DNA of 64,000 bases from Terriglobia bacterium. Its GTDB lineage: Bacteria > Acidobacteriota > Terriglobia > 20CM-2-55-15. The position numbers and the translations under genes were made by a program. The number at the start of each line of letters is the position of its first letter. Positions within the stretch are counted from its first letter, which is position 1. Shown in pieces: positions 1-64,000 of this stretch. Below the pieces are notes generated by a model. That model ran no database searches. It saw nothing but the letters and a program-made list of their open reading frames with translations, and was not told where the DNA came from. The DNA lies in contig OZ252023.1 of assembly GCA_965247425.1 (NCBI GenBank), forward strand, positions 1,242,917-1,306,916, read 5' to 3'.

Positions 1-1
1 G

Positions 2-1294
2 CAGCGGCACACCAGTCACCGGATCTACGAACGGATCCGGATGGAATTTCCGAAACATCCGATTGGGGAATCGACGGTTCGCCGGTATGTCGGGCGGCGG
101 AAGCGGGAGATGGGTTTCATCCGACAGGAGACGTTCGTGCCGCAAAGCTACGCCTGGGGTCAGGAAGCACAGATCGACTGGTACGAAGCCGTCGCGGAGT
201 TGGATGGCGAACGGCAGAAGCTCCAGGTTTTCTGTATGCGGAGCATGGGCAGTGGTGGCGCATTCCATCGAGCTTATCCTCGGGCGACAAAACAGGCATT
301 CCTGGAGGCTCATGAGTTGGGTTTCCGCTATTTTGCGGGGGTCTTCGGGGTGCTGCGTTATGACAACCTGACCAGCGCGGTGAAGAAGATTCTGCGGGGA
401 TACCGGCGTGTAGAGACCGAACGGTTCATCGCGTTTCGGTCGCATTGGAAGTTTCAAGCCGAGTTCTGCACACCCGGCGAGGGCCACGAGAAAGGCGGTG
501 TGGAAGGCGAAGCCGGATACTTCCGGCGCAATCACCTGGTACCGGTGCCGAAGGCGAAGGACCTGGCGGATCTGAATGCGCAGCTGCTGGCCGGTTGCCG
601 TGCCGATGAACGGCGCAAGATCGGCGATCGGGTCCAGACGGTGGGTGAAGGGATGCAGATCGAACAGCCCCATCTGCTCGCGTTATCGACCGAAGGGTTC
701 CCTCTGGCCGAGGACAGCTTTCCACGAGTCGATGGTAAGGGATGTGTACGGGTGCGTAACAACTTCTACTCCGCCCCCGTCAAGACCGGGACTGTGGTGC
801 GGGCGAGCGTTTTTCCGGCCTACGTGGAGGTCTGGCACGATGGCGGATGCGTGGCGCGGCATGAGCGAGGATATGGAAACGGCCAGCACTTCTTCAATCT
901 GGAACATTATCTGGAGGTGTTGGAGCGGAAGCCGGGCGCGCTGGCCGGGAGCAAGCCTCTGGAGCAATGGCGGCAACAGGGCCGATGGCCGAAAAGCTAT
1001 GACGAGTTCTGGCAGACGTTGATCGATCGCAACGGAAAACAGAATGGGACCCGCGCAATGGTGGAGTTGCTCCTACTGGGCCGGGAACATGGCTATAGCG
1101 AGCTGGATTCCGCATTCCAACAAGCCCTGCGCCTGGGATGCTCCGATGCCGCCGCGGCGCGCTACCTGATGACCGAGGCCCGATTCGACCGGCCGGCGGC
1201 GCCGCGACTGGAAGTGGCCGCACTACGCGCTTATGAGCGGCCCCTGCCGGAGGTGAATACTTACGATGCACTGCTCACTGCGGAGGTGGTCTAG
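2..1294 (+). CDS. istA: IS21-family transposase IstA, 5'-truncated by the window edge
   Basis: The reading frame is open from nt 2 with no upstream stop. The translation shows a DDE transposase core typical of IstA (QIDWYEA..., [11 protein letters not shown]). Its stop overlaps the start of the downstream istB, as in IS21. Confidence 0.85.
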
Positions 1295-2106
1295 TGTCCG
1301 CCACAGCCGGCGGGGTCGAACAGGCGGCGATTCAGCAGTACTGTAAAGCTCTCCGGACGCCCACGATCGGAACGCAGTTTGCGGCCATGGCCGAGCAGGC
1401 CCAGCGGGAAGAGCACACCTACACACGGTATCTGGAAGCCTTGCTGGCGATGGAAGTTGAAGAACGCGAACGGAACACCGTGGCCCGGCGGATTCAAGCC
1501 GCACGTTTCCCTCGAATGAAGACACTCGAGGACTTTGACTTCTCGCGGTCGAAGGTTCCAGCCAACCGGATCCGTGGACTCGCAGACGGTGGCTATTTAG
1601 AACACGCCGAACCTGTCGTCCTGATCGGGGAGTGTGGAACGGGCAAGACGCACCTGGCCACAGGACTGTGCGTGGCCGCTTGTCGGCAGAAGAAGCGGGT
1701 TCGCTTTACGACGGCCGCCGGCTTGATCAACGAGTTGGTCGAGGCCCAACACAACGACCAGTTCCGCCGGGTTCTGGCCCGATGGTTCCGATACGAGTTG
1801 ATTGCCATCGACGAAGTCGGCTATGTCCCGATGGCAGACCTCGGCGCCGAACTCCTCTTTCAAGTCATCTCGGATCGAGCCGAGCGGGCGACGGTGATCT
1901 TGACAACGAATCTGCCGTTCTCGGAATGGACCCAGGTGTTTCCCAATGTTCGGCTGTGCAAGGCGTTGCTGGACCGGATAACCGATCGCGCTCACATCAT
2001 CGAGACCGGAACCGAATCCTTCCGGTTTCGGCGCACGTTGGAGAAACGACAGAAACCACGGCATCCGCCTGGAAAGGAGAAACCCGCGAAACAAACCACG
2101 TCCTGA
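1294..2106 (+). CDS. istB: IS21-family helper ATPase IstB
   Basis: GTG start overlapping the istA stop. Walker [12 protein letters not shown] and Walker B IAIDEVGY are present, and the protein matches the IstB/DnaC-like ATP-binding family throughout. Confidence 0.9.
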
Positions 2107-2629
2107 GGGTCGGATCGCCGCGCGGTCGTCGATCCTGGGCGATCCTGGAAACGGAGTTTTTTCCCGAAAGAAAGAAAAAGAACCAAAAAGAAAGAAACGG
2201 AGGCCTGTGGAAGATGACGCGCTGTGGAAATCCTAAAAACCAGGATTCCCACAGCGCTTGGAAAAGCCTCGCCAAGGGCGCTCGGCTTTCCCACATCTAC
2301 AACACAGGCCCGACGGTAATTATCACTACTCGGAATTATTAACAGGAGGGGGTGGGCCAAATCAGACGATCAAAAGTGGGCCAGACCGGGTGGACAAACC
2401 CAGCATACCTCCATCGAGCTTCTTCGTTTGCTTCGCCTCGCTCTGTCTGCCCCAACCCCAGCCGACTCCAGCTGAACTGACTCGTTTCCCTGGTCTCCAC
2501 GCGCCTGCCTGACCCCAATCACCGGGCTGGACCCGCTACGGATACCTGTCTCTCGAAAATACCCCTCACTTCAAATTCCTCTCCCTCCTCGACCTTTTCC
2601 CTTCCAGAGCCCCTTCCAGACACTCCGTC

Positions 2630-2675
2630 CTCCCTGACTTCCGAAATGGCTGCTCCCTGACTTCCGAAATGGCTG
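2630..2675. repeat. Perfect 23-bp tandem direct repeat, two copies (ctccctgacttccgaaatggctg), upstream of the TonB-dependent receptor gene
   Basis: Two identical adjacent 23-mers seen directly, followed by AGTATACT-type palindromes at nt 2690-2730. This could be an operator or regulatory region. Confidence 0.5.
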
Positions 2676-2855
2676 TGCGGCGGCCCCTGTGCTAGTATAT
2701 GCTGCTCGAGTAGTATACTCTGGCCGAGCGAGAAGGTAGTACTCCGGCCGAGACGTTGACAGTCCAACCAGTAAATAAACTGGGTTCACTGTGAGATGTG
2801 GGACACATATTGTGTGAGTTCCGTTTTGGTGAATTCCACATATAGAGGGGGCATC

Positions 2856-5800
2856 ATGGAGAGGTTAAAACTGCAGTTCGTCCGGGAATCGCTTTGGGCG
2901 ATGTCTCTGGTGATCTGCATCAGCATTATGTCGTTTGGCCAGGTGTCCGGAACGATATCCGGCACCGTCGCGGACGTGACCGGAGCCGTTCTGCCGGGAG
3001 TCGAAGTCACCGCCACCAATGCTGGCACGGGTCTCGCCCGTACGGTAATCACGAACGAGAATGGTGTCTATGTCATCCCGGTGTTGCCCGTCGGCGGATA
3101 CCGGGTAGCGGCGGGCCTGCCGGGGTTCCAAACCGGAGTCCGGGAAGGTCTCGAGCTGAACACGGACGATCGCATCGTGGTGAATTTCGCGCTCGAGGTC
3201 GGCTCGATAACTACGGAGATCCTCGTGACCGAAGCAGCGCCGCTGATCCAGTCGGAGACTTCCGAGATCGGCGCCGTCATCGAAAACCAGCGGATCATAG
3301 AGCTACCGTTGAACGGCCGTGAGTTCCAGCAACTGGCGCTGCTGGTACCGGGCACCTTCACGCCGCCCGCAGGGTCCTCGAACGGCTTCCGCGGAGGGAT
3401 CTCGATTGCCGGTTCGCGGGAGAGGGACACGGGTTACTTCATCGACGGAATCAACATGGTGGATACGATCACCAGCTCGGTGATCTTCAGGCCGTCCGTC
3501 GACATGATCCAGGAATTCAAGGTCCACACGAGCCGGTATTCGGCCGAGGTCGGGCGCAACGCGGGTGGGCACATCACCGTGACGACGAAGTCCGGAACCA
3601 ACCAGGTTCATGGCGCTATTTTCGAGTTCGTCCGCAATGACATGTTCGACGCCAAGAACTTCTTCGATCCGCACGATGAGCCGATTCCCCCATTCACGCG
3701 GAACCAGTTTGGCGGGACGGTCGGTGGGCCCCTCATACAGGACAAGACATTCTTCCTCTTCAACGTCGAGGTGCTCCGCCTGAACCAGGCGATCACGAGG
3801 ACCGCAAGGGTACCGACTGTGGCCCTGAAGCGAGGAGATTTCTCCGGGCTGAGTAAACCGGTAATCGACCCGTTCACCGGTCAGCAGTTTCCGGGCAACA
3901 TCATCCCTGCAGATCGGATTTCCGCGATCGGTCAGAAAGCCGTCAACTGGTATCAGGACCCGAATCTCTCCGGCGCGCGGAACTTCGTGTCGACGCCGAG
4001 CGACACAAGGGATATCGATCAGTACACGATCCGAATCGATCATCGCTTCTCCGACAGCAACAACTTCTTCGGCCGGTTCTCCCGGAACGTCGACCTGGAA
4101 CTGGATCCGTTCGATCAATACAGCGGCATCACGAACTTGCCGCAGTTCGGGCGGTTGGACGATCAAACCGCCATCAGTATTTCACTGGTGGACAACCATG
4201 TATTCAATCCGAACCTGGTTGGGGAATTCCGCCTCGGTTACAACCGTTTCCACCAGTTCCGGTCGGTATACCCGGAGGAACAGCGAAACCAGACGTTGGA
4301 GCTCGGCATCACCGGAACGACCACGAACCCGGTCAATTTCGGTTTCCCGACCTTCAGCGTGAATGGGTTCGATACTCTCGGCAAGAACGGCAATCCGAGC
4401 GATCGGGATGACAATCACTACCAGGCGGTCGGCAACCTGACGTGGACGCGGGGCAACCACACCTTCAAGTTCGGCACCGATATATCCTGGCAGCTGAGCG
4501 ACCGGATCAACAACAGCAACAGCCGCGGCGTCTTTAGGTTTGACGGGCGATACACCGGGCACCCGCTGGCGGACCTGCTGATGGGATTCCCCCGCCAGAC
4601 CTCGAGAAGACTCGGGGAAAGCAAGGCGTATCCGTCCACCTGGGTCTTCGGCCACTTTCTGCAGGATGACTGGAAAATCACGCCCAATCTCACCCTGAAT
4701 CTCGGCGTCCGCTACGATTGGCAGACGAACCTCGTCAGCGAAAACAACCGGTTTAGCCGTTTCAATGTGGCAACCGGCAACATCGAGATCGTCGGGAAAG
4801 CGACCGATCTCCGGGATATTTCGCGGCCCGATAACCCCCTTTCCACTAACTTCAGCCCGGCAATACAGGCTCTGGCCGGGACCGTGACCTTTGCCGATCT
4901 CGGAAGGCGGCACATGACCACGCACGACCGCAACGACATCGCGCCTCGGATCGGTCTGGCCTACAGCATGTTCAATGATCGTGTGGTGCTCCGTACCGGA
5001 TACGGTGTCTATTTCAACGAGTACGAGCTGGGCGCCTGGAGCCGGATCGGCAACGACACGTATCCTTTCAAGGTCGACCAGTCCTTCAATGGCCACGCGA
5101 CAGTTCCGAATATCACGCTCGACGATGCCTTCCCGGACTCCATATCCAGGGCCACGATCTCCCCGAAGAGCATCCAGGACGCTCTTCCGACGATGTATGT
5201 CCAGCAGTACAACTTCGGATTGCAGATCCAGGCCATGTCGGACCTCATGATCGATGTCGGCTACGTCGGGAGCAAGACCACCAATTTGCCGGAAACGCGA
5301 AATCTGAACCAGGCGCGTCCGTGCGACCCCGCGGATTCGAACTGCGGTTCCGTCGCTTCGAGACGCCCCTTCCTGGGCTTTGGCAACATCAATCATTACG
5401 AAGGCACCGGCCTTGCGAATTTCAATTCGCTCCAGATGCGAGTCGAGAAACGCTACGTCGAGGGCCTGACATTGATGGGTGCCTACACCTGGTCCAAGTC
5501 CATCGACCTCAGCTCGGCCGGCGCTTCCGGAGGTCGGATCAGCATACAGGACCATTACAACATCCGGGAGGGTATGCGCGGCCCGTCGGGCTTTGATGCG
5601 CGTCAACGCCTCGTCATTAGCTACGTCTGGCATTTACCGTTCGGGTCGGGTGAACGCTTCCTGGGGAACGTCAATGGAGCTGCCAAATACGTCGTGAGCG
5701 GCTGGGAGATCTCCGGCATCCAGACATTCCAGAGCGGCCGCCCCTTCACCGTCCGGATACCCGGCGACAACAGCTATACCGGCGCCCGAAGGACGGATCG

Positions 5801-6140
5801 CCCCAATCAGATCAGCGATGCGCATCTGCCGAAAAGTCAGCAGACGATCGATCGATGGTTCGACACAGACGCCTACACCCTTCCGCCGCGCGGGACTTTC
5901 GGGAACGCCGGCCGGAACAACATCGAGGGACCCGGTCTGAACAACCTCGATTTCTCGATCATCAAGAACAACCGGTTTGGCGAATCGTACAACGTCCAGT
6001 TCCGTACGGAGTTCTTCAACACGTTCAACCACCCGAACTTCGATTTTCCGAATCGTGACTTCGGCACCAGCAACTTCGGTAAGATCTTTACGGCTCAGTT
6101 CTCGAGGCAGATTCAATTCGGGTTGAAGTTTATCTTTTAG
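2856..6140 (+). CDS. TonB-dependent receptor / outer-membrane protein with an N-terminal carboxypeptidase-regulatory-like domain (Acidobacteria type)
   Basis: ATG at 2856 with SD agaggggg. Signal peptide MSFGQVSG followed by GTISGTVADVTGAVLPGVEVTA. Beta-barrel-like Y/F-rich repeats and a C-terminus ending QFGLKFIF with terminal Phe. 1095 aa. Confidence 0.8.
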   Translation: MERLKLQFVRESLWAMSLVICISIMSFGQVSGTISGTVADVTGAVLPGVEVTATNAGTGLARTVITNENGVYVIPVLPVGGYRVAAGLPGFQTGVREGLELNTDDRIVVNFALEVGSITTEILVTEAAPLIQSETSEIGAVIENQRIIELPLNGREFQQLALLVPGTFTPPAGSSNGFRGGISIAGSRERDTGYFIDGINMVDTITSSVIFRPSVDMIQEFKVHTSRYSAEVGRNAGGHITVTTKSGTNQVHGAIFEFVRNDMFDAKNFFDPHDEPIPPFTRNQFGGTVGGPLIQDKTFFLFNVEVLRLNQAITRTARVPTVALKRGDFSGLSKPVIDPFTGQQFPGNIIPADRISAIGQKAVNWYQDPNLSGARNFVSTPSDTRDIDQYTIRIDHRFSDSNNFFGRFSRNVDLELDPFDQYSGITNLPQFGRLDDQTAISISLVDNHVFNPNLVGEFRLGYNRFHQFRSVYPEEQRNQTLELGITGTTTNPVNFGFPTFSVNGFDTLGKNGNPSDRDDNHYQAVGNLTWTRGNHTFKFGTDISWQLSDRINNSNSRGVFRFDGRYTGHPLADLLMGFPRQTSRRLGESKAYPSTWVFGHFLQDDWKITPNLTLNLGVRYDWQTNLVSENNRFSRFNVATGNIEIVGKATDLRDISRPDNPLSTNFSPAIQALAGTVTFADLGRRHMTTHDRNDIAPRIGLAYSMFNDRVVLRTGYGVYFNEYELGAWSRIGNDTYPFKVDQSFNGHATVPNITLDDAFPDSISRATISPKSIQDALPTMYVQQYNFGLQIQAMSDLMIDVGYVGSKTTNLPETRNLNQARPCDPADSNCGSVASRRPFLGFGNINHYEGTGLANFNSLQMRVEKRYVEGLTLMGAYTWSKSIDLSSAGASGGRISIQDHYNIREGMRGPSGFDARQRLVISYVWHLPFGSGERFLGNVNGAAKYVVSGWEISGIQTFQSGRPFTVRIPGDNSYTGARRTDRPNQISDAHLPKSQQTIDRWFDTDAYTLPPRGTFGNAGRNNIEGPGLNNLDFSIIKNNRFGESYNVQFRTEFFNTFNHPNFDFPNRDFGTSNFGKIFTAQFSRQIQFGLKFIF

Positions 6141-6149
6141 CTCGACGGG

Positions 6150-6185
6150 CCATCGGACGACGGGCGCCAGCCCGTCGTCCGATGG
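6150..6185 (+). terminator. Perfect 16-bp stem / 4-nt loop hairpin immediately after the TonB-dependent receptor stop
   Basis: ccatcggacgacgggc gcca gcccgtcgtccgatgg. There is no strong U-tract (ttgcagaaactctttt follows). Confidence 0.55.
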
Positions 6186-6289
6186 TTGCAGAAACTCTTT
6201 TGTAGGTCATTCCCATCCCTGCACTGCGGACCCCTCGTGTTTTACCGATCGGCCCGAGTCATGGCCGCCATGGAAGCAGCGGACTCCGA

Positions 6290-6690
6290 GGGCTGCGAAA
6301 CCGAACCACTCCAGAACGCCGCCTGCGACGGCAAGACTCTGCGACGAAGTATTTCGGAGGGCACAGCGACGTAGCCGGCGGTTGCCTGGTCTTTGCCAGA
6401 CGGGATGCGCTATTCGCACGTACCGAACGAGCGCGGCACATCCTTGGAGCGTCGCTTGCCCCCTTCAACTCGCGGCTGATCCCTCGTGGCCTTCGTACGC
6501 TTGCCTGCCGGATCGAGGCTCAGAGCGCCAACGCGCTCGCCGTGGCTCGAATGTTGGAAGGGCATCCGAACGTCCCTGCGGTCCACTAGCCGGGTCTCGA
6601 ATCCCATCCCGGTCACGAGATCGCGAAGGATCAAATGTCGTCGTTTGGCGCCATGCTGTCGTTCCGGGTCCGGGAGGGAAGGGAAGCGGC
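6290..6690 (+). pseudogene. Diverged 3' fragment (about 85-87% nt identity) of the PLP trans-sulfuration gene that is intact at 10059-11183
   Basis: Direct nucleotide alignment of nt 6300-6690 with nt 10620-10990. An internal stop is present (cactagccgg here versus cactatccgg in the intact gene). The fragment ends ...MSSFGAMLSFRVREGREAAL. Confidence 0.8.
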
Positions 6691-7110
6691 GCTGGGTTGG
6701 AGTTCAGGAACGGCCAGGATAGAGGCGGTTCTTCCCAGGAAGAATGCGTTTTCCAGGCAGGCGGCCGGAGGACGGGCCGACGAACAAGTTCTGGCGGCGA
6801 ACCTCGACATCGTCTTTCTGGTGACCTGTCTCGATGGTGATTACAACCCCCGGCGGATCGAACGATACGTCAACCTTGAATGGGAGAGTGGAGCGACACC
6901 GGTTCTGATCTTGAACAAAGCCGACCTGTCGGTCGACGTGGAGGCCGTCGTCCGTGAAGTGGAGCAGGTGACGTCTGGAGCCGCGATCCATGCCCTCAGC
7001 GCGAAAGAAGAGATCGGTCTCGACGTTTTCGAGGCCTACCTGACCCGGGGTCGCACGGCCGCTCTGCTGGGTTCATCGGGCGTGGGAAAGTCGACCATTG
7101 TCAATATTCT
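6690..7110 (+). pseudogene. Diverged internal fragment of rsgA (intact copy at 11444-12520), fused in-frame to the preceding PLP-gene fragment
   Basis: nt 6700-7110 align with nt 11690-12100 (IEAVLPRK...LLGSSGVGKSTIVN). The junction lies at a ctggg microhomology. Confidence 0.8.
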
Positions 7111-7334
7111 ACCTGTGGAACAACACGCCCGACGGGAGTGGTCGCGGAGCTGCAAGGGACACCGTCAGCCGGAATATCGGCTGGCAGGCGCGATTCCGCT
7201 GGATCCTGAAACCCGGGAACGACATCTTTGTGGTGCTGAATCAGAATTGGGTCGACAACCCTCTGCTGCCCGACAGAATCCAGGCACTGAACCGTCAGCT
7301 TTCGAGCAAGCTGGTGTTCACACGTCGGTTCTAG
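7098..7334 (+). pseudogene. C-terminal fragment of the DUF5916-like gene (intact copy at 7548-9773), internally deleted
   Basis: FYLWNNTPDGSGRGAAR joins directly to DTVSRNIGWQARFRWILKPGNDIF...KLVFTRRF. These match aa around nt 8910 and the last 60 aa of the intact gene. Confidence 0.75.
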
Positions 7335-7547
7335 TCGCGATTTGAAACGCTGTTGCCAAAAGCGTACAGTGGGTCGCGTGGCCGTGACGTCGTCGTAAGT
7401 TGCCAGATGCCTGGCCATTCAGGGGATTCCCTCTGATCAGCGGCTCGAGATCGTGCGGTTGTTCGGATGGGTCAGCGAACCGAGGAGTTTGGTTTCCCGT
7501 TGTCTTACCAGAGAATCACTTCCCAACGAAGCGGTGTTCCTTTGTGC

Positions 7548-9773
7548 GGCATGGTGGAGAGCTTCGGCCACACCGGCGTGTCGGCTGCCATCGTGCTTCT
7601 TTGTTCCTTCGCCTTGTCCGGGAATGGGGGCGCCCAGGCCCACCTGCCCCCCGAATACGAAGATCGCCGAATCGTTGAAGCGATCCTGCTGGGTGAGAAT
7701 GAATCCATCGACCTGGACGGTTTGCTGGACGAGGCCGTGTGGGATCGGGCAATTCCTGCTGTCGGTTTCATGCAGCAGGATCCCGACAACGGCAGCCCGG
7801 CCACGGAACCGACCGAGGTGCGCGTCGTGTATGGCGGAACGAGCTTGTATCTGGGGATCCTCTGTCTAGACTCGGATCCGGCGGCGCTGCTGGGCAACCA
7901 GATGCAACGGGACCAGCCGTTGGAGGCCGACGATCGCTTTATGTGGGCGATGGATCCGTTCCTCGACGAACGAAGTGGATATTTCTTCGAGATCAATCCG
8001 TCGGGGGCGATGGGAGACGGTTTGATCAATGTGTCCCCCGGGGGCGGCTTCCGAGCCAACAAAGCTTGGGACGGGATCTGGACCGCCAGGGTCCGACGGA
8101 CGGACATCGGGTGGCAGGCCGAGATCGAGATTCCGTTCGCTACGCTGAATTTCGATCCGAACGTCTCAGCCTGGGGCGTGAACTTCCAACGGACCGTCCG
8201 ACGGAAGAACGAAGAAAGCCGCTGGAACGGGTACTCGCGGAACCAGGGATTGATGCAGATGAGCGCAGCGGGTCTCGTGGTCGGACTCGAGGAACTCGAC
8301 CAAGGCCTGGGTCTCGAGCTGAAGCCCTACCTGACGGGCAGCATCACCGACGGGCCGGTCTCGGGCGCCGCCCCGGTTTACCGGGGTGACGCGGGTTTCG
8401 ATCTCTCTTACAGCGTGACGCCTGAACTTCGAGCCAAGTTCACGTTGAACACGGATTTCGCCGAAATCGAAGTTGACGATCGCCGGATCAACCTCACGCG
8501 TTTCCCGCTCCGGTTCCCCGAGAAACGTGATTTTTTCCTGGATGGGTCCAACTTTTTCGATCTTTCGACGGCTGGCGTTACGCCGTTCTTCAGCCGCCGA
8601 ATCGGTCTCGACGCGGACGGTAACCCGCAACGAATTGTGTATGGAGTGAAGCTCACGGGCAAGGTCGGCGCCCAGGACATCGGTGTGTTGCAAGTACGAA
8701 CGGCCGATTCCGGCAACAATTCGGGAGAAGACTTTTCAATCGTTCGCCTGAAACGCCCCTTCTGGGCAGAGTCTCATGTCGCGATGATCTATACGCGACG
8801 ATCTCGGCTGGTGACGGGCGCGGCTGTTCTCCAGACGGCGGGTGCGGAAATTCAACTCTCGACCAGCCGCTTCGCTGGGGACCGCAACCTGTCTCTTACC
8901 GGATTCTACTTCTGGAACACCACGCCCGAGGGAGGCGGCAACGGAGCTGCCCGCGGCTTCCGCCTCCACTACCCGAACGACACCTGGCAGCTGAACCTCT
9001 CAGTCCGCGAGCTGCAAGACAATTTCGATCCTGCAGTGGGATTCACGCCGCGTCGCGGTTTCCGGCGTGCGAACCCGGAGGCGTTCTTCGCGCCTCGGCC
9101 GTCCGACCATCCCTGGATCCGACGATTCAGGTTTGGATCCGACGCACAGTTTTTGATGGACACCAAAAACCGTCTGGTTACACGCATCTTTGACGTGACG
9201 GTATTCGAGATGGAGTTGCATTCACAAGACACTTTTCTCTTCAAGGCTGTCCCCAGCTTTGAACGGCTTGAAAGGGATTTCGAAATCAGCCCGGGTGTGG
9301 TTTTGTTTGAAGGCGCCCAGTACAACTTCACCAGATACAGCGTGGAGATCGACAGCGCCGATCGTCGAAAAGTGGCAGCCTCCGCCGTACTGGAATGGGG
9401 CAACTTCTTCTCCGGAACGCGCCGTGAGTTTTCTCTGGACCTCAGGATCCGACCCCGTCCCGGCCTCTTTGCCAGCGTCGGCGGGGAATTCAATCGGGTA
9501 GAACTGCCCGAAGGAAATTTCTCGACAAGCCTTGTTCGATCCGAGCTCAACACGCAGTTCGGACCGTGGGTCTCGCTTGCTAACCGATTGCAGTACGACA
9601 CGGTCAGCCGGAACATCGGCTGGCAGGCTCGATTCCGGTGGATTCTGAAACCCGGGAACGACATCTTTCTCGTCCTGAATCAGAATTGGGTCGACAATCC
9701 TCTCCTGCCGGACAGAATCCAGACCTTGAACCGTCAGCTTTCCAGCAAGCTGGTGTTCACACGTCGGTTCTAG
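7548..9773 (+). CDS. Secreted DUF5916 / CBM9-like-domain protein (predicted outer-membrane or hydrolase-associated family)
   Basis: Signal peptide MVESFGHTGVSAAIVLLCSFALSG. CBM9-like N-terminal block (DGLLDEAVWDRAIPAVGFMQQDPDNGSP...). Beta-rich C-terminal region. The longer ORF from nt 7467 is an alternative start. Confidence 0.5.
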   Translation, partial: GMVESFGHTGVSAAIVLLCSFALSGNGGAQAHLPPEYEDRRIVEAILLGENESIDLDGLLDEAVWDRAIPAVGFMQQDPDNGSPATEPTEVRVVYGGTSLYLGILCLDSDPAALLGNQMQRDQPLEADDRFMWAMDPFLDERSGYFFEINPSGAMGDGLINVSPGGGFRANKAWDGIWTARVRRTDIGWQAEIEIPFATLNFDPNVSAWGVNFQRTVRRKNEESRWNGYSRNQGLMQMSAAGLVVGLEELDQGLGLELKPYLTGSITDGPVSGAAPVYRGDAGFDLSYSVTPELRAKFTLNTDFAEIEVDDRRINLTRFPLRFPEKRDFFLDGSNFFDLSTAGVTPFFSRRIGLDADGNPQRIVYGVKLTGKVGAQDIGVLQVRTADSGNNSGEDFSIVRLKRPFWAESHVAMIYTRRSRLVTGAAVLQTAGAEIQLSTSRFAGDRNLSLTGFYFWNTTPEGGGNGAARGFRLHYPNDTWQLNLSVRELQDNFDPAVGFTPRRGFRRANPEAFFAPRPSDHPWIRRFRFGSDAQFLMDTKNRLVTRIFDVTVFEMELHSQDTFLFKAVPSFERLERDFEISPGVVLFEGAQYNFTRYSVEIDSADRRKVAASAVLEWGNFFSGTRREFSLDLRIRPRPGLFASVGGEFNRVELPEGNFSTSLVRSELNTQFGPWVSLANRLQYDTVSRNIGWQARFRWILKPGNDIFLVLNQNWVDNPLLPDRIQTLNRQLSSKLVFTRRF

Positions 9774-10042
9774 TGGTCCGCGCCAGATATAGCGGTACTA
9801 GATTTCGGAGTGCAACGGTACCGGATTTGGGGGAGCGACGATGAGCCAATGCTTCGACATTGTGAGGAGGAGCGACGCCAAAGACGGTGCCGTTCCGCCC
9901 GAACCCGTAGGGCCGATGGAGGTTGCCATTCACGAACGCTAAACCGTCGAAAGCTCACACTCACCACACGATGGATCTCACGCATCGGTCCGCTCGCAAC
10001 CTCCTTCGGAGATAGTATCGCTATATCTGGCGCGGACCACTA
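9772..10042. repeat. 271-bp element bounded by perfect 24-bp terminal inverted repeats (tagtggtccgcgccagatatagcg / cgctatatctggcgcggaccacta); MITE-like
   Basis: Inverted repeats at 9772-9795 and 10019-10042 seen directly. The element fills the intergenic gap between the DUF5916 gene stop and the PLP gene. Confidence 0.7.
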
Positions 10043-10058
10043 GAGTAAGCTAGCCGAG

Positions 10059-11183
10059 ATGAAATTCGAGACACGCGCCGTGCACACGGGTCTGACCGTC
10101 GATGAAACCACCGGCGCCATCGCACCCCCGATTCATCTGTCAACGACATTTGGCCGTGATGAGGCGAGTCAGCCGATCGGAGGCCATACCTATATTCGGG
10201 AGTCCAACCCGAATCAGTCACGTCTCGAGCAGACGGTCGCCGATCTGGAGGGCGGGGAGGCCGGTCTTGCCTTCGCGTCCGGAATGGCCGCGGGTGCGGC
10301 GGTCTTCCAAGCGATGGAGCCGGGAACACATATGGTGATGCCCGACGATGTGTACTACGGTTTCGGCATCGCCGCTCGGGAGTTCTGCTCGAAATGGGGG
10401 ATCGCCTCCGACGCCGTACCGATGGACGATCTCGATCGGCTCGCCGCCGCGATTCGTCCCGAGACCGGTTTGATCTGGATCGAGACGCCATCGAATCCAC
10501 TCATGAAGATCGTCGACATCCGCAAGATCGTCGCGCTGGCCCGCAAGGCGGACGCGGTCGCTATTGTCGACAACACCTTTGCCACACCTGCCCTTCAGCG
10601 TCCAATCGAGTGTGGCGCGGACATTGTCCTTCATTCGGCGACCAAGTACTTCGGCGGCCATAGCGATGTGGCCGGCGGTTGCCTGGTGTTCGCCCGCCGG
10701 AGTCCATTGTTCGAGGCGACCGAGCGGGCGCAACACATCCTCGGAGCGTCGCTGTCTCCGTTCAACTCGTGGCTGATCCTTCGCGGCCTGCGGACTCTTG
10801 CATGCCGAATGCGGTCTCAGAGCGCCAATGCGCTCGCGGTGGCCCGCATGCTGGAAGGGCATCCGAATGTCCGTACGGTCCACTATCCGGGCCTCGGATC
10901 CCATCCGGGCCACGAGATCGCGAAGAATCAAATGTCTTCCTTCGGCGCCATGCTGTCGTTCCGGGTCCGGGAGGGAAGGGAAGCCGCCCTGGCTATTGTG
11001 GGGCGTTCGTCTCTTTTTGTTCGCGCGACCTCGCTCGGTGGCGTGGAAAGCCTGATCGAACATCGGGCAACGAGTGAAGGAGCGGATGCGATCAGTCCGG
11101 AGGATCTCATCCGCTTGTCGATCGGACTCGAACACCCCGACGACCTCATTGAAGATCTCGGTCGCGCGTTGTGTCCGGTGTGA
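10059..11183 (+). CDS. PLP-dependent trans-sulfuration enzyme (cystathionine gamma-synthase / beta-lyase / methionine gamma-lyase family)
   Basis: The PLP-lysine motif SATKYFGGHSDV is present, and the sequence matches the Cys/Met-metabolism PLP family throughout. 374 aa. Confidence 0.85.
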   Translation: MKFETRAVHTGLTVDETTGAIAPPIHLSTTFGRDEASQPIGGHTYIRESNPNQSRLEQTVADLEGGEAGLAFASGMAAGAAVFQAMEPGTHMVMPDDVYYGFGIAAREFCSKWGIASDAVPMDDLDRLAAAIRPETGLIWIETPSNPLMKIVDIRKIVALARKADAVAIVDNTFATPALQRPIECGADIVLHSATKYFGGHSDVAGGCLVFARRSPLFEATERAQHILGASLSPFNSWLILRGLRTLACRMRSQSANALAVARMLEGHPNVRTVHYPGLGSHPGHEIAKNQMSSFGAMLSFRVREGREAALAIVGRSSLFVRATSLGGVESLIEHRATSEGADAISPEDLIRLSIGLEHPDDLIEDLGRALCPV

Positions 11184-11455
11184 ATACCCGACTCCCCCTT
11201 CCGGGGTGTTTTCGTGTTACCGTTGCTTAGGGGACAACGACACTTCGTTCCGTTCCCACCACTTTATGACTTCAGCCATTGCCCTCTAAGAAGGAAACAG
11301 TCTCCAGGACGGTCCGGTCTTGCCGGACCCGTGTGTGTGGAGAGTCGTTTCCTTCCCCACTTCTTCTTTCCTGAGCCCGTGTTTGTTGCGCGACGTCAGC
11401 CGCGGACTCACGCGGTCTTACCGAATTCCTTACTTCTGATCGTTTGGTGGGAGAG

Positions 11456-12520
11456 ATGCGGGTGAACCTCGAAGACATAGGCTGGAATTCAGTCTTTAAA
11501 TCTCATTTTGAAAAATTGGAGCGGGCGGAACTCACGCCGGCTCGCGTGGTCCGTCAGGACCGGCATCGCTACCTGATGTTTTCCGAGGCCGGAGAAGTGA
11601 TGGCGGAGGTGTCGGGCCGGATGCGACATGACATCCAGAGAACAACGGAGTTTCCGGTCGTCGGAGACTGGGTGGTGCTTGAATGGACCCCCGAGTGGGT
11701 CCGGATCGAGGCGGTGCTGCCCAGGAAGAGCGCGATCTCCAGGCAGATGGCCGCGGGAGGAGGCAGAGAACAGATTCTGGCGGCGAACCTGGACACGGTA
11801 TTCCTGGTCTCCGGACTCGATGGTGACTACAACCCTCGCCGGATCGAACGATTCGTAAATCTTGGATGGGAGAGTGGAGCGACTCCGGTTCTGATCCTGA
11901 ACAAAGCTGACTTGTCGGTCGATGTCGATGCCGTGGTCCGTCGAGTGGAGGAATTGGCGCCTGGAGTCGCCGTTCATACCCTCAGCGCGAAAGAGCGGAT
12001 CGGTCTCGACGCCTTGGAGACGTACTTGACGCGGGGCCGCACGGCCGCCCTGCTCGGATCATCGGGCGTCGGAAAGTCGACCATCGTCAATTGTCTTCTC
12101 GGAACCGACCGACAGGAGGTGTTTGAGGTTCGCGAAGACGATTCCCGCGGTCGCCACACAACGGTGCGACGGGAATTGTTCGTGCTTCCCTCGGGCGGGG
12201 CGATCATCGACACACCCGGCCTGCGTGAGGTCCGTCTGTGGGGGGAGGAAGAAACTCTCGCGACGACTTTCGCCGACATCGAAAAATTGGGTATCGACTG
12301 CCGGTTCGGGGACTGCCGTCACGACGCGGAACCCGGATGCGGGGTCCTGGCCGCGCTCAAGCGGGGAGACCTGGAGCCCGGCCGGTACGAAAGTTACCGG
12401 AAGATGCAGAAGGAACTGGAGCATGTCGCAAGTCTCGAGGTCCCACACGAAGTCCGTGATCGAGACCGGCGCTTCTCTAAGATGGTGCGGAACGTCATCC
12501 GTGAGAAGAAGAAGGATTAA
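11456..12520 (+). CDS. rsgA: Ribosome small-subunit-dependent GTPase A (RsgA/YjeQ)
   Basis: LILNKADL, GSSGVGKSTIVN, DTPGLREV and a C-terminal zinc finger (CRFGDCRHDAEPGC). The start is uncertain: TTG 11444, ATG 11456 or GTG 11462. Confidence 0.85.
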   Translation: MRVNLEDIGWNSVFKSHFEKLERAELTPARVVRQDRHRYLMFSEAGEVMAEVSGRMRHDIQRTTEFPVVGDWVVLEWTPEWVRIEAVLPRKSAISRQMAAGGGREQILAANLDTVFLVSGLDGDYNPRRIERFVNLGWESGATPVLILNKADLSVDVDAVVRRVEELAPGVAVHTLSAKERIGLDALETYLTRGRTAALLGSSGVGKSTIVNCLLGTDRQEVFEVREDDSRGRHTTVRRELFVLPSGGAIIDTPGLREVRLWGEEETLATTFADIEKLGIDCRFGDCRHDAEPGCGVLAALKRGDLEPGRYESYRKMQKELEHVASLEVPHEVRDRDRRFSKMVRNVIREKKKD

Positions 12521-12526
12521 ATCCCT

Positions 12527-12634
12527 CAACGCAAAGGCGCGAAATCGCAAAGAACGCAAAGTTGTTTATATGGGATCCCGGAGTCCCGAAAAACGAAATG
12601 TGCGACATTTGCGTCTTTGCGTTTTTGCGTTGAA
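12527..12634. repeat. REP/MITE-like palindromic element, family 3, copy 1 (arms caacgcaaaggcgcgaaatcgcaaagaacgcaaag / tttgcgtctttgcgtttttgcgttgaa)
   Basis: Imperfect inverted arms flanking about 45 bp. The element begins 7 nt after the rsgA stop. Related copies lie at 24469, 57547 and 32740. Confidence 0.6.
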
Positions 12635-12653
12635 CTCCCCCGTCGGGGTACGA

Positions 12654-13352
12654 CTAGCTGGTCTCGGCGGCTGGAAGGCTCAGGCGGCGTATGACGACGA
12701 TAGCCACGATGATGGAGATGACGACTCCCGCAACCAGGGGCCAGACCAGCCATGGGAAAGCCACGAAGAGTTCCACCGAGATGTACGACTGGACATAGGC
12801 TATCGGGGCCATCCCAAGCGCCGTGCCCAGCATCACCGCGGACACGGGAATTGTCGTGATGCCGGCGGCGTATGAAACGATGTCGGACGAAGTGAGAGGA
12901 TTGACCCGCAGGAGAGCGATCATGATGAAACCGCGTCGGCGCAGCAGGTCTTCGTACCTGGCCAGGCTTTCGGGGCTGAAAAAATCCCGGGTCCAGTTCC
13001 GGCCGACGAAGGTTCGCATCAGCAGGCAGGCGATGCCGGCGCCGAGCGTGTTTCCCAGTAGCGTCAACGTCCCGCCCCAGAAGCCGCCGAACAGGACGCC
13101 CCCGGGCAGATAGAAGATCGTTCCCGGGATTGGAGCCACGACCACCTCGACAATGACGACCACGAGGTACAAGAGCGGACCCACTGGCCCCCAGCTTCTG
13201 AAGAAGGTCTGAAGCGCCGCCAGCTTGGATTCGGCCTCCATGTCGAAGTCCAGCATCAAGCTGACGATACCGCCGTTCCAGTACGACCAGGCCAACACCG
13301 CAGCGACGAGCGCGAGGCCCGCAACACCTAAAAGTCCAACCTTTCGCTGCAT
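12654..13352 (-). CDS. DedA / TVP38-TMEM64 family membrane protein
   Basis: Multi-transmembrane protein with a glycine-rich re-entrant motif (GTIFYLPGGVLFGGFWG) typical of the DedA/SNARE-associated family. Confidence 0.6.
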   Translation of the reverse strand: MQRKVGLLGVAGLALVAAVLAWSYWNGGIVSLMLDFDMEAESKLAALQTFFRSWGPVGPLLYLVVVIVEVVVAPIPGTIFYLPGGVLFGGFWGGTLTLLGNTLGAGIACLLMRTFVGRNWTRDFFSPESLARYEDLLRRRGFIMIALLRVNPLTSSDIVSYAAGITTIPVSAVMLGTALGMAPIAYVQSYISVELFVAFPWLVWPLVAGVVISIIVAIVVIRRLSLPAAETS

Positions 13353-13429
13353 GGCCCTCCTTCGAAGCTGATCAGGAACGATCTCAGAAAATCACACTGC
13401 GATCTTCCGAGCAAAGCTTTTGAGTCCGA

Positions 13430-14170
13430 TTACGAATAAACGCGTTGTAAACGTCGGCTCGTGTGATCGACGACGACAACTATCGCAAAGATGGCCAGAA
13501 TCAACGTCGCTACACGCTGGTACTGAAACAGGTTGGTCGTCGTGTAGATCATCTGCCCAAGGCCACCCGCTCCGACAACGCCCACGATCGTCGCGCTTCG
13601 TATGTTGGTCTCCCAACGGTACAGCGCAAACGAAATGCATTGGGCCCACGCCTGGGGAACCACCGCGTAGAGCGAGACGGCACTCGGGGATCCGCCCGCC
13701 GATGCGACCGACTCGACAATCCGGGCATCGACGTTTTCGAACGTGTCGCCGAACAGTTTCCCAAGTACACCGGAGGTATGAAATGCGAGGGCAAGAGCCC
13801 CGGCGGCCGGGCCCAATCCGGCCACGAAAACGAAGATCAGGGCCCAGAGCAGATCCGGGACAGCCCGTAGCAGGACAAACAGGCCGCGTGAGAACCAGCC
13901 GAGGCCCCGACGTGCCGTTGACAGCCAGGCGATCGAGAACGAGAACAGAAAGGCGAGTGCCGTGCCCGCGATCGATATCGCCAGGGTCTGCAGGGCGGCC
14001 ACTCCGGTTTGTCTGAGAAATTCCGGATCGACGGCAGGCGGAACGAACTCACCGAGTAGAGCGAGGATGCTGGATCGAGTCCAGCCGGCATCGGGCCAGG
14101 TCAGCCAGAACGATGCGAGGACACCGGCGCCACCGAGCGCGATCAGAGCCGTCCGTTTCGCCAAGTTCAC
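13430..14170 (-). CDS. phnE: Phosphonate ABC transporter permease PhnE
   Basis: PhnE-type conserved region (...SVASAGGSP...LYAVVPQAWAQCISFALYRWETNIRSATIVGVVGAGGLGQ). Confidence 0.8.
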   Translation of the reverse strand: MNLAKRTALIALGGAGVLASFWLTWPDAGWTRSSILALLGEFVPPAVDPEFLRQTGVAALQTLAISIAGTALAFLFSFSIAWLSTARRGLGWFSRGLFVLLRAVPDLLWALIFVFVAGLGPAAGALALAFHTSGVLGKLFGDTFENVDARIVESVASAGGSPSAVSLYAVVPQAWAQCISFALYRWETNIRSATIVGVVGAGGLGQMIYTTTNLFQYQRVATLILAIFAIVVVVDHTSRRLQRVYS

Positions 14171-14973
14171 GAAACCCTCCGAACCAGGGCGCTGATACGA
14201 TCGATTCCGATGACGATCAGAATCAGGGCAAGGATGATCGTGCTGACTTCCGAGTACTCGAACATCCGCATGGAGATGTCAATCTCCTGACCCAGTCCGC
14301 CGGCGCCCACGATGCCGAGCAGTGCCGCCGAACGGACGGCGCATTCCCACCTGTACATGGAATAACCGACCAGGTCGTGCCAGGCCTGGGGCAGGATCGC
14401 GTACACGAACTGTCCGGTCCGGCCCGCACCCACTCCGGCAATGGCCTCGATGGGTGCCCGAGGCGCCGCGTCGAGGAGTTCCCCGTACATCTTGCCCAGG
14501 ATGCCGCCGTAGCTGACACCGATAGCCAGGACTCCGGCGAAAGGGCCAAGCCCGACGATCCGGACGAAAAAGACCGCCCAGACCAGATCGGGAACGCTGC
14601 GGACAAAGGAGAGGAGAAAGCGGGTGGGCGTCGTCACCGTCCGGGTTCCCATCACGCTCGATGCACCGAATGGCCCCAGCAACGTACCGAAAGTGATCGC
14701 CAGAGTTGTTCCCGCAATTCCGATTGCAATCGTCTCTAATGTTGCCCGCGCCACCAGGCGGAGGAAATCCGGAGAAGTGTTGGGCGGGAACAGGCCGCCG
14801 AGAAACTCGGCGGCGGCCGCGATTCCGGCCATCGAGAAGATGACGGAGGGTCGGAGTTCGGAAAGGTACAAAGATGCGGCGATCATAACTGCAAGGACCA
14901 TGGACGTCCGTAACCCGGACGGTTGTTCCCGGGACGAATCGACTTCCAGGTGTAGTTGTTCGTATGTCCGCAT
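14167..14973 (-). CDS. phnE: Phosphonate ABC transporter permease PhnE (second copy)
   Basis: Paralogous PhnE-type sequence (ILPQAWHDLVGYSMYRWECAVRSAALLGIVGAGGLGQ). Its end overlaps the start of the downstream phnE by 4 nt. Confidence 0.8.
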   Translation of the reverse strand: MRTYEQLHLEVDSSREQPSGLRTSMVLAVMIAASLYLSELRPSVIFSMAGIAAAAEFLGGLFPPNTSPDFLRLVARATLETIAIGIAGTTLAITFGTLLGPFGASSVMGTRTVTTPTRFLLSFVRSVPDLVWAVFFVRIVGLGPFAGVLAIGVSYGGILGKMYGELLDAAPRAPIEAIAGVGAGRTGQFVYAILPQAWHDLVGYSMYRWECAVRSAALLGIVGAGGLGQEIDISMRMFEYSEVSTIILALILIVIGIDRISALVRRVS

Positions 14974-15006
14974 GTTCCCTTGTTGCTTTTCACCGGGTGA
15001 AACGAA

Positions 15007-15817
15007 TCAACCCGTTTGATGCGCCGATCTTTCCTTCGCGTACAAGTCGTCGAGCATGGCGTTGGTAACCCGTGATGGCGCGGTGTCGAAGAGTATCTGT
15101 CCATCCCGGAGGCCGATGAGGCGTCCGAAGTTGTGTCGGGCGAACTCGACCTGGTGGAGGTTTACGATCAGCGTCGCTCCTTTTCTCTCGGCCCAGGCGT
15201 TCAACGTGTCGATGGTCATTTGGGACAGGCCCGGATCTAACGACGCGATGGGTTCGTCCGCCAGCATGATCTCCGGGTCCTGGAACATCGCACGGGCGAT
15301 CGCAACCCTTTGCTGCTCCCCGCCGCTGACTTGTTCGGTCCGTTCGTTGAGCTTTTCCTCGATGCGGAACTTCCGGAGGATCATGGAGATCTCGTTTGTG
15401 TCGGGCACCACGAACTTCAAGACGGACCATAGGGGCGAGAGCTGCCCGAGCCTTCCTGCCTGGACGTTTCGGGCGATGCTCAGGCTGGGGACCAGATTGA
15501 AATGCTGGTACACGATCCCGATTCGGGCACGCATCTGTCTGTCTCGCCGGCGGCTGTTCCCCCAGCGGTGTCCATCGATTTCGACCCGGCCGGAATCCGG
15601 ATCGAGGGTTCCGTTGATGAGCCGCAGCAGGGTTGTCTTGCCCGCGCCGCTTGGACCGATCAGGGCGACACGTTCGCCGGTGCGGACCTCCAGGGTCAGG
15701 TCGCGGATAGGAACGAGGGCGCCGAAAGAGCGCGTGACGGTCTGGAGTCGGATATTGATGGGACCTGCCTTTGGACCGAAACCCGTGTTCTTGTAAGCCG
15801 GCTGCTCTGGCTGGCAT
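15007..15817 (-). CDS. phnC: Phosphonate ABC transporter ATP-binding protein PhnC; the N-terminus lacks a canonical in-frame start (probable 1-nt indel)
   Basis: Walker A (VALIGPSGAGKTTLL, nt 15630-15675) and the signature and Walker B motifs (VSGGEQQRVAIARAM, ILADEP) are in one frame back to a stop at 15864, with no ATG, GTG or TTG in that frame upstream of Walker A. An ATG at 15817 lies in the adjacent frame. Confidence 0.65.
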
Positions 15818-16163
15818 CGAACGACCGATCTGACCGGTGGTAGCGAAAATCTCGGAGATGGCTAACGTTTGGGAAACCAGGAACGTCTACCTGACATTAC
15901 GGGCGGGCTCAGGTGAAGCCGGCCGCGGTAGAGGCCCCGTCCTCGGGGTCGATGCTCGAACGCATTGGGCGACTATAGCAAAGGCCTCTGGAAAGACAAG
16001 ACACAATTGCCGGGGGGGCCCTTCCGGCCCTCGAAGGCCGGGGCGGGCGGTCCCGGCCGGTTGTCCCACCGAATGAACGGTTTGGAGCAGCGGAACGGCA
16101 TACAACTTTTTACAACATGCCCGGGAGATACTCGGGATCGGTGAGAGGTATATTCTGAAAACC

Positions 16164-17780
16164 ATGTCGTCGAGAACCAAGTTGATCGCGCTAGCCGTTG
16201 TCGCCGTCATGTTGCCGACAATGATTCTCTCGGTGATTCAGTATCGCTCGTTGCTCCAGCTTCAGAGCACGACGAAGCTGGCGGCTCAGGAGAGTCTGAG
16301 ACAAGTGTTGTACGGCCTGTCGGGCCGGGCCGAAGAAGAGTTGACCTGGATCGCCGAGCAAGCCCTCGGAACCCTCGACACCGAGTCTCTGTCCAGGGAA
16401 AACATTCTGGAACTCGAGAGGCACTTCGAGGCGGTTCGGACGGCGAATCCGGCAATCGACAGGCTCTTCCTTTCCTTCGTGTGTGGCTGCGAGAGTTTCG
16501 GTGTGGTCACCTCCGCGAACGGAAGCCGAAGGTTCGAGAACGAGAGAGCGGCCAGGAGGCTCGAAGTGGTCCAGGTTCAGGACCTGTTCGAAAGTGCCCG
16601 CACGGACGCCTATCCGGACGGACGGGTGGGCAGAGACTTTCTGTTCGCACACCTGTCCGATTGCAGAGGGCCATCCTGCCGTCAGGGCGACGATTTTGAA
16701 ACATATGTGTTCTACCCTTTGATCAATCAGGGTGGGGAAGAACTGGGCTTCGCGGCCATGTCGCTGAAAACGAAATACATCACCGATGAGCTGTTCGCCC
16801 GCGTTCTACCGGCAAAGCTTGATCGCGACCTGGCCATCGGGATCTTCGATGAGAACCATTCCGAACTCTATGCCACCCAGAAGGCACGTCAGACGTGGGA
16901 AGTCACCGTGCCCCTGGCACCCGTGTTTCCCCGGTGGAGCCTGGGAGCAGGCTTCAGGAACACGACGATCGAGGGCGCGGCGCAGCAGCAGTTCCAGGAG
17001 AGCCTGGCCCTGTCCTTGTTCGTTCTGTCATTGCTGGTTCTGGGCATTATCCTGACGCTCCGTGCGACAGCTCGAGAGATCCGGCTTGCCGAAGCCAAGT
17101 CCACTTTTGTGTCGAATGTCTCCCACGAACTGAAAACTCCCCTGGCCCTGATCCGGCTGTTTGCAGAGACGCTTGAACTGGGGCGCGTGCGGTCGTCGGA
17201 CAAGGCGCATGAATACTATCGAATCATCAGCAACGAAAGCAGACGACTGACGCAGTTGATCAACAATATCCTGGACTTTTCACGAATCGAAGCCGGTCGC
17301 AAAGAGTATCAGTTTGAAACGACCGATGTCGCCCAGGTCGTGCGGGAAGTCGTCGAGACGTATCAGTATCCCCTTGAAAACGCCGGTTTCAAAATAGTCA
17401 CCGTAATTGAATCCGACCTCCCGCCCGTCAAGATCGACCGGGATGCGATGTCGCAAGCCGTCCTCAACCTGGTGAACAATGCCGTCAAGTACTCCGCTGA
17501 GATCAAACGGATCGACATCCGCGTACGTTCAGCCGAGGGCCACATCGCCGTTGAGGTGGCCGACCAGGGCATCGGCATTCAAACCTCCGAACAGGAGAAG
17601 ATTTTCGAAAAATTTTACCGGATCAGTACCGGTCTGGTGCATGACCGGAAGGGGAGCGGTCTGGGCCTGGCCCTGGTCGACCATATCGTCAAGGCCCATC
17701 GTGGCGAGATTGTCGTAGAGAGCAAGCTGGGCAAGGGGAGCCGTTTTACCGTCCTGATTCCGCTGGCCGCTGACGGCTAA
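16164..17780 (+). CDS. Sensor histidine kinase (two transmembrane helices, a periplasmic sensor domain, HisKA and HATPase_c)
   Basis: H-box SNVSHELKTPLA. N, G1 and G2 boxes (NAVKYS, DQGIGI, GSGLGLALV). Confidence 0.85.
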   Translation: MSSRTKLIALAVVAVMLPTMILSVIQYRSLLQLQSTTKLAAQESLRQVLYGLSGRAEEELTWIAEQALGTLDTESLSRENILELERHFEAVRTANPAIDRLFLSFVCGCESFGVVTSANGSRRFENERAARRLEVVQVQDLFESARTDAYPDGRVGRDFLFAHLSDCRGPSCRQGDDFETYVFYPLINQGGEELGFAAMSLKTKYITDELFARVLPAKLDRDLAIGIFDENHSELYATQKARQTWEVTVPLAPVFPRWSLGAGFRNTTIEGAAQQQFQESLALSLFVLSLLVLGIILTLRATAREIRLAEAKSTFVSNVSHELKTPLALIRLFAETLELGRVRSSDKAHEYYRIISNESRRLTQLINNILDFSRIEAGRKEYQFETTDVAQVVREVVETYQYPLENAGFKIVTVIESDLPPVKIDRDAMSQAVLNLVNNAVKYSAEIKRIDIRVRSAEGHIAVEVADQGIGIQTSEQEKIFEKFYRISTGLVHDRKGSGLGLALVDHIVKAHRGEIVVESKLGKGSRFTVLIPLAADG

Positions 17781-18051
17781 GCAGCCTGTGGCGGGACTCT
17801 TGAGGGTCGCGCGCAGGGGGATTCGGGTTTCAGGCGCGAAGAGAGGAGCGGAGCGATGCTTTGTCATCGTGACCGACGAACGACAAAGCCTGAGACCCGA
17901 AGACCCCTGCGCCCGACGGGTTACGACGGCATCGGGTCATCTGCGGCGTTGCCACTCATCATCGATGGGTAGCATCGACGTCGTCGTGGCGCCGGATATC
18001 TGGCCCGATGACGCTCGTAACGCGACCCTCGAGAGTTCCGCCACAGGCTGC
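17781..18051. repeat. MITE-like element family 1, copy A (271 bp, roughly 31-bp terminal inverted repeats gcagcc(t/c)gtgg...gggtcgcg)
   Basis: Starts immediately after the histidine-kinase stop codon and ends 25 nt before the response-regulator start. About 85% identical to the copies at 49206-49520 and 51740-52011. Confidence 0.8.
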
Positions 18052-18075
18052 TAATAAATGGAGGAAGAGAAGCCA

Positions 18076-18756
18076 ATGCAGAAAGTTCTTGTTGTCGAAG
18101 ACGAGCCCGACATGATCCTGGGATTGAAGGACAACCTGGAGTACGAGGGATACGACGTGGACATTGCGAGCGACGGAGAGGCAGGTATCGAGCGGGCGAG
18201 TTCGGGCCGGCCGGACCTGATTCTGCTCGACGTGATGCTTCCCAAAATGAGTGGGCTGGATGTGTGCCGGAGCCTTCGAACCCAGGGTGCGGACATGCCG
18301 ATCATCATGTTGACCGCTCGCAGCCAGGAGGTGGATACCGTCGTGGGTCTGGAAGTGGGTGCGGACGACTATGTCACGAAGCCATTCAGTATCAAGGAAT
18401 TGCTGGCGCGCGTTCGAGCTCATTTGCGCCGTCGGTCGAATCAGGTGATCGAGGTCGACAACTACTCGTTCGGCGACGTCCGGCTGTTCTTCAAGAAGCA
18501 TCAAGCGTCGAAAGCGGGCGTGCCGATCGATCTGTCTCCACGCGAATTCGACATGATGAAGTACTTCATCCAGCGCAAGGGAGAAGCCATCACCCGTGAT
18601 GAGCTGTTGAACGACGTCTGGGGCTACACAAATTTTCCGCTGACACGTACCGTGGACAATCATGTTGCGAAGCTGCGCCAGAAGATCGAAGACGTTCCAT
18701 CGGAGCCGAAGCATGTGATCACCGTCCATCGGGTGGGTTACAAGTTCGTCGAATAA
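18076..18756 (+). CDS. OmpR/PhoB-family winged-helix response regulator
   Basis: Receiver domain (VLVVEDEPD...LILLDVMLP...) and a C-terminal trans_reg_C domain (VDNHVAKLRQKIE...ITVHRVGYKF). ATG 18076 is preceded by a ggagg SD. Confidence 0.85.
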   Translation: MQKVLVVEDEPDMILGLKDNLEYEGYDVDIASDGEAGIERASSGRPDLILLDVMLPKMSGLDVCRSLRTQGADMPIIMLTARSQEVDTVVGLEVGADDYVTKPFSIKELLARVRAHLRRRSNQVIEVDNYSFGDVRLFFKKHQASKAGVPIDLSPREFDMMKYFIQRKGEAITRDELLNDVWGYTNFPLTRTVDNHVAKLRQKIEDVPSEPKHVITVHRVGYKFVE

Positions 18757-18771
18757 ACCGAGGTGAACACC

Positions 18772-19410
18772 ATGTCCAACTTGAACCGCACCCTTGTTGC
18801 GACGATGTTGCTGGTCGGTCTATCACTTGTTGTCATCGGGCAGAGTGCGAGAGATCGGAACCGCGACCGCTGGCAGCGTCCTGACGAGGTCATGGACGAG
18901 TTGGGTCTCGAATCGGGCAGTGCTGTTGCCGACATCGGTGCCGGTCGCGGCTATTTTACTTACAAGTTTGCGGAGCGGGTCGGCCCGGCGGGCCGGGTGT
19001 ACGCCGTCGACATTCAGCAGGAACGGCTCGATCAGATCCGTCGTGGGTTGTCCCAACGGGGTTTTCGGAACGTGGAACTGATTCACGGCGAGCCGGACGA
19101 CCCCGGTCTGGCTCCAGACTCCGTGGAAGCCATTTTGATCGTCAACGCTTATCACGAGATGCGCGATTTTGATGAGATGCTGCAGGCGATGCACCAGGCC
19201 CTGAAACCCGGAGGCGTGCTCGGGATCATTGACGCGGAGGCGACCGAAGGACGACAACGCAGCCGATATCAGCGCGATCACGAGATTCCCGAATCACTCA
19301 TCAAGGAAGATGCCGCACGGAACGGCTTCGACTTTCTACGGAAAGGTAAAGGCTTCGTTTCAAGCGGTGACGACTGGTATTTTCTGATCTTCGAGGCACT
19401 CTCCCCTTGA
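18772..19410 (+). CDS. Class I SAM-dependent methyltransferase with an N-terminal signal or anchor sequence
   Basis: Motif I VADIGAGRGYFT. ATG 18772 with SD aggtg. Hydrophobic N-terminus LVATMLLVGLSLVVIG. Confidence 0.7.
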   Translation: MSNLNRTLVATMLLVGLSLVVIGQSARDRNRDRWQRPDEVMDELGLESGSAVADIGAGRGYFTYKFAERVGPAGRVYAVDIQQERLDQIRRGLSQRGFRNVELIHGEPDDPGLAPDSVEAILIVNAYHEMRDFDEMLQAMHQALKPGGVLGIIDAEATEGRQRSRYQRDHEIPESLIKEDAARNGFDFLRKGKGFVSSGDDWYFLIFEALSP

Positions 19411-19602
19411 CCGGTTTCGCTCCGCCAATCCCACAAATGAACACGAGCATCCGCTCGCTGGTCGCCCCCTGAACTCATAAGGCCCAACACAGCAATAATT
19501 TACGTCCTGTTGGGAATTGGTCCGAGACTTGCGCCTCTAAGCTAGGAGTCAGCGCTGCAGACAAGTATGACTTCCTGGCCATCCAAAAGGGGACTGAAGA
19601 AC

Positions 19603-22020
19603 ATGATCGATTTGCTCCAGGACATCCGATACAGCCTTCGCGTACTCGCCGCCAGGCCCGGTTTCACCCTGGTCGCGGTCCTGACTCTCGCACTGGGAAT
19701 AGGCGCGAACACTGCGATTTTCAGCGTGATCAACACGGTCCTGCTTCAACCGTTGCCCTTCTCCGAGCCCGACCGCTTGACCCTCATGTGGACCATGACC
19801 GAGGAAGATCCGGAGTCGGCGGTATCCTGGCTGGACTTCGTTGATTGGAAAGATCAGAGCGAGGCGTACGAGGCCATGGCGGTGTACCGCCGCGAGAATC
19901 CACCCTGACAGGTGTCGGAGTCGCCGAAAGGCTGCTCGGAGCCAAGGTGTCGGCTGGCTTCTTCGGGCTCCTTGGCCAGTCGATCGAGCTCGGGCGACCC
20001 TTCACGGCCGGAGAAGACGAGGATGGTGCCGAGAGGGTCACGGTGATCAGCCACAGTGTCTGGCAGACCCGTTTCGGCGGAGCCGCCGACGTCATTGGCC
20101 GTTCGATCGGGCTGAACGGGGAGCCGACTACAGTGGTGGGCGTCTTGCCGGTGGGCTTTCGTTTCCCCGCGGACCTGGGTGACACGGAGATCTGGACGAC
20201 AATGGCCGGGGATTCGTTCAAAACGGAACGTGGAACCCGGACCCTCCGAGCCGTGGGCCGATTGAAGGCCGACGTCTCGATCGAACAGGCTCAGGCCGAG
20301 ATGGATGAGATTGCGGGGCGACTGGAGGAGGTTTACGAAGGAAAGGTCGGACGGGGCATTTATGTTGTGGGTTTGCATGACCAGTTGGTGAGCGACTCCC
20401 GGCCCGCGTTGTTGATCCTGTTTGCGGCCGTGGGAGCCGTCCTTCTGATCGCATGCGCCAACCTGGCCAACTTGCTTCTGGCGAGAGGCGCGGACCGGCA
20501 ACGCGAATTCTCGGTTCGGGCGGCACTTGGCGCGGGTCGCTGGAGAATTGCCCGCCAGTTGCTCACCGAGAGTACGGCGATCGGCCTGATGGGAGGAGGG
20601 TTGGCTCTCCTGTTCGCACTCTGGGGCCTGGACGGGCTACAGGCCATGATTCCCGAGGAACTCGTCGCGGTTGGGAACCTCCAACTCGATCGAACCGTCC
20701 TGGGTTTCGCTCTTGGCCTGTCCCTGGCGACGGGACTGATCTTTGGTTTGTTGCCTGCGCTGGCCGCTGCGAATCCCGATCTGATTCAAGGACTGAAGGA
20801 AGGAATTCGCGGGACGGATGGACGCTCCCGTACTCGTTTGCGCAGTGTCCTGGTGGTTGCCGAAGTCAGCATGGCGGCTGTCCTTCTGGTCGGCGCGGGC
20901 TTGCTCCTGCGTAGCTTCTGGGTTCTGACATCGGTGGAACCCGGCTTTGATCCGAACAATGCGCTGACCTTCCAGATGTCCATGCCCTTTGCCCTCGACA
21001 CCATCAATGACGAGCGAGCGGGCTTTTACGACGAGGTTTTGGCCACCATCGGGGAGATTTCAGGCGTGGAGTCGGCCGCGGCCATCACGATCCTTCCAAT
21101 GGAAGGCGGCGAAATCGGCGCCGGTCTGGAAATCGTCGGCCGGCCGGTTCCGGCCGGTGATCGTCCATCGGTCCGATACAATTCGGTCACACCCGGCTAC
21201 TTCGGAACGATGCGAATACCTCTGGTACGGGTACGTGACTTCGAAGGGAGCGACTCCCGCGGCCGACCCGGTGTCGCGGTGATCAACCGTGCCCTGGCCG
21301 ATCGATTCTGGCCCGACGGGGATCCGATTGGTGAGACTCTGGATCCGGCGATTTCCTTCGACCTCGAGGGCGAACCGGAAGTATTCGAAGTGGTGGGCAT
21401 CGTCGAGAACGTCCACGAAAGGGACCTGGCTTCGGAAGCTCGGCCGCAGATGTATTTTTCATACCGGCAGCACACCTTCCCGTTCATGAGCTTTGTCGTT
21501 CGGACCCAGACGGACGCGGCGTCGTTGATCGGTCCAATCCGGGACGCCGTGGGAACGGTGGACATGGACCAACCGATTTTCGACATCCGGACGATGGACG
21601 AATACCTGGCCCGGACGATGACTTCGCGCCGCTATCCGATGATCCTGCTTGGCATGTTCGCAGGCCTCGCGCTGCTGCTGGCGCTGGTCGGTATTTACGG
21701 GGTGATCTCTTACTCGGTCGGGCAGAAGACGCATGAGATCGGGATTCGCATGGCGTTGGGTGCGGCCCGGCGCGACATCCTGACGCTGGTTCTCGCCGAA
21801 GGCCTGCGCCTGGCGCTTGCAGGAGTCGGCATCGGCGTCGTTTTGGCGCTGGGACTCACCCGGTTCCTGTCCAGCCTGCTGTTTGGCGTCGGCGCAACGG
21901 ATCCGGTGGCGTTCACCGGCGTGCCGGTCATCCTGGCGGTCGTGGCTCTGATCGCGTGTCTGGTCCCGGCGATTCGGGCCGTTGGCGTCGAGCCGATGGT
22001 TTCTCTCAGAAACGAAATAG
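19603..22020 (+). CDS. ADOP-family (acidobacterial duplicated orphan permease, MacB/FtsX-like) permease, unit A; frameshifted near the 5' end
   Basis: N-terminal [41 protein letters not shown]. Frame shifts at about nt 19890 (..YRRENPP* then ..[12 protein letters not shown]); restoring one C in a cc run gives ENPTLTG. The C-terminus ...PMVSLRNE is typical; an extra A at about 22019 removes the natural TAG. Confidence 0.75.
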
Positions 22021-22041
22021 GGATCAATCAAGGAGCAGCCG

Positions 22042-24443
22042 GTGGGTTTCATACAGGACATCGATACGGTCTCCGCGTTCTGGCTGCCCGTCAGGCTTTT
22101 ACGCTGGTGGTGGCGCTGACGCTCGGTCTTGGCATCGGGGCCAACACCGCGATCTTCAGTCTGGTCAATGGGCTCTGGCTGCAACCGCTCGAGTATGAAG
22201 ATCCGGACGAATTGGTTCACCTGTGGAAGATTCGCACCGAAGGCGGCCTGGAAAGTACGACTCGATTTTCCGAGCGTGACTTCTATGAATGGCGTAGCCG
22301 GAACCAGTCGTTCGAAGACCTCGGCGTCTACGATTTCACGAGCGTGAACCTGACCGGCCTGGACGAACCCGAGAGGATCCGGGCCGCGCGGGTCTCAGTC
22401 GGTTTCCTTCGCGCACTGGGCGTCAGGCCGGCCATCGGCCGGCTGTTTCTTCAGGAAGAGGAAATGCCCACCTCAAATCGAGTCGTGATCTTGTCTGACG
22501 CGTTCTGGCAGAGTCGATTCGGATCGGACGAGAGCGTTCTAGGCCAGGAAATTACTTTAAGTCAAGCCCCTCACACCGTAATCGGTGTTCTATCGGCCAA
22601 TTTCGACTTCGCCGGTCAGGATGTGGGCCTCTGGCTTCCGATCCTGATGGATCCAGCAGCCCTCGGAGTCGGCCAGCGTTTGCGTGCCGTTGGACGGCTC
22701 AAGGACGGCGTGTCGATCCAGGAGGCCGAGGCCGACATGCAAACGCTCGCCGGCCCTATTGCGGAGCTGTTCCCTGAGACGAATACCGACTGGACCATCA
22801 TGCTCGTGCCGCTCTACGACGAGATCGTGCGCGAGGCTCGGGCCCCGTCGTTGATGCTGCTCGGGGCTGTCGGTTTCGTCTTGTTGATCGCCTGCGTGAA
22901 CGTCGCCAACCTGATGCTGGCGCGGGGGGCGACCCGGCGGCAGGAGATCGCGGTCCGTGCCGCTCTGGGCGCAGGACGTGGACGGCTGATCCGACAGGTG
23001 TTGACCGAGAGCAGCCTGATCGGCCTGCTCGGTGGCGCCGTGGGTTTCATCTGGGCCTTGTGGGCCGTCGACTTCATGGTCGCCGCTCTCCCGGCCGGGA
23101 CACCGAGACTCGACGAAGTCCGAATTGATTTCACGGTCTTCATGTTCACTCTTGGACTGTCTCTGGCGACGAGCCTCTTCTTTGGCATGGTACCGGCGCT
23201 GCAGTCTTCGCGAACAGGGCTGACTGATTCTCTCAAGAACGGGCAGTCGCGGATGGTGAGCCCGGACAAGCATCGCTTCCTGCGCGTTCTGATCGTGGCC
23301 GAGGTTGCCCTGGCCCTGGTCCTGCTCGTCGGCGCCGGCTTGATGACTCGCAGCCTGATTACCCTACTCCGGGTCGATCCCGGATTCGACGTCGAGAATA
23401 CGATGGCCATGGAGATCTCCCTGCCGCAAGCCTCCTATCCCGATGGGGCGTCCTGGAGACAGTTCTTTGGGCAATTGCAGGAACGAGTCGAGAATATTGC
23501 GGGGGTGTCATCGGCAGGCCTGGTCCAGTTTATTCCCCTTGGGTCGAGCTGGAGCACTGCGTCCTTTGTCATCGAAGGACGTCCCGCGCCTGTAATGAAC
23601 GACAGGCCTTCGGCGATCATCAACAGAGTCAGCTCTGGATACTTCGACACGTTGCAGGTCCCGCTTCTTCGCGGCCGACTCTTCGACGCGCGCGACAACG
23701 AGGACGCCGAGGCCGTGATGATCATCAGCAACAACCTCGCCCAGCGTTTCTGGCCTGATCAGGACCCCATCGGAGAAAGGATCGAATTTGGGGGCACGGG
23801 AATGCCGATGACGGTGATTGGCGTTGTGGGCGACGTGCATGCCCGGGGAATCGACAGAGATTCGCCGATGGTCACTTATGATCATTTGCGTCAGTTGCCT
23901 TTTCCCAGGATTGTTCTTACCGCTCGCTCGAACATGGACTCTGCCGGGCTGGCTTCGGTCATGCGTCGCGAAGTCCTGGCACTCGATCCGGATCAATCTG
24001 TCTTCAACGTTCGGACGATGGGAGACCTGCGCGAGCAAGACTTGATGGGCGCGCGACTGATCGTCAACCTGGTTGCGGGCTTTGCCGTGCTGGCGCTGGT
24101 TCTGGCCGTGGTCGGCTTCTATGGCGTCCTGTCTTATATCAACGCCCAACGTTTCCGCGAAGTCGGTGTCCGCGTGGCCCTTGGAGCGCACCGTCGCGAC
24201 ATACTCCGGTTGCTGATCGGCGAGGGACTGCGGTTGACGTCGATCGGCGTCGGTATCGGGTTGGTCGGTGCTTTCGGCCTCGGCCGACTTCTGGTCAGCC
24301 TGCTGTTTGGAGTCAGTCCGACCGACCTGGTCACCTTCATTGGCCTTCCGATTCTGATGATCACCGTCGCATTCCTGGCCAGCTACCTCGCGGCCCGCCG
24401 AGCCACACGATTGGACCCCATGGTCGTCCTCCGAGCCGACTGA
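22042..24443 (+). CDS. ADOP-family permease, unit B (tandem paralog); apparent in-frame fusion to unit A is probably an artefact
   Basis: SD AAGGAG then GTG 22042 reads VGFIQDI(R)YGLRVLAARQAFTLVVALTL only if one C is restored in atc(c)gatac at about 22068. As given, the frame continues from unit A, giving the 1532-aa ORF in the track. C-terminus ...DPMVVLRAD*. Confidence 0.7.
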
Positions 24444-24468
24444 TTGGCGATTCCAGGTAGGGAGTCGT

Positions 24469-24638
24469 CAACGCAAGGACGCAAAGAACGCGAAGTGTGA
24501 TTCTCCTACCTTGCTACGTGGCCTGCGTTTTCGCCGCATTGAAACGACAACCTGCGCATGGCAGGAAGGCACAGGCCAATCGGACATCTCCAAAGACAAA
24601 AGACTCTGGCCCTCTGCGTCTTTGCGCCTTTGCGTTGA
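24469..24638. repeat. REP/MITE-like palindromic element, family 3, copy 2
   Basis: Arms caacgcaaggacgcaaagaacgcgaag ... ctctgcgtctttgcgcctttgcgttgaa flank about 115 bp. The element begins 26 nt after the unit-B stop. Confidence 0.6.
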
Positions 24639-24654
24639 AAAAAATGTGTCAGTT

Positions 24655-25722
24655 TCTCTGTCCTTCACCTTCAGGGCGTCCCTATCCGGTGACCGGAAAC
24701 GCTACCTGGAACCCAGCGGTTATTCGCCCGAGCAGGGCCGTGGGTTCTATCGAAGGTTGCTCGATCAGGTGCGAGCACTTCCCGGAGTCGTCTCGGCAAC
24801 CTACTCCCGGCGGCCCCCACTGTCTATGAGAGGCGGCAGCATCCTCGGCATCAGCGAGATCGAGGGCTACCGGTTCGGACCGGACGAGCGAATGGTGTCC
24901 CTGTATGACGCGGTCGGTCCGGCATACTTCGAAACAATGGAGATCCCGTTACTTTACGGGCGCGACTTCCATACCGGAGATCGAGACGGCAACAGCGAGA
25001 TCGTCATAGTCAATCAGATGTTCGCCGAGCGTTTCTGGCCGGGGGAGAATCCGGTGGGCAGACGGATTGTGGCCAACGGAGCGCCGCTCGATATCGTCGG
25101 CGTCGCCGGGAACGTCAAGCATCGAACGATCGGTGAGGACAGCGCCTTCTTTCTTTACGGAACGCTGCAGCAGGTGTACCGGCCCGACACGACGCTGATC
25201 GTACGGACGACAGGCGATCCGACCCTGCTGACGGCCGCGTCGCGAGCCGAGATCCGGAACCTGGACGCGAACCTCCCGGTGTTCGGAATCGTCACGATGG
25301 AGGAGCACGTCGGCCTGTCGATGCTGCCTCAGCGCATGGCTGCAGCGGGGGCGGGTGTGTTCGGCCTGCTGGCGCTTGGACTGGCCGCTCTGGGCGTCTA
25401 TGGTGTCGTCTCGTACGCGGTCGGTCTCCGCATGCGGGAGATCGGGTTGCGAGTGGCTCTCGGAGCAAAGAATGCCGATGTCTTCAGCCTGATTCTCAGG
25501 ATGGGGCTGATACCGACGATGATTGGAACGCTCCTTGGTGGGATCGCCGCCTTTGGAGTCACGCGGTTTATGGAAGGCCTGCTCTTCGGCGTATCCCCCA
25601 CGGACCCGGTGACGTTCGTCGTCATCGGCACGCTCCTGCCGGTGGTGGCAGCGGCGGCGTCGTTCGTTCCCGCGCTGCGGGCGATGAGGGTGGACCCTCA
25701 AATCACGCTACGGCACGAATGA
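24655..25722 (+). pseudogene. 5'-truncated ADOP permease (C-terminal half only: second periplasmic domain plus FtsX transmembrane bundle)
   Basis: Homology to ADOP starts right after the family-3 repeat (...GFYRRLLDQVRALPGV...). The N-terminal transmembrane helix and first half are missing. C-terminus ...DPQITLRHE* is canonical. Confidence 0.65.
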
Positions 25723-25844
25723 AACAACTCCTGGCGAACCATGGAGCGTGTCTCTTCCTCACGGATTGACCGACAAAGGGGATTCGGACTACCATCCGCT
25801 TTCCGATATTCCCCGGAGTTGGACTTCCGAAAGGGACACGCGTC

Positions 25845-26255
25845 ATGTTTGAAACCAGAATACAGACCTATTGGGCGGATTCCGATGCCGCTGGCATCGC
25901 TTACTTCTCACATTTTTTTCGATTCGTAGAGTCTGCTGAAGAAGATCTCTTCCGCGCGGCCGGCTCGGACCGGCAACTCGTTCTGGATGAGCAACAGGTT
26001 TGGTTGCCGCGAGTGGAGTCGTTTGCGAAGTTCCGGAAACCGATCAAGGTCGGTAGCGCGATTCTTGTGCGCCTCCACGCGGAGTTCCAAGGCTCGAAGA
26101 CCGTCAAGTGCCGTTTCGAGATCTTCGAAGCGGAACAGCGCGAACTACTGGCGGAAGGATACGTCACCGTCGTCTGTGTCAGTCGCAGTGGGTTCAAGGG
26201 CATCCCGATGCCTCGGCCGATCCGGCGGGTATTCGAGACGGCCAACCTTTCCTGA
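25845..26255 (+). CDS. Acyl-CoA thioesterase, hotdog fold (YbgC / 4HBT family)
   Basis: 136 aa with a 4HBT-like pattern (YWADSDAAGIAYFSHFFRFVESAEEDLFRAAG). Confidence 0.7.
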   Translation: MFETRIQTYWADSDAAGIAYFSHFFRFVESAEEDLFRAAGSDRQLVLDEQQVWLPRVESFAKFRKPIKVGSAILVRLHAEFQGSKTVKCRFEIFEAEQRELLAEGYVTVVCVSRSGFKGIPMPRPIRRVFETANLS

Positions 26256-26361
26256 TGCCGAGCAGGCTCCTAGCCCGAAGTTCCGGAACGCCAGGGACGT
26301 AAGTATCCGCAGCGATTTGGGTTTCGCGGAATCAGAGTGTGCGGGACTGGGAACAGCCCGA

Positions 26362-26703
26362 TCAAAGAGCCAGCTTAACGCCCAGTAGGTCCAGGGCCCG
26401 CTGCTGTAGGGATGTAGGTCGGGTGGTCTTCTGGAACGAGGGCGCGTCGATCGTTGTGTGAGTGCAGGTGTTGCGAACGATCGATCCGAGGTCGGCGAGT
26501 AGTGTTCGGAAGCTGTGAACGGGCTGGCCGTCGTGGGTCCGCTTGGCGCGGCTTTGGCGCGGGCCATGGAGGCGACTGCGGCTGATTTCGAAGGCGTCTC
26601 CCGGGTTGGTGCCCGCGGGAGCGCCCTGGAGCACGGCCCGGAGCGCATCGATCTTTCCCTGAGGCCAATCACTCAGATTAGCGAGCGTCCGTTTGCGACA
26701 CAC
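26362..26703 (-). CDS. Hypothetical protein (113 aa), possibly a mobile-element remnant
   Basis: ORF in a lower-GC patch next to the TA pair. No family was recognised. Confidence 0.25.
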   Translation of the reverse strand: MCRKRTLANLSDWPQGKIDALRAVLQGAPAGTNPGDAFEISRSRLHGPRQSRAKRTHDGQPVHSFRTLLADLGSIVRNTCTHTTIDAPSFQKTTRPTSLQQRALDLLGVKLAL

Positions 26704-27112
26704 GCTGCCGGATGCTCGCTCGTTTTTGATGGATAGGGAGACGTTGGGCGCTTACAGCTTACTCTGGGGCCAGGAACCTCAGGAAAAGCGGTATACCGGC
26801 GAGCCCTCCCGGCTTAGTCCGGATGAATATGCTCTCTTCGACGACCTGCGCCATAACCGGATTGGCGAGCGGGTACGCCTAGAGCAGGAACGGATAAGCT
26901 ATGGCTATCTCGAACGAGTATTGCGGAACATCTTTCGTCAGACAGGATCCACATGACCCACCTCATCGACGACACCAACGTATGGCTTGTTCGGATGCAA
27001 AGTCCCGACGGTAGGGTCCACGCTTTTTCGGCATCTGCCATATAATGGATTGGTGCTGGCTCCGCTTGACGGGCGCTGCACCGATGCTAACCTAAGTCCA
27101 AGGAGGTGCTCC

Positions 27113-27355
27113 TTGAAAAACTACGCTTTTAATGTCGTCGTGGAGGATGACGAGTACGAGGATGGGCGCCCCGCGTTTCGGGCGTACTGTCCCGCGCTTG
27201 AATCCATCGGGGCTTCAACGTCGGGTGACACTCGCGAAGAAGCAGTGAAGAACATCCAAGAAGTTCTCCGGATGATCGTGGACGAACTCGCCGAAGAAGG
27301 GAAAGAGATCCCGCCAGACGCCCTCTCATCTGATGCCGTAGTGGTGAGCGTTTGA
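27113..27355 (+). CDS. hicB: HicB-family antitoxin (type II toxin-antitoxin)
   Basis: SD aaggagg then TTG 27113. 80 aa with a UPF0150/HicB-like sequence (NYAFNVVVEDDEYEDGRPAFRAYCPAL...EEAVKNIQEVL). Confidence 0.65.
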   Translation: MKNYAFNVVVEDDEYEDGRPAFRAYCPALESIGASTSGDTREEAVKNIQEVLRMIVDELAEEGKEIPPDALSSDAVVVSV

Positions 27356-27582
27356 AACGGGGCATTACCGCCCGCCTCCTTATCAAAGCTCTCAAGAAAG
27401 ACGGATTCACTCACGTCCGAACGGACGGGAGCCACCGCAGGTTCCGACATTCAGACGGCCGGAGAGTAACCGTTTCCTACCACAAAGTATCCTCTACTTT
27501 CACGATCAAGACGCTACGCAGTATTGTCTTCAAGCAAGTCCGATGGAACGATGACGACTTACGACGACACAATTTCTTGTGA
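27352..27582 (+). CDS. hicA: HicA-family mRNA interferase toxin
   Basis: TTG start overlapping the hicB stop (TTGA). LIKALKKDGFTHVRTDGSHRRFRHSDGRRVTV matches the HicA/YcfA signature. Confidence 0.7.
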   Translation: MKRGITARLLIKALKKDGFTHVRTDGSHRRFRHSDGRRVTVSYHKVSSTFTIKTLRSIVFKQVRWNDDDLRRHNFL

Positions 27583-27627
27583 CCGGCTGTCAGGCGTTTC
27601 TGCTCTACGGCAATCATGACGCGAAAG

Positions 27628-28377
27628 TCAGATCACACGTCGTCTGAGCCTTCCGACTAGCCCTAGAATGACCTCCAGCGTTTCGATGGTTGGCAGGAAC
27701 GACCGTAACTCGGAGACTGCGTTTCCGACGGGCGCTTCTCTGCCGTTTGGGTTGTACCAGACGGGACGGATGCCCGCACCCATCGCGCCCACGACGTCGA
27801 CCTCCCAGGAATCCCCGACCATCACTGCCTGTTCCGGTGAAGCACCCGCCATTCGAAGGGCCTGGTCGAACATCTCCGGTGCCGGTTTCGGGTGTTCGGT
27901 TTCCTCGGACGTCACCATGAAGTCGATCAACGGGTCGAGTTTGCAGTGGGCGAGTTTGGAGCGCTGCTCGATGACGAAATTGTTCGTCACGATGCCTATG
28001 GGGACCCGGGTCCCCAGACATTCGAGAAGTTCGATAGACCCGGCCATGGCGCGCCTTGAGGCGCGATAGACCTCGCGGTACCGTCCGGCCGCAGCCTCCA
28101 CCTCACCTGGAGCGAGTGACGCCCCACACCATTCGGCCAACAGGCGGAATCGTTCAATGCGACCCTCAGCCTGGGTCAAGAGGCCGGCCAGCACCTTCCG
28201 GTGAGTGCGGTTCAAGATTTCAAAAGCCGCACTTTCAAGTTCGTCGACTCCCCGCGCCCGGAAGGCGTGGTATTCGTTCCGGAGAGTGACGAGTCCGCAA
28301 CGACTGGCATGCCGGTGGTCGAAGAGCGTGTCATCCAGATCGAAGAGCACCAGGCGCGTTTCATTCATTCCCTGCAT
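27628..28377 (-). CDS. HAD-superfamily hydrolase (subfamily IA)
   Basis: Motif I LVLFDLDDTLFDH, motif III GIVTNN, motif IV MVGDSWEVDVVGAMGAG. The start was chosen at an internal Met at nt 28377; the track ORF extends to 28458. Confidence 0.75.
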   Translation of the reverse strand: MQGMNETRLVLFDLDDTLFDHRHASRCGLVTLRNEYHAFRARGVDELESAAFEILNRTHRKVLAGLLTQAEGRIERFRLLAEWCGASLAPGEVEAAAGRYREVYRASRRAMAGSIELLECLGTRVPIGIVTNNFVIEQRSKLAHCKLDPLIDFMVTSEETEHPKPAPEMFDQALRMAGASPEQAVMVGDSWEVDVVGAMGAGIRPVWYNPNGREAPVGNAVSELRSFLPTIETLEVILGLVGRLRRRVI

Positions 28378-28488
28378 TATATGGGAGCCGTCCGAACGGC
28401 TGCGATGTCTCACCCGCGGAAGACGGCGACAACCTCGTTGCATGCGGACGGCGAACATGCGATTCTAACGACCCCGTAAGGGTGAATC

Positions 28489-29739
28489 ATGCCGCGCAAG
28501 AACTCCATCGAAAGCATTCGCGAGACACTGGATCTGGCGAGCCAGGAACTGAAGATCCTTCAGCAGATCAGCCACTCGATCAGTTGCAGCCTGGATCTGA
28601 ACAAGGTGTTGAAGGAAATCGTCGACCTCGTTGTGGAGGTCACCCGGTGTGATTCGTGCTTGCTCTATCTGTTGGATGAGGCGGAACCTTACCTGTTTCT
28701 TCGGGCGTCGAAGAATCCGCATCCCCGGCTGATCGGGCGAATCACGGTGAAGGTGGGGGAGGGCATCACGGGATGGGTGGCCGAGAACGCGGAACCAGTT
28801 GCCATTTCACGCAATGCCGGCAAGGATCCGCGTTTCAAGGTGTTCAACAACCTTCCCGAAGATCGGTATGAATCATTCCTGTCGGTACCGATCGTTGTCC
28901 CCCCAGACAACGTCATCGGCGTGATCAACGTGCAGCATCGAAAATCCCATCGGCACGGCGACAGGGAACAGACCTTGATCTCCATCATCGGACATCAGGT
29001 CGGCGTCGCGATCGAGAACGCGCGGTTCTATGAGGAGACCAAGCGGCGCGCCCAGCAGCTGGCCACCCTTTCACAGGTAAGTCAGATTGCGGCGTCAGGC
29101 CGATATCTGGATGAGATGCTGCAACTGATCGTCAACATGATCGCCGAGAGCATGCAGGCGCGCCTCTGCTCGATCATGCTCGTGGACAAGAAGAAGAACG
29201 AGCTGGTTCTGAAGGCAGCCAAATGCTCGAGCGAGGAATACTGGCAACGGCCGAATCTGAAGATCGGTAAGAGTCTTGTAAGCCGGGTCGTTAAACAGGG
29301 GAAACCCCTGATGGTCAAGGACGTGATCCGGGAGGCGGGCTACAGGTACACGGAACTGGCAAAGAAGGAAGGAGTCCGCTCGCTCCTGTCGGTACCGATG
29401 ATCGTCAAGGACCGCGTGATCGGCGTCGTCAACGTCTATTCGGATGAAGAAAAAGTGTTCTCCAAGGATGATCTGGGGGTGTTGTCCACTGTCTGCGATC
29501 AGGCCGCCCTCGCCATCGAGAACACGAACCTGGCTGTCGCCGTTCAGGAACGCGAGGAAGCGCTCGAATCGAGGAAAAAGGTAGAACGCGCAAAAAGCAT
29601 CCTCCAGGAGCAGTCCGGGATTTCCGAGGTTGAGGCCTATCGGCGGTTGCGTCAGCAGAGCATGAAAACGCGCCGGACGATGCGGGAGATCGCCGAGGCC
29701 GTGATCTTGTCGAGTGAAATGCAGTCCGGGTCAGTCTAG
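28489..29739 (+). CDS. GAF-GAF-ANTAR regulatory protein (RNA-binding antitermination output domain)
   Basis: Two GAF-like domains. C-terminal ANTAR domain (VERAKSILQEQSGISEVEAYRRLRQQSMKTRRTMREIAEAVI). Confidence 0.75.
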   Translation: MPRKNSIESIRETLDLASQELKILQQISHSISCSLDLNKVLKEIVDLVVEVTRCDSCLLYLLDEAEPYLFLRASKNPHPRLIGRITVKVGEGITGWVAENAEPVAISRNAGKDPRFKVFNNLPEDRYESFLSVPIVVPPDNVIGVINVQHRKSHRHGDREQTLISIIGHQVGVAIENARFYEETKRRAQQLATLSQVSQIAASGRYLDEMLQLIVNMIAESMQARLCSIMLVDKKKNELVLKAAKCSSEEYWQRPNLKIGKSLVSRVVKQGKPLMVKDVIREAGYRYTELAKKEGVRSLLSVPMIVKDRVIGVVNVYSDEEKVFSKDDLGVLSTVCDQAALAIENTNLAVAVQEREEALESRKKVERAKSILQEQSGISEVEAYRRLRQQSMKTRRTMREIAEAVILSSEMQSGSV

Positions 29740-30024
29740 TGCAGATTGACCGCCTGAGAGGATCTGGAGCTCTTCTTCGTAGTACTTACGGTACAGAATG
29801 TCCCATTCTTCGCCGCCTTCCGGAATCTGACGGACCTGAGACTCGATCTTATGCCGGGCCGCCTGATCGATTTCCTCTTCCTTCCGCAGCCACTTTGTGA
29901 GAATTTCCAGGGCCGCAAGCCGGACCGTATTGCGGTCTTCCTTGAAGACCACCTCGTCGATGTCAGCGACGGCGTCCGCGACCCGGTGCGACAGAAGGTT
30001 GATCTTGTCTCGTGACAAACGCAT
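29731..30024 (-). CDS. DUF507-family small protein
   Basis: 97 aa, MRLSRDKINLLSHRVADAVAD.... The name is from memory of DUF507 family members. Confidence 0.4.
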   Translation of the reverse strand: MRLSRDKINLLSHRVADAVADIDEVVFKEDRNTVRLAALEILTKWLRKEEEIDQAARHKIESQVRQIPEGGEEWDILYRKYYEEELQILSGGQSALD

Positions 30025-30303
30025 CTACAGCACCAGCTTCCGTTCTCGAGCGAGCTTCTTCTTGATCAGCTTGAACATTTCCTGATACGAAGCGCCGCTT
30101 TCGCGCATCTGGTTGGAATACTCGTTGAGCATCGTGCGTACTTCATCGTTCAAGCGGTCCTCGACGGTGACCTCTTCCTGAATGGCCTCGTACACCTCCT
30201 CGGTGATTGAGAAATCACTAGGGAGTTCGATCAGCTCGCGGTCGACGAGTTCTTCGGAGACTTTGTCTGCCAGGATTGCTACGAATTCTTTGCGAAGTGC
30301 CAT
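30025..30303 (-). CDS. DUF507-family small protein (tandem paralog)
   Basis: 92 aa, adjacent to and co-oriented with the previous gene. Acidic, helical. Confidence 0.4.
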   Translation of the reverse strand: MALRKEFVAILADKVSEELVDRELIELPSDFSITEEVYEAIQEEVTVEDRLNDEVRTMLNEYSNQMRESGASYQEMFKLIKKKLARERKLVL

Positions 30304-30509
30304 AAGTCAATGAGTACTCTTCGAGCCTCGATCGAACCATCTAATATCCCACAACTCGATTGGTTTTTCAACAGCGCCTCTACCAGAACCGGCCTCAATA
30401 CACCGCGAATCCCACTATTTACGGGCCTTTCGGCACTTCTGGCGTCGGAGTGAGGTTTTTCCTTCGGACAGCCGAGCCTTGAACCGCACCGCGTAGGACC
30501 CTGTTGAAT

Positions 30510-31799
30510 CTATGCCTCGGCGCTCTCGGCTGCGTCCACGAGTATCTCGTTTTCACCTTCGCTGGTTCCGATGATCACTGCCCCGCAGGAGTCGCTGAAT
30601 ACGTTGATGGATGTGCGAACCATATCGAGTAAACGATCCGTTACCAGGATCAACCCGATGGCCTCTACAGGGAGGCCGATCGAGGTCAGAATGATCGTGA
30701 TCGCGACGAGGCTGGCCGCGGGAATGCCCGCGACACCGATCGACGTGACCAGGGCAACGAATACAACGGTGAACTGAGTCACGAAGCCGAGTTCGAGCCC
30801 ATAGGCCTGGGCGATGAACATCGCCGCGACACACTCATACAGAGCTGTCCCGTCCATGTTGACCGTCGCACCGAGGGGCAATACGAAGCTCGTAATCCGG
30901 TTCGAGACACCCGCCTTCTTCTCGACGCACTCCATTGTCAATGGAAGCGTAGCCGATGAGGATGCCGTCGAGAAGGCGGTCAGCATCGCCGAGGACATAG
31001 CTCGATAGTGGCGCCACGGATTGACTCCACCAATGAAATAAAGCAGGAGCGGAAGCGTGATCAACGTGTGCCCGAGCAGGCTGAACAGAGCCGTGAAGAA
31101 GAACGTCAACAAGGGTCTGAAAGCCTCGAAACCGGTTTGCGTGACCTCTTCGGCAACCAGGCCGAACACACCGAGCGGCGTGAACATCATGACCCAGAGG
31201 GTGATACGCATCATCGTTTCGAACACACCGTTTGCGAAACGTTGCATCGTTTTGGATAAATCCGTCTGAATCTGATTCAGGAAGTAACCAAAAAGGATGC
31301 TGAAGAAGATCAGGCCCAACATCTGGCCCTCGGCCGCGGCCGAGACGATGTTTGTCGGTACCATTCGCAGGAACAGGCCCGCCAGATCACCCGCGCCGCG
31401 GCCTTCGAACCGCGCCGCCAGGTCTCCGGACTCGTCGACGAGGCCGAGTCGCTGACCAACGGGTTCTCCGTCGATGATGCCTGGTTGCACGATGTTGACG
31501 ACTGCCAGGCCCAGAAAGATCGCCAGGAGGCTCGTTGCCACATAGTAGGCGGCCGTCTTCAGGCCCAGGCGGCCGAGGTCACTCCCGGAGCCGAGGCCGG
31601 CAACCCCGCTGATAATCGAGGACATGATCAGGGGAACGATCAGCATTCTGAGAGCGTTCAGAAACATGGTCCCCATGAAATCGTAAACGCTGAGGACAGG
31701 CAGTCCCAGGAGGCTCGTCTCCGGGGTGGTCCAGATGCCGGCCAGAGCGGCGAGTCCTATGGCGATCAGGATTTGCCAGTGCAGCTTCAGTTTTCCCAT
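30510..31799 (-). CDS. Dicarboxylate/amino acid:cation symporter (DAACS / GltP family)
   Basis: 429 aa with 8-10 transmembrane segments. Family-typical motif ...VNMDGTALYECVAAMFIAQAYG... Confidence 0.85.
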   Translation of the reverse strand: MGKLKLHWQILIAIGLAALAGIWTTPETSLLGLPVLSVYDFMGTMFLNALRMLIVPLIMSSIISGVAGLGSGSDLGRLGLKTAAYYVATSLLAIFLGLAVVNIVQPGIIDGEPVGQRLGLVDESGDLAARFEGRGAGDLAGLFLRMVPTNIVSAAAEGQMLGLIFFSILFGYFLNQIQTDLSKTMQRFANGVFETMMRITLWVMMFTPLGVFGLVAEEVTQTGFEAFRPLLTFFFTALFSLLGHTLITLPLLLYFIGGVNPWRHYRAMSSAMLTAFSTASSSATLPLTMECVEKKAGVSNRITSFVLPLGATVNMDGTALYECVAAMFIAQAYGLELGFVTQFTVVFVALVTSIGVAGIPAASLVAITIILTSIGLPVEAIGLILVTDRLLDMVRTSINVFSDSCGAVIIGTSEGENEILVDAAESAEA

Positions 31800-32196
31800 G
31801 GTCTTGTCCCTGCTCCTGTGGGTGTGGTCTGTAGAATGGAAACGGTCGAATAGTATAGGAGAACCGAAGGAGGGTCAATCCGCAGCGGAAGGATCAAATA
31901 AAAGGGAAGGGGGATGGCCGTCTATGAGTTCCCGGCGATCGGAGGCTTCGTCGGAGAATTTCGTTCCGAATGCTTCCCTTCGAGTTCGGACACCGATAGC
32001 CCTCCCGCTGAACAGCACCCCGCCGAATGATCGTAATAGTCCGTCAGGAAGACGTTGATTCTTTCGATAATCCGGCGCAGCCTGGCCAACATGCTCGAAG
32101 TGTATCACAGCGCCCTGCGCGCGGCCCCAGACGCTACGGGTCCCGGTGTGCGAGGGGCCGTTCCGAGCCCCCCGCGGTTCACAGATCTACGTGACC

Positions 32197-32391
32197 CTAT
32201 TTGATCTTGTGGTGACCGCCGTGGCCACCGCCGCCATGGCCGCCGCCGTTGCCACCGCCGCCGTTGCCGCCGCCACCATCAGGGTCCCATCTCATGAACG
32301 GGAACACCGTATCGCTGGGTGCGATCTTCTGTTCAAGCTCTTCAATTGTGGTTTCGAGTTGGAGTTCGAGTCCTTCGATCTTCGGATCCAT
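32197..32391 (-). CDS. Small Gly/His-rich peptide, paralog 1 (64 aa) with a conserved leader-like N-terminus
   Basis: SD GGAGGA then ATG. MDPKIEGLELQLETTIEELEQKIAPSDTVFPFMRWDPDGGGGNGGGGNGGGHGGGGHGGHHKIK. Shares the N-terminal 40 aa pattern with the ORF at 33674-33907. Confidence 0.6.
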   Translation of the reverse strand: MDPKIEGLELQLETTIEELEQKIAPSDTVFPFMRWDPDGGGGNGGGGNGGGHGGGGHGGHHKIK

Positions 32392-32426
32392 CCTGTTGTC
32401 CTCCATGACAAGTGAGAATTCCTCAG

Positions 32427-32459
32427 TGCTTATCCTACGGGGACACCCGAAATGTAAAG
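32427..32459 (-). promoter_or_regulatory. Conserved 34-nt upstream motif (copy 1), coding-strand CTTTACAnnnnGGRTGTCCCCGTAGGATAARCAC, about 30 nt upstream of the small-peptide start
   Basis: 28 of 34 nt are identical to the motif at 34111-34144. It contains a TTTACA (-35-like) and a GGATAA segment, so it could be a promoter or a 5'-UTR element. Confidence 0.5.
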
Positions 32460-32739
32460 GGATTTTCTGATAAACATACGGATTGTATACAAATAGGAGC
32501 GAGCGGTAACGACTTGGAAAACCGGCGGATTAAATGGGAAAGGGCCAACTTCTCGCTGCATTCACTTAGCCATGGCTTCCATGAATGCGCCAAGTTGGTT
32601 ATCGGCCAAACCCTCGATCGTTAGGTTCTTTTTCAATGTCTGGCCAGACTGCGGGTTGCCCCACATTCCGCCCGGACATCGTGCCGTTAATCGACTTGGT
32701 TGCGGTCAATCGACCCCTTCCACGAAAGAGATAATGCGC

Positions 32740-32815
32740 CTTTGATTTGCGTCTGTCAACGCGAAAGATTTGCAGGATCTGGGCGCGAAATCTGCGTCTT
32801 TTCTTGCCTCGAAAA
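32740..32815. repeat. Degenerate copy of the family-3 palindromic repeat, in a lower-GC intergenic region
   Basis: tttgcgtctgtcaacgcgaaag...gcgcgaaatctgcgtcttttc resembles the arms of the family-3 copies. Confidence 0.4.
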
Positions 32816-32957
32816 CCGGGGTCTTTTGCCTCTAATATTTACCCTCTCGAGGTGTCTGTCGAAGATGACATTTGATGTCATACCGCTAACCAAAGCCTTC
32901 TGGTAATGTCCAAGTTTTAGAGAGCGATCCGCGCTCATTCACCATTGGAGGTCCCTT

Positions 32958-33587
32958 ATGCGACATGCTCTGATCGGTCTGGCAATGACGACGATCTGTG
33001 GTCCCTTCCTGTCGTCCGCGATGGCACAGGAGGAGACCTCAAACCCAGAGTACGAATACCGCGTCCTGGCGACAAATAAGACCTCGACGATGCAGAGGGA
33101 ATTGAATCAGGCGGCAAGATTCGGATTTCGCCTGGAGTCGGTCATGGGCGGTCAAACTTCCTTCGGAGGAGACGAGACCGTCGTAGTGATGTCCAGACCG
33201 CAGCAGATGTCGGCCGATGCGCGTTACGATTACCGGCTGCTGGCCACGTCCAAGACTTCGACGATGCAGAAAGAGCTACAGGAAGCAGGTGACGAAGGCT
33301 TTGAATACGTTGGGCAGACGGTTTTTAAAACAGCTTTTGGCGGTAAGGAGGTCGTCGTGATCCTGGAGCGGGACCCCGAGGCCGCCTCGGTGCGATATGA
33401 GTACAAGCTCCTGGCCACATCCAGAACGTCGACGATGGAAAAGGAACTGTCCGATCCCAGACTGAATGGATTTGCTCTGGTCGGTTTGACCGTTGCCAAG
33501 ACGAAATTTGGCCTTGGAAAATCGGAACTGGTGACGATACTTCGCCGGCCGGTACCGGAGGCGAAGTCCCTCGCGAACAATCATTAA
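32958..33587 (+). CDS. Secreted protein with three tandem repeats of about 55 aa ([18 protein letters not shown]...GF...G...FGG.E.VV...R)
   Basis: Signal peptide [23 protein letters not shown]. The three repeats are seen directly in the translation. Confidence 0.6.
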
Positions 33588-33673
33588 CCGGCGGGGACCC
33601 GGGAGGACAGGTTAACGTGAAAAAGCCCGGGGATTAACCCGGGCTTTTCGCATTTCGAGATGGCAATTAGGGA

Positions 33674-33907
33674 CTACTTCCGGCCGCCCCGACCGCCACC
33701 ACCACCGTCGCCTTTGCCGCCCTTGCCGCCTCTTGTGGTGTCCGTATCGTCTGTGGAGTCCGTACTATCGTCCGGCGTCGTGGTGGTTCGGCCTCCGTAC
33801 GGATCGTAGATTGCCGGGAGCACTGCATCGATCTTACCCGGTGCGATCTTTGGTTCTAATTCTTCGATTTCAAGTTCAAGCTCAAACGTTAGAGTTTTCG
33901 GATCCAT
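33674..33907 (-). CDS. Small Gly-rich peptide, paralog 2 (77 aa), same leader-like N-terminus
   Basis: SD AGGAGGA then ATG. MDPKTLTFELELEIEELEPKIAPGKIDAVLPAIYDPYGGRTTTTPDDSTDSTDDTDTTRGGKGGKGDGGGGGRGGRK. Confidence 0.6.
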   Translation of the reverse strand: MDPKTLTFELELEIEELEPKIAPGKIDAVLPAIYDPYGGRTTTTPDDSTDSTDDTDTTRGGKGGKGDGGGGGRGGRK

Positions 33908-33908
33908 C

Positions 33909-34073
33909 CTATCTGTCCTCCTGACAGAGCTGCCTGTGGATGTTTGCCGCTGTTACCTTCTTGGTACCGGCCGTCCGGAGCAATGCCGCCTGAAAACCGA
34001 CGACCTGTCGCAAAGTGCAAGGTCTGATTTTCCGCGGTGATTCAGTCTCAAGTCCTTTGAAAATCGGCTCCAT
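33909..34073 (-). pseudogene. Degenerate third copy of the leader-like 5' region (MEPIFKGLETESPRKI...), immediately upstream of paralog 2
   Basis: The first 35 nt align with the start of paralogs 1 and 2 (atggakccga...aaggact.ga.ct), then diverge with no Gly-rich tail. The stop lies 1 nt before the paralog-2 ATG. Confidence 0.45.
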
Positions 34074-34110
34074 CCGAGTGTCATCCTTGACAAGTAGCTT
34101 CCGTGTCTCG

Positions 34111-34144
34111 GTGTTTATCCTACGGGGACATCCTATCTGTAAAG
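34111..34144 (-). promoter_or_regulatory. Conserved 34-nt upstream motif (copy 2), upstream of the degenerate leader copy and paralog 2
   Basis: gtgtttatcctacggggacatcctatctgtaaag versus gtgcttatcctacggggacacccgaaatgtaaag at 32427. Confidence 0.5.
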
Positions 34145-34274
34145 TCATTTCTGTCGATCGCCAGCCAGGTGTGCGATCATGGTGTTCTTTCCGAACTCAA
34201 ATCGCCAATCCCAAGCCCCGGTCTGGCCCGGAGGCCGGCCAGTGCATTCGAACATCTATCAGTGGAGAGCCTCA

Positions 34275-37200
34275 ATGAACTTCCGTCACAGATACTCCAT
34301 CGTCTTTCCGGCCTTGCTCGGCCTGGTATTTCTCGTCGCTGGTCTCAGCGCGGACCCGGTGGTCCCGACACGGCAATCCGTCGCCGAGGAGATGGAGGAC
34401 GACAAGGACGAGGATGAGGTTCCTCTCCCGATCGAAGACGCCCGCCGGCTTACCTACACCGCGGATGAAGTGTCCTGGATGTCGGTGGACGTCAGCCCGG
34501 ACGGGGAAACAGTCGTTTTCGACCTGCTCGGCGACCTCTACACGATGCCGATGTCCGGTGGCGCGGCAACGCGACTGACCGACGGCATGGCCTTTGACGG
34601 CCAGCCTCGCTTCAGCCCGGACGGAAGCGAGGTGGTCTTTACGTCGGACGGCAACGGCGGTGAGAACCTCTGGATCATCAATCTCGAGAGCAATGAAAGC
34701 CGCGCTGTGACCGAGGCGAAGAGCCACCGGTACCAGTCCCCGGAGTGGACGCCCGATGGCGACTACATCGTGGTGTCGCGGGCCGGCGTGCGTACGGGCA
34801 ACCATAAGCTTTGGATGTTTCACAAGGACGGGGGCTCGGGCGTCCAACTGGTCAAAGAACCGGACAATTTGAAGACGATCGGGCCGGCGTTCGGTTCCGA
34901 TTCCCGCTACATCTGGTATTCCCAGCGCACCGGGGACTGGCAGTACAACGCAATATTTCCGCAGTACCAGTTGGCGGTTTATGACCGCGACTCCGGGAAA
35001 AGACTGACGAAATCTTCCCGATTCGGTTCCGCGTTCCGGCCGACGCTTTCCTCCGATGGGCGATGGCTTGTTTACGGAACCAGGCACGATGCGCAAACCG
35101 GGTTGCGCCTGCGCGACCTGGAAACAGGTGAAGAACGATGGCTGGCCTACCCCGTCCAGCGCGACGACCAGGAGTCCCGGGCGACGCGGGATGTCCTTCC
35201 GGGCATGTCTTTCACTCCCGATTCCACGGAACTGGTGGTTTCCTACGGTGGAAAGCTATGGGCGCTTCCCGTCAACGGCACAGCGGCACGCGCGATTCAG
35301 TTCACCGCCGACGTCGACATCGGGATCGGTCCAGAACTGGACTTCGATTATCCGGTCGACAGCGCTCCGACGTTTGTGACTCGGCAGATTCGTGATGCCG
35401 TCCCGTCACCGGACGGCGAGCAACTGGCCTTCGTCTCGATGGATCGGTTGTATGTGATGGAGTATCCGAACGGAACTCCGCGCCGCTTGACCGACATGGA
35501 CGTTGTCGAAGCGCAGCCCGCCTGGTCTCCCGACGGTGGTGCCCTGGTCTATTCCATCTGGTCGACCGATGGCGGGCATCTGTATCGGGTCGCGGTGAAC
35601 CCACCCGCCGCCCCAGAGCGCCTGACCGGGATCGCGGGACTCTATAGACAGCCCGCCTGGTCGTCCAACGGCGACAGGATAGCCTTCATCCAGGACACTT
35701 CACAGGCCTTCCGGGACAACACGGGATCCAGAATTTCCGGGGCCACCGCGGAGCTGGCCTGGATCCCCGCAGGCGGTGGAGAAGCGACCCTCATCGGTCC
35801 GGCTGAGGGAAGAAGCGCACCCCACTTTACGAGCGACGCGGATCGGATCCACCTCTACAGTTCCAGCAAGGGTCTGATTTCAATCCGATGGGACGGAACC
35901 GACGAACGCGAGCACATCAAGGTGACCGGCGTGAAGCCGCCGGACGCAGAGGATGCCCCCGCGGCTTCGCTCACCTTGATGAGTCCGGACGGCAAACAGG
36001 CCCTTGCCGAGGTGAACAACGAGCTCTACGTGGTGACCGTGCCATACGTCGGAGGGGACACGCCCACCGTTTCGGTTTCCGACCCGGAGAAGGCTGCTTT
36101 TCCGGCGACGAAGCTGACCCAGATTGGAGGACAGTTCCCGGTCTGGAGCCCGGACGGTACCCGGGTGCAGTGGTCGATCGGAAATGCGCATGTCGTTTAC
36201 GATCTGGGCGATGCGAAGGAGTTTGAAGTCCAGCAGGCTGCCGATCAGGAAGCCGAAGAGGAAGGGGACGCCGCCGCAGATGGAGACGAGGAGGAGGCCA
36301 GGTACGAACCAGAGGAAACACGCATCCTGATCGAGACCCGGCGGGACATTCCCGAGGGTGTCGCCGTTCTTCGTGGAGCGCGTGTGATCACCATGCGCGA
36401 TGACGAAGTCATCGAAAACGCGGATGTGGTGGTTCGCAACAATCGAATCGAAGCGGTCGGAGTCCAGGGGAGTCTTGACGTGCCTGATGGAGCCCGAATC
36501 ATCGATGTCGACGGCAAGACGATCATGCCCGGCCTGGTCGACACCCATGCCCACATGTGGCCCAACTGGGAGATCCACAAGTCCCAGGCCTGGATGTATG
36601 CCGCGAACCTGGCCTACGGCGTGACGACGACTCGAGATCCTCAGACTGCGACAACGGACGTTCTGAGTTACGGCGACCACGTCGAAGCCGGCAACATGCT
36701 GGGCCCCCGGATCTATTCAACGGGCCCGGGCGTGTTCTGGAACGACCAGGTCCAGGATCTGGATCACGCCCGGCGAATCATGCAGCGCTACAGCAAGTAC
36801 TACGACACGAAGACGATCAAGATGTACGTGGCGGGGAACCGGCAGCAACGCCAATGGATTCTGATGGCGGCCCGCGAGCAGGAACTGATGCCGACAACCG
36901 AGGGCTCGTTGAACCTGAAGCTGAACATGACCGAGTTCATCGACGGCTACCCCGGTCAGGAACATTCCTTGCCGATTTTCCCGCTCTACAGCGATCTCGC
37001 AAAGCTGGTCGCCGCCTCACGGACGGTTTACACCCCGACACTCCTGGTCGCGTATGGCGGCCCCTGGGCCGAGAACTACTTCTACACCCGGGAGCAGCCA
37101 CACAACGATCCCAAGCTCGCTCATTTTACGCCTCACGAGGAACTGGACCGCAGGACCCGGCGCCGAGGCCAGGGAGCCGGCCCGGGCCCGGGTGGCTGGT

Positions 37201-37643
37201 TTATGGACGAGGAGCATGTTTTTAGTGGGTTGGCGGCATTTGTCCGAGATCTCGTGGCCGAAGGGGGCCGCGCGGGTATCGGCAGCCACGGCCAACTTCA
37301 GGGTCTGGGTTATCACTGGGAACTGTGGGCGATGCAATCGGGTGGACTGTCCAACCACGCCGCGCTGCATCTGGCTACGGACGTGGGCGCCGACGCTATC
37401 GGCCTGGACAACGACCTGGGCTCGATCCAGGCCGGCATGCTGGCGGACCTGGTCGTGCTGGACGCCAATCCCCTCGACGATATCCGGAACAGCAACACCG
37501 TTCGATACGTGATGAAGAACGGTCGGCTGTACGAAGGCGACACGCTCGATGAGATCTATCCCCGGAATCGGTCGGCAGCGCCATTCTGGTGGCAGATGGA
37601 GAAGTCTCCCGACGGCGTGCCCGGGTTGGGGTCGGACCGCTAG
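34275..37643 (+). CDS. Secreted TolB-like beta-propeller (PD40 repeats) fused to an amidohydrolase-family domain
   Basis: Signal peptide MNFRHRYSIVFPALLGLVFLVAGLSA. PD40-type repeats (RFSPDGSEVVFTSD...). C-terminal metal-dependent hydrolase motifs (MPGLVDTHAHMW..., GSHGQ). Confidence 0.75.
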   Translation: MNFRHRYSIVFPALLGLVFLVAGLSADPVVPTRQSVAEEMEDDKDEDEVPLPIEDARRLTYTADEVSWMSVDVSPDGETVVFDLLGDLYTMPMSGGAATRLTDGMAFDGQPRFSPDGSEVVFTSDGNGGENLWIINLESNESRAVTEAKSHRYQSPEWTPDGDYIVVSRAGVRTGNHKLWMFHKDGGSGVQLVKEPDNLKTIGPAFGSDSRYIWYSQRTGDWQYNAIFPQYQLAVYDRDSGKRLTKSSRFGSAFRPTLSSDGRWLVYGTRHDAQTGLRLRDLETGEERWLAYPVQRDDQESRATRDVLPGMSFTPDSTELVVSYGGKLWALPVNGTAARAIQFTADVDIGIGPELDFDYPVDSAPTFVTRQIRDAVPSPDGEQLAFVSMDRLYVMEYPNGTPRRLTDMDVVEAQPAWSPDGGALVYSIWSTDGGHLYRVAVNPPAAPERLTGIAGLYRQPAWSSNGDRIAFIQDTSQAFRDNTGSRISGATAELAWIPAGGGEATLIGPAEGRSAPHFTSDADRIHLYSSSKGLISIRWDGTDEREHIKVTGVKPPDAEDAPAASLTLMSPDGKQALAEVNNELYVVTVPYVGGDTPTVSVSDPEKAAFPATKLTQIGGQFPVWSPDGTRVQWSIGNAHVVYDLGDAKEFEVQQAADQEAEEEGDAAADGDEEEARYEPEETRILIETRRDIPEGVAVLRGARVITMRDDEVIENADVVVRNNRIEAVGVQGSLDVPDGARIIDVDGKTIMPGLVDTHAHMWPNWEIHKSQAWMYAANLAYGVTTTRDPQTATTDVLSYGDHVEAGNMLGPRIYSTGPGVFWNDQVQDLDHARRIMQRYSKYYDTKTIKMYVAGNRQQRQWILMAAREQELMPTTEGSLNLKLNMTEFIDGYPGQEHSLPIFPLYSDLAKLVAASRTVYTPTLLVAYGGPWAENYFYTREQPHNDPKLAHFTPHEELDRRTRRRGQGAGPGPGGWFMDEEHVFSGLAAFVRDLVAEGGRAGIGSHGQLQGLGYHWELWAMQSGGLSNHAALHLATDVGADAIGLDNDLGSIQAGMLADLVVLDANPLDDIRNSNTVRYVMKNGRLYEGDTLDEIYPRNRSAAPFWWQMEKSPDGVPGLGSDR

Positions 37644-37672
37644 GACGATCCGGCCAATGGTAAAGTGGAACC

Positions 37673-38116
37673 ATGAATTCGGTCGTCTGTCGAATTTGTG
37701 GGAACCACATCAGCCCGCGGGCCCGAGCGTGCCCACACTGCGGATCCGTGGTAGGTTCGGGATCGGTTCCGGGTCGGCGCGAGAAATATCGCACAGTCAA
37801 TCTGAAGGCCGATTTGCCCACGGTTGACGAATGCTGCCGTAAGCTGCGGCTGGAACTTCATCAGGCTCGGGCAGACGGTCTGAAGGCCGTGAAGTTCATT
37901 CACGGGTACGGTTCGAGTGGTGTCGGTGGCAAGCTCCGCCACGCGGTACGTGAATCACTAGATGGACTTTCCAGACAGGGACAGCTGGGCCTGGTTGTAT
38001 ACGGCGAAGACCTTCGGGAACAGAAATCCACGCTGATCAAACGGCTCCCCCTGCTCAAGCAGGACCTCGATCTCAAACACATGAACAAGGGCGTGACGCT
38101 GGTGATCCTGAAATGA
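37673..38116 (+). CDS. Smr-domain protein with an N-terminal zinc ribbon
   Basis: CxxC...CxxC at the N-terminus. Smr-like core ([13 protein letters not shown]...[24 protein letters not shown]). Confidence 0.6.
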
Positions 38117-39144
38117 CGGGAAGTGGCGAGGTCAGCCGACAAAGCCACTTTGCCGTCTGGGAGCGGCGCACGCGTCTCTGGGCTGTCGTCTTCGCGGTGT
38201 TGACCCTTGCGGTGTCCTCGCTGGTGGTCTTCCTGCTCGTCGGCTTCGGCGGTCCGGCAGGGATCGTTCTTGTTTTAGCGCTAACGTTTGGAATGTATGC
38301 CTGGGGGACCGGAAGGATTCGCCGCCGTCACGCGGTCCTTCGTGAACCTTTTCCGCCGGAATGGGAAGCGATTCTCCAGCAGGACGTCCTTTTCTTCCGA
38401 GTCCTCGATCCGGCAGGTCAGCAGCTCTTCCGTCGTCAACTGCAGGTTTTTCTGGGAGAGAAACGTATTGTCGGCATCCGGGTGGAAATCGACGCCACGA
38501 CTCGAGTTCTGGCGGCAGCAAGCGCCATTATCCCGATCTTCGGATTTCCTGACTGGGAGTGGGATGAGATCAACGAAGTGCTGGTCTACCCGACGCGGTT
38601 CGACGGCGACTTCCAGTTCGGCGACTCGGCCGGTCAGAACATCCTCGGGATGGTTGGGACCGGGAGTATGAACGGGCTGATGATCCTGTCGAAGCCGGAT
38701 CTGATCAGGGGATTCCGAAATGCGACAGACAAACGGAACGTGGGCGTCCATGAGTTCGCGCACCTGGTCGACAAGTCCGATGGGGTGATCGACGGCGTGC
38801 CCGGCGTGGGCCTCGACCGGCAGGCGATAGGCCCCTGGATTGAACTGGTGCGCCGCAAGATGGCTGAAATTGAGGCGGGGACGTCCGACATCAACCGCTA
38901 CGCGCTGACGAACGAGGCGGAGTTCTTCGCCGTGATGTCGGAATACTTCTTCGAGCGCCCGGGTGTGTTGGAACGCAAGCACCCCGAGCTCTACGCGGCG
39001 CTTGAGGGTGTTTTCAACCAGGATCTCGGCTCGCGCGCGGTGCGATGGCGGCGGGAGTTGAAGCGCGGTCGCCCGAAGTTCGGTCGGAATTCGCCGTGCC
39101 CGTGCGGTAGCGGGTTCAAGTTCAAGAAGTGTTGTCTTCAGTGA
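38113..39144 (+). CDS. Zinc-dependent peptidase of the MtfA/M90-like family with two N-terminal transmembrane helices and a C-terminal SEC-C metal-binding motif
   Basis: The ATGA start overlaps the Smr gene stop. HExxH-type motif [13 protein letters not shown]-terminal [15 protein letters not shown]. Confidence 0.6.
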
Positions 39145-39185
39145 TCTTCAGGGAATCCGGAGATTCCCGCACACAGGAGGAAGTG

Positions 39186-40361
39186 ATGGGACCGTCCGTC
39201 TCACGTCTCTCAGATAACATCGCCTTTCTGCTCCTGATCGCGTCACTTTTCGCGGCGCCGGCCTTAGCACAGGAAAAGCCCAGGGACCGAGACCTCGGTG
39301 TTCCATTCGACGGGGAGCCTGGACCGCTTAATGCAATCACGGATGTCGCCGGCGTGCGGGTGGGCCATACGACCTTGATTCGCGGTGAGGGCGTTCTGCG
39401 AGTGGGCGAAGGACCGGTTCGCACCGGAGTGACCGTCATCCTGCCACGCGGAGACGATCCGGGAGATCCCGTCTTCGCGGGTTGGTTCGCTCTGAACGGG
39501 AACGGGGAAATGACCGGAACGACCTGGGTGGAAGAGTCGGGCTTTCTGGAAGGGCCTGTTGCCATCACCAACACGCACAGCGTGGGTACGGTTCGCGACG
39601 CGATCATCGGGTGGCAGGTCGGCAACGGTACGGCATTCCAGAACTTTTCGCTTCCTGTTGTCGGAGAGACTTACGACGGCGCCCTGAACGACATCAACGG
39701 CTTTCACGTCAAGGCCGAGCACGTCGTCTCCGCTCTGGACACCGCTTCATCCGGACCGGTGCCCGAAGGCAACGTGGGTGGCGGAACAGCGATGCGCTGT
39801 CTGGGATTCAAGTGCGGCATCGGAACGTCCTCGCGGGCCCGATTGGGGGCCGACAACTACACGGTGGGCGTTCTGGTACAGGCGAACTTCGGCGCCGGGG
39901 TCGCGACGATCGCCGGAGTTCCTGTCGGACGGGTGCTTCGCGAGGAGGGCAATGCCCCACCGCAGGAGATGGAAGAGGGTGGACGAGGCTCGATCATCAT
40001 CGTCGTCGCTACCGATGCACCGCTGCTCCCCCACCAGCTCAAGAGCGTTGCCCGTCGCGCATCTCTGGGCGTCGCTCGGACCGGTGGGATATCATCGAAC
40101 GGATCGGGCGACATCTTCATTGCTTTCTCGACCGCTAATCCCGGTGCGGCAAGCGCGCGTCCGAGGGCGGACGTCAGTTTCGTGAGCAACTTCGAAATCA
40201 GCCGTCTCTTTGTGGCCACGGTTGAAGCCACCGAGGAGGCGATCGTCAACGCTCTGGTCGCCGCGGAAACGATGGTCGGAAGAGATGGAAACCAGTCCGA
40301 GGCGTTGCCGCACGACCGGCTTCGGGAGATACTGAGGCGATACAACAGATTGGTTAATTGA
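39186..40361 (+). CDS. P1/S58-family peptidase (DmpA / L-aminopeptidase-like), secreted
   Basis: SD aggagg then ATG 39186. Signal peptide. S58-like blocks (GVRVGHTTL, AITNTHSVG, GIGTSSRA, TVGVLVQANFG, IIIVVATDAPL). Confidence 0.7.
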   Translation: MGPSVSRLSDNIAFLLLIASLFAAPALAQEKPRDRDLGVPFDGEPGPLNAITDVAGVRVGHTTLIRGEGVLRVGEGPVRTGVTVILPRGDDPGDPVFAGWFALNGNGEMTGTTWVEESGFLEGPVAITNTHSVGTVRDAIIGWQVGNGTAFQNFSLPVVGETYDGALNDINGFHVKAEHVVSALDTASSGPVPEGNVGGGTAMRCLGFKCGIGTSSRARLGADNYTVGVLVQANFGAGVATIAGVPVGRVLREEGNAPPQEMEEGGRGSIIIVVATDAPLLPHQLKSVARRASLGVARTGGISSNGSGDIFIAFSTANPGAASARPRADVSFVSNFEISRLFVATVEATEEAIVNALVAAETMVGRDGNQSEALPHDRLREILRRYNRLVN

Positions 40362-40365
40362 GGAG

Positions 40366-40866
40366 GTGTGCGGCGTAGGAAATGGAAATGGTGACAGTGA
40401 TTTGAAGAGACGCCTGCGTCTTTTCGAGAAGAAGTCCAGCCCGCCGCCAGAACTAGATAAATCGACATCTTTCATGGTGTTTGGGAAGGCGATTCAGGCA
40501 GGCGACCTGGCAACGGCCGGCCGGCACCTGGGCACGCTGATGGATCTTTCCGAGAAAGATGGTCTGGCCGCGGCAAAATTCTTTCAGGAACGAACTCAGA
40601 AGGATCCTGAGACAACCCCGAAGACGATGCAACTACGAGGAGCGATTGCCGAAGGGAAGACGAACGAGGCGATGGCGAGGCTGATCGAGTGTTTTGGCCT
40701 GGATGGCCTGCGTGCGGTCACGGCGGTAGAAGCAATGCGGCGGATGTTGGTAGGCGGGCCGCACTTGAGGAATCACTTGAAGGCAGCGGTGGCGATCCGG
40801 CATGAATCTCAGGCCCCTTTCTTCGTGTTCTGTTCTCTCATCCAGATAGTTGCGCGAACGGCCTGA
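40366..40866 (+). CDS. Hypothetical protein
   Basis: ORF only; no recognisable motif. The start is uncertain, with an internal Met at about nt 40474. Confidence 0.3.
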   Translation: MCGVGNGNGDSDLKRRLRLFEKKSSPPPELDKSTSFMVFGKAIQAGDLATAGRHLGTLMDLSEKDGLAAAKFFQERTQKDPETTPKTMQLRGAIAEGKTNEAMARLIECFGLDGLRAVTAVEAMRRMLVGGPHLRNHLKAAVAIRHESQAPFFVFCSLIQIVARTA

Positions 40867-40876
40867 ACGTGCGGGG

Positions 40877-40882
40877 GTATAA
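40877..40882 (+). promoter_or_regulatory. Candidate -10 box (TATAAT) upstream of rpsA
   Basis: Perfect TATAAT 31 nt upstream of the SD (AGGTG) and TTG start of rpsA. A -35 element was not identified. Confidence 0.35.
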
Positions 40883-40913
40883 TCACTACCATCACATTAT
40901 CGAGGTGTATGCA

Positions 40914-42347
40914 TTGAGCCAACCAGAAGAAGATTTTGCTGCGATGTTCGAGGCGTCGGTCGGGGCCAAGAGGTTCGACCGGGGTCAGACCGTCGAGGGC
41001 ACGATCGTGGCCATCGGCGACGAGGTGGCCCTGGTCAGCGTCGGCGGCAAGAGCGAGGCCCAGATCGACGTCGCGGAACTCAAAGACGCCGACGGCAGTC
41101 TGGAAGTCTCCGTTGGCGATGACATTCAGGCCATAGTCGTCTCCACGACCAGAGGCCTCATGCTGTCGCGCAGGGGCGTGCGCAACGCCGCCACTCAGCG
41201 CGAGATTGAAGACGCATTCCAGGACGGCATCGCCATAGAAGGTAAGGTCGAGAATGCGATAAAGGGAGGCTATGAGGTGCGCATTTCCCGGGAGCGCGCG
41301 TTCTGCCCTCTGTCGCAAATCGACATCGTCCGCACCACCGATCCGGCCGTCCACGAGGGGCAGGTCTACAGCTTCCGAGTCATCGAGTACAAAGAAGGCG
41401 GCAGGAACATCGTGGTCTCGAGGCGCAAACTGCTCGAAGAGGAGCAACGCGCTGTGGCCGCCGAGGTCCGCAAGTCCATCGTGCCCGGCGCCGTGCTCGC
41501 CGGAAGGGTCGTCTCGGTGCCCGAGTTCGGCGCTTTCGTGGATTTGGGTGGCGGCATCCAGGGTCTGCTGCATGTGTCCCAGATGAGCTGGTCGCGCGTG
41601 ACCAGTCCCAGCGCCGTCGTGGCGGTCGGCGACCAGATCACCGTACAGGTGCTGCGCGTGGACGCGGATGCCGACAGAATTTCGCTCGGACTGAAACAGC
41701 TCCAGGATGATCCGTGGGCGGGTGTGGCGACCCGATACGAGGTGGGTCAGGTGCACACGGGCCGCGTCACCCGCTTGATGGAGTTCGGTGCCTTCGTGGA
41801 ACTGGAACCGGGCATCGAGGCGCTGGCGCACAGCTCGACATTCGCCCCGACGGGGCGCGCCGGCGGGTGGGCCGAGGCCGTCGCTGTGGGCGCCACCGCT
41901 CGGTTCGAGGTTTTGCGCATCGACCCCGAGCAGAAGCGGATGGGTATCGCAATGATAGAGGAAGGTTCCACCCGCGACTCGGGCGTCCGCGCACCGCAGG
42001 GTGGCATCGTCCCGGGTTCGATCCTGACCGGCAAAGTGGAGCGGCATGAGAAGTTCGGTGTCTTCGTGTTTCTGGCGCCCGGCAAGACCGGCCTCGTTCC
42101 GTTTGCGGAAACAGGCGTGTACCGCGACCAGGACATGCTGAAGGCGTTTCCCCTTGGAAGCGAGGTTGAGGTGATGGTCCTCGATGTTGATCCGGACGGC
42201 CGCCGGATTCGTCTCAGCAAGAAGGCGGTAGCGGATCAGCGGGAGCAAGCGGAACTCCGCGAGTACTCGGACCGACAGGACGCCGACACGCCGGCATCGT
42301 TTGGATCACTAGCCGACAAATTGCGAGGGGCGCTCGACGATCCTTGA
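40914..42347 (+). CDS. rpsA: 30S ribosomal protein S1
   Basis: Multiple S1 domains (GQTVEGTIVAIGDEVALVSVGGKSEAQI..., GAVLAGRVVSVPEFGAFVDLGGGIQGLLHVSQMS...). A TTG start after the SD is likely; the track ORF begins at GTG 40869. Confidence 0.85.
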   Translation: MSQPEEDFAAMFEASVGAKRFDRGQTVEGTIVAIGDEVALVSVGGKSEAQIDVAELKDADGSLEVSVGDDIQAIVVSTTRGLMLSRRGVRNAATQREIEDAFQDGIAIEGKVENAIKGGYEVRISRERAFCPLSQIDIVRTTDPAVHEGQVYSFRVIEYKEGGRNIVVSRRKLLEEEQRAVAAEVRKSIVPGAVLAGRVVSVPEFGAFVDLGGGIQGLLHVSQMSWSRVTSPSAVVAVGDQITVQVLRVDADADRISLGLKQLQDDPWAGVATRYEVGQVHTGRVTRLMEFGAFVELEPGIEALAHSSTFAPTGRAGGWAEAVAVGATARFEVLRIDPEQKRMGIAMIEEGSTRDSGVRAPQGGIVPGSILTGKVERHEKFGVFVFLAPGKTGLVPFAETGVYRDQDMLKAFPLGSEVEVMVLDVDPDGRRIRLSKKAVADQREQAELREYSDRQDADTPASFGSLADKLRGALDDP

Positions 42348-42435
42348 GCCCAACCACGGAATTCGAAATTGTTCCTTACCGGATTCAAGGACTCGAGCCG
42401 GAGATGTGGAGGTCGACCCGGCCGAACAACCTCGA

Positions 42436-42535
42436 AATCCGCACCCTGTCCGAACCCAAACAGCAAAGCCCGGGATCGCTCCTTTCTGCTTCTAAACGGG
42501 GCTGACGAGATTCGAACTCGCGACCTCCGGCCTGA
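42436..42535 (-). repeat. tRNA 3'-end-like repeat, copy 1 (T-arm GCGAG-TTCGAAT-CTCGT plus acceptor strand CAGCCCC-G on the minus strand); no 5' half found
   Basis: Minus-strand gcgagttcgaatctcgtcagccccg at + coordinates 42497-42521. The roughly 100-bp block is repeated at 59614-59705. No complementary acceptor strand (cagcccc on +) was found within 400 nt, so this is not a complete tRNA or tmRNA. Confidence 0.55.
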
Positions 42536-42825
42536 CCGTTCCCGGTCAATCCCGCGTTTTCAATAGTTTCATGGATTGGAGTGGCCATCTGCCACTCATA
42601 CGCAAAGTAAGTCTTTTATCAAGCCATTGACTGCGAAAAGCCTAGCCTAGGATTCGTGCAGTTGCATCTTCACCCGGACCGATCGAACAGTAGGTGACAC
42701 TCGGGGTATCGAGGTCTCTGCTCCCTAATTCATAATTCAAGCTTGATGGAACAATTCCTGACGCGATCTCGTTGCTTTGGAGTCGGTCGGAGGAAGCGGA
42801 TGCTATCGCCAGGAGGAATCGTGAC

Positions 42826-45248
42826 ATGAGCTTGGGTCAAGACGTCCGGTACGGCTTACGAATGCTGGCTCGAAAACCGGGTTTCACGGCAGTTGCTGTG
42901 ATCACTCTGGCGTTGGGCATCGGGGCCAACACGGCCACGTTCAGTGTCGCGAACACCTTGTTGCTGGGCACCTCGCGGCAGGTCGAAGATCCGGCGGAGC
43001 TCACCCGCATGCATATCACATGGGCGAGCGGGCTCGAGTTCGGTTCGTTTTCCCACCCGGATTTCATCGACCTCCAGGAAAGGAACGACGTCCTGACCGG
43101 CTTGATAGCGTCGTCTATCCGGCCCTTCCATCTCTCGGATGGCAATAGCAATGATCGGATTACTGGATCGATCGTTTCCGGCAACTACTTCGACGTGCTC
43201 GGCGTCGCGCCCGCTCCAGGTCGGGGGTTCCTGCCAGAGGAGTACGAGACCGCGGGAACTCACCCGGTAGCCGTCCTTAGCCATGGTCTCTGGCAACGAC
43301 GTTTCGGGGCAGACCCCGGCGTCATCGGTGGCACCGTGTCCTTGAACAACTACTCATTCACCGTCATCGGCGTTGCCCCGCGCGGTTTCGCAGGCGTGAA
43401 CGCCGGGATCGCCACGGACCTATGGGTGACGCTGAAGATGCAGGACATCCTGTTGCCCGGCCCTTCGCTGATGGAAGCACGCGGGAGTCACTGGCTGAAT
43501 TTTGTGATCGGCCGGTTGAAACCGGGAGTCACCCGAGCCCAGGCCGAAGGCTCTCTGAACGGCATCATGGCGCGGTTGATCGAAGAGTATCCGAACACCA
43601 ACGAAGGCAAGAGTGTCACGCTCTACCCCGAGAGTGGCCTGCCTCCTTTCATTCGTCCGGCGTTTGTCGGTTTCATGGGTCTGATGTTCGCGGTGGTCGG
43701 ATTCGTTCTCCTGCTGGCCTGCGCCAACGTGGCCGGCCTGATGCTGGCACGGCTGTCCGCCAGGCGGAAGGAAATCGGCGTCAGACTGTCGTTGGGGGCA
43801 AGCCGGGCTCGACTGATCCATCAGTTGCTCGCCGAGACTATTCCCCTGTGCCTCCTGGCCGGCGGTGCCGGATTAGCCGTCGCCCTGGGATTGCTCCGGG
43901 CGATCCGCACTATGGTTCCATCAGCGAGCTTTCCGATCGACACGAACATCTCGCTGGACTGGTCGGTGCTGGTCTTTACTCTCTCCGCATCCATACTGAC
44001 GGGTCTGCTGTTCGGACTGATGCCGGCCCTTCAGGCGACCCGCCGCGACCTGGTGTCTTCGCTGAAGGATTCCGGGGCGTCGTTGGAAGGGAAGAGATCA
44101 CGAACTCGGCAAGTCCTGGTTGTCGGCCAGGTCGCAATATCGGTCGTCCTGCTGGTTCTGGCAGGCCTCTCTGTAGGCAGCCTGAGCAATGCCCGAAACC
44201 TCGATCCCGGCTTTGCTCCGGACAACATGCTGACGGCATCGATCGAGCTGGGCCTTCAGGGCTACGACGAAACGGGAGGAAGGGCGTTTCGCCAGTCCCT
44301 GATCGAACGGGTCGAACGTGTCCCGGGAGTAGCTGCGGTGGGACTCACCAACACGATTCCGCTGACTTTCTCGACCTCGGATCGTGGTGTCATCCCGGAA
44401 GGCTTCGAGGTCGCCGAAGGGTCCGACAGCCCCAACGTTCTCGAGGCATTCGTCGATAAGGGTTACTTCGATGCGATGGGCATCACGATGCTGGCGGGCC
44501 GAGCCTTCGACCGAAGGGACAACAAGAATGGTCCTGCAACGTTGATCATCAACGAAGCGTTTGCCGAGCGATTCTGGCCGGGCGAAGACCCGATCGGAAA
44601 GTACGTGGAGACCTTGCGCGACAATCATGTCGTCGTCGGCATGGTCCGCACAGGAAAATACCGGACCCTGGGCGAAGCCCCCGAACCCTACATGTATTTC
44701 TCTGCGTACCAGCAATACAGAACTAATACGGTTCTGATGGTCCGAACGGCATCGGATCCGTCATCTCTTGCCGGGTCATTGCGTGAAGAGATTCGGGTAC
44801 TGGATCGCACGTTGCCGGTTTCCGGCCTCACGACGATGCACGAAGCGATGGGCTTCGCCCTGTTCCCTGCCCAGATGGCGGCAAGGGCGGTTTCAGGATT
44901 CGCTCTCCTGGCACTCATCCTCGCCGCGGTCGGTCTGTACGGACTGATTTCTTACTCGGTCAATCAGGGGATGCGCGACATCGCGATCCGTATGGCCATC
45001 GGGGCCCGTCCCCGGGATGTCCTCGGGCGGGTGTTGCGGGGCGGCATGACGTTGACTCTGGCAGGACTTGGTGTCGGATTGGCCGGGGGAGCAGCCCTGG
45101 CCATGGTTGCCGGCACCCTGATGTACGGCGTGGGTGCGACCCAGATCGGCCCATACCTGGCAGCGGTCGCATCGCTGTCGTGGCCACCTACGTTCCAGCC
45201 CGCCGGGCCTCGCGGATCGATCCTATGGCAATCCTAAGAGGCGAATAG
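42826..45248 (+). CDS. ADOP-family (MacB/FtsX-like) permease; 1-nt frameshift near the 3' end
   Basis: SD AGGAGG then ATG 42826. [40 protein letters not shown]. The as-given ORF ends at 45237 with the atypical ...SLSWPPTFQPAGPRGSILWQS. Shifting frame at about nt 45170 (ca versus caa) restores the canonical ...IAVVATYVPARRASRIDPMAILRGE* ending at 45248. Confidence 0.75.
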
Positions 45249-45610
45249 GCGGAGCAGCTTTCCGCGACGAAGCGGGAAGCAGCATGAATGAGATCAGGAG
45301 GGATCTCAAGATCCTTTCGTTTGACTCTTCTTTGGCTGATCAGCTGCCGCGGCTCGCTCCCTCATTGCTTTCCGAAGTTCGCGGATATGTTCTCTCATCC
45401 GAAACTTTGCCTTTCGCAGACGGTTATGACGCGACTTATCACCATTTCTTTGGGACATTGTTACCTCACAAGACAAAATAGGGTCGGGGCCACATTTCTA
45501 CTAACTGATCATAATACACGACTTGACCGAAATGTGCGCCCGTCCCTGTTTTCTGGCGTGGTGATCCGGGGAATACAAGACCGCATGGCTCGGGCTTCCG
45601 AGACCCCCTA

Positions 45611-45772
45611 GGAGCCTGCGCGGCAGAAGGGATCGTAGCGAGAAAGTGGAGAATCGAGGCCAGATTTTCTCGATTTTGAGGCGAATAGTGGTTCTATGTA
45701 ACGAAAAATCGGGGAAATATGGACCGATTATGCCGCTTTCGCAGTAGATCTCTTCTGCCGCGCAGGCTCCTA
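45611..45772. repeat. MITE-like element family 2 (perfect 24-26-bp terminal inverted repeats (ta)GGAGCCTGCGCGGCAGAAGGGATC / GATCTCTTCTGCCGCGCAGGCTCC(ta))
   Basis: Inverted repeats at 45611-45634 and 45747-45770 seen directly. The right end abuts the glgC stop codon. Confidence 0.7.
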
Positions 45773-47002
45773 ATCCAGGACGGTTCCCTTGGCGATCACG
45801 ACGATGCCGTCGTCGGAAATGGTGAAACCGCGCTCGAGGTCTTCCTTGTAGTCGATGCCAATCTCGTAGCTTTCCGGGATGCGGACGTTCTTGTCGATCA
45901 CGGCGCGGTGCACTACTGCGTGGCGGCCGACCTCGACATTGTCGAACAGCACGCAGTCCTCGACCTCGGAGAAGGAGTTGAGCCGCACCCGCGGTCCCAG
46001 GATCGACCGCCGCGCCGTGCCACCGGAGACGACCACGCCTCCCGCCACTAGCGACGCCAGGGCCCGGCCGCGGCGTTCCCCTTCCTCGTGGACGAACTTG
46101 GCCGGCGGATGGGGGTACTGCCAGGTGAGGATCGGCCACTCGTAGTTGTAAAGGTCGAAGACCGGCTGGGCAGCCACCAGGTCCATCGACGCTTGAAAGT
46201 AAGCGTCGATCGTCCCGACATCGCGCCAGTAGTCGCGTTCGCGTTCGACCTGACCCGGCACCTCGTTCTTCCCTAAGTCGTAGACCCAGGCGTCGCCCGA
46301 GTCGACGAGAGTCGGGATGATGTTCGCGCCCATGTCGTGCTTCGTATCCTCGGCGGCGTCCGCGGTCACCACTTCGCGCAGAATGTCGGTGCTGAAGACA
46401 TAGTTGCCCATCGAGGCGAAGGCCCGCGTCGGATCGCCGGGCAACGGCGTCGGCGATTCGGGCTTCTCGACAAAGGAGCGCATGCGCCCGTCCGCGGTGG
46501 CTTCGATGATGCCGAAGGAACTGGCTTCCTCAATCGGTACCGGAATGCCGGCGACTGTGACCCCGGCACCGCTCTCGATGTGCTGGAGGACCATCGGCTC
46601 GACGTCCATGCGGTAGATGTGGTCGGCGCCGAAGACCGCGACGTATTCGGGCTGCTCGTCGTCGATGATGTTGAGGTTCTGGTAGACGGCGTCGGCCGAG
46701 CCGGCAAACCAGTGGCGTCCGGTGCGCATCTGCGCCGGCACCGTGACGACATAGTAGCCGAGCAGTGGCGAGAGCCTCCAGGTCTTCTCCATGTGGAGGT
46801 CGAGGCTGTGGCTCCGATACTGGGTCAAGACTACGATGCGCCGTATGCCCGAGTTGACAAGGTTCGAAAGCGCGAAGTCGACGAGGCGATACAGGCCGCC
46901 AAAAGGCACGGCCGGTTTGGCCCGCTCCTGGGTGAGCGGCAACAGCCGACTGCCCTCACCGCCGGCCAGCACCATGGCGAGAATTTTCTCGCGTAAGGGC
47001 AT
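45770..47002 (-). CDS. glgC: Glucose-1-phosphate adenylyltransferase
   Basis: MPLREKILAMVLAGGEGSRLLPLTQERAKPAVPFGG...; 410 aa. Confidence 0.9.
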   Translation of the reverse strand: MPLREKILAMVLAGGEGSRLLPLTQERAKPAVPFGGLYRLVDFALSNLVNSGIRRIVVLTQYRSHSLDLHMEKTWRLSPLLGYYVVTVPAQMRTGRHWFAGSADAVYQNLNIIDDEQPEYVAVFGADHIYRMDVEPMVLQHIESGAGVTVAGIPVPIEEASSFGIIEATADGRMRSFVEKPESPTPLPGDPTRAFASMGNYVFSTDILREVVTADAAEDTKHDMGANIIPTLVDSGDAWVYDLGKNEVPGQVERERDYWRDVGTIDAYFQASMDLVAAQPVFDLYNYEWPILTWQYPHPPAKFVHEEGERRGRALASLVAGGVVVSGGTARRSILGPRVRLNSFSEVEDCVLFDNVEVGRHAVVHRAVIDKNVRIPESYEIGIDYKEDLERGFTISDDGIVVIAKGTVLD

Positions 47003-47130
47003 TCCTCTTCCTCTACGGTTGTCGGTATCCGTCCCGGGGATCCGGTTTCATAACCCCCGGAATGCTATCATACGCCCGTATCCACCGACTGACGAATCCA
47101 TCACCTAGCGAGTTGTGTCGCACTGAGGCA

Positions 47131-49206
47131 ATGAGACCGAAGCCCTTCAAAATCCGGTACGGCGAGCGGTTACCCGCGGGTGCAACAGGCGGCGTGGGCG
47201 GCGTCAATTTCTCCGTCTTCAGCCGGCACGCGAGCGCGATGTCCCTGCTACTGTATTCCGACGACCAGTCTCTCGATCCGATTCAGGTGATCGACCTGGA
47301 CCCTGTCGGAAACCGCACACACTTCTTCTGGCATGTCTTTGTCGAAGGAGCAGGTCCCGGCCTGTACTTTACCTGGCGGGCGGGCGGACCCGGTGACACT
47401 CGAGCGACCGGGTTTCGCTTTGACGCCCGACACGAGCTTCTGGATCCATGGGCCAGGGTCGTGAGCGACGCGCTGTGGAATCGGAGTCGAGCAACAGCCG
47501 GTGGAAGTGGCCGGAATGCCATTCGTGGCAAAGTCGACGACGACGCCTATGACTGGGAGGGGGACCTGACGGTGGACCACCCCGTCGAGGACAGCATAAT
47601 CTACGAAGTGCATGTGGGTGGTTTCACCAGCCATCCATCGGCCCGCGTCCGAAACCCGGGAACCTTCCACGCTCTGATCGACAAAATCCCCTACCTCGAA
47701 CGGTTGGGCATCACCGACGTCGAGTTGATGCCCGTCATGGCTTTCGATCGACAGGATGTGCCACCCGCCGCAGCGGCAAAAGGCCTCTCGAACTTCTGGG
47801 GTTACAGCCCCTACGGATTTTTCGCCCTCCATCCCGCCTACTGTTCCACCGCGGACGGTCGAAAGGAATTCCGCGACATGGTGAAAGCGCTGCACCGCGC
47901 CGGCATCGGTGTGATCCTGGACGTGGTGTTCAACCACACGGCTGAAGGGGGGGAGGATGGTCCCTCCATCCATTTCAAAGGCCTCGCCAACGAAACCTTC
48001 TATCACCTCGATTCCGGTGACCGGAGGAAGTATCGTGATTTCACGGGATGCGGCAACACGGTCAATTGCAATCATCCCGTGGTCACGCATTTTCTGTTGT
48101 CGTGTCTGGAATACTGGGTCCGGGAGATGCACGTGGACGGCTTCCGCTTCGATCTGGCGAGTGTGCTGGGACGGGGTGAGGACGGGGAGCCCATGTACCA
48201 TGCGCCGCTGATCTGGGCGATCGAGTTCTCCGAGGTACTATCCCACACCAAGCTGATCGCCGAGGCTTGGGACGCCGGAGGGCTTTACCAGGTCGGGGAC
48301 TTCCCTGGATTTCGCTTCATGGAATGGAATGGGCAATACCGGGACACTGTGCGGCGTGTCGTGCGTGGCGAGAACGGACTGATGAACGAACTCGCCTCCC
48401 GAGTGAGCGGGAGCAGCGATTACCACAAAGAAAAAGGCAAGCTTCCAACCAACAGCATCAACTATGTGACCTGCCATGATGGATTCACGCTCTACGACCT
48501 GGTCAGCTACGACAGGAAGCACAATCAGAACAACGGGGAAGACAATAGGGACGGACCCGCCGAATCCTTCAGTTGGAATTGTGGGCACGAGGGTCCCACC
48601 GACGATCCGCAAATCGAGTCGCTGCGTGGCCGTCAAGCACGGAACCATATGGCCATACTGCTCTTGAGCCTCGGCTTGCCGATGTTGCTGGCTGGCGATG
48701 AGGTTCTGAGGACCCAGCGTGGCAACAACAACTGTTACTGCCAGGATAACGAGTTGAGCTGGTTCGATTGGACGCCCACCGACAGTAACGCCGGCATGCT
48801 TCGCTTCACCCGGGAAATGATCGCCCTGCGCAAGCGGCACGCGTCTTTGCGACGGAGCCGATTCCTTACCGGTCGGCCGACTGCGGGAAGAGCCGGAATG
48901 CCGGACATCGAATGGCACGGAGCTCGACTCGGCGACCCGGAATGGGACAATCCCGAATCACGGATGCTGGCCTACACACTTGCCGGGATAGAACAGGACG
49001 AACCGGACATTTACGTGATGCTCAATATGTCACCCGAAGGCAGAGAGATGGCAATTCCCGCAGTCCCAGGGCGGAAATGGCATCGGGCCGTGGACACGTC
49101 GCGGATCTCGCCTGAGGACATCGTCGTGCCAGCGGAGCAGACGCCGTTAGGCTCGCATGCCTACTACGTCGCCGGGAGAACGGTCGCGGTCCTCGAATCG
49201 CGCTAG
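47131..49206 (+). CDS. glgX: Glycogen debranching enzyme (isoamylase, GH13)
   Basis: ...GVNFSVFSRHA..., GH13 catalytic blocks (GVILDVVFNHT, GFRFDLASVL, EAWD). ATG 47131 was chosen; the track ORF starts at 47062. Confidence 0.85.
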   Translation: MRPKPFKIRYGERLPAGATGGVGGVNFSVFSRHASAMSLLLYSDDQSLDPIQVIDLDPVGNRTHFFWHVFVEGAGPGLYFTWRAGGPGDTRATGFRFDARHELLDPWARVVSDALWNRSRATAGGSGRNAIRGKVDDDAYDWEGDLTVDHPVEDSIIYEVHVGGFTSHPSARVRNPGTFHALIDKIPYLERLGITDVELMPVMAFDRQDVPPAAAAKGLSNFWGYSPYGFFALHPAYCSTADGRKEFRDMVKALHRAGIGVILDVVFNHTAEGGEDGPSIHFKGLANETFYHLDSGDRRKYRDFTGCGNTVNCNHPVVTHFLLSCLEYWVREMHVDGFRFDLASVLGRGEDGEPMYHAPLIWAIEFSEVLSHTKLIAEAWDAGGLYQVGDFPGFRFMEWNGQYRDTVRRVVRGENGLMNELASRVSGSSDYHKEKGKLPTNSINYVTCHDGFTLYDLVSYDRKHNQNNGEDNRDGPAESFSWNCGHEGPTDDPQIESLRGRQARNHMAILLLSLGLPMLLAGDEVLRTQRGNNNCYCQDNELSWFDWTPTDSNAGMLRFTREMIALRKRHASLRRSRFLTGRPTAGRAGMPDIEWHGARLGDPEWDNPESRMLAYTLAGIEQDEPDIYVMLNMSPEGREMAIPAVPGRKWHRAVDTSRISPEDIVVPAEQTPLGSHAYYVAGRTVAVLESR

Positions 49207-49520
49207 CAGCCCGTGGTGGAAGTCTGTAGGGTCGCGCGCAGGGGTATTCGGGGCTCAGGCGCGAAATGAGGAGCGGAACGATGCATAGTCCTCGTGACCG
49301 ACGAATGACAAAGCCTGTGGCCCAAAGACCCCTGCGCCCTTCGGGTTACGACGGCATGGGGCCAGCTGCGGCGTTGGCACTCCTAGATCGATGGCGAGCA
49401 TCGCCGTCTTCGATGGGAACCATCGCCGTCTTCGATGGGCACATCGACGTCGTCGTGCCGCCTTGCATCTAGCCCCATGGCGCTCGTAACGCGACCCTAC
49501 CGACTTCCACCACGGGCTGC
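49206..49520. repeat. MITE-like element family 1, copy B (315 bp; contains an internal roughly 20-bp tandem duplication)
   Basis: Terminal inverted repeats gcagcccgtggtggaagtctgtagggtcgcg / cgcgaccctaccgacttccaccacgggctgc. It begins at the G of the glgX stop codon and ends 13 nt before the glgB stop. Confidence 0.8.
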
Positions 49521-49532
49521 TTGGAGCCTCGA

Positions 49533-51710
49533 TCATACTTTTTCCAGGATAATGCCGGCCAGGGGAGGTAGCGTCACCACAATCGAGTAGGGCTGATCCA
49601 TCGCGGGTTGGTCTTCCGCGGGCATCTCCGACGGGTTCCCCACGTCTGTCCCTCCGTAGAAACGGGAGTCGGAGTTGAAGATTTCCCGGTAGGCGCCCTT
49701 TTCTGGCACGCCAATCCGGTACCCGTGTCGCGGGATTGGCGTGAAGTTCAGGGCCACGCTCACACGATTCTCGTCCGCGCGGCGCAGGTAAATCAAGACC
49801 GAGTTATCCGCATCTTCCCAGTGTAACCACTGGAAACCCCGGGCGGCAAAATCGTACCGGAAGAGCGCCGGCCGGCTTCGGTATAGACCGTTGAGATCCT
49901 GGACGAGCCTATGAACGCCTCGGTGTGCGGGCACATCCAGCAGATGCCAAGGGGTGGTCTCGGCGCTGTTCCACTCGTCGGGCTGTGCCAACTCCGACCC
50001 CATAAAGAGAAGCTTCTTCCCCGGGTAGGTCCACTGAAAAGTATAGGTCAAGCGCAGGTTGGCGAAACGCTGCCAGTCGTCCCCAGGCATCTTGCCCAGG
50101 AGCGACTGCTTCATGTGCACGACTTCGTCGTGAGACAGCGGGAGCACAAAGTTTTCGCTGAAGGCATACATCGGGCCGAAAGTGATCTGCTGATGATGCT
50201 GCCGGCGATCGATCGGGTCTTTTGACATGTACAACAGCGTGTCGTGCATCCACCCCATGTTCCATTTCATACTGAAGCCGAGCCCGCCGGCGTGGGTCGG
50301 CTTCGTCACCCCCGGCCACGCCGTCGACTCCTCGGCGATGGTGAAGCTGCCGGGGACCTGCCCGTGTGTCACCTCGTTCAGCTGTTTTAAGAAAGCGATC
50401 GCCTCCAGGTTCTCGTTCCCGCCGTGGACATTCGGCATCCACTCGCCTTCCTGGCGGGAGTAATCCAGATACAACATGGCTGAGACGGCGTCCACGCGAA
50501 GCCCGTCGAAGTGAAAGTCCTCGATCCAGTACAAGGCACTGGAGATGAGGAAACTTCTCACTTCGTTCCTGCCGTGGTTGAAGATCAGCGTACCCCATTC
50601 TTTATGCTCGCCCTTCCGTGGATCCGCGTGCTCGAACAGGGCGCTCCCGTCGAAGCGGGCGAGACCGTGCTCGTCGCGCGGAAAGTGTCCCGGGACCCAG
50701 TCGAGGATCACACCGATTCCGTTGCGATGCAGCGCGTCGATGAGATGGCGGAGGTCGTCGGGTTCGCCAAAACGACGCGTGGGTGCGAAGTAACCCGTCG
50801 TCTGGTAACCCCACGATTCGTCAAGAGGATGCTCGGTCACCGGCAGCAACTCGACGTGGGTAAACCCGAGTTCGCGCACATAAGGGACCAGCTGCTCGGC
50901 CATCTCCCGGTAGGTCAGGACTCCTCCAGCCGAAGTTCGTCTCCAGGAACCCAGATGTACTTCATAGATCGACATCGCTCGGTGCATCCAATCCTGCCGC
51001 ACCCGCTCGTCGATCCAGGCCGTGTCGCCCCACGCGTAAGTTGTGCTTCGAGTCGTGACGGATGCCGTTGCCGGCCGATACTCGTGCTTTTGGGCGAACG
51101 GATCGAACTTGATCCGAACCGATCCGGTGGACCGGTTGCGGATCTCGTACTTGTAGAGTTGTTCGGGGGCAAGCCCTGGGATGAACAGTTCCCAGACTCC
51201 CGAGCGGTTCCGAACCCGCATCGGATGACAACGGCCGTCCCAGTTGTTGAAGTCCCCGATGACGCTCACGCGTTCGGATTCAGGCGCCCAGACCGCAAAA
51301 AGGAAGCCGTCCACACCATCGACCGCTTGTCCATGTGCCCCAAGGAACCGATGCGCGCGAAAGTGATCCCCGCGACCGAACGACTCCAGGTCCGCGTCCG
51401 AGAGCTGCGGGCAGAAGGCGTAGGGGTCGAAGCGTTCGATCACCTTTCCGTCGATCCGCCATCGGATACGGTACGGGAGCGGGAGGGATTCTTCCGCGCC
51501 GCGCCACTCGAACAGATCGCCGTTCTCGAGGCGCCGCATCGGCTCGCCCGTTTCAACGATTTCGGCCTCGTGGACTCCGGGGAGGAACGCGCGAACGACG
51601 ACGCCGTCATCTCCCAATGGGTGTCGTCCCAACACCCGGAAAGGATCGTCGAGGCGACCCTCCAGGAGACGCGCTTTGTCGGACGGATCGATTTCGGTAC
51701 CGCTCTTCAT
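49533..51710 (-). CDS. glgB: 1,4-alpha-glucan branching enzyme
   Basis: 725 aa with a GH13_9 pattern ([23 protein letters not shown], ...). Confidence 0.9.
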
Positions 51711-51739
51711 AACCTCAACATGCTATCAAAATAGGCCTA

Positions 51740-52011
51740 GCAGCCCGTGGTGGAAGTCTGTAGGGTCGCGTTATGAGCGCCATGGGGCTAGATGCCAGGC
51801 GCCACGACGAAGTCGATGCTCTTCATCGATCTAGGAGTGGCAACGCCGCAGCTGGCCCCATGCCGTCGTAACCCGTAGGGCGCAGGGGTCTTCGGGCCAC
51901 AGGCTTTGTCATTCGTCGGTCACTATGACAGAGCATCGTTCCGCTCCTCATTTCGCGCCTGAGACCCGAATACCCCTGCGCGCGACCCTACAGACTTCCA
52001 CCACGGGCTGC
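51740..52011. repeat. MITE-like element family 1, copy C (272 bp), in inverted orientation relative to copy B
   Basis: Reverse complement of copy B with a few substitutions. Together with copy B it flanks glgB. Confidence 0.8.
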
Positions 52012-52014
52012 TGG

Positions 52015-52102
52015 GAGTCTGCGCGGCAGAAGGGATCTACTCCAAATTTGCATGTTAGCAGCAACAGCTGCAAATGTTAGATTCAGACCCGCGCAGGCTC
52101 CT
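52015..52102. repeat. Partial or degenerate copy of MITE-like family 2 (left arm gagtctgcgcggcagaagggatc, right arm cccgcgcaggctcct)
   Basis: Directly adjacent to family-1 copy C, giving nested or juxtaposed elements. Confidence 0.5.
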
Positions 52103-52110
52103 GTCAGACT

Positions 52111-53613
52111 GTGGTCGGGAATGGGGGTGAGGGTATCGAACAAGAAAGACATCATGTTCTCGACCGAAGACGGGCCGGCGTCCTGCTCCACCCCACTTCG
52201 CTCCCCGGCCCTTTCGATCATGGCGTACTTGGACCCGACGCGCGCCGATTCATCGACTTTCTCGGTTCAGCTGGATTCACCGTCTGGCAGACGCTGCCGC
52301 TCGGCCCCGTCGACGTTACTCTTTCGCCCTATCGGGTGAAATCCTCCCGTGCCGGGAACCCCCGTTTGATCGCGCTGGATCTGCCCGACGATGCCGCCTG
52401 GCGTCCTTCTGCCGCGGCGTTGGACGGGACAAGGAACTGGGATTCCCGTCGGAAACTGATCCGGCAGTCCTGCGATCAGTTCTGCCGGCTGGCCTCGGAG
52501 GCGGATCGACGGCGCTTCGCATCGTTCATCAGGTCCGAAAGGGCATGGCTGCGACCGTTCGCGCTCTTCGAGGCGCTCCAAGAGCGGTTCGATGGCCGCG
52601 CCTGGTGGGAATGGCCCGAGCGCTTGCGGAACCGTGATACGGAGGCCCTCCGGCGGGTCAGGATCGAGGAGCGTCGAACCATCCGTCACATCGCATTCGA
52701 ACAGTTTGTGTTCGCGAACGAGTGGCAGGCATTGAAGAAGTATGCCAACGACAGGGGCATTTCTCTGTTCGGCGACCTGCCCATCTACATCGACCTGGAC
52801 AGCGTTGACGTCTGGTGGAAGCGTGAGTTGTTCTTCATCGAGGAAAACGGCAGACCGATCCGGGTTGCCGGTGTACCTCCCGATTACTTCAGCGAGGATG
52901 GGCAACTCTGGGGAAACCCGATCTATGACTGGGAACGCATGCAGTCGGACGGGTTTCGCTGGTGGATCGATCGAGTCCGCGCTGAACTCGATCGGTTCGA
53001 TCTGGTTCGAATCGACCATTTCCGTGCGCTGGAAGCCTACTGGGAAATACCGGGAGGGGCGACAACGGCGAAAGACGGCCGGTGGACGGCGGGGCCCGGC
53101 GCCGATCTCCTCGAAGCGCTCAGCAAAGAGGTCGCGATAGACCGTCTTGTCGCGGAAGATCTGGGCACCGTGACACCCGCGGTGTACGCACTACGGGACC
53201 GATTCGGCATCCCCGGTGTGCTGGTGTTGCAGTTCGCGTTCGATGGCTCTCGGGACAATCCATTTCTCCCATCGAACCATTGTGTGCACACCGTCGTCTA
53301 TTCGGGGACTCACGACAATGACACGACTGTAGGTTGGTATGCCTCCCTCGACGAGAGGACTCGGGAGTTTGCGAACCATCAACTGCAGTGTCGGTCCGAA
53401 GAGATTCCGCGTGCCCTGATTCGCGCTGTTCTGGAGTCACCGGCGAAGCTGGCCATCCTGCCAATGCAGGATCTATTGGAAATCGGGTCCCAACACCGCA
53501 TGAATACGCCCGGAACAACCACAGGAAACTGGGCGTGGCGCTTCAGCTGGGAGGCACCGACCTCGTCACACGTCCGTCGGTACCGCGATCTGCTCGAACG
53601 CTTTGGGCGCTAG
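52111..53613 (+). CDS. malQ: 4-alpha-glucanotransferase (amylomaltase, GH77)
   Basis: GVLLHPTSLPG N-terminus and GH77 blocks (IDHFRALEAYWEIPGG). GTG 52111 start is uncertain. Confidence 0.85.
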   Translation: MVGNGGEGIEQERHHVLDRRRAGVLLHPTSLPGPFDHGVLGPDARRFIDFLGSAGFTVWQTLPLGPVDVTLSPYRVKSSRAGNPRLIALDLPDDAAWRPSAAALDGTRNWDSRRKLIRQSCDQFCRLASEADRRRFASFIRSERAWLRPFALFEALQERFDGRAWWEWPERLRNRDTEALRRVRIEERRTIRHIAFEQFVFANEWQALKKYANDRGISLFGDLPIYIDLDSVDVWWKRELFFIEENGRPIRVAGVPPDYFSEDGQLWGNPIYDWERMQSDGFRWWIDRVRAELDRFDLVRIDHFRALEAYWEIPGGATTAKDGRWTAGPGADLLEALSKEVAIDRLVAEDLGTVTPAVYALRDRFGIPGVLVLQFAFDGSRDNPFLPSNHCVHTVVYSGTHDNDTTVGWYASLDERTREFANHQLQCRSEEIPRALIRAVLESPAKLAILPMQDLLEIGSQHRMNTPGTTTGNWAWRFSWEAPTSSHVRRYRDLLERFGR

Positions 53614-53628
53614 TGTCCCCGCCAGAGA

Positions 53629-55188
53629 TTACACGCCCGAACCGTCCCTGCTGGTAATTGCGGTCTCAAATACCTTGAGATAGCGCCGTGCTGAGGCTGC
53701 CCAGCTGAAGTCCTCGTTCATGCCGTTCCTCATGAGCCGCTGCCAATGGGTCTTGTCGCGCCAGAGTGCGATAGCTCGATCGATCGCTGCCCGGAATTCG
53801 TCCGGATCGTAGCGGGTAAACCGGAATCCCGTGCCGGTACCTGCGTCTGGATCGAAATCCTCAACGGTGTCGGCCAATCCTCCTGTAGCACGCACAACTG
53901 GCGCTGTCCCATAACGGAGAGCATACATCTGGCTAAGTCCACACGGTTCGTAACGTGACGGCATCAGGAAGATGTCGGCGCCAGCGACGATCCGATGGGC
54001 GAGGTCGTCGTCAAACGTGAACCTGACGGCGGCTTTGTCGGGATGACCCCGGACGATGCTCTCGATGGACTGCTCGGTTGCGTGGTCTCCGGTCCCGAGC
54101 AGGAGGAAATAGAGCGGTTCGGCCAGCAGTTTGTCCAGAATCGGGAGGAGAAGGTCGAATCCCTTCTGGTAGTCAATGCGCGAGATCATCGCCAGTACGG
54201 GATTCTCATCACGACTGTCACCAAATCCAAATTCACGGAGCAGGCTTCTGCGGTCGTTCTGTTTGCCGGAAAGGTCGTGGGCACTGTATCTCGAAGCAAT
54301 CCGAGGGTCGGTCCCGGGGTTCCAGACACGATCATCGATGCCATTGACGATGCCGAATAGGTCCCCGCGCCGAGCGGTGATGATCGAATCGAGACCACAG
54401 CCGTACTCTTCGGTCTGGATCTCTTCGGCGTACGTGGGGCTGACCACCGTGAGTGCGTCGGCGGCAAGGATTCCGGTCTTCATCAAGTTGATCTGCCCGA
54501 AATGTTCGAGCCGGCCGCCGGGCTGGACTTCCTGCTGGTCCAATCCAACCGTCGGCCATTGATCTGATGGGAACACTCCCTGATACGCCAGGTTGTGAAG
54601 AGTCAGGACAGTCGCCGCCTTCCGGAGCGAACCCGATGGACGGTACAGGGCGTCCAGGAAAATCGGAACGAGCGCGGTCTGGTGCTCATGACAATGGATG
54701 ATGTCCAGGTCCGGACAGTCGCGGGCCAGAAGCGTCAGCGCGGCGTGCTGGAAGAACACCCACCGGTCGAGTTGATCGTGATAATCCTGCCCTGTCGAAG
54801 GATCGACATAAACGCTTGCCCGGGGAAAATACTCCCCGTCCTCGACGAGAAACACGCGCACACCCGATCCCGGTAGACGGACCGTGTGCACCTGGGCGAC
54901 TCGGGTTCCTTCTCCACAGGGCACTGTCAGGGGAGGGACGGATTCGATAGGGCCAAACCGGTCACGCTCCAGGTTGCCGAAACGGGGAATCACGACCTCA
55001 ACCCGAGCCCCCTGCGCATCGAACTCGAGCGGCAGTGACCCCACGACGTCCGCCAGGCCGCCAACCTTGACGAATGGAAAGCATTCAATTGAGATGAGGG
55101 CGACGTGAAGCGATCTGGTCATGGGTGCTGGCTGTCCATAGTCGACCCCGCTCGAATCCATGGCTGGAGTCGATTTGAAATCGAACAC
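53629..55188 (-). CDS. glgA: Glycogen synthase (ADP-glucose type)
   Basis: KVGGLADVVGSLP motif and a GT5 pattern. 519 aa. Confidence 0.9.
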   Translation of the reverse strand: MFDFKSTPAMDSSGVDYGQPAPMTRSLHVALISIECFPFVKVGGLADVVGSLPLEFDAQGARVEVVIPRFGNLERDRFGPIESVPPLTVPCGEGTRVAQVHTVRLPGSGVRVFLVEDGEYFPRASVYVDPSTGQDYHDQLDRWVFFQHAALTLLARDCPDLDIIHCHEHQTALVPIFLDALYRPSGSLRKAATVLTLHNLAYQGVFPSDQWPTVGLDQQEVQPGGRLEHFGQINLMKTGILAADALTVVSPTYAEEIQTEEYGCGLDSIITARRGDLFGIVNGIDDRVWNPGTDPRIASRYSAHDLSGKQNDRRSLLREFGFGDSRDENPVLAMISRIDYQKGFDLLLPILDKLLAEPLYFLLLGTGDHATEQSIESIVRGHPDKAAVRFTFDDDLAHRIVAGADIFLMPSRYEPCGLSQMYALRYGTAPVVRATGGLADTVEDFDPDAGTGTGFRFTRYDPDEFRAAIDRAIALWRDKTHWQRLMRNGMNEDFSWAASARRYLKVFETAITSRDGSGV

Positions 55189-55309
55189 GTAAAATGGAAC
55201 ACTGACGTTCGACTACCGTCGACTATTGGATCATTTGTGATTCTGTTTTGAAAGTCGAGAAAGGAACTTGGTATAAATTCATGAGTCCGATTCACGTCTG
55301 GATCCATCG

Positions 55310-57487
55310 TTGGAGGACATGGTAGAAACTCGAGCCCAGGAACATCTCATCACGTCCACGGGTCAAAAGCTCTGGTCGTTGGCTCGTAATCTCTGGTGGA
55401 GCTGGGACGACGGTGCGACCAGCCTGTTCCGGGACCTCGATCCAGAACGATGGCGCGAAGTCGGACAGAATCCGATTAAGCTCTTGTCTCGAATCCCCTC
55501 GAGGGGGCTGGAGAGCCGGGCGAGCGAGTTGGTCCTCCACAGCCGGATCAACGACACCTACCGCCGTTTCCAGGAGTATCTCAAAGAGAGGGAGACCTGG
55601 GGGACGACCCACGCCGGTGTGCTGGGGCGCCAGCCTGTGGCCTACTTTGCCTCGGAATTCGGACTTCACGAGTCGATCCCGATCTATTCAGGCGGCTTGG
55701 GTGTTCTGGCCGGAGACCACATCAAGAGCGCGTCGGATCTCGACGTCCCCCTGATCGGGATCGGGCTGTTCTATAGCCATGGATACTTCCGGCAGCGACT
55801 CGACACCTCGGGATTGCAGCAGGAGGAATACATCAGGCTCGAACCATCCCAATTGCCCCTAGAACCCGTCCTGGGCCGGAACCTGGAACGGCTGATCGTC
55901 TCGATCGACACCCGAACCGGCGTCATCCATGCGAAGGTCTGGCGACTCGCGGTCGGCCGTCGCCTTCTCCTGCTCCTGGATTCCGATGTTGAAGGCAACG
56001 CCCCCGAGGACCGGGAGCTGACAGCCCGACTCTACGGTGGCGACCGCCGGGTCCGGATCCGGCAAGAACTCCTGCTTGGCGTCGGCGGGGTTCGGGCATT
56101 GAGTGCGATGGGAATCTCGCCGGGCGCATACCACCTGAACGAAGGTCACAGTGCGTTTGCTGTTTTCGATGCGATTCGTGAACGCATGATCGAGGACGGC
56201 CACGATTTGGCCGGCGCGATACGGCGAGTGAGCCGGACCGTCGTTTTCACCACCCACACGTCGGTACCCGCGGGACATGATCGGTTCAGCCCGGAGCTGG
56301 TGGAGGAACACCTTGGGCCCATGCGCGATGCGCTCGGTCTTTCTCGGAGAGACTTCCTGGCGTTCGGGCGTGTCGATCCGAGTGACGACCATGAGGAATT
56401 CTGTATGACCGTACTCGCCCTGAAGCTGTCCCGCAGGGCCAACGCTGTCTCGTCCCTGCACGGCGAAGTTTCACGAGCGATGTGGACTCCGTTGTGGCCC
56501 GGCCGGTCCGAGGATGAGATACCAATCGGGCATATCACCAACGGCGTTCACGGGCCGTCCTGGTTGGCGCCACAGATGGTCCGGCTTTACGGACGCCACC
56601 TGGACGGGGAACAGAATTGGATGCAGCAGCGTGGCGAAGCGAAAACCTGGAGAAATATCGAGAACATCGACGACGGGGAACTGTGGGAAACGCACCTCGC
56701 TCTGAAGTCCCGGCTTCTCGAGTTCGCCCGCCAGCGCTCGATGCGGCAGGCAGAGCGGAGGGGCGCATCGACCGGGGAATTAGAGCGGCTGTCCCGGGTT
56801 TTGAGCCCGGATGCATTGACGATCGGCTTCGCGCGTCGATTCGCGACGTACAAGAGGGCCGAACTCATTCTGCGCCACATGGATCGGTTCGTCGAACTCG
56901 TGAACGATTCCCGGCGCCCGGTCCAATTCATTTTCGCGGGAAAGGCCCATCCATTGGACGAGCCTGGCAAGAGAGTTCTTCAGCGAATCGCCGAACTGAC
57001 CCGTGATTCCAGACTGGCCGACCGCATCGTCTTCATCGAGGACTACGACATCAACGTCGGGCGGTTCCTGGTTCAGGGAGTCGATGTCTGGCTCAACACA
57101 CCGCGCAGGCCGCTGGAAGCTTCAGGAACGAGCGGTCAGAAAGTAGTCTTGAATGGCGGCCTGAACCTGTCCGTGCTCGATGGCTGGTGGGTGGAAGCCT
57201 ATGACGGTTCCAACGGATTCGCTATCGGGCCCGACCGCGCACACGTCGATCCGGAACTGCACGACAGGCGCGACAGTGAAGACCTGTATCGGGTTTTGAA
57301 CGAGGAAGTGATCCCGTTGTATTACCAGCGCAACGCCGACGGTTTGCCTCTGGGATGGATCCAGCGCATGAAGCGATCGATTCGTACCCTGGGATGGCGC
57401 TTTAACGCCAACCGGATGGTCATGGATTACACGACATACTGTTATGTGCCAGCCGCCGGTGGGAGATCGAGCAACATGTCGCGGTGA
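55310..57487 (+). CDS. glgP: Alpha-glucan (glycogen/maltodextrin) phosphorylase, GT35
   Basis: 725 aa with a GT35 DUF3417-type N-terminus and blocks such as EGHSAFAVFD (all spelled EGHSA here). Confidence 0.85.
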   Translation: MEDMVETRAQEHLITSTGQKLWSLARNLWWSWDDGATSLFRDLDPERWREVGQNPIKLLSRIPSRGLESRASELVLHSRINDTYRRFQEYLKERETWGTTHAGVLGRQPVAYFASEFGLHESIPIYSGGLGVLAGDHIKSASDLDVPLIGIGLFYSHGYFRQRLDTSGLQQEEYIRLEPSQLPLEPVLGRNLERLIVSIDTRTGVIHAKVWRLAVGRRLLLLLDSDVEGNAPEDRELTARLYGGDRRVRIRQELLLGVGGVRALSAMGISPGAYHLNEGHSAFAVFDAIRERMIEDGHDLAGAIRRVSRTVVFTTHTSVPAGHDRFSPELVEEHLGPMRDALGLSRRDFLAFGRVDPSDDHEEFCMTVLALKLSRRANAVSSLHGEVSRAMWTPLWPGRSEDEIPIGHITNGVHGPSWLAPQMVRLYGRHLDGEQNWMQQRGEAKTWRNIENIDDGELWETHLALKSRLLEFARQRSMRQAERRGASTGELERLSRVLSPDALTIGFARRFATYKRAELILRHMDRFVELVNDSRRPVQFIFAGKAHPLDEPGKRVLQRIAELTRDSRLADRIVFIEDYDINVGRFLVQGVDVWLNTPRRPLEASGTSGQKVVLNGGLNLSVLDGWWVEAYDGSNGFAIGPDRAHVDPELHDRRDSEDLYRVLNEEVIPLYYQRNADGLPLGWIQRMKRSIRTLGWRFNANRMVMDYTTYCYVPAAGGRSSNMSR

Positions 57488-57546
57488 CGAGTGACGAAGT
57501 CGACCGAAGGTTAGCGGTGAGTTATTCAGGAGCGGGCCCCAAGAAC

Positions 57547-57641
57547 TCGACGCAGAGACGCAGATCGGAGGGAGATTGTCGGAGACGATTAGCCGGGAAC
57601 AAGAAAATCAGATCTCTGCGTCTCTGCGCCTTTGCGTCGAA
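57547..57641. repeat. REP/MITE-like palindromic element, family 3 variant (arms tcgacgcagagacgcagatc / gatctctgcgtctctgcgcctttgcgtcgaa)
   Basis: Located between the glgP stop and the pckA stop. The right arm is nearly identical to the right arms of copies 1 and 2 of family 3. Confidence 0.55.
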
Positions 57642-57716
57642 AATCCCTCTCTTACAATGCGAAGTTATTCTTGAGCGTCTGGGAATCGGTGTGGGTTCGC
57701 ACCCGATTCTCGTGGT

Positions 57717-59300
57717 TTATATCCTTGGCCCAGCCGACCTTACCGCTTCGCCCACGCCCTGCGCATAGCTGGCAAAGTTGTCTCGGAAAAGAGTAGCGAG
57801 CTTTTTCGCAGTCCTGTCGAAATCGGCGGGATCGGTCCAGGTCTTACGGGGAATCAGGACCTCGTCGGGAACGCCCGGGCAGGCGGTGACAACGGAGTAC
57901 CCGAAAACCGGATCCTCTTCAACCCTCGAGTCGGCTAACGCTCCCGAATGGATGGCATCGATGATCGCCCGGGTGAACGCAAGCTTGATCCGCGATCCGG
58001 TGCCGTAGGCGCCGCCACTCCAGCCCGTGTTGACGAGCCACACGTTGGCCTGATGCGTGCGGAGTTTCTCTGCGAGCAGTTCAGCATATTTCCCTGGATG
58101 CCATACGAGGAAGGGACCCGCAAAGCACGGTGAAAACGTAGCCTGCGGTTCGGTTACCCCCACTTCCGTTCCCGCAACCTTCGCGGTATAGCCGCTGATG
58201 AAGTGGTACATCGCCTGTTCCGGAGTCAGGCGACCGACGGGCGGCAGGACACCGAATGCGTCGCACGTCAGGAAGATGACATCCGAGGGGTGGCCCGCGA
58301 CGCATGGGATCCGGGCATTCTGAATGAACTCGATCGGGTAGGCGCCTCGTGTGTTTTCAGTAATCGAGATGTCGCTGAAATTGACAGCGTGGTCGGTTTC
58401 GTCGTACGTGACGTTCTCCAGCACGGCCCCAAAACGGAGAGCACTGAAGATGTCCGGCTCGAGCTCCGGGGTCAGGTAGATGGCTTTTGCGTAGCAGCCG
58501 CCCTCGATGTTGAAGATGCCGTTGTCGGTCCAGCAGTGCTCGTCGTCGCCAATCAGGTTTCGTTTGGGGTCCGCCGACAGCGTGGTCTTTCCCGTTCCGG
58601 ACAGACCAAACAGCACGGATGAACGTCCGGTCTCTTTGTCCGAGGTTGCAGAACAATGCATCGAAAGCACGCCGCGCTTGGGCATGAAGTAATTCATCAG
58701 GGTCAGGACCCCCTTCTTCATTTCTCCCGCGTACTCGGTGCCGAGGATCACCATCTCGCGGCTTTCGAGATTGACGTCGACGCTGGTTTTAGACGTCATA
58801 CCGGTCGTGTGCCGGTTTGCCGGGAATCGACCGGCGTTGAAGATGACGGCGTCTGGTTCGCCGAAGTCCTGGAGTTCTTCGCGTGTGGGACGAATCAGCA
58901 TCGTGTACATGAACAGTGCGTGATACGGTCGCGTGCATATGATCCGAACTTTCATTCGGTAATCCAGGTCCCACCCGGCAAACGCGTCCACCACGTAGAG
59001 CAGGCTTCGGGTGTTCAGATAGTCGGTGGCCCGTTCCCGATTCACGCCAAATGTAGCTTCCGGTATCTCAATGTTCACGGGTCCCCACCAGACGTCGTCC
59101 TCGGAGTCCGGATGTCGGACGACATGTTTGTCCCTGGGCGACCTGCCCGTCTTTACCCCGGAGTAGGCAATCAGTGCACCGGAACTGGCGATCACGGAGT
59201 CCTTTTCCATCCGAAGAGCGTCTTGATAGAGGATCGGCGGCGTCTGATTGCGCCGAACGTCGGTCACGGTGATGCCGTATTGACTCAGATCTAGTGCCAT
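57717..59300 (-). CDS. pckA: Phosphoenolpyruvate carboxykinase (ATP)
   Basis: Kinase-1a FGLSGTGKTTLS and a PEPCK-ATP pattern throughout. SD AGAGGAG then ATG at 59300; the track ORF extends to 59360. Confidence 0.9.
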   Translation of the reverse strand: MALDLSQYGITVTDVRRNQTPPILYQDALRMEKDSVIASSGALIAYSGVKTGRSPRDKHVVRHPDSEDDVWWGPVNIEIPEATFGVNRERATDYLNTRSLLYVVDAFAGWDLDYRMKVRIICTRPYHALFMYTMLIRPTREELQDFGEPDAVIFNAGRFPANRHTTGMTSKTSVDVNLESREMVILGTEYAGEMKKGVLTLMNYFMPKRGVLSMHCSATSDKETGRSSVLFGLSGTGKTTLSADPKRNLIGDDEHCWTDNGIFNIEGGCYAKAIYLTPELEPDIFSALRFGAVLENVTYDETDHAVNFSDISITENTRGAYPIEFIQNARIPCVAGHPSDVIFLTCDAFGVLPPVGRLTPEQAMYHFISGYTAKVAGTEVGVTEPQATFSPCFAGPFLVWHPGKYAELLAEKLRTHQANVWLVNTGWSGGAYGTGSRIKLAFTRAIIDAIHSGALADSRVEEDPVFGYSVVTACPGVPDEVLIPRKTWTDPADFDRTAKKLATLFRDNFASYAQGVGEAVRSAGPRI

Positions 59301-59613
59301 TGTTCTCCTCTTGGTTTCCAACCGCGCGGTTCCGACTGAACCGGCCCCAAACACGGACAACTACAGTCCGGGAAGTCGTGCGCCGCGGACCGGCCGACCG
59401 TGCTTCTCGGTCGCCCTGTTTTGGGGAAAACTGGTCAATTGCTACGGCAGCGAACTAGATACTACGGCAGCAAACGGTTGGGGTCAACGAACTCGCGGTC
59501 GACCGAGAAATGAGGTGTGTCCCGGTTCGCGCCGAAGAGCCAGGCTGTTGATCCTCGAACCAGATCACTGGCGAGCACAAATCCGGTGGACTCAAAGATT
59601 CGATCCCCCACCC

Positions 59614-59705
59614 AATCCGCACCACACAGCAAAGCCCGGAATCGCTCCCGGGCTTTCTTCTAAACGGGGCCGATGAGATTCGAACTCGCGACCCTCCAGT
59701 CCGGC
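59614..59705 (-). repeat. tRNA 3'-end-like repeat, copy 2 (degenerate T-stem), with an adjacent perfect 9-bp-stem hairpin (59631-59656)
   Basis: Minus-strand gcgagttcgaatctcatcggccccg at + coordinates 59665-59689. Direct repeat of copy 1 (about 85% over roughly 90 bp). It lies 210 bp upstream of the tyrosine recombinase. Confidence 0.55.
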
Positions 59706-59915
59706 CCATCGTTTCGAAACACGCAGTCGTCACCGCCTGTGGCGTCATGTCCTGCTGGCGCTACTTGCCATTCCACTTCTCCGAGTAGGCGGTTAGAACG
59801 AAGCGGCCTACGCCTGCGGCTTGGCGCGCGGACGCTTCGCGTGGCTTGACTGCGACGTAAAGCTAAATGAGGTGAGAGAGCAAAAGTAAAATGTGGGTCA
59901 TAAGGAGGCCACCCT

Positions 59916-60798
59916 ATGACCCACTTGAAGCAGCGGATGCTGGAGGAACTCCAGCGCCGCAACTACAGCGAGAGTACCATCCGGGGCTACCTGCGGGTAG
60001 TGGCGGATTTCGCCAAGTATTTCAGCACCTCACCGGACCAACTCGGAGGCGAACACCTCCGGCAATATCACCTGCATCTGATCCAGGAACGGAAACTTTC
60101 CACGGGAACGGTACAGGTCTACATATCGGCGCTACGTTTCTTCTATGTGAAGACGCTGAAGCGTCCGGAACCGGAACTGGACCTGCTGAATCCGAAACGG
60201 GCCAAACGGTTACCGGTCGTGTTGAGTCGGGACGAGGTTGCGTCCTTGATTGGGGCGGCCAGGGATCTGTTCGAACACACGATCTTGTGGCTGTGCTATG
60301 TCACCGCGGTGCGCCGAGGAGAACTCTGTCGGTTGACGGTGGATCATATCGACAGCGCTCGCATGATGATCTTGGTGCGTGTCGGTAAGGGCCGTCGCGA
60401 TCGGAATCTACCGATCGACTCCAGACAGCTTCAACTGCTCCGGGACTATTGGTGTTGGAAGCGACCTCCAAAGTATCTGTTTCCGGGTGGATTCAATCAC
60501 AACCACTTCGATCAGCCCATCCACTCCAAAAACCGTTTGGAGCATCGTGCATTCGGCGGCCGCAGGCGCAGGCATCAAGAAACGCGTTTCACCCCACACG
60601 CTACGACACAGCCGTGCGACTCATGGGCTGGAAGCCGGTGTCGACCTGCCAACCATTCAGCGTCTGCTGGGCCATACCCGACTCGAACACACCATGGTCT
60701 ATCTGCATCTGTCGGACCGACACCTGCGGGCCCGTACCGAACCGCTCGAGGTGATCCCGGACTTTGGATGGCGGAAGCCTTTGAGGCCGAGATCATGA
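59916..60798 (+). CDS. Tyrosine recombinase (phage-integrase family) associated with IS91; 1-nt frameshift in an A5 run
   Basis: N-terminal SAM-like domain ([26 protein letters not shown]...). The catalytic C-terminus ([38 protein letters not shown]) is in the +1 frame from about nt 60529 (ccaaaaacc); removing one A joins the two parts. Confidence 0.75.
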
Positions 60799-61997
60799 GC
60801 CGCCCGAACGTGGAGGTGGCCGACATCTTTCGTGCCGCCGGAAACCACTACCTGGAGAGTTGCCGCCAGTTCACCGACCGCCAACAGCGCAAGGTCATGC
60901 GTGCCATCACCGGTTGCCGCACCGCCGCGCTGGGCGGTCATATCGACGTGTGCACCGGTTGCGGCGAGGAAACGGGGCTATCGTTCAACTCGTGCCGTGA
61001 CCGCCATTGTCCCAAGTGTCAGGCTCAGGCCCGCCAACGATGGTTGGAAGCGCGCCAGAGTGAGTTGCTTCCCATTCCGTATTTCCACGTCGTGTTCACT
61101 CTGCCCCATCAGTTGCATCCGCTGATCCGCCGCAACCAGGCCGCACTCTACACCGTGATGTTTCGCACCGTGGCCGCGACCCTGAAGGAAGTGGCCGCCA
61201 ATCCGAAACGTCTCGGCGCTCAGATTGGCTTCTTCGCTATCCTCCACACCTGGAGTCAGAATCTGTTGTTTCATCCCCATCTCCACTGTGTGGTTCCTGC
61301 CGGCGGTCTCGATGCCGACCACACGCGCTGGGTCCAGGGATCAAAGAAGTTCCTGTTGCCCATTCCCGTACTCCGCGACGTGTTCCGTGGCAAGTTCGTC
61401 GATGCTCTCGAGGCTGCCTTCGACAACAACGAACTCCGCTTTTCCGGATCCATTCAGTTCCTCAAACTCCCGCGCTGCTTTCGCGCCCTGATCCGCAGCA
61501 TCCATACCCACCATTGGGTCGTCTATGTCAAACCTCCCTTCGGTGGGCCCAAACAGGTGCTCCGTTACCTGGGCCGCTACACCCACCGGGTCGCCATCTC
61601 CAATCATCGATTGATTTCCTTTGATGACAACCAGGTCCAGTTTCACTGGAGGGATTACCGCAATGGCAACACGACACGCAAAATGACACTCACTGCCGAA
61701 GAGTTCATCCGGCGTTTCCTCTTGCATGTGTTACCGAAACGCTTCGTCCGCATTCGCTATTTCGGCATCATGGCCAATGCGCACCGCAAGCCCTTGCTCG
61801 CGCTCTGCCGAGAGTTCTTGTCCCCGGTCCAACAACCTTCAGAGAAAGCCATCCCTGAACCATCCACTCTGACAACGAATTCCACTTGGACCTGTCCGAG
61901 TTGTGGTGGGCTCATCCGGATCCTCGAACGACTATCCGCACTCCAAATCGCTTTACGAGAGAGACGATCACTGTGTACCGCTTTCAATACGTCATAG
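60795..61997 (+). CDS. IS91-family transposase (HUH Y2 rolling-circle type, zinc-binding N-terminus)
   Basis: ATG overlapping the integrase stop (ATGA). CxxC...CxxC zinc-binding region ([10 protein letters not shown]...[10 protein letters not shown]). HUH-like motif LHCVVPAGG. Conserved [13 protein letters not shown] and RIRYFG blocks typical of IS91, IS801 and IS1294. Confidence 0.85.
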
Positions 61998-62436
61998 CGC
62001 ACGAAGAACAATCCCAACACACGGGCCTATTCACACAGGCCGACGCACCGGTGCGTTTACAGACAGAAGATGGACCCCCCAACGGATTTTTCGCCCCCCT
62101 ATGTCACTTGAAAGTCTCTTTTTCTCTCCATTGTCGGCACCCAGGCTCGACCCCTCATCCTGCCAGAGCCCCAACTTCAGCTCGATATCGACCCCTCGGA
62201 GCCTACCTTCTCCATAGCCCTACCATGCCTGCCTGATTCCGGCCCCTTCCTTCAAACTTCGTTATCGGAATTGCCCGGTCCGTGGGTTTTCGCCCGATCC
62301 TGCAACCGGGTCGACGCCGGGCAATTCCGATCAACACTAGCGGTTAACCAACCGACTGGTTGTTTGATTGACCCCAACTCCCGCCTTTCGTATCATCTAC
62401 GGAGTTTTTCACGGACCGCCCAAGAGACACTAAACG

Positions 62437-62925
62437 ATGCAACCTGGCACGCAGCTTGGCCACTACGAGATCCAATCCGCCCTCGGCAAGGGTGGGATGG
62501 GCGAAGTGTGGCGTGCGCGGGATCAGAAACTCGGTCGTGAAGTTGCCATCAAGACGCTTCCTGAAGAGTTCGCAAAGGATACTGATCGCCTCTCACGGTT
62601 CGAACGCGAAGTCAAGGCCGTCAGCAGCCTGAACCATCCTCATATCTTCACTTTTCAAGGCGTTTGCGAAGTTCGACCGAGGCTCGCCGCTCTGCAATAT
62701 CGGATGCCTTTTGAGGCTACGGGGAGCATGGCTCAAAAACACCCTGACGAAAAGCATTGTGAGCTCTCTTTCAATGCCTCCCGCTACAGCGGAGTTACGA
62801 CCACGTTTGACGCGCAGACGGGGTTGAAAGCAGAATTTAATCTTTTTGGCTGCGTAAGTACTGAATTTGGAGCCTTCTACAAGAAGTCGCGTGTCCGTCT
62901 CCGTGGGTGTTTCATCGCCTCCTGA
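62437..62925 (+). pseudogene. Ser/Thr protein kinase N-terminal fragment (ATP-binding lobe only)
   Basis: LGHYEIQSALGKGGMGEVWRARDQKLGREVAIKTL...LNHPHI matches kinase subdomains I-IV, then kinase similarity is lost. Confidence 0.55.
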
Positions 62926-63407
62926 CCGTGATTGGTTGGTGGAGGTCCTCGGTCCTGCCGATGCCGCAAAAGCGTGCGGGCTTTCTTGAAGTCAGGCCCG
63001 GAGTCGAGCCAGAACGATTTAAGGATGACAGTTTTGAAAACGCCGCTATAACCGGAATATTGCAAGTAGATTCCGACGCATTTGAAACGCTTCGCAGTCA
63101 GGTGGCTGATGCTTTTAATCACGGCCGGGGGGTGTCAGTAAAGGTTGCACTCATTGGGCAATCATTGCCCGAGAAGGAGGGCCGCTTCTTCTTGGACGAT
63201 ATTGATGTGTCGGTCCGTCGGACCTATGCCGTCAGCCACTTCGAGATCAACACCGGCGGCCCCAATGATTTGCTTCGTGACTTTCTTATAGAGCCTGAGC
63301 AAGATGAGGGAAAAGGCACCAGCATTTCAATCAAACTCCTGAAGGCAGTCCGCCGGTATTCTTCCTTCATCTGTTCGATGCCTCCAAAGCTGCGGATCGC
63401 GGCATGA
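62907..63407 (+). CDS. Hypothetical protein
   Basis: 166-aa ORF overlapping the end of the kinase fragment. No family recognised. Confidence 0.2.
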   Translation: MFHRLLTVIGWWRSSVLPMPQKRAGFLEVRPGVEPERFKDDSFENAAITGILQVDSDAFETLRSQVADAFNHGRGVSVKVALIGQSLPEKEGRFFLDDIDVSVRRTYAVSHFEINTGGPNDLLRDFLIEPEQDEGKGTSISIKLLKAVRRYSSFICSMPPKLRIAA

Positions 63408-63538
63408 CGCGCCTCTTCCGGCGTCATGCCCTTCGAGACGTTCTCTTCCTCCTGCATCTCCAGATGGAAACGCAGTTCATCACTCATCTCCTTTTCGAGG
63501 CCGCGTCTTCGAAAGACACCGAACAGACGCGAGGTCAT
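63224..63538 (-). pseudogene. N-terminal fragment of an ADOP/MacB-like permease (cytoplasmic prefix region only)
   Basis: MTSRLFGVFRRRGLEKEMSDELRFHLEMQEEENVSKGMTPEEARHAAIRSFGGIEQMKEEYR matches the permease-prefix found on many ADOP proteins. No transmembrane region follows. Confidence 0.55.
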
Positions 63539-64000
63539 GATGTGAAGCCATTGTCATCGATTCGAAAGCCCCAGACCCCACACGGTCGGGCGCGCTACGG
63601 GGGCCATTCAGTCAGCCCGAAGTGTGATCATCGGATCGACTTTCATGGCCCTGCGGGTTTGACATAACACCCACACGACGACATTGTCCGAGCGGTCATA
63701 AGCCGCAGACCCTGCTTGAATCGCTTATCCGCGGCAGGCCTCGGTATGGTGTCTGTGGCCACAGAAGCCTTGGTGGACTTTGGCGAGCAGGCGGTCCCGG
63801 TGCTCCTTGAAGTGGTGACTCCGGAAAACCGCCGAGGCAAAGCCACCACCGCGTGATGGCCCTCAGGTTCATCGTCGAGAGAGCCGGGACGAATCCGCTT
63901 TCGGCGGGCACGTTCGAAGAGATCCGGAGCGTAATCGAGCGGCTCCTGACCACAGGGACGGATCGGCTCGGCACAGGCAGGCTGTTGCGGATGGCCTTCG

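Follow-up and report, generated by a model that had tools for sequence, protein, structure and literature searches.

Two 3' relics of a tRNA-Asp(GTC) gene and a neighboring IS91-family element in a Terriglobia bacterium

We found that two direct repeats in a 64,000-nt stretch of DNA from a Terriglobia bacterium (GCA_965247425.1 OZ252023.1:1242917-1306916; the whole analyzed stretch is henceforth the window) are non-functional relics of a tRNA-Asp(GTC) gene. They are probably displaced attR-type fragments that date from two or more old insertions into the gene, and are best read as ordinary leftovers of such insertions, which are a known phenomenon. The sections below set out their extent, the intact parent gene in related genomes, the origins that can be proposed for them, and the nature of the genes that lie between and beside them.

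Extent and identity of the repeats

The repeats lie at 42381-42536 (copy 1) and 59586-59705 (copy 2), both on the minus strand, and a BLAST-type search of the window found no third match to the unit elsewhere in it. An earlier note on this DNA had described two direct, tRNA-3'-end-like copies on the minus strand, and both their positions and their sequence are confirmed: read on that strand, each copy is GCGAG-TTCGAAT-CTC(G/A)T-C(A/G)GCCCC-G, followed by TTTAGAAG and then by a hairpin. The repeat unit consists of the 3' part of tRNA-Asp(GTC), the terminator hairpin and ~60-125 nt of downstream flank; what the same note saw as sequence shared beyond the tRNA end is thus the tRNA-Asp gene's own terminator and flank. 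The copies and the segments that adjoin them are as follows.

42381 to 42496, minus strand: downstream flank of copy 1 (comparison with L017 and sister genomes)
42497 to 42536, minus strand: tRNA-derived part of copy 1 (BLAST to the tRNA-Asp of L002 and L017, alignment; Rfam tRNA match below the gathering score)
42537 to 42641, minus strand: orphan segment on the inner side of copy 1, 105 nt, AT-richer
59586 to 59664, minus strand: downstream flank of copy 2, with terminator hairpin and flank
59665 to 59705, minus strand: tRNA-derived part of copy 2 (BLAST, alignment)
59706 to 59799, no strand assigned: orphan segment from copy 2 to the left end of the insertion sequence, ~94 nt

A direct-repeat search recovered the copies as two pairs, D14 (37 nt, 95%) and D17 (27 nt, 93%), at a spacing of 17166-17168. 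By BLAST, copy 1 matches copy 2 with E = 9e-18 and the intact parent unit with E = 3e-41 (168 nt, 81.5%), and copy 2 matches the parent unit with E = 2e-24 (95 nt, 83%). Copy 1 spans nt 34-73 of tRNA-Asp(GTC), from the anticodon GTC to the discriminator G73 with no CCA; its homology to the parent begins, in both BLAST and alignment, exactly at the anticodon base G34, and its tRNA part differs from the intact gene at two positions, C38G and G67A. Its terminator is degenerate, with the 5' arm lost and the 3' arm alone present at 42465-42474, and the ~100 nt past the terminator share homology with the sequence flanking the intact L017 gene. Copy 2 covers nt ~39-73; a 6-nt insertion, CTGGAG, follows its anticodon-stem strand, and its T-stem has a mismatch, G64A. 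Its start boundary at ~nt 39 is blurred by decay or by this insertion. The copy 2 terminator hairpin is intact at 59631-59656, where the perfect 9-bp stem claimed by the earlier note is borne out by nine perfect pairs.

The intact parent gene and loss of the relics in relatives

The parent tRNA that had been expected from the sequence is an intact tRNA-Asp(GTC) gene present in sister genomes (94-97% nucleotide identity) in the same orientation as the copies, and it is to the 3' part of this gene that the repeat aligns. In the sisters L017 and L019-L021, and likewise in the relatives L002, L024 and L025, the intact tRNA-Asp(GTC) ends in this T-arm and acceptor strand, followed by the shared TTTAGA and hairpin. 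In the sisters, the gene adjoins an M48 protease gene and lies 5.4 kb beyond pckA, in the collinear and co-oriented order M48, tRNA-Asp, 5.4 kb, pckA, glg, ADOP, relic flank, S1. The tRNA-Asp of L017, at 4522-4597, is co-oriented and collinear with the copies, and no intact gene lies within the window. At the site matching the window's copy 2, the sister genome has no copy 2, and synteny of the window with L017 ends at 59578/59579. Within this clade, tRNA-Asp is a hot spot for insertions: L002, L017 and L025 have different sequences past its terminator, and in L025 a gene for a Phage_integrase (66 bits) lies 381 nt downstream of tRNA-Asp and is convergent with it. Pattern scans of genomes and metagenomes recovered the intact tRNA-Asp of L002, L024 and L025 only, with no further fragment arrays, and BLAST searches of phage and plasmid collections gave no match to an attP-bearing phage or plasmid. 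The single IMG/VR match, L028, is an AT-rich phage that carries a complete tRNA-Asp gene of its own, and was discarded as unrelated.

At each of the two loci, the tRNA-derived part has disappeared independently in close relatives, and the copies are therefore neutral relics. At copy 1, the 153 nt of 42489-42641 (orphan segment, tRNA part and initial 8 nt of the flank) are precisely missing from sisters L003-L007, the downstream flank is retained in sister genomes, and in L005 an IS sits exactly at the deletion junction. At copy 2, the strain-B relatives L016 and L027 keep 59562-59639, so that the break falls inside the hairpin, and the tRNA-derived part is gone. Past copy 2, the window, strain B and the sister have different sequences, and this variable region is of atypical composition. 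Sequence searches found no match elsewhere to the 105-nt orphan beside copy 1, and the sole match to the orphan beside copy 2 is the near-identical contig L001.

Origin of the fragments

We posit that the fragments arose by site-specific (Campbell-type) insertion into the anticodon-loop region of the tRNA gene, wherein the incoming DNA would have brought a new 3' half and displaced the old one outward. At least two such events at one gene, presumably the work of integrases, would generate a direct-repeat series of live tRNA-Asp, copy 2 and copy 1, in which the live gene of this genome would lie on the copy 2 side. The responsible elements would later have been replaced or have decayed. The intervening 17 kb are now fixed chromosomal DNA, and the IS91-family insertion beside copy 2 is an unrelated and presumably later event. 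Taking the anticodon loop and the T-loop/acceptor junction as the known crossover sublocations, the fragment boundary falls at such a place (G34 in copy 1, ~nt 39 in copy 2). The anticodon loop is the attP crossover site in 2083 of 3919 mapped islands (Islander, PMC4383910), and a start within it, like that of copy 1, is typical of displaced att-type fragments. The inner-side sequences beside the two copies are both orphans and mutually unrelated, which fits arms of different, mostly deleted elements and led us to reject a single element behind both copies; the 105-nt orphan may be the last remnant of an inserted element.

These features are shared with the displaced 3' tDNA fragments and tandem island arrays of Islander/TIGER (PMC4383910; examples in PMC9897764), which likewise comprise a 3' tRNA part co-oriented with an intact gene (here the one placed by the sister genomes), have a boundary in the anticodon loop, can stand several in series downstream of one gene, and are non-functional and missed or mis-scored by tRNA finders. 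Unlike those arrays, the intact gene here lies outside the window, no island-type integrase was found between or beside the copies, the interval is core-like, and the repeat reaches 60-125 nt beyond the tRNA end, farther than most att identity blocks. The missing integrase, the length of the repeat, and the native composition of the interval and its presence in all close relatives count against an insertion origin, and Islander's own filters would reject the interval as an island.

The alternative that survives best is local duplication, in which tRNA-Asp and its terminator would have given rise to two or three paralogs by recombination or slippage, with subsequent loss of the 5' halves and no part for an integrase. 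We regard this as unlikely, albeit a contender of some weight because the flank of copy 1 is homologous to that of the live gene over 126 nt; the terminator, too, is common to the repeat and the live gene. The genomes are also rich in deletion-causing IS elements and MITEs, as at the L005 junction, and no integrase is present. Against this, duplication needs two independent truncations that both end within or next to the anticodon loop, in one case precisely at G34, and neither a 5' half nor a promoter has left a trace; 17 kb of unrelated genes stand between the copies, and a relative (L025) does have an integrase at tRNA-Asp. tRNA pseudogenes born of gene duplication are similarly decaying, non-transcribed-looking copies with a terminator, but the window has 3' parts only, which begin at or beside the anticodon loop and are not in tandem. 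Displacement by insertion is thus our preferred reading of the two fragments.

The 17 kb between the copies

42772 to 59360, no strand assigned: interval between the copies (profile searches; conserved in relatives)

The interval encodes an ADOP permease, glgC, a glgX-like isoamylase, glgB, malQ, glgA, a glgP-like phosphorylase and pckA, and also holds three MITE insertions. The earlier note had cautioned that these 17 kb resemble core metabolism, a view in keeping with their conservation and native composition. All close relatives retain the interval, including those that have lost the repeats, and none of them offers an empty site for it; its GC content and tetranucleotide usage are native. 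No integrase is encoded in 42.5-59.7 kb, the sole nearby recombinase being the Xer/integron-like enzyme of the IS91 unit outside the interval. Given its conservation in relatives, its native composition and its lack of an integrase, the interval is no recognizable island today.

An older event is conceivable, namely that the block from tRNA-Asp to copy 1 (~22-24 kb in the sisters) was a 'metabolic island' that arrived via tRNA-Asp and has since been fixed and ameliorated, but we consider this doubtful. Such a history would fit the planctomycetal affinity of the best named PckA homologs and the different neighborhood of pckA in the outgroup L026, where it stands without glg neighbors; with no tRNA-Asp nearby, that locus does not bear on whether an empty site exists. 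If the glg-pckA block had indeed come via tRNA-Asp, central carbon metabolism would have been acquired as an island, a claim of which the present evidence falls short.

It is highly improbable that the copies are the attL and attR of a live or recent 17 kb island with a glg-pckA-ADOP cargo moved by the adjacent recombinase. This proposal, which extends the attL/attR idea of the earlier note, can point to direct repeats 17.2 kb apart and to a tyrosine recombinase whose start codon at 59916 is 211 nt from 59705, in agreement with the 210 bp previously given. However, neither repeat belongs to an intact gene, and hence the copies are not the attL/attR of one element. Further, the 17 kb persist in relatives without the repeats, the repeats are only ~82% identical outside the T-arm, and the recombinase, besides lying outside the interval, belongs to another kind of element.

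The IS91-family element beside copy 2

59800 to 62338, plus strand: IS91-family insertion sequence (approximate ends, from comparison with other copies)
59916 to 60798, plus strand: tyrosine recombinase gene of the insertion sequence, Xer/integron-like (homolog comparison)
60768 to 61997, plus strand: IS91-family HUH-Y2 transposase (Zn_Tnp_IS91 and Y2_Tnp; NF033538)

The recombinase and the transposase constitute a self-contained two-gene insertion sequence of ~2.5 kb that is unrelated to the repeats. The transposase displays the domains PF14319 and PF04986 and scores 444.7 bits against NF033538 (cut-off 125). Intact versions of the recombinase gene, coding for 293 aa and overlapping the transposase gene, are found in L022 (2 copies) and L023; that of the window is disrupted by a +1 frameshift (A5 vs A4) at ~60528. 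The DNA common to the IS copies extends from window position 59778-59800 to ~62338. Among the IS91-family end features sought (oriIS/terIS hairpins and a GAAC/CAAG target), there is a hairpin at 62265-62330 near the right end, and GAAC abuts the left end in 3/3 IS copies, with the ends being approximate. No tRNA piece was found at the other IS copies (twice in L022, once in L023, in other contexts). The earlier note had pointed out the recombinase beside copy 2 when weighing an island; it is no evidence for one, being the frameshifted first gene of an IS91-family element whose other copies occur without the tRNA piece.

A comparable organization is known from IS91 elements with an upstream integron-like TR (bioRxiv 10.1101/542381) and from the 'IS91 - XerD' couples that occur in 15 phyla (PMC9208149). 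Shared with these systems are the HUH-Y2 transposase with a Zn N-terminus, the ~293-aa Xer/integron-like recombinase gene that lies upstream of and overlaps the transposase gene, and the occurrence in several contexts. Unlike them, the window has a frameshifted recombinase, and the element is a neighbor of copy 2 that lies outside the repeat.

We find it still less probable than a live island that the element itself carried a tRNA-Asp piece to the pckA site by one-ended, ISCR-like rolling-circle transposition. IS91/ISCR elements mobilize neighboring DNA from the transposase 5' side, and copy 2 does lie ~95 nt upstream of the IS end facing that side. Yet in strain B (L016, L027) the flank of copy 2 occupies this site although no IS91 element accompanies it, the three other IS copies are without a tRNA piece, and copy 1 would be left unexplained.

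Absence of an intact tRNA, tmRNA or other functional RNA

ARAGORN, a check suggested by the earlier note, reported 0 tRNA and 0 tmRNA over the window, and Rfam gave 0 matches over it at the gathering score. A motif for the 5' half (acceptor strand, D arm and 5' strand of the anticodon stem) is absent from the whole window at up to 3 mismatches. The segments are accordingly 3' fragments and not intact genes, as that note had judged. In a permissive Rfam tRNA search, copy 1 reached 16.8 bits with E = 1 (gathering score 29) and copy 2 gave no match; the intact sister tRNA-Asp scores 71.4 bits. When the promoter and 5' half were sought upstream of the copies by local alignment, shuffles reached the score in 176/500 and 500/500 cases.

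Several further candidates were tried. A full-length pseudogene with internal deletions at copy 1, an idea prompted by the pseudo-acceptor (GGGAUUG) drawn by cmscan and by CTATTGAAA, which matches the promoter, was not supported, as it aligned no better than shuffles. A copy 2 split by the IS, with its 5' half on the far side, was rejected; it is contradicted by the lack of the 5'-half motif anywhere in the window and by the ~95 nt between the IS left end and the fragment. For a tmRNA or two-piece tmRNA, the criteria used were the G3:U70 alanine identity pair, a discriminator A, a tag reading frame, and detection by ARAGORN/Rfam; this candidate is excluded, since both programs were negative, CAGCCCC/CGGCCCC as acceptor strand implies G3:C70, a G stands at the discriminator position, and tRNA-Asp was identified as the parent.

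Least credible of all is a functional tRNA-like RNA or regulatory element (mini-tRNA, tmRNA piece or selected terminator module): cmscan does fold copy 1 into a pseudo-cloverleaf of 57 nt in which 6/7 of the acceptor stem is paired, and copy 2 retains an intact terminator-like stem in its hairpin, but the Rfam results above, the folding z-scores of the copies (-0.5 to -0.7, not significant), the T-stem mismatch in copy 2, the deletion of the tRNA parts in close relatives, and a G3:C70 and discriminator G that exclude tmRNA-type alanylation all speak against it.

Implications for annotation

The main value of these findings is for annotation: the fragments should be labeled as tRNA-Asp 3' relics (attR-like) instead of genes, and the recombinase close by should be assigned to an IS91-family element. 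The fragments also single out tRNA-Asp as a hot spot of insertion and as a strain-level rearrangement breakpoint in an uncultured acidobacterial group. As a side observation, the block between tRNA-Asp and copy 1 comprises a complete glycogen pathway, pckA and the ADOP permease, in a Solibacteraceae-like acidobacterial lineage.

Two fossil 3′ fragments of a tRNA-Asp gene

We found that the two repeats are fossil 3′ fragments of tRNA-Asp(GTC) carrying their terminators, an ordinary and known kind of feature, and that they are most likely scars of old attachment sites, left at an insertion hot spot. Read on the minus strand, each copy has the sequence GGTC-GCGAG-TTCGAAT-CTC(G/A)T-C(A/G)GCCCC-G-TTTAGAAG, with a hairpin and more common sequence after it. 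The earlier note had described two repeated tRNA 3′-end-like segments about 17 kb apart that are not intact tRNA or tmRNA genes, and both points hold: a repeat search of the window returns the pair as D14 (37 nt, 95%) and D17 (27 nt, 93%) at a spacing of ~17.17 kb, copy 1 matches copy 2 by BLAST with E = 9e-18, ARAGORN finds no tRNA or tmRNA gene in the window, and the repeats have no Rfam match at the gathering score. When the settings are relaxed, the Rfam tRNA model scores copy 1 at 16.8 bits (E = 1), below its cut-off of 29, and does not match copy 2. With the sister-lineage unit (tRNA-Asp plus 143 nt) as query, exactly two copies are recovered in the window, spanning positions 36-202 (copy 1, E = 3e-41) and 47-141 (copy 2, E = 2e-24) of the unit.

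Anatomy of the two fragments
42536-42497, minus: copy 1, tRNA part, nt 34-73, with two substitutions
continuing to 42381, minus: copy 1, terminator lacking its 5′ arm, then ~100 nt of flank homologous to the live-gene flank
59705-59665, minus: copy 2, tRNA part, nt ~39-73, with 6 inserted nt and a mismatch in the T-stem
59631-59656, minus: copy 2, intact terminator hairpin, then flank to ~59586

The first base of the anticodon is precisely where copy 1 begins. Upstream of the copies there is no resemblance to the 5′ half or promoter of tRNA-Asp (176/500 and 500/500 shuffles attain the observed score), a search of the whole window for the 5′-half motif is negative, and the inner-side sequences (42537-42641 and 59706-59799) are mutually unrelated orphans.

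The intact parent, which the earlier note proposed to look for, is tRNA-Asp(GTC). A search of genomes, one for each species, for the T-arm, acceptor strand and TTTAGAAG gave a single match, in a Solibacteraceae MAG (L002). There an intact tRNA-Asp(GTC) ends in this motif and carries, downstream, the terminator hairpin and flank seen in the copies (117 nt at 84.6% against window 42536-42429; 96 nt at 84.4% against 59693-59606). The same intact gene is carried by the sister lineage, near-complete genomes with 94-97% nucleotide identity to the window (e.g., L017:4522-4597; Rfam 71.4 bits). The earlier remark that the shared sequence runs past the tRNA end holds, the extension being the terminator and flank of this gene. 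In L017 it lies downstream of MazG-ribF-Glrx-PIG-L-M48, and since this order is common to L017 and L002 (the latter 80% identical over 4.3 kb), the native tRNA-Asp locus adjoins M48. The source organism is a Solibacteraceae-like acidobacterium, in agreement with the ADOP-family permeases and the acidobacterial IS91 matches. An AT-rich IMG/VR phage contig has its own complete tRNA-Asp(GTC) (L028:899-974), with the T-arm and CAGCCCC acceptor strand of copy 1; its flanks are unrelated, and we judge the likeness coincidental.

Just after the terminator of the intact gene lie two direct TGCGGAT repeats, 11 nt apart (L017:4640-4665, L002:4955-4980), which are still visible in the copies (window 42435-42460 and 59606-59625). 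This region is 92.5% identical between L002 and L017, as against 80% for the neighboring genes, and at the same position a further relative, L025 (~770-800), has GGTTGCCA twice, 10 nt apart. These repeats may be protein-binding, perhaps arm-type, sites.

Fate of the two loci in related genomes

The sister genomes, under accessions ERZ25074053, ERZ28763718 and ERZ26694896, display the order M48 - tRNA-Asp - [amidohydrolase, IS110, DUF4399; 5.4 kb] - pckA - glgP - glgA - malQ - glgB - glgX - glgC - ADOP - [relic flank] - S1, which is collinear and co-oriented with the copies in the window. At the copy 1 locus they keep the flank and lack exactly window 42489-42641, i.e., 153 nt comprising the tRNA part and the orphan segment. 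As the tRNA-unit homology is continuous over the left junction of this segment (TTTAGAAG|CAG, as in L002), the window state is ancestral and that of the sister lineage a deletion. At the copy 2 locus, strain B, ERZ21829562 (L016, L027), matches window 59562-59639 at 97%, breaks inside the hairpin and continues with other genes, and in L017 the homology stops at 59578 and copy 2 is absent. At each of the two loci, then, close relatives have lost the tRNA-derived part in separate events, which is the behavior of neutral relics. All sister-lineage and strain-B genomes compared retain the 17 kb that separates the copies; in the outgroup (L026, PckA 93% identical) pckA is flanked by an amidase gene and miaE, with neither glg genes nor a relic.

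One sister-lineage strain has a DDE_Tnp_1_4 IS exactly at the junction of the missing 153 nt (L005:11570-13327). Members of this IS family are also found in L017, between glgA and malQ, and in L023, where one immediately follows the IS91 transposase gene.

Probable insertion into tRNA-Asp and alternative readings

The best-supported reading is that integrase-mediated, Campbell-type insertions into tRNA-Asp would have displaced 3′ fragments, leaving copies 1 and 2. The fragment boundary in the anticodon loop is in line with this: the Islander survey maps an anticodon-centered attP in 2083/3919 islands and delimits islands, tandem arrays included, by a ‘regenerated gene plus displaced fragment’ (PMC4383910), and such events commonly leave partial tRNA genes behind (PMC9897764). 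Orientation and order, judged against the live gene of the sister genomes, also fit.

In this clade tRNA-Asp is visibly an insertion hot spot. The sequence after its terminator differs among L002, L017 and L025; the last, Ga0310121_10064770, is 92% identical to the sister lineage in the M48-tRNA region, shows compensatory changes in the terminator hairpin, and carries, at 381 nt downstream of the tRNA, a convergent Phage_integrase gene (66 bits), which has only the generic catalytic motif in common with the IS91-associated recombinase. The DNA beyond copy 2 likewise differs in all three lineages (window, strain B, sister), and its tetranucleotide usage is atypical (correlation 0.66-0.75 versus 0.88-0.94 among other segments). 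No attP-bearing element turned up when metagenomes and viral contigs were scanned for the pattern or when phages and plasmids were searched by BLAST.

A less likely but serious rival is that the tRNA-Asp locus was simply duplicated and the extra copies then truncated, because the repeat reaches well beyond the tRNA end (the copy 1 flank matches the live-gene flank over 126 nt) and because the 17 kb has no island-type integrase in or beside it, is native in GC content and tetranucleotide usage, and has no empty counterpart site among the relatives compared. These features, with its retention in relatives, also bear out the earlier remark that the interval looks like core metabolism and makes a simple island uncertain. 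Three further readings are rejected. IS91-mediated transduction of the fragment conflicts with other copies of the IS91 unit lacking the tRNA motif and with the strain-B flank lacking the unit; a still-mobile 17-kb element served by the adjacent recombinase, with the frameshift in that gene and with the interval being kept in relatives without repeats; and a functional tRNA-like RNA, with the loss of the tRNA parts in close relatives (sister copy 1, strain B copy 2).

The IS91-family unit beside copy 2

The 693-aa ORF at 59916-61997 is an artefactual fusion of a tyrosine recombinase (N-terminal SAM-like and catalytic domains) and an IS91-family transposase (PF14319 and PF04986; NF033538 444.7 bits, cut-off 125). 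A +1 frameshift in an A-run (60524-60530; A5 in the window versus A4 in the intact L022 copy, at about 60528) breaks the recombinase, whose C-terminus resumes in the frame of ORF 60379-60798; the independent, near-identical contig L001 has the same frameshift. Other copies of the unit, in L022 (97% nucleotide identity; a second, diverged copy lies at that locus) and in L023 (82%), have a recombinase gene that is intact at 293 aa and overlaps the transposase gene, and no tRNA motif was found near any of them. Tyrosine recombinases of an integron-like subgroup are components of IS91 elements (bioRxiv 10.1101/542381), and ‘IS91 - XerD recombinase’ gene couples occur in 15 phyla (PMC9208149). The DNA common to the copies starts at 59778-59800 and ends near 62338, and strain-B homology picks up again at 62339. 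The copy 2 flank occupies this site in strain B too, where the unit is absent, so the unit neither brought nor made copy 2; it is damaged and unrelated to the fragments, and the earlier suggestion tying it to the repeat falls.

A 13-bp hairpin (59893-59924; GTGGGTCATAGGGTGGCCTCCTTATGACCCAC, minus strand) overlaps the RBS and start codon of the recombinase. As it is kept in the L022 and L023 copies, it may serve the unit in translational control or as a recombination site.

Other mobile elements, gene fragments and pckA

Further elements and fragments in the window
45608-45772: MITE-like element, 164 nt, 26-nt terminal inverted repeats (TAGGAGCCTGCGCGGCAGAAGGGATC)
49205-49524, 51736-52015 and 17780-18053: MITE-like element, ~280-320 nt, 32-35-nt terminal inverted repeats
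9769-10044: further element, 276 nt, 32-nt terminal inverted repeats
within 62437-64000: Ser/Thr kinase fragment, N-terminal 162 aa, with full-length paralogues in L022 and L027
63224-63538, minus: ‘permease prefix’ fragment of another ADOP-type gene

Because the 164-nt element has copies at differing places in relatives (L016:9601-9764, beside pckA; L017:11689-11853; L003:2757-2939), it is mobile now or was recently. Two inverted copies of the longer MITE-like element bracket glgB in a composite-transposon-like layout, the one between glgX and glgB being absent from sister genomes. The 276-nt element and direct repeats of 180-300 nt (80-92% identical) in the 6-12 kb region (6338-7335 / 9597-11997) probably represent additional copies of MITEs or ISs. 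L001 carries an extra ~1.9 kb IS (4374-6281; DUF6788 and DDE_Tnp_1 genes) at window 62351-62359 with a 9-bp target duplication, and window 2400-2652 is the end of another copy. The right window end (62437-64000) is a succession of gene fragments with atypical tetranucleotide usage (r = 0.66-0.75 to the remaining window).

Among the top 120 PckA matches, most of them nameless, the named homologues of pckA (57717-59300) are all planctomycetal (Pirellulales and others; 72-80% identity), in contrast to the acidobacterial genome context, and its neighbors differ in the outgroup L026 (amidase, miaE). The gene may have been acquired by horizontal transfer.

Follow-up and report, generated by a model that had tools for sequence, protein, structure and literature searches.

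A probable decaying copy of an integrase-carrying IS91-family insertion sequence upstream of a truncated kinase gene in a Terriglobia bacterium

IS91 and its integrase-carrying relatives

A few integrase-carrying IS91-type insertion sequences are recorded in ISfinder and TnPedia, for example ISAzo26, ISMno23, ISSde12, ISSod25 and ISWz1. IS91 itself, known from E. coli plasmids, encodes an HUH/Y2 transposase with an N-terminal zinc domain, and the stop codon of its upstream gene, orf121, overlaps the start of tnpA as ATGA (L084; PMC13181058). In a survey of tyrosine recombinases that had ISfinder BLAST among its annotation sources, the recombinases found in IS91 and IS3 transposons were assigned to an integron-like subgroup, and the IS91-associated ones were found to be devoid of the IntI-specific insertion (bioRxiv 10.1101/542381). 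Additionally, rhizobial plasmids are annotated in RefSeq with a 'tyrosine-type recombinase/integrase' followed by an 'IS91 family transposase', as observed for Rhizobium johnstonii 3841 pRL10 and Sinorhizobium meliloti pSmeRU11d. The two-gene architecture of integrase plus IS91 transposase is thus already on record, and the element described here is a fresh example of it. The ISCR elements are distant HUH/Y2 relatives, for which rolling-circle transposition and the capture of neighbouring genes are assumed; in contrast to the present element, they are not known to have a recombinase partner.

The DNA analysed here is a 64-kb stretch from a Terriglobia bacterium, hereafter called the window, whose positions 59791–62346 are a single IS91-family insertion sequence of 2,556 bp belonging to the integrase-carrying subgroup. 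The reading that we hold with good confidence is that it represents a decaying chromosomal copy, with an HUH/Y2 transposase and an Xer/integron-integrase-like recombinase, and that the kinase and permease truncations next to it are separate. It shares with IS91 the transposase type, the ATGA overlap, the subterminal palindromes and a short specific junction oligonucleotide in place of a target duplication. However, its transposase is just 23% identical to that of IS91, the upstream gene of its subgroup encodes a tyrosine recombinase of about 295 aa rather than a product of 121 aa, the junction reads GACNW or GGTTA instead of CTTG, GTTC or CTCG and is accompanied by a wider flank consensus, and its length is 2.5 kb, compared with about 1.8 kb for IS91. 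The rhizobial pairs are closer (transposase 51% and recombinase 42–43% identical to those of the window), but their two genes lie 6–7 nt apart without overlap and their right end lacks the GACNW motif. Relatives amount to 295 matches in reference genomes, mostly Acidobacteriota, and to at least 549 in metagenomes, where the scan returned none closer than 65%. Judged by these matches, the window element belongs to a large Acidobacteriota radiation, its nearest full-length relatives being about 65% identical. The features of the locus are as follows.

59657–59697, − strand: sequence resembling a tRNA 3′ half, with a terminator hairpin, about 95 nt left of the element; the tRNA-like piece recurs at 42489–42525
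59791–59795, + strand: left-junction pentanucleotide GGTTA (GACNW in most relatives)
59796–59915, + strand: left end, non-coding, starting with GAACGAAGC, subterminal palindromes next
59893–59924, + strand: hairpin GTGGGTCATA / TATGACCCAC, 13-pair stem, found by scan
59916–60521, + strand: N-terminal part of the tyrosine recombinase, residues 1–202; PF13495 (Phage_int_SAM_4) and PF00589 (Phage_integrase) 3–130
59916–61997, + strand: mechanical ORF of 693 aa, made of the recombinase N-terminal part, 88 out-of-frame residues and the whole transposase
60522, + strand: surplus C, either of the pair at 60521–60522; this +1 frameshift mutation divides the recombinase gene in two
60523–60798, + strand: C-terminal part of the tyrosine recombinase, in the next frame; PF00589 103–171, E 7e-18
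60795–61997, + strand: IS91-family HUH/Y2 transposase gene, 400 aa, intact (Pfam, NCBIfam and alignment)
61998–62341, + strand: right end, non-coding; an inverted left-end-like stretch and an inverted repeat, then ...TCCGATCAACACTAGC
62342–62346, + strand: right-junction pentanucleotide GGTTA, which together with the flank forms the palindrome GGTTAACC
62368–62396, + strand: promoter-like site for the kinase gene (TTGACC, 17 nt, TATCAT; 10 of 12 matches), outside the element
62437–62667, + strand: N-terminal fragment of a Ser/Thr kinase gene, which breaks off at about codon 76; Pkinase profile 1–73 of 263
63224–63538, − strand: permease prefix domain 1 fragment, 104-aa ORF; NF038403 perm_prefix_1

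The preliminary description of this DNA had proposed an IS91-family transposase beside an upstream tyrosine recombinase, and this was borne out: the transposase matches Zn_Tnp_IS91 (E 6e-30, profile 1–90 of 90) and Y2_Tnp (E 2e-63, profile 1–180 of 183) in Pfam, and scores 444.7 bits against the NCBIfam IS91 equivalog NF033538, whose cut-off is 125. In an alignment (A1) of the window transposase with those of IS91 itself (L084), a Pseudomonas plasmid (L085) and an E. coli plasmid (L086), the HUH motif H160-P-H162-L-H164, the Y2 tyrosines Y258 and Y262 (YLGRY, YxxxY) and the zinc-domain cysteines 53, 56, 72 and 75 are all invariant. The assignment had been staked beforehand on the HUH and Y2 residues, which are present. 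A GAGG lies 8 nt 5′ of the transposase ATG. An ISCR identity was ruled out by the 18.8 bits obtained with NF052416 (ISCR clade Ia) against a cut-off of 925.

Ends, target sites and the neighbouring gene fragments

Three copies that are 100% identical within one MAG (L005, L006 and L007) have in common a stretch of exactly 2,499 bp, and it was from such identical multi-copy relatives, with protein identities to the window of at most 76% (partial) or 65% (full-length), that the ends were transferred to the window by motif. Since 6–8 nt past the right pentanucleotide are still common to lineage members in L045/L046/L048 and L065/L066, the exact cut positions carry an uncertainty of up to about 8 nt. 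The right end placed in this way, at 62346, falls about 94 nt short of the 62440 given before, and no further copy of the element was found within the 64-kb window. At the left end, the motif G[AG]AC[GT]AAGCCGC followed by GC-rich hairpins is conserved in more than 90 relatives; the fold energy of the window copy (z = −0.85) is by itself not significant, and its first palindrome exceeds the family consensus by about 14 nt, as judged by eye against L090 and that consensus. Such an expanded palindrome may be a further reason for this copy being immobile. The right end holds a perfect 15-bp inverted repeat (62264–62278 and 62317–62331, with a loop of 38 nt), its single-stranded DNA fold reaches z = −5.1 on the + strand and −3.9 on the − strand, and its motif TCCGA-N-CTA[AG]C is conserved across relatives, the closest of which, L042, has the same end as the window.

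Ends of the CTTG or GTTC type had been expected, but the junctions carry GGTTA in the window and GACNW in most relatives, with GGTWW or CGTNA in minor lineages; the GGT class recurs in L090, where both ends have it, and in L042 and L136, where it was seen at the right end. Among the relatives, positions 1–3 of the pentanucleotide covary between the two ends and never differ, whereas positions 4–5 are unlike in 22 of 45 insertions. A 5-bp target duplication was therefore rejected as the origin of the pentanucleotide; the window copy, with GGTTA at both junctions, cannot by itself separate a motif from a duplication. These relatives thus display the IS91 traits of a short specific junction oligonucleotide and no target-site duplication, together with the subterminal palindromes at the ends. 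The left GGTTA could stem from the target or else constitute positions 1–5 of the element. The intron-plus-IS composites L045 and L048 suggest the former, in which case the right end would carry the pentanucleotide, so that the oligonucleotide-carrying end may lie downstream of the transposase gene, in a mirror image of IS91. Head-to-tail junctions occur in L108 and L151. A tandem array made of right-end pieces was observed in L060. Along with the kinase fragment that L042 and the window have in common, these are the only sequence footprints that hint at transposition by a rolling-circle or single-strand-circle route and at one-ended events.

The composites were identified in L045, L046 and L048, where the right end is constant and the left side is longer and variable. 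A footprint of one-ended transposition was considered for these loci and rejected, since the extra DNA is an antisense group II intron, with its maturase, at the left tip, a position that is repeatedly targeted by group II introns. The flanks of the insertions have a consensus of their own, with about 14 informative positions in the flank logo, and an unoccupied look-alike site is present in L035 (AACTTCCGAGATGGC GACAA ACCGTCAAGGTGGATTGC). Like the head-to-tail junctions of L108 and L151, these features speak for a target preference. The possibility that the flank motif is an abundant REP-like repeat was rejected, as it is rare in 840 kb of loci. Mimicry of the element's own right end by the left flank was indicated at most weakly (p = 0.015, without lineage specificity) and is not claimed. 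By analogy with IS91 (PMC13181058), the transposase would nick one strand at sequence-specific ends with subterminal hairpins, the element would then move by a replicative single-strand circle route, and it would insert beside a short specific oligonucleotide without target duplication. In the window, the element landed about 20 nt upstream of the Ser/Thr kinase promoter, at a site used repeatedly by the group, and one extra base has split the recombinase, the transposase gene and both ends still looking intact.

To the right of the element, the protein-kinase N-terminal fragment and the permease-prefix fragment previously noted on opposite strands were both confirmed. The former resembles the first 80 residues or so of kinases of at least 560 aa, and its mechanical ORF continues to 62925 without kinase similarity. 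The latter scores 71.9 bits with NF038403 (cut-off 30, profile 2–59 of 59); this ORF has no Pfam match, nor is there a permease body behind it. No paralogue of the tail (62600–64000) was found in the window or in any of the loci. The preliminary description had attributed both fragments to one-ended, rolling-circle transposition that dragged or truncated the flanking DNA. This was not supported, as the kinase start and the promoter-like site are intact and the breakpoint lies about 320 nt from the element. The kinase truncation and the permease-prefix fragment are most likely events separate from the insertion. Additionally, three relatives of other lineages (L067, L069 and L072) are located 49–166 nt upstream of full-length kinase genes (849–950 aa), so that the regions upstream of kinases represent a recurring landing site. 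Target preference accounts for the adjacency to the kinase better than one-ended transposition does.

A related possibility is that element and kinase fragment move as one, an ancestral one-ended transposition having taken the promoter and the first 80–90 kinase codons, after which the enlarged unit moved. The sole observation in favour of a dragged unit comes from L042, which belongs to a different MAG and presents element, promoter and truncated kinase N-terminus as in the window: homology runs from inside the transposase to about kinase codon 76 (61002–62650 corresponding to 6007–7690 of L042, with 73% nucleotide identity) and ends there, synteny is detectable on neither side, and the L042 kinase copy is likewise truncated, as a 95-aa ORF. 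Moreover, if the right end is ter-like, as hinted by the intron composites, read-through would go rightwards. However, the truncation points are unlike (about codon 76 in the window and about codon 90 in L042), and the N-termini of paralogous kinases are about 70% identical in any case. L042 also has a full-length kinase paralogue that is preceded by the same promoter (GATTGACCCCAACTCC) with no element upstream, but with a stretch resembling the right end plus pentanucleotide. The three insertions upstream of full-length kinases argue for a recurring landing site, and an old insertion inherited by both lineages and later eroded fits the same data. Finally, in IS91, one-ended transposition mobilises DNA past the end upstream, not downstream, of the transposase gene (PMC13181058). 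A travelling kinase fragment is therefore considered unlikely.

The recombinase gene across the family and in the window

Of 80 related genome loci, nearly all have the recombinase ahead of the transposase, on its upstream side, and similar pairs were found on the RefSeq rhizobial plasmids, so that the two ORFs are indeed co-located elsewhere. In the window, the recombinase TGA (60796–60798) and the transposase ATG (60795–60797) overlap as ATGA at 60795–60798; the same overlap is present in 71 of 83 related pairs, and in nine more the stop abuts the ATG. Judged from this gene arrangement, translational coupling is a conserved trait of the family. An intact recombinase ORF of 295–329 aa was counted in at least 59 of the 83 relatives, which is an undercount because pairs with the stop abutting the ATG were mis-scored and some genes are cut by contig ends. 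Over 53 unique pairs, the pairwise identities of recombinase and transposase correlate with r = 0.77. Given this coupling and co-evolution with the transposase gene, and by analogy with Orf121, the likewise coupled product of IS91 that tunes frequency or end precision, the recombinase most likely serves as a partner of the transposase or in an accessory role.

A more far-reaching reading is that the integrase-carrying IS91 elements constitute a mechanistically distinct, site-selective class, in which transposase and recombinase act on the same hairpin-plus-pentanucleotide sites and which prefers as target a semi-conserved motif, present among other places directly ahead of Ser/Thr kinase promoters of Acidobacteriota. 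In one such scenario, the transposase would yield a single-stranded circle, and the recombinase would recombine the folded single-stranded ends in the way integron integrases do with attC. The coupling and co-evolution of the two genes, the covariation of the pentanucleotide, the flank consensus, the look-alike sites and the introns at the left tip allow such a scheme, which we regard as quite improbable.

In the window copy, the recombinase had been taken as one ORF ending at the TGA at 60796–60798, but it consists of two parts in different frames. The N-terminal part, two thirds of the gene, combines the SAM-like domain with the catalytic domain's first half, where Arg133 and Lys158 are located, while the C-terminal part, ending at that TGA, holds His227, Arg230, His253 and Tyr262 (alignment A2). 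In the relatives, residue 202 of the former joins residue 1 of the latter in one frame, which indicates one surplus base in the window copy, at about 60522. The catalytic set R-K-H-R-H-Y (R133, K158, H227, R230, H253, Y262) is thus fully encoded, but it is split over two frames, and no single polypeptide of the window copy contains it. By descent, as its sequence indicates, the recombinase belongs to the tyrosine recombinase family, and its gene is not intact. Since the frame is split between the lysine and the His-x-x-Arg motif, no complete recombinase is possible. Coupling is lost as well, because ribosomes starting at 59916 never meet the TGA in frame; of the coupling proposed before, the ATGA overlap stands, whereas its operation in the window copy does not. 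In a public assembly, 59916–61997 is called as one gene with five Pfam domains. An exact-protein look-up with this ORF was answered by L001 alone, and two presumed PckA starts gave no match. None of the related loci compared contains a single-frame recombinase–transposase fusion, and this 693-aa ORF, rather than being a natural fusion gene, is an artefact that decay has produced.

Once repaired, the recombinase resembles IntI and Xer proteins in its SAM-like N-terminal domain and R-K-H-R-H-Y set, but it falls under the curated cut-offs, and neither an attC array nor a dif site is involved. In NCBIfam, the XerA/integron-integrase, XerC, XerD and integron-integrase subfamily models were the best, with 155.5 bits against a cut-off of 335, 154.1 against 330 and 193.7 against 220 for the XerC, XerD and XerA equivalogs, respectively, 153.7 against 265 for the integron integrase TIGR02249 and 106.3 against 435 for NF011946. 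The TIGR02249 match is divided into two stretches, which fits the absence of the IntI-specific insertion from IS91-associated recombinases (bioRxiv 10.1101/542381). The start of the gene is embedded in the hairpin at 59893–59924, with the integrase Shine-Dalgarno sequence (AGGAGG) in the loop and the ATG in the 3′ arm. An equivalent start-codon hairpin occurs in most relatives, with CAC..GTG versus CAT..ATG covariation, and over 52 sequences the mean z is −2.7, 65% of them having a fully paired start codon. This covariation and folding make it likely that the hairpin is a translational control structure.

The element would be fully functional if the frameshift arose from faulty sequencing or assembly, or if ribosomes made a programmed +1 shift here to set the amount of recombinase. 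Programmed frameshifting is common in other IS families, such as IS1 and IS3; moreover, the shift lies in a short C run beside an A5 run (ccatccactccaaaaacc), a context prone to long-read errors, and the coverage of the L001 contig is just about 4.6x, according to the contig name. However, L001 represents a second haplotype, with an additional 1.9-kb IS at 62351–62359 and a right flank that is 98.5% identical, and it has the same extra base, which argues that the frameshift is real. The recombinase is in one frame in most relatives, at least 59 of the 83 being intact, so that frameshifting is not a family trait; other relatives have different lesions of this gene that are clearly degenerative (L003, L010, L033 and L049), as well as insertions (L008 and L020). 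In addition, the programmed frameshifts of insertion sequences are of the −1 type and fuse two genes, whereas here a +1 shift occurs within one domain. A fully functional element is accordingly held to be very improbable, and the decaying copy remains the preferred reading.

Integrases adjoining tRNA remnants are the usual arrangement in islands, and a tRNA 3′-half-like piece with a repeat lies to the left of the element. Nevertheless, the idea of a tRNA-targeting integrated island, with the recombinase as its integrase and the IS91 transposase as cargo or neighbour, is held to be extremely improbable, given that both genes move jointly in 2.5-kb units with conserved ends of their own, that the tRNA-like piece lies outside those ends, that the DNA between its two occurrences has housekeeping content, with pckA, a permease and genes of a glycogen cluster, that no tRNA, tmRNA or any Rfam family was detected beside the recombinase at gathering thresholds or E ≤ 1, nor a full tRNA in the window, and that the recombinase belongs with the simple Xer/integron-like enzymes and not with the integrases of phage or ICE type (bioRxiv 10.1101/542381).

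Meaning for the Acidobacteriota branch

As a single, partly dead insertion sequence, the window copy itself matters little, and the finding is largely ordinary. The 693-aa 'recombinase–transposase fusion' of the gene calls is a frameshift artefact that should not spread as a new domain architecture. What is gained is a family-level definition, comprising the ends, the junction pentanucleotide, the flank consensus and the coupling, for a large and essentially unstudied Acidobacteriota branch of IS91. This definition aids the annotation of soil MAGs, where 2.5-kb repeats break assemblies and many metagenome contigs have exactly the length of one element. The work also raises two questions: a tractable one, concerning the role that a conserved, coupled Xer/integron-like recombinase plays for a rolling-circle transposase, and a second one, whether landing just upstream of promoters has an effect on the expression of kinase genes.

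Recombinase and transposase genes

The transposase gene (60795-61997, forward strand, 400 aa) is intact, and its product scored 444.7 bits against the NCBI IS91 equivalog model (cut-off 125), whereas its score against the ISCR model, 18.8 bits, is far below the cut-off of 925. In an alignment comprising IS91 itself, two IS91-family transposases from Pseudomonas and E. coli plasmids, one rhizobial and three acidobacterial sequences, it was verified that the protein retains HPHxH (H160, H162 and H164), Y258 and Y262, the N-terminal cysteines and the C-terminal CxxC, so that the HUH and Y2 residues are kept. The GC skew of 61000-62500, a region covering the transposase gene and the right end, is strongly negative (-0.18 to -0.29), with flanking values of about 0.

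Relatives numbered 295 in one scan of reference genomes, with at least 549 more in one of metagenomes; the 80 retrieved from the former came almost all from Acidobacteriota MAGs (Bryobacterales, Terriglobia and others). Among the matches listed, the closest relative, L042, from a different MAG, is 76% identical over a 5'-truncated copy, and the nearest full-length relatives (L002, L087 onwards) are 60-65% identical. The recombinase gene lies immediately 5' of the transposase gene in nearly all loci retrieved, and RefSeq annotates the same pair on Rhizobium johnstonii 3841 and Sinorhizobium meliloti plasmids (transposase identity 51%). The IS91-family assignment and recombinase partner proposed in the preliminary description were thus borne out, as was the overlap of the recombinase stop (TGA, 60796-60798) with the transposase start (ATG, 60795-60797). 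This ATGA overlap was found in 71 of 83 pairs, the stop abutting the ATG in 9 more, and recombinase and transposase pairwise identities correlate (r = 0.77, 53 unique pairs). Conserved adjacency, overlap and correlated identities together indicate that the pair has long been inherited as one unit.

The recombinase-plus-IS91 architecture is already on record, with no experimental study found in the literature searched. In a tyrosine-recombinase survey, whose annotation sources include ISfinder BLAST, the recombinases of IS91 transposons fell into an integron-like subgroup (bioRxiv 10.1101/542381). The best-studied parallel is IS91 itself, which likewise has a coupled upstream gene: orf121 overlaps tnpA as ATGA, and Orf121 reduces transposition and sharpens ter end recognition (PMC13181058).

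The description of the pair as two ORFs held in part: both coding sequences are present, but the ORF list gives one frame rather than two genes, and the recombinase is frameshifted.

Open frames and Pfam domains
59916-61997, single open frame, 693 aa
Residues 6-84 of the 693-aa ORF: SAM-like integrase N-domain
Residues 103-228 of the 693-aa ORF: Phage_integrase catalytic domain, profile positions 3-130
Residues 304-396 of the 693-aa ORF: Zn_Tnp_IS91
Residues 438-623 of the 693-aa ORF: Y2_Tnp
60379-60798, small ORF in the next frame: remaining Phage_integrase, profile positions 103-171 (E 7e-18)

Across 80 related loci, the homologue of residues 1-202 joins the homologue of the second-frame piece directly and in the same frame. 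Codon reading (cag ccc atc [c] act cca aaa acc) identifies the surplus base as either C of the pair at 60521-60522, and its removal yields a normal 293-aa tyrosine recombinase, whose residues R133, K158, H227, R230, H253 and Y262 are shared, on alignment, by all five relatives compared and by a presumed E. coli XerD sequence. The frameshift falls between K158 and H227, and therefore a complete recombinase cannot be made from the window copy; the 693-aa fusion is mechanical, a chance result of the first frame remaining open past the frameshift. In at least one public annotation it is treated as a single five-domain gene.

An identical 693-aa product is also found on L001, an ENA metagenome contig with 100% identity to the window over 57988-62359 and 98.5% beyond a DDE insertion sequence. 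This contig, although of another haplotype, shares the extra base, which argues for a mutation in a common ancestor and not a random read error, although a systematic sequencing error may also account for it. Programmed frameshifting appears unlikely, because the recombinase is in one frame in relatives and several others carry different lesions in this gene. Additionally, a hairpin at 59893-59924, with an equivalent in most relatives, holds the integrase Shine-Dalgarno sequence in its loop and the start codon in its 3' arm, and its 5' arm has CAC opposite a GTG start codon and CAT opposite an ATG one. This stem-loop probably exerts translational control on the recombinase and, through coupling, on the transposase.

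Element ends, pentanucleotide and target preference

Three 100%-identical copies from one MAG (L005, L006 and L007) have exactly 2,499 bp in common between unrelated flanks, and other multi-copy sets are consistent with the ends so defined. In relatives, the left-end sequence is GACNW GAACGAAGCCGC, with GC-rich palindromes behind it, and that of the right end is ...TCCGA-N(5-9)-CTA[AG]C GACNW, with a long inverted repeat and an inverted left-end-like stretch 5' of it. In the window, the left end, GGTTA GAACGAAGC..., starts at 59791 and the right end, ...TCCGATCAACACTAGC GGTTA, finishes at 62346, giving 2,556 bp with both pentanucleotides included. Its left-end palindrome exceeds the consensus by about 14 nt. 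In the right end, a perfect 15-bp inverted repeat (62264-62278 / 62317-62331) has a single-strand fold much more stable than those of shuffled sequences (z = -5.1). Bases 1-3 of the pentanucleotide are always identical at both ends of an element and define its classes.

Pentanucleotide classes
GAC: most elements
GGT: window and L090 (both ends); L042 and L136 (right ends)
CGT: L110, L126, L015 and L053

A target duplication was ruled out as the source of the pentanucleotide, since in 22 of 45 insertions the two ends disagree at positions 4-5. As in IS91, a specific oligonucleotide would lie inside the element at one end and in the target at the other; the ends are not of the CTTG or GTTC type named at the outset, the junction word (GACNW in most relatives, here GGTTA) being different and longer. 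Two composites of a group II intron and an element (L045 and L048) carry other bases at the expected left position, which suggests that the left pentanucleotide derives from the target. If so, the oligonucleotide-bearing end would be the one downstream of the transposase gene, the reverse of IS91. However, some lineages have 6-8 nt in common beyond the right pentanucleotide.

In L045 and L048, the intron and the insertion sequence have travelled together as a 4.5-kb unit. Antisense group II introns that carry a maturase ORF (Rfam RF02001, 118-137 bits) lie exactly at the left tip of integrase-IS91 elements in L045 (2991-5026), L012, L003 and L047 and, by junction sequence, in L101, L106, L117, L139 and L162, the insertion point being just past the left-end hairpin on the bottom strand. 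The right end of L060 (~7520-7700) is a series of right-end fragments in tandem, of decreasing length, each finishing in GACTT (...CACTTCCGATGAACGCTAACGACTT / CCGATGAACGCTAACGACTT / GAACGCTAACGACTT...), which looks like repeated cleavage and rejoining; a smaller version occurs in L002. In L015, L053, L072, L081 and L031, elements from different lineages, with GAC-type and CGT-type ends, occur in twos or threes within 13 kb, and in the first three of these loci two elements are head-to-head, with left ends ~35-45 nt apart around a palindromic spacer.

The flanks of 45 independent insertions are non-random, with CGa.TaGCC immediately left and ..CGg.A right, and the window matches this consensus (CCACTTCTCCGAGTAGGC | GGTTA ... 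GGTTA | ACCAACCGACTGG). One element-free site (L035) has both flank halves around a single GACAA. In L108 (left junction) and L151 (right junction), a right end, one pentanucleotide and a left end directly abut, representing either tandem copies placed head to tail or a circle junction that was assembled. Judged by eye, the left flank may imitate the element's own right end, a lead that gained little support in a crude alignment test (p = 0.015, without lineage specificity).

Neighbouring genes and the kinase fragment

On its left side the element has pckA and a glycogen gene cluster as neighbours. Two intergenic copies of a 93-nt repeat (83% identical; 42439-42528 and 59620-59711, reverse strand) flank housekeeping genes; the core of the repeat resembles a tRNA 3' half (T-arm and acceptor) followed by a terminator hairpin, and neither a complete tRNA nor an Rfam family was detected across the whole window. 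The repeat was rejected as an island border, as the nearer copy stands outside the element, ~95 nt to its left, and the DNA between the repeats is housekeeping. Three MITE-like repeats of ~240-320 bp (17780-18052, 49205-49521 and 51736-52015) have terminal inverted repeats of 32-35 nt (AGCAGCCCGTGGTGGAAGTCTGTAGGGTCGCG), and two flank glgB in inverted orientation. In L001, a 1,908-bp DDE insertion sequence (4374-6281; DUF6788 ORF and DDE_Tnp_1 transposase) sits in a 9-bp target duplication of window 62351-62359, 5 nt past the right end of the IS91-like element; at this position the window has no copy of it, but a 254-bp end fragment of it lies at 2399-2652 (99.6% identical).

To the right, the first feature resembles a promoter.

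62368-62396, promoter-like site, TTGACC - 17 nt - TATCAT, beginning 22 nt from the right end

Downstream of it a Ser/Thr kinase gene starts, whose similarity ceases after ~76 codons, near 62667. The following ~550 nt have no detectable relative in the window or in any of the loci, and beyond them a complete permease prefix domain lies on the opposite strand without a permease body. The fragments that the preliminary description took as consistent with one-ended transposition are therefore real, but the element did not cut the kinase, because the break lies ~320 nt away, past a promoter and start codon that are both intact.

In L067 (2938-5797), L069 (7653-10217) and L072 (7558-10209), elements of different lineages have a full-length Ser/Thr kinase gene (849-950 aa) beginning 49-166 nt 3' of their right end; with the window and L042, a kinase gene lies directly past the right end in 5 of ~39 insertions. 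L042 also has a second, full-length kinase paralogue (3322-5940) with the same promoter core (GATTGACCCCAACTCC) and no element upstream, only a stretch resembling the right end and pentanucleotide. These observations suggest that in Acidobacteriota the region upstream of kinase promoters is a preferred site of insertion. Repeated insertion there, followed by independent erosion, is favoured by these loci, by the count, by the paralogue and by the unlike truncation points of the window and L042 kinases. That the element dragged the fragment along is improbable on the same evidence, even though homology between L042 and the window runs from the transposase gene through the right end and promoter to about codon 76, past which no homology or synteny was found, the L042 copy being truncated as well.

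The window thus holds a genuine IS91-family element with a recombinase partner, present as one decaying copy of an already recorded kind, and any connection with the adjacent gene fragments is conjectural. The classification is unchanged; however, the pentanucleotide classes, flank consensus, start-codon hairpin, group II introns at the left tip and landing upstream of kinase genes are features of the family that merit a specialist's look.
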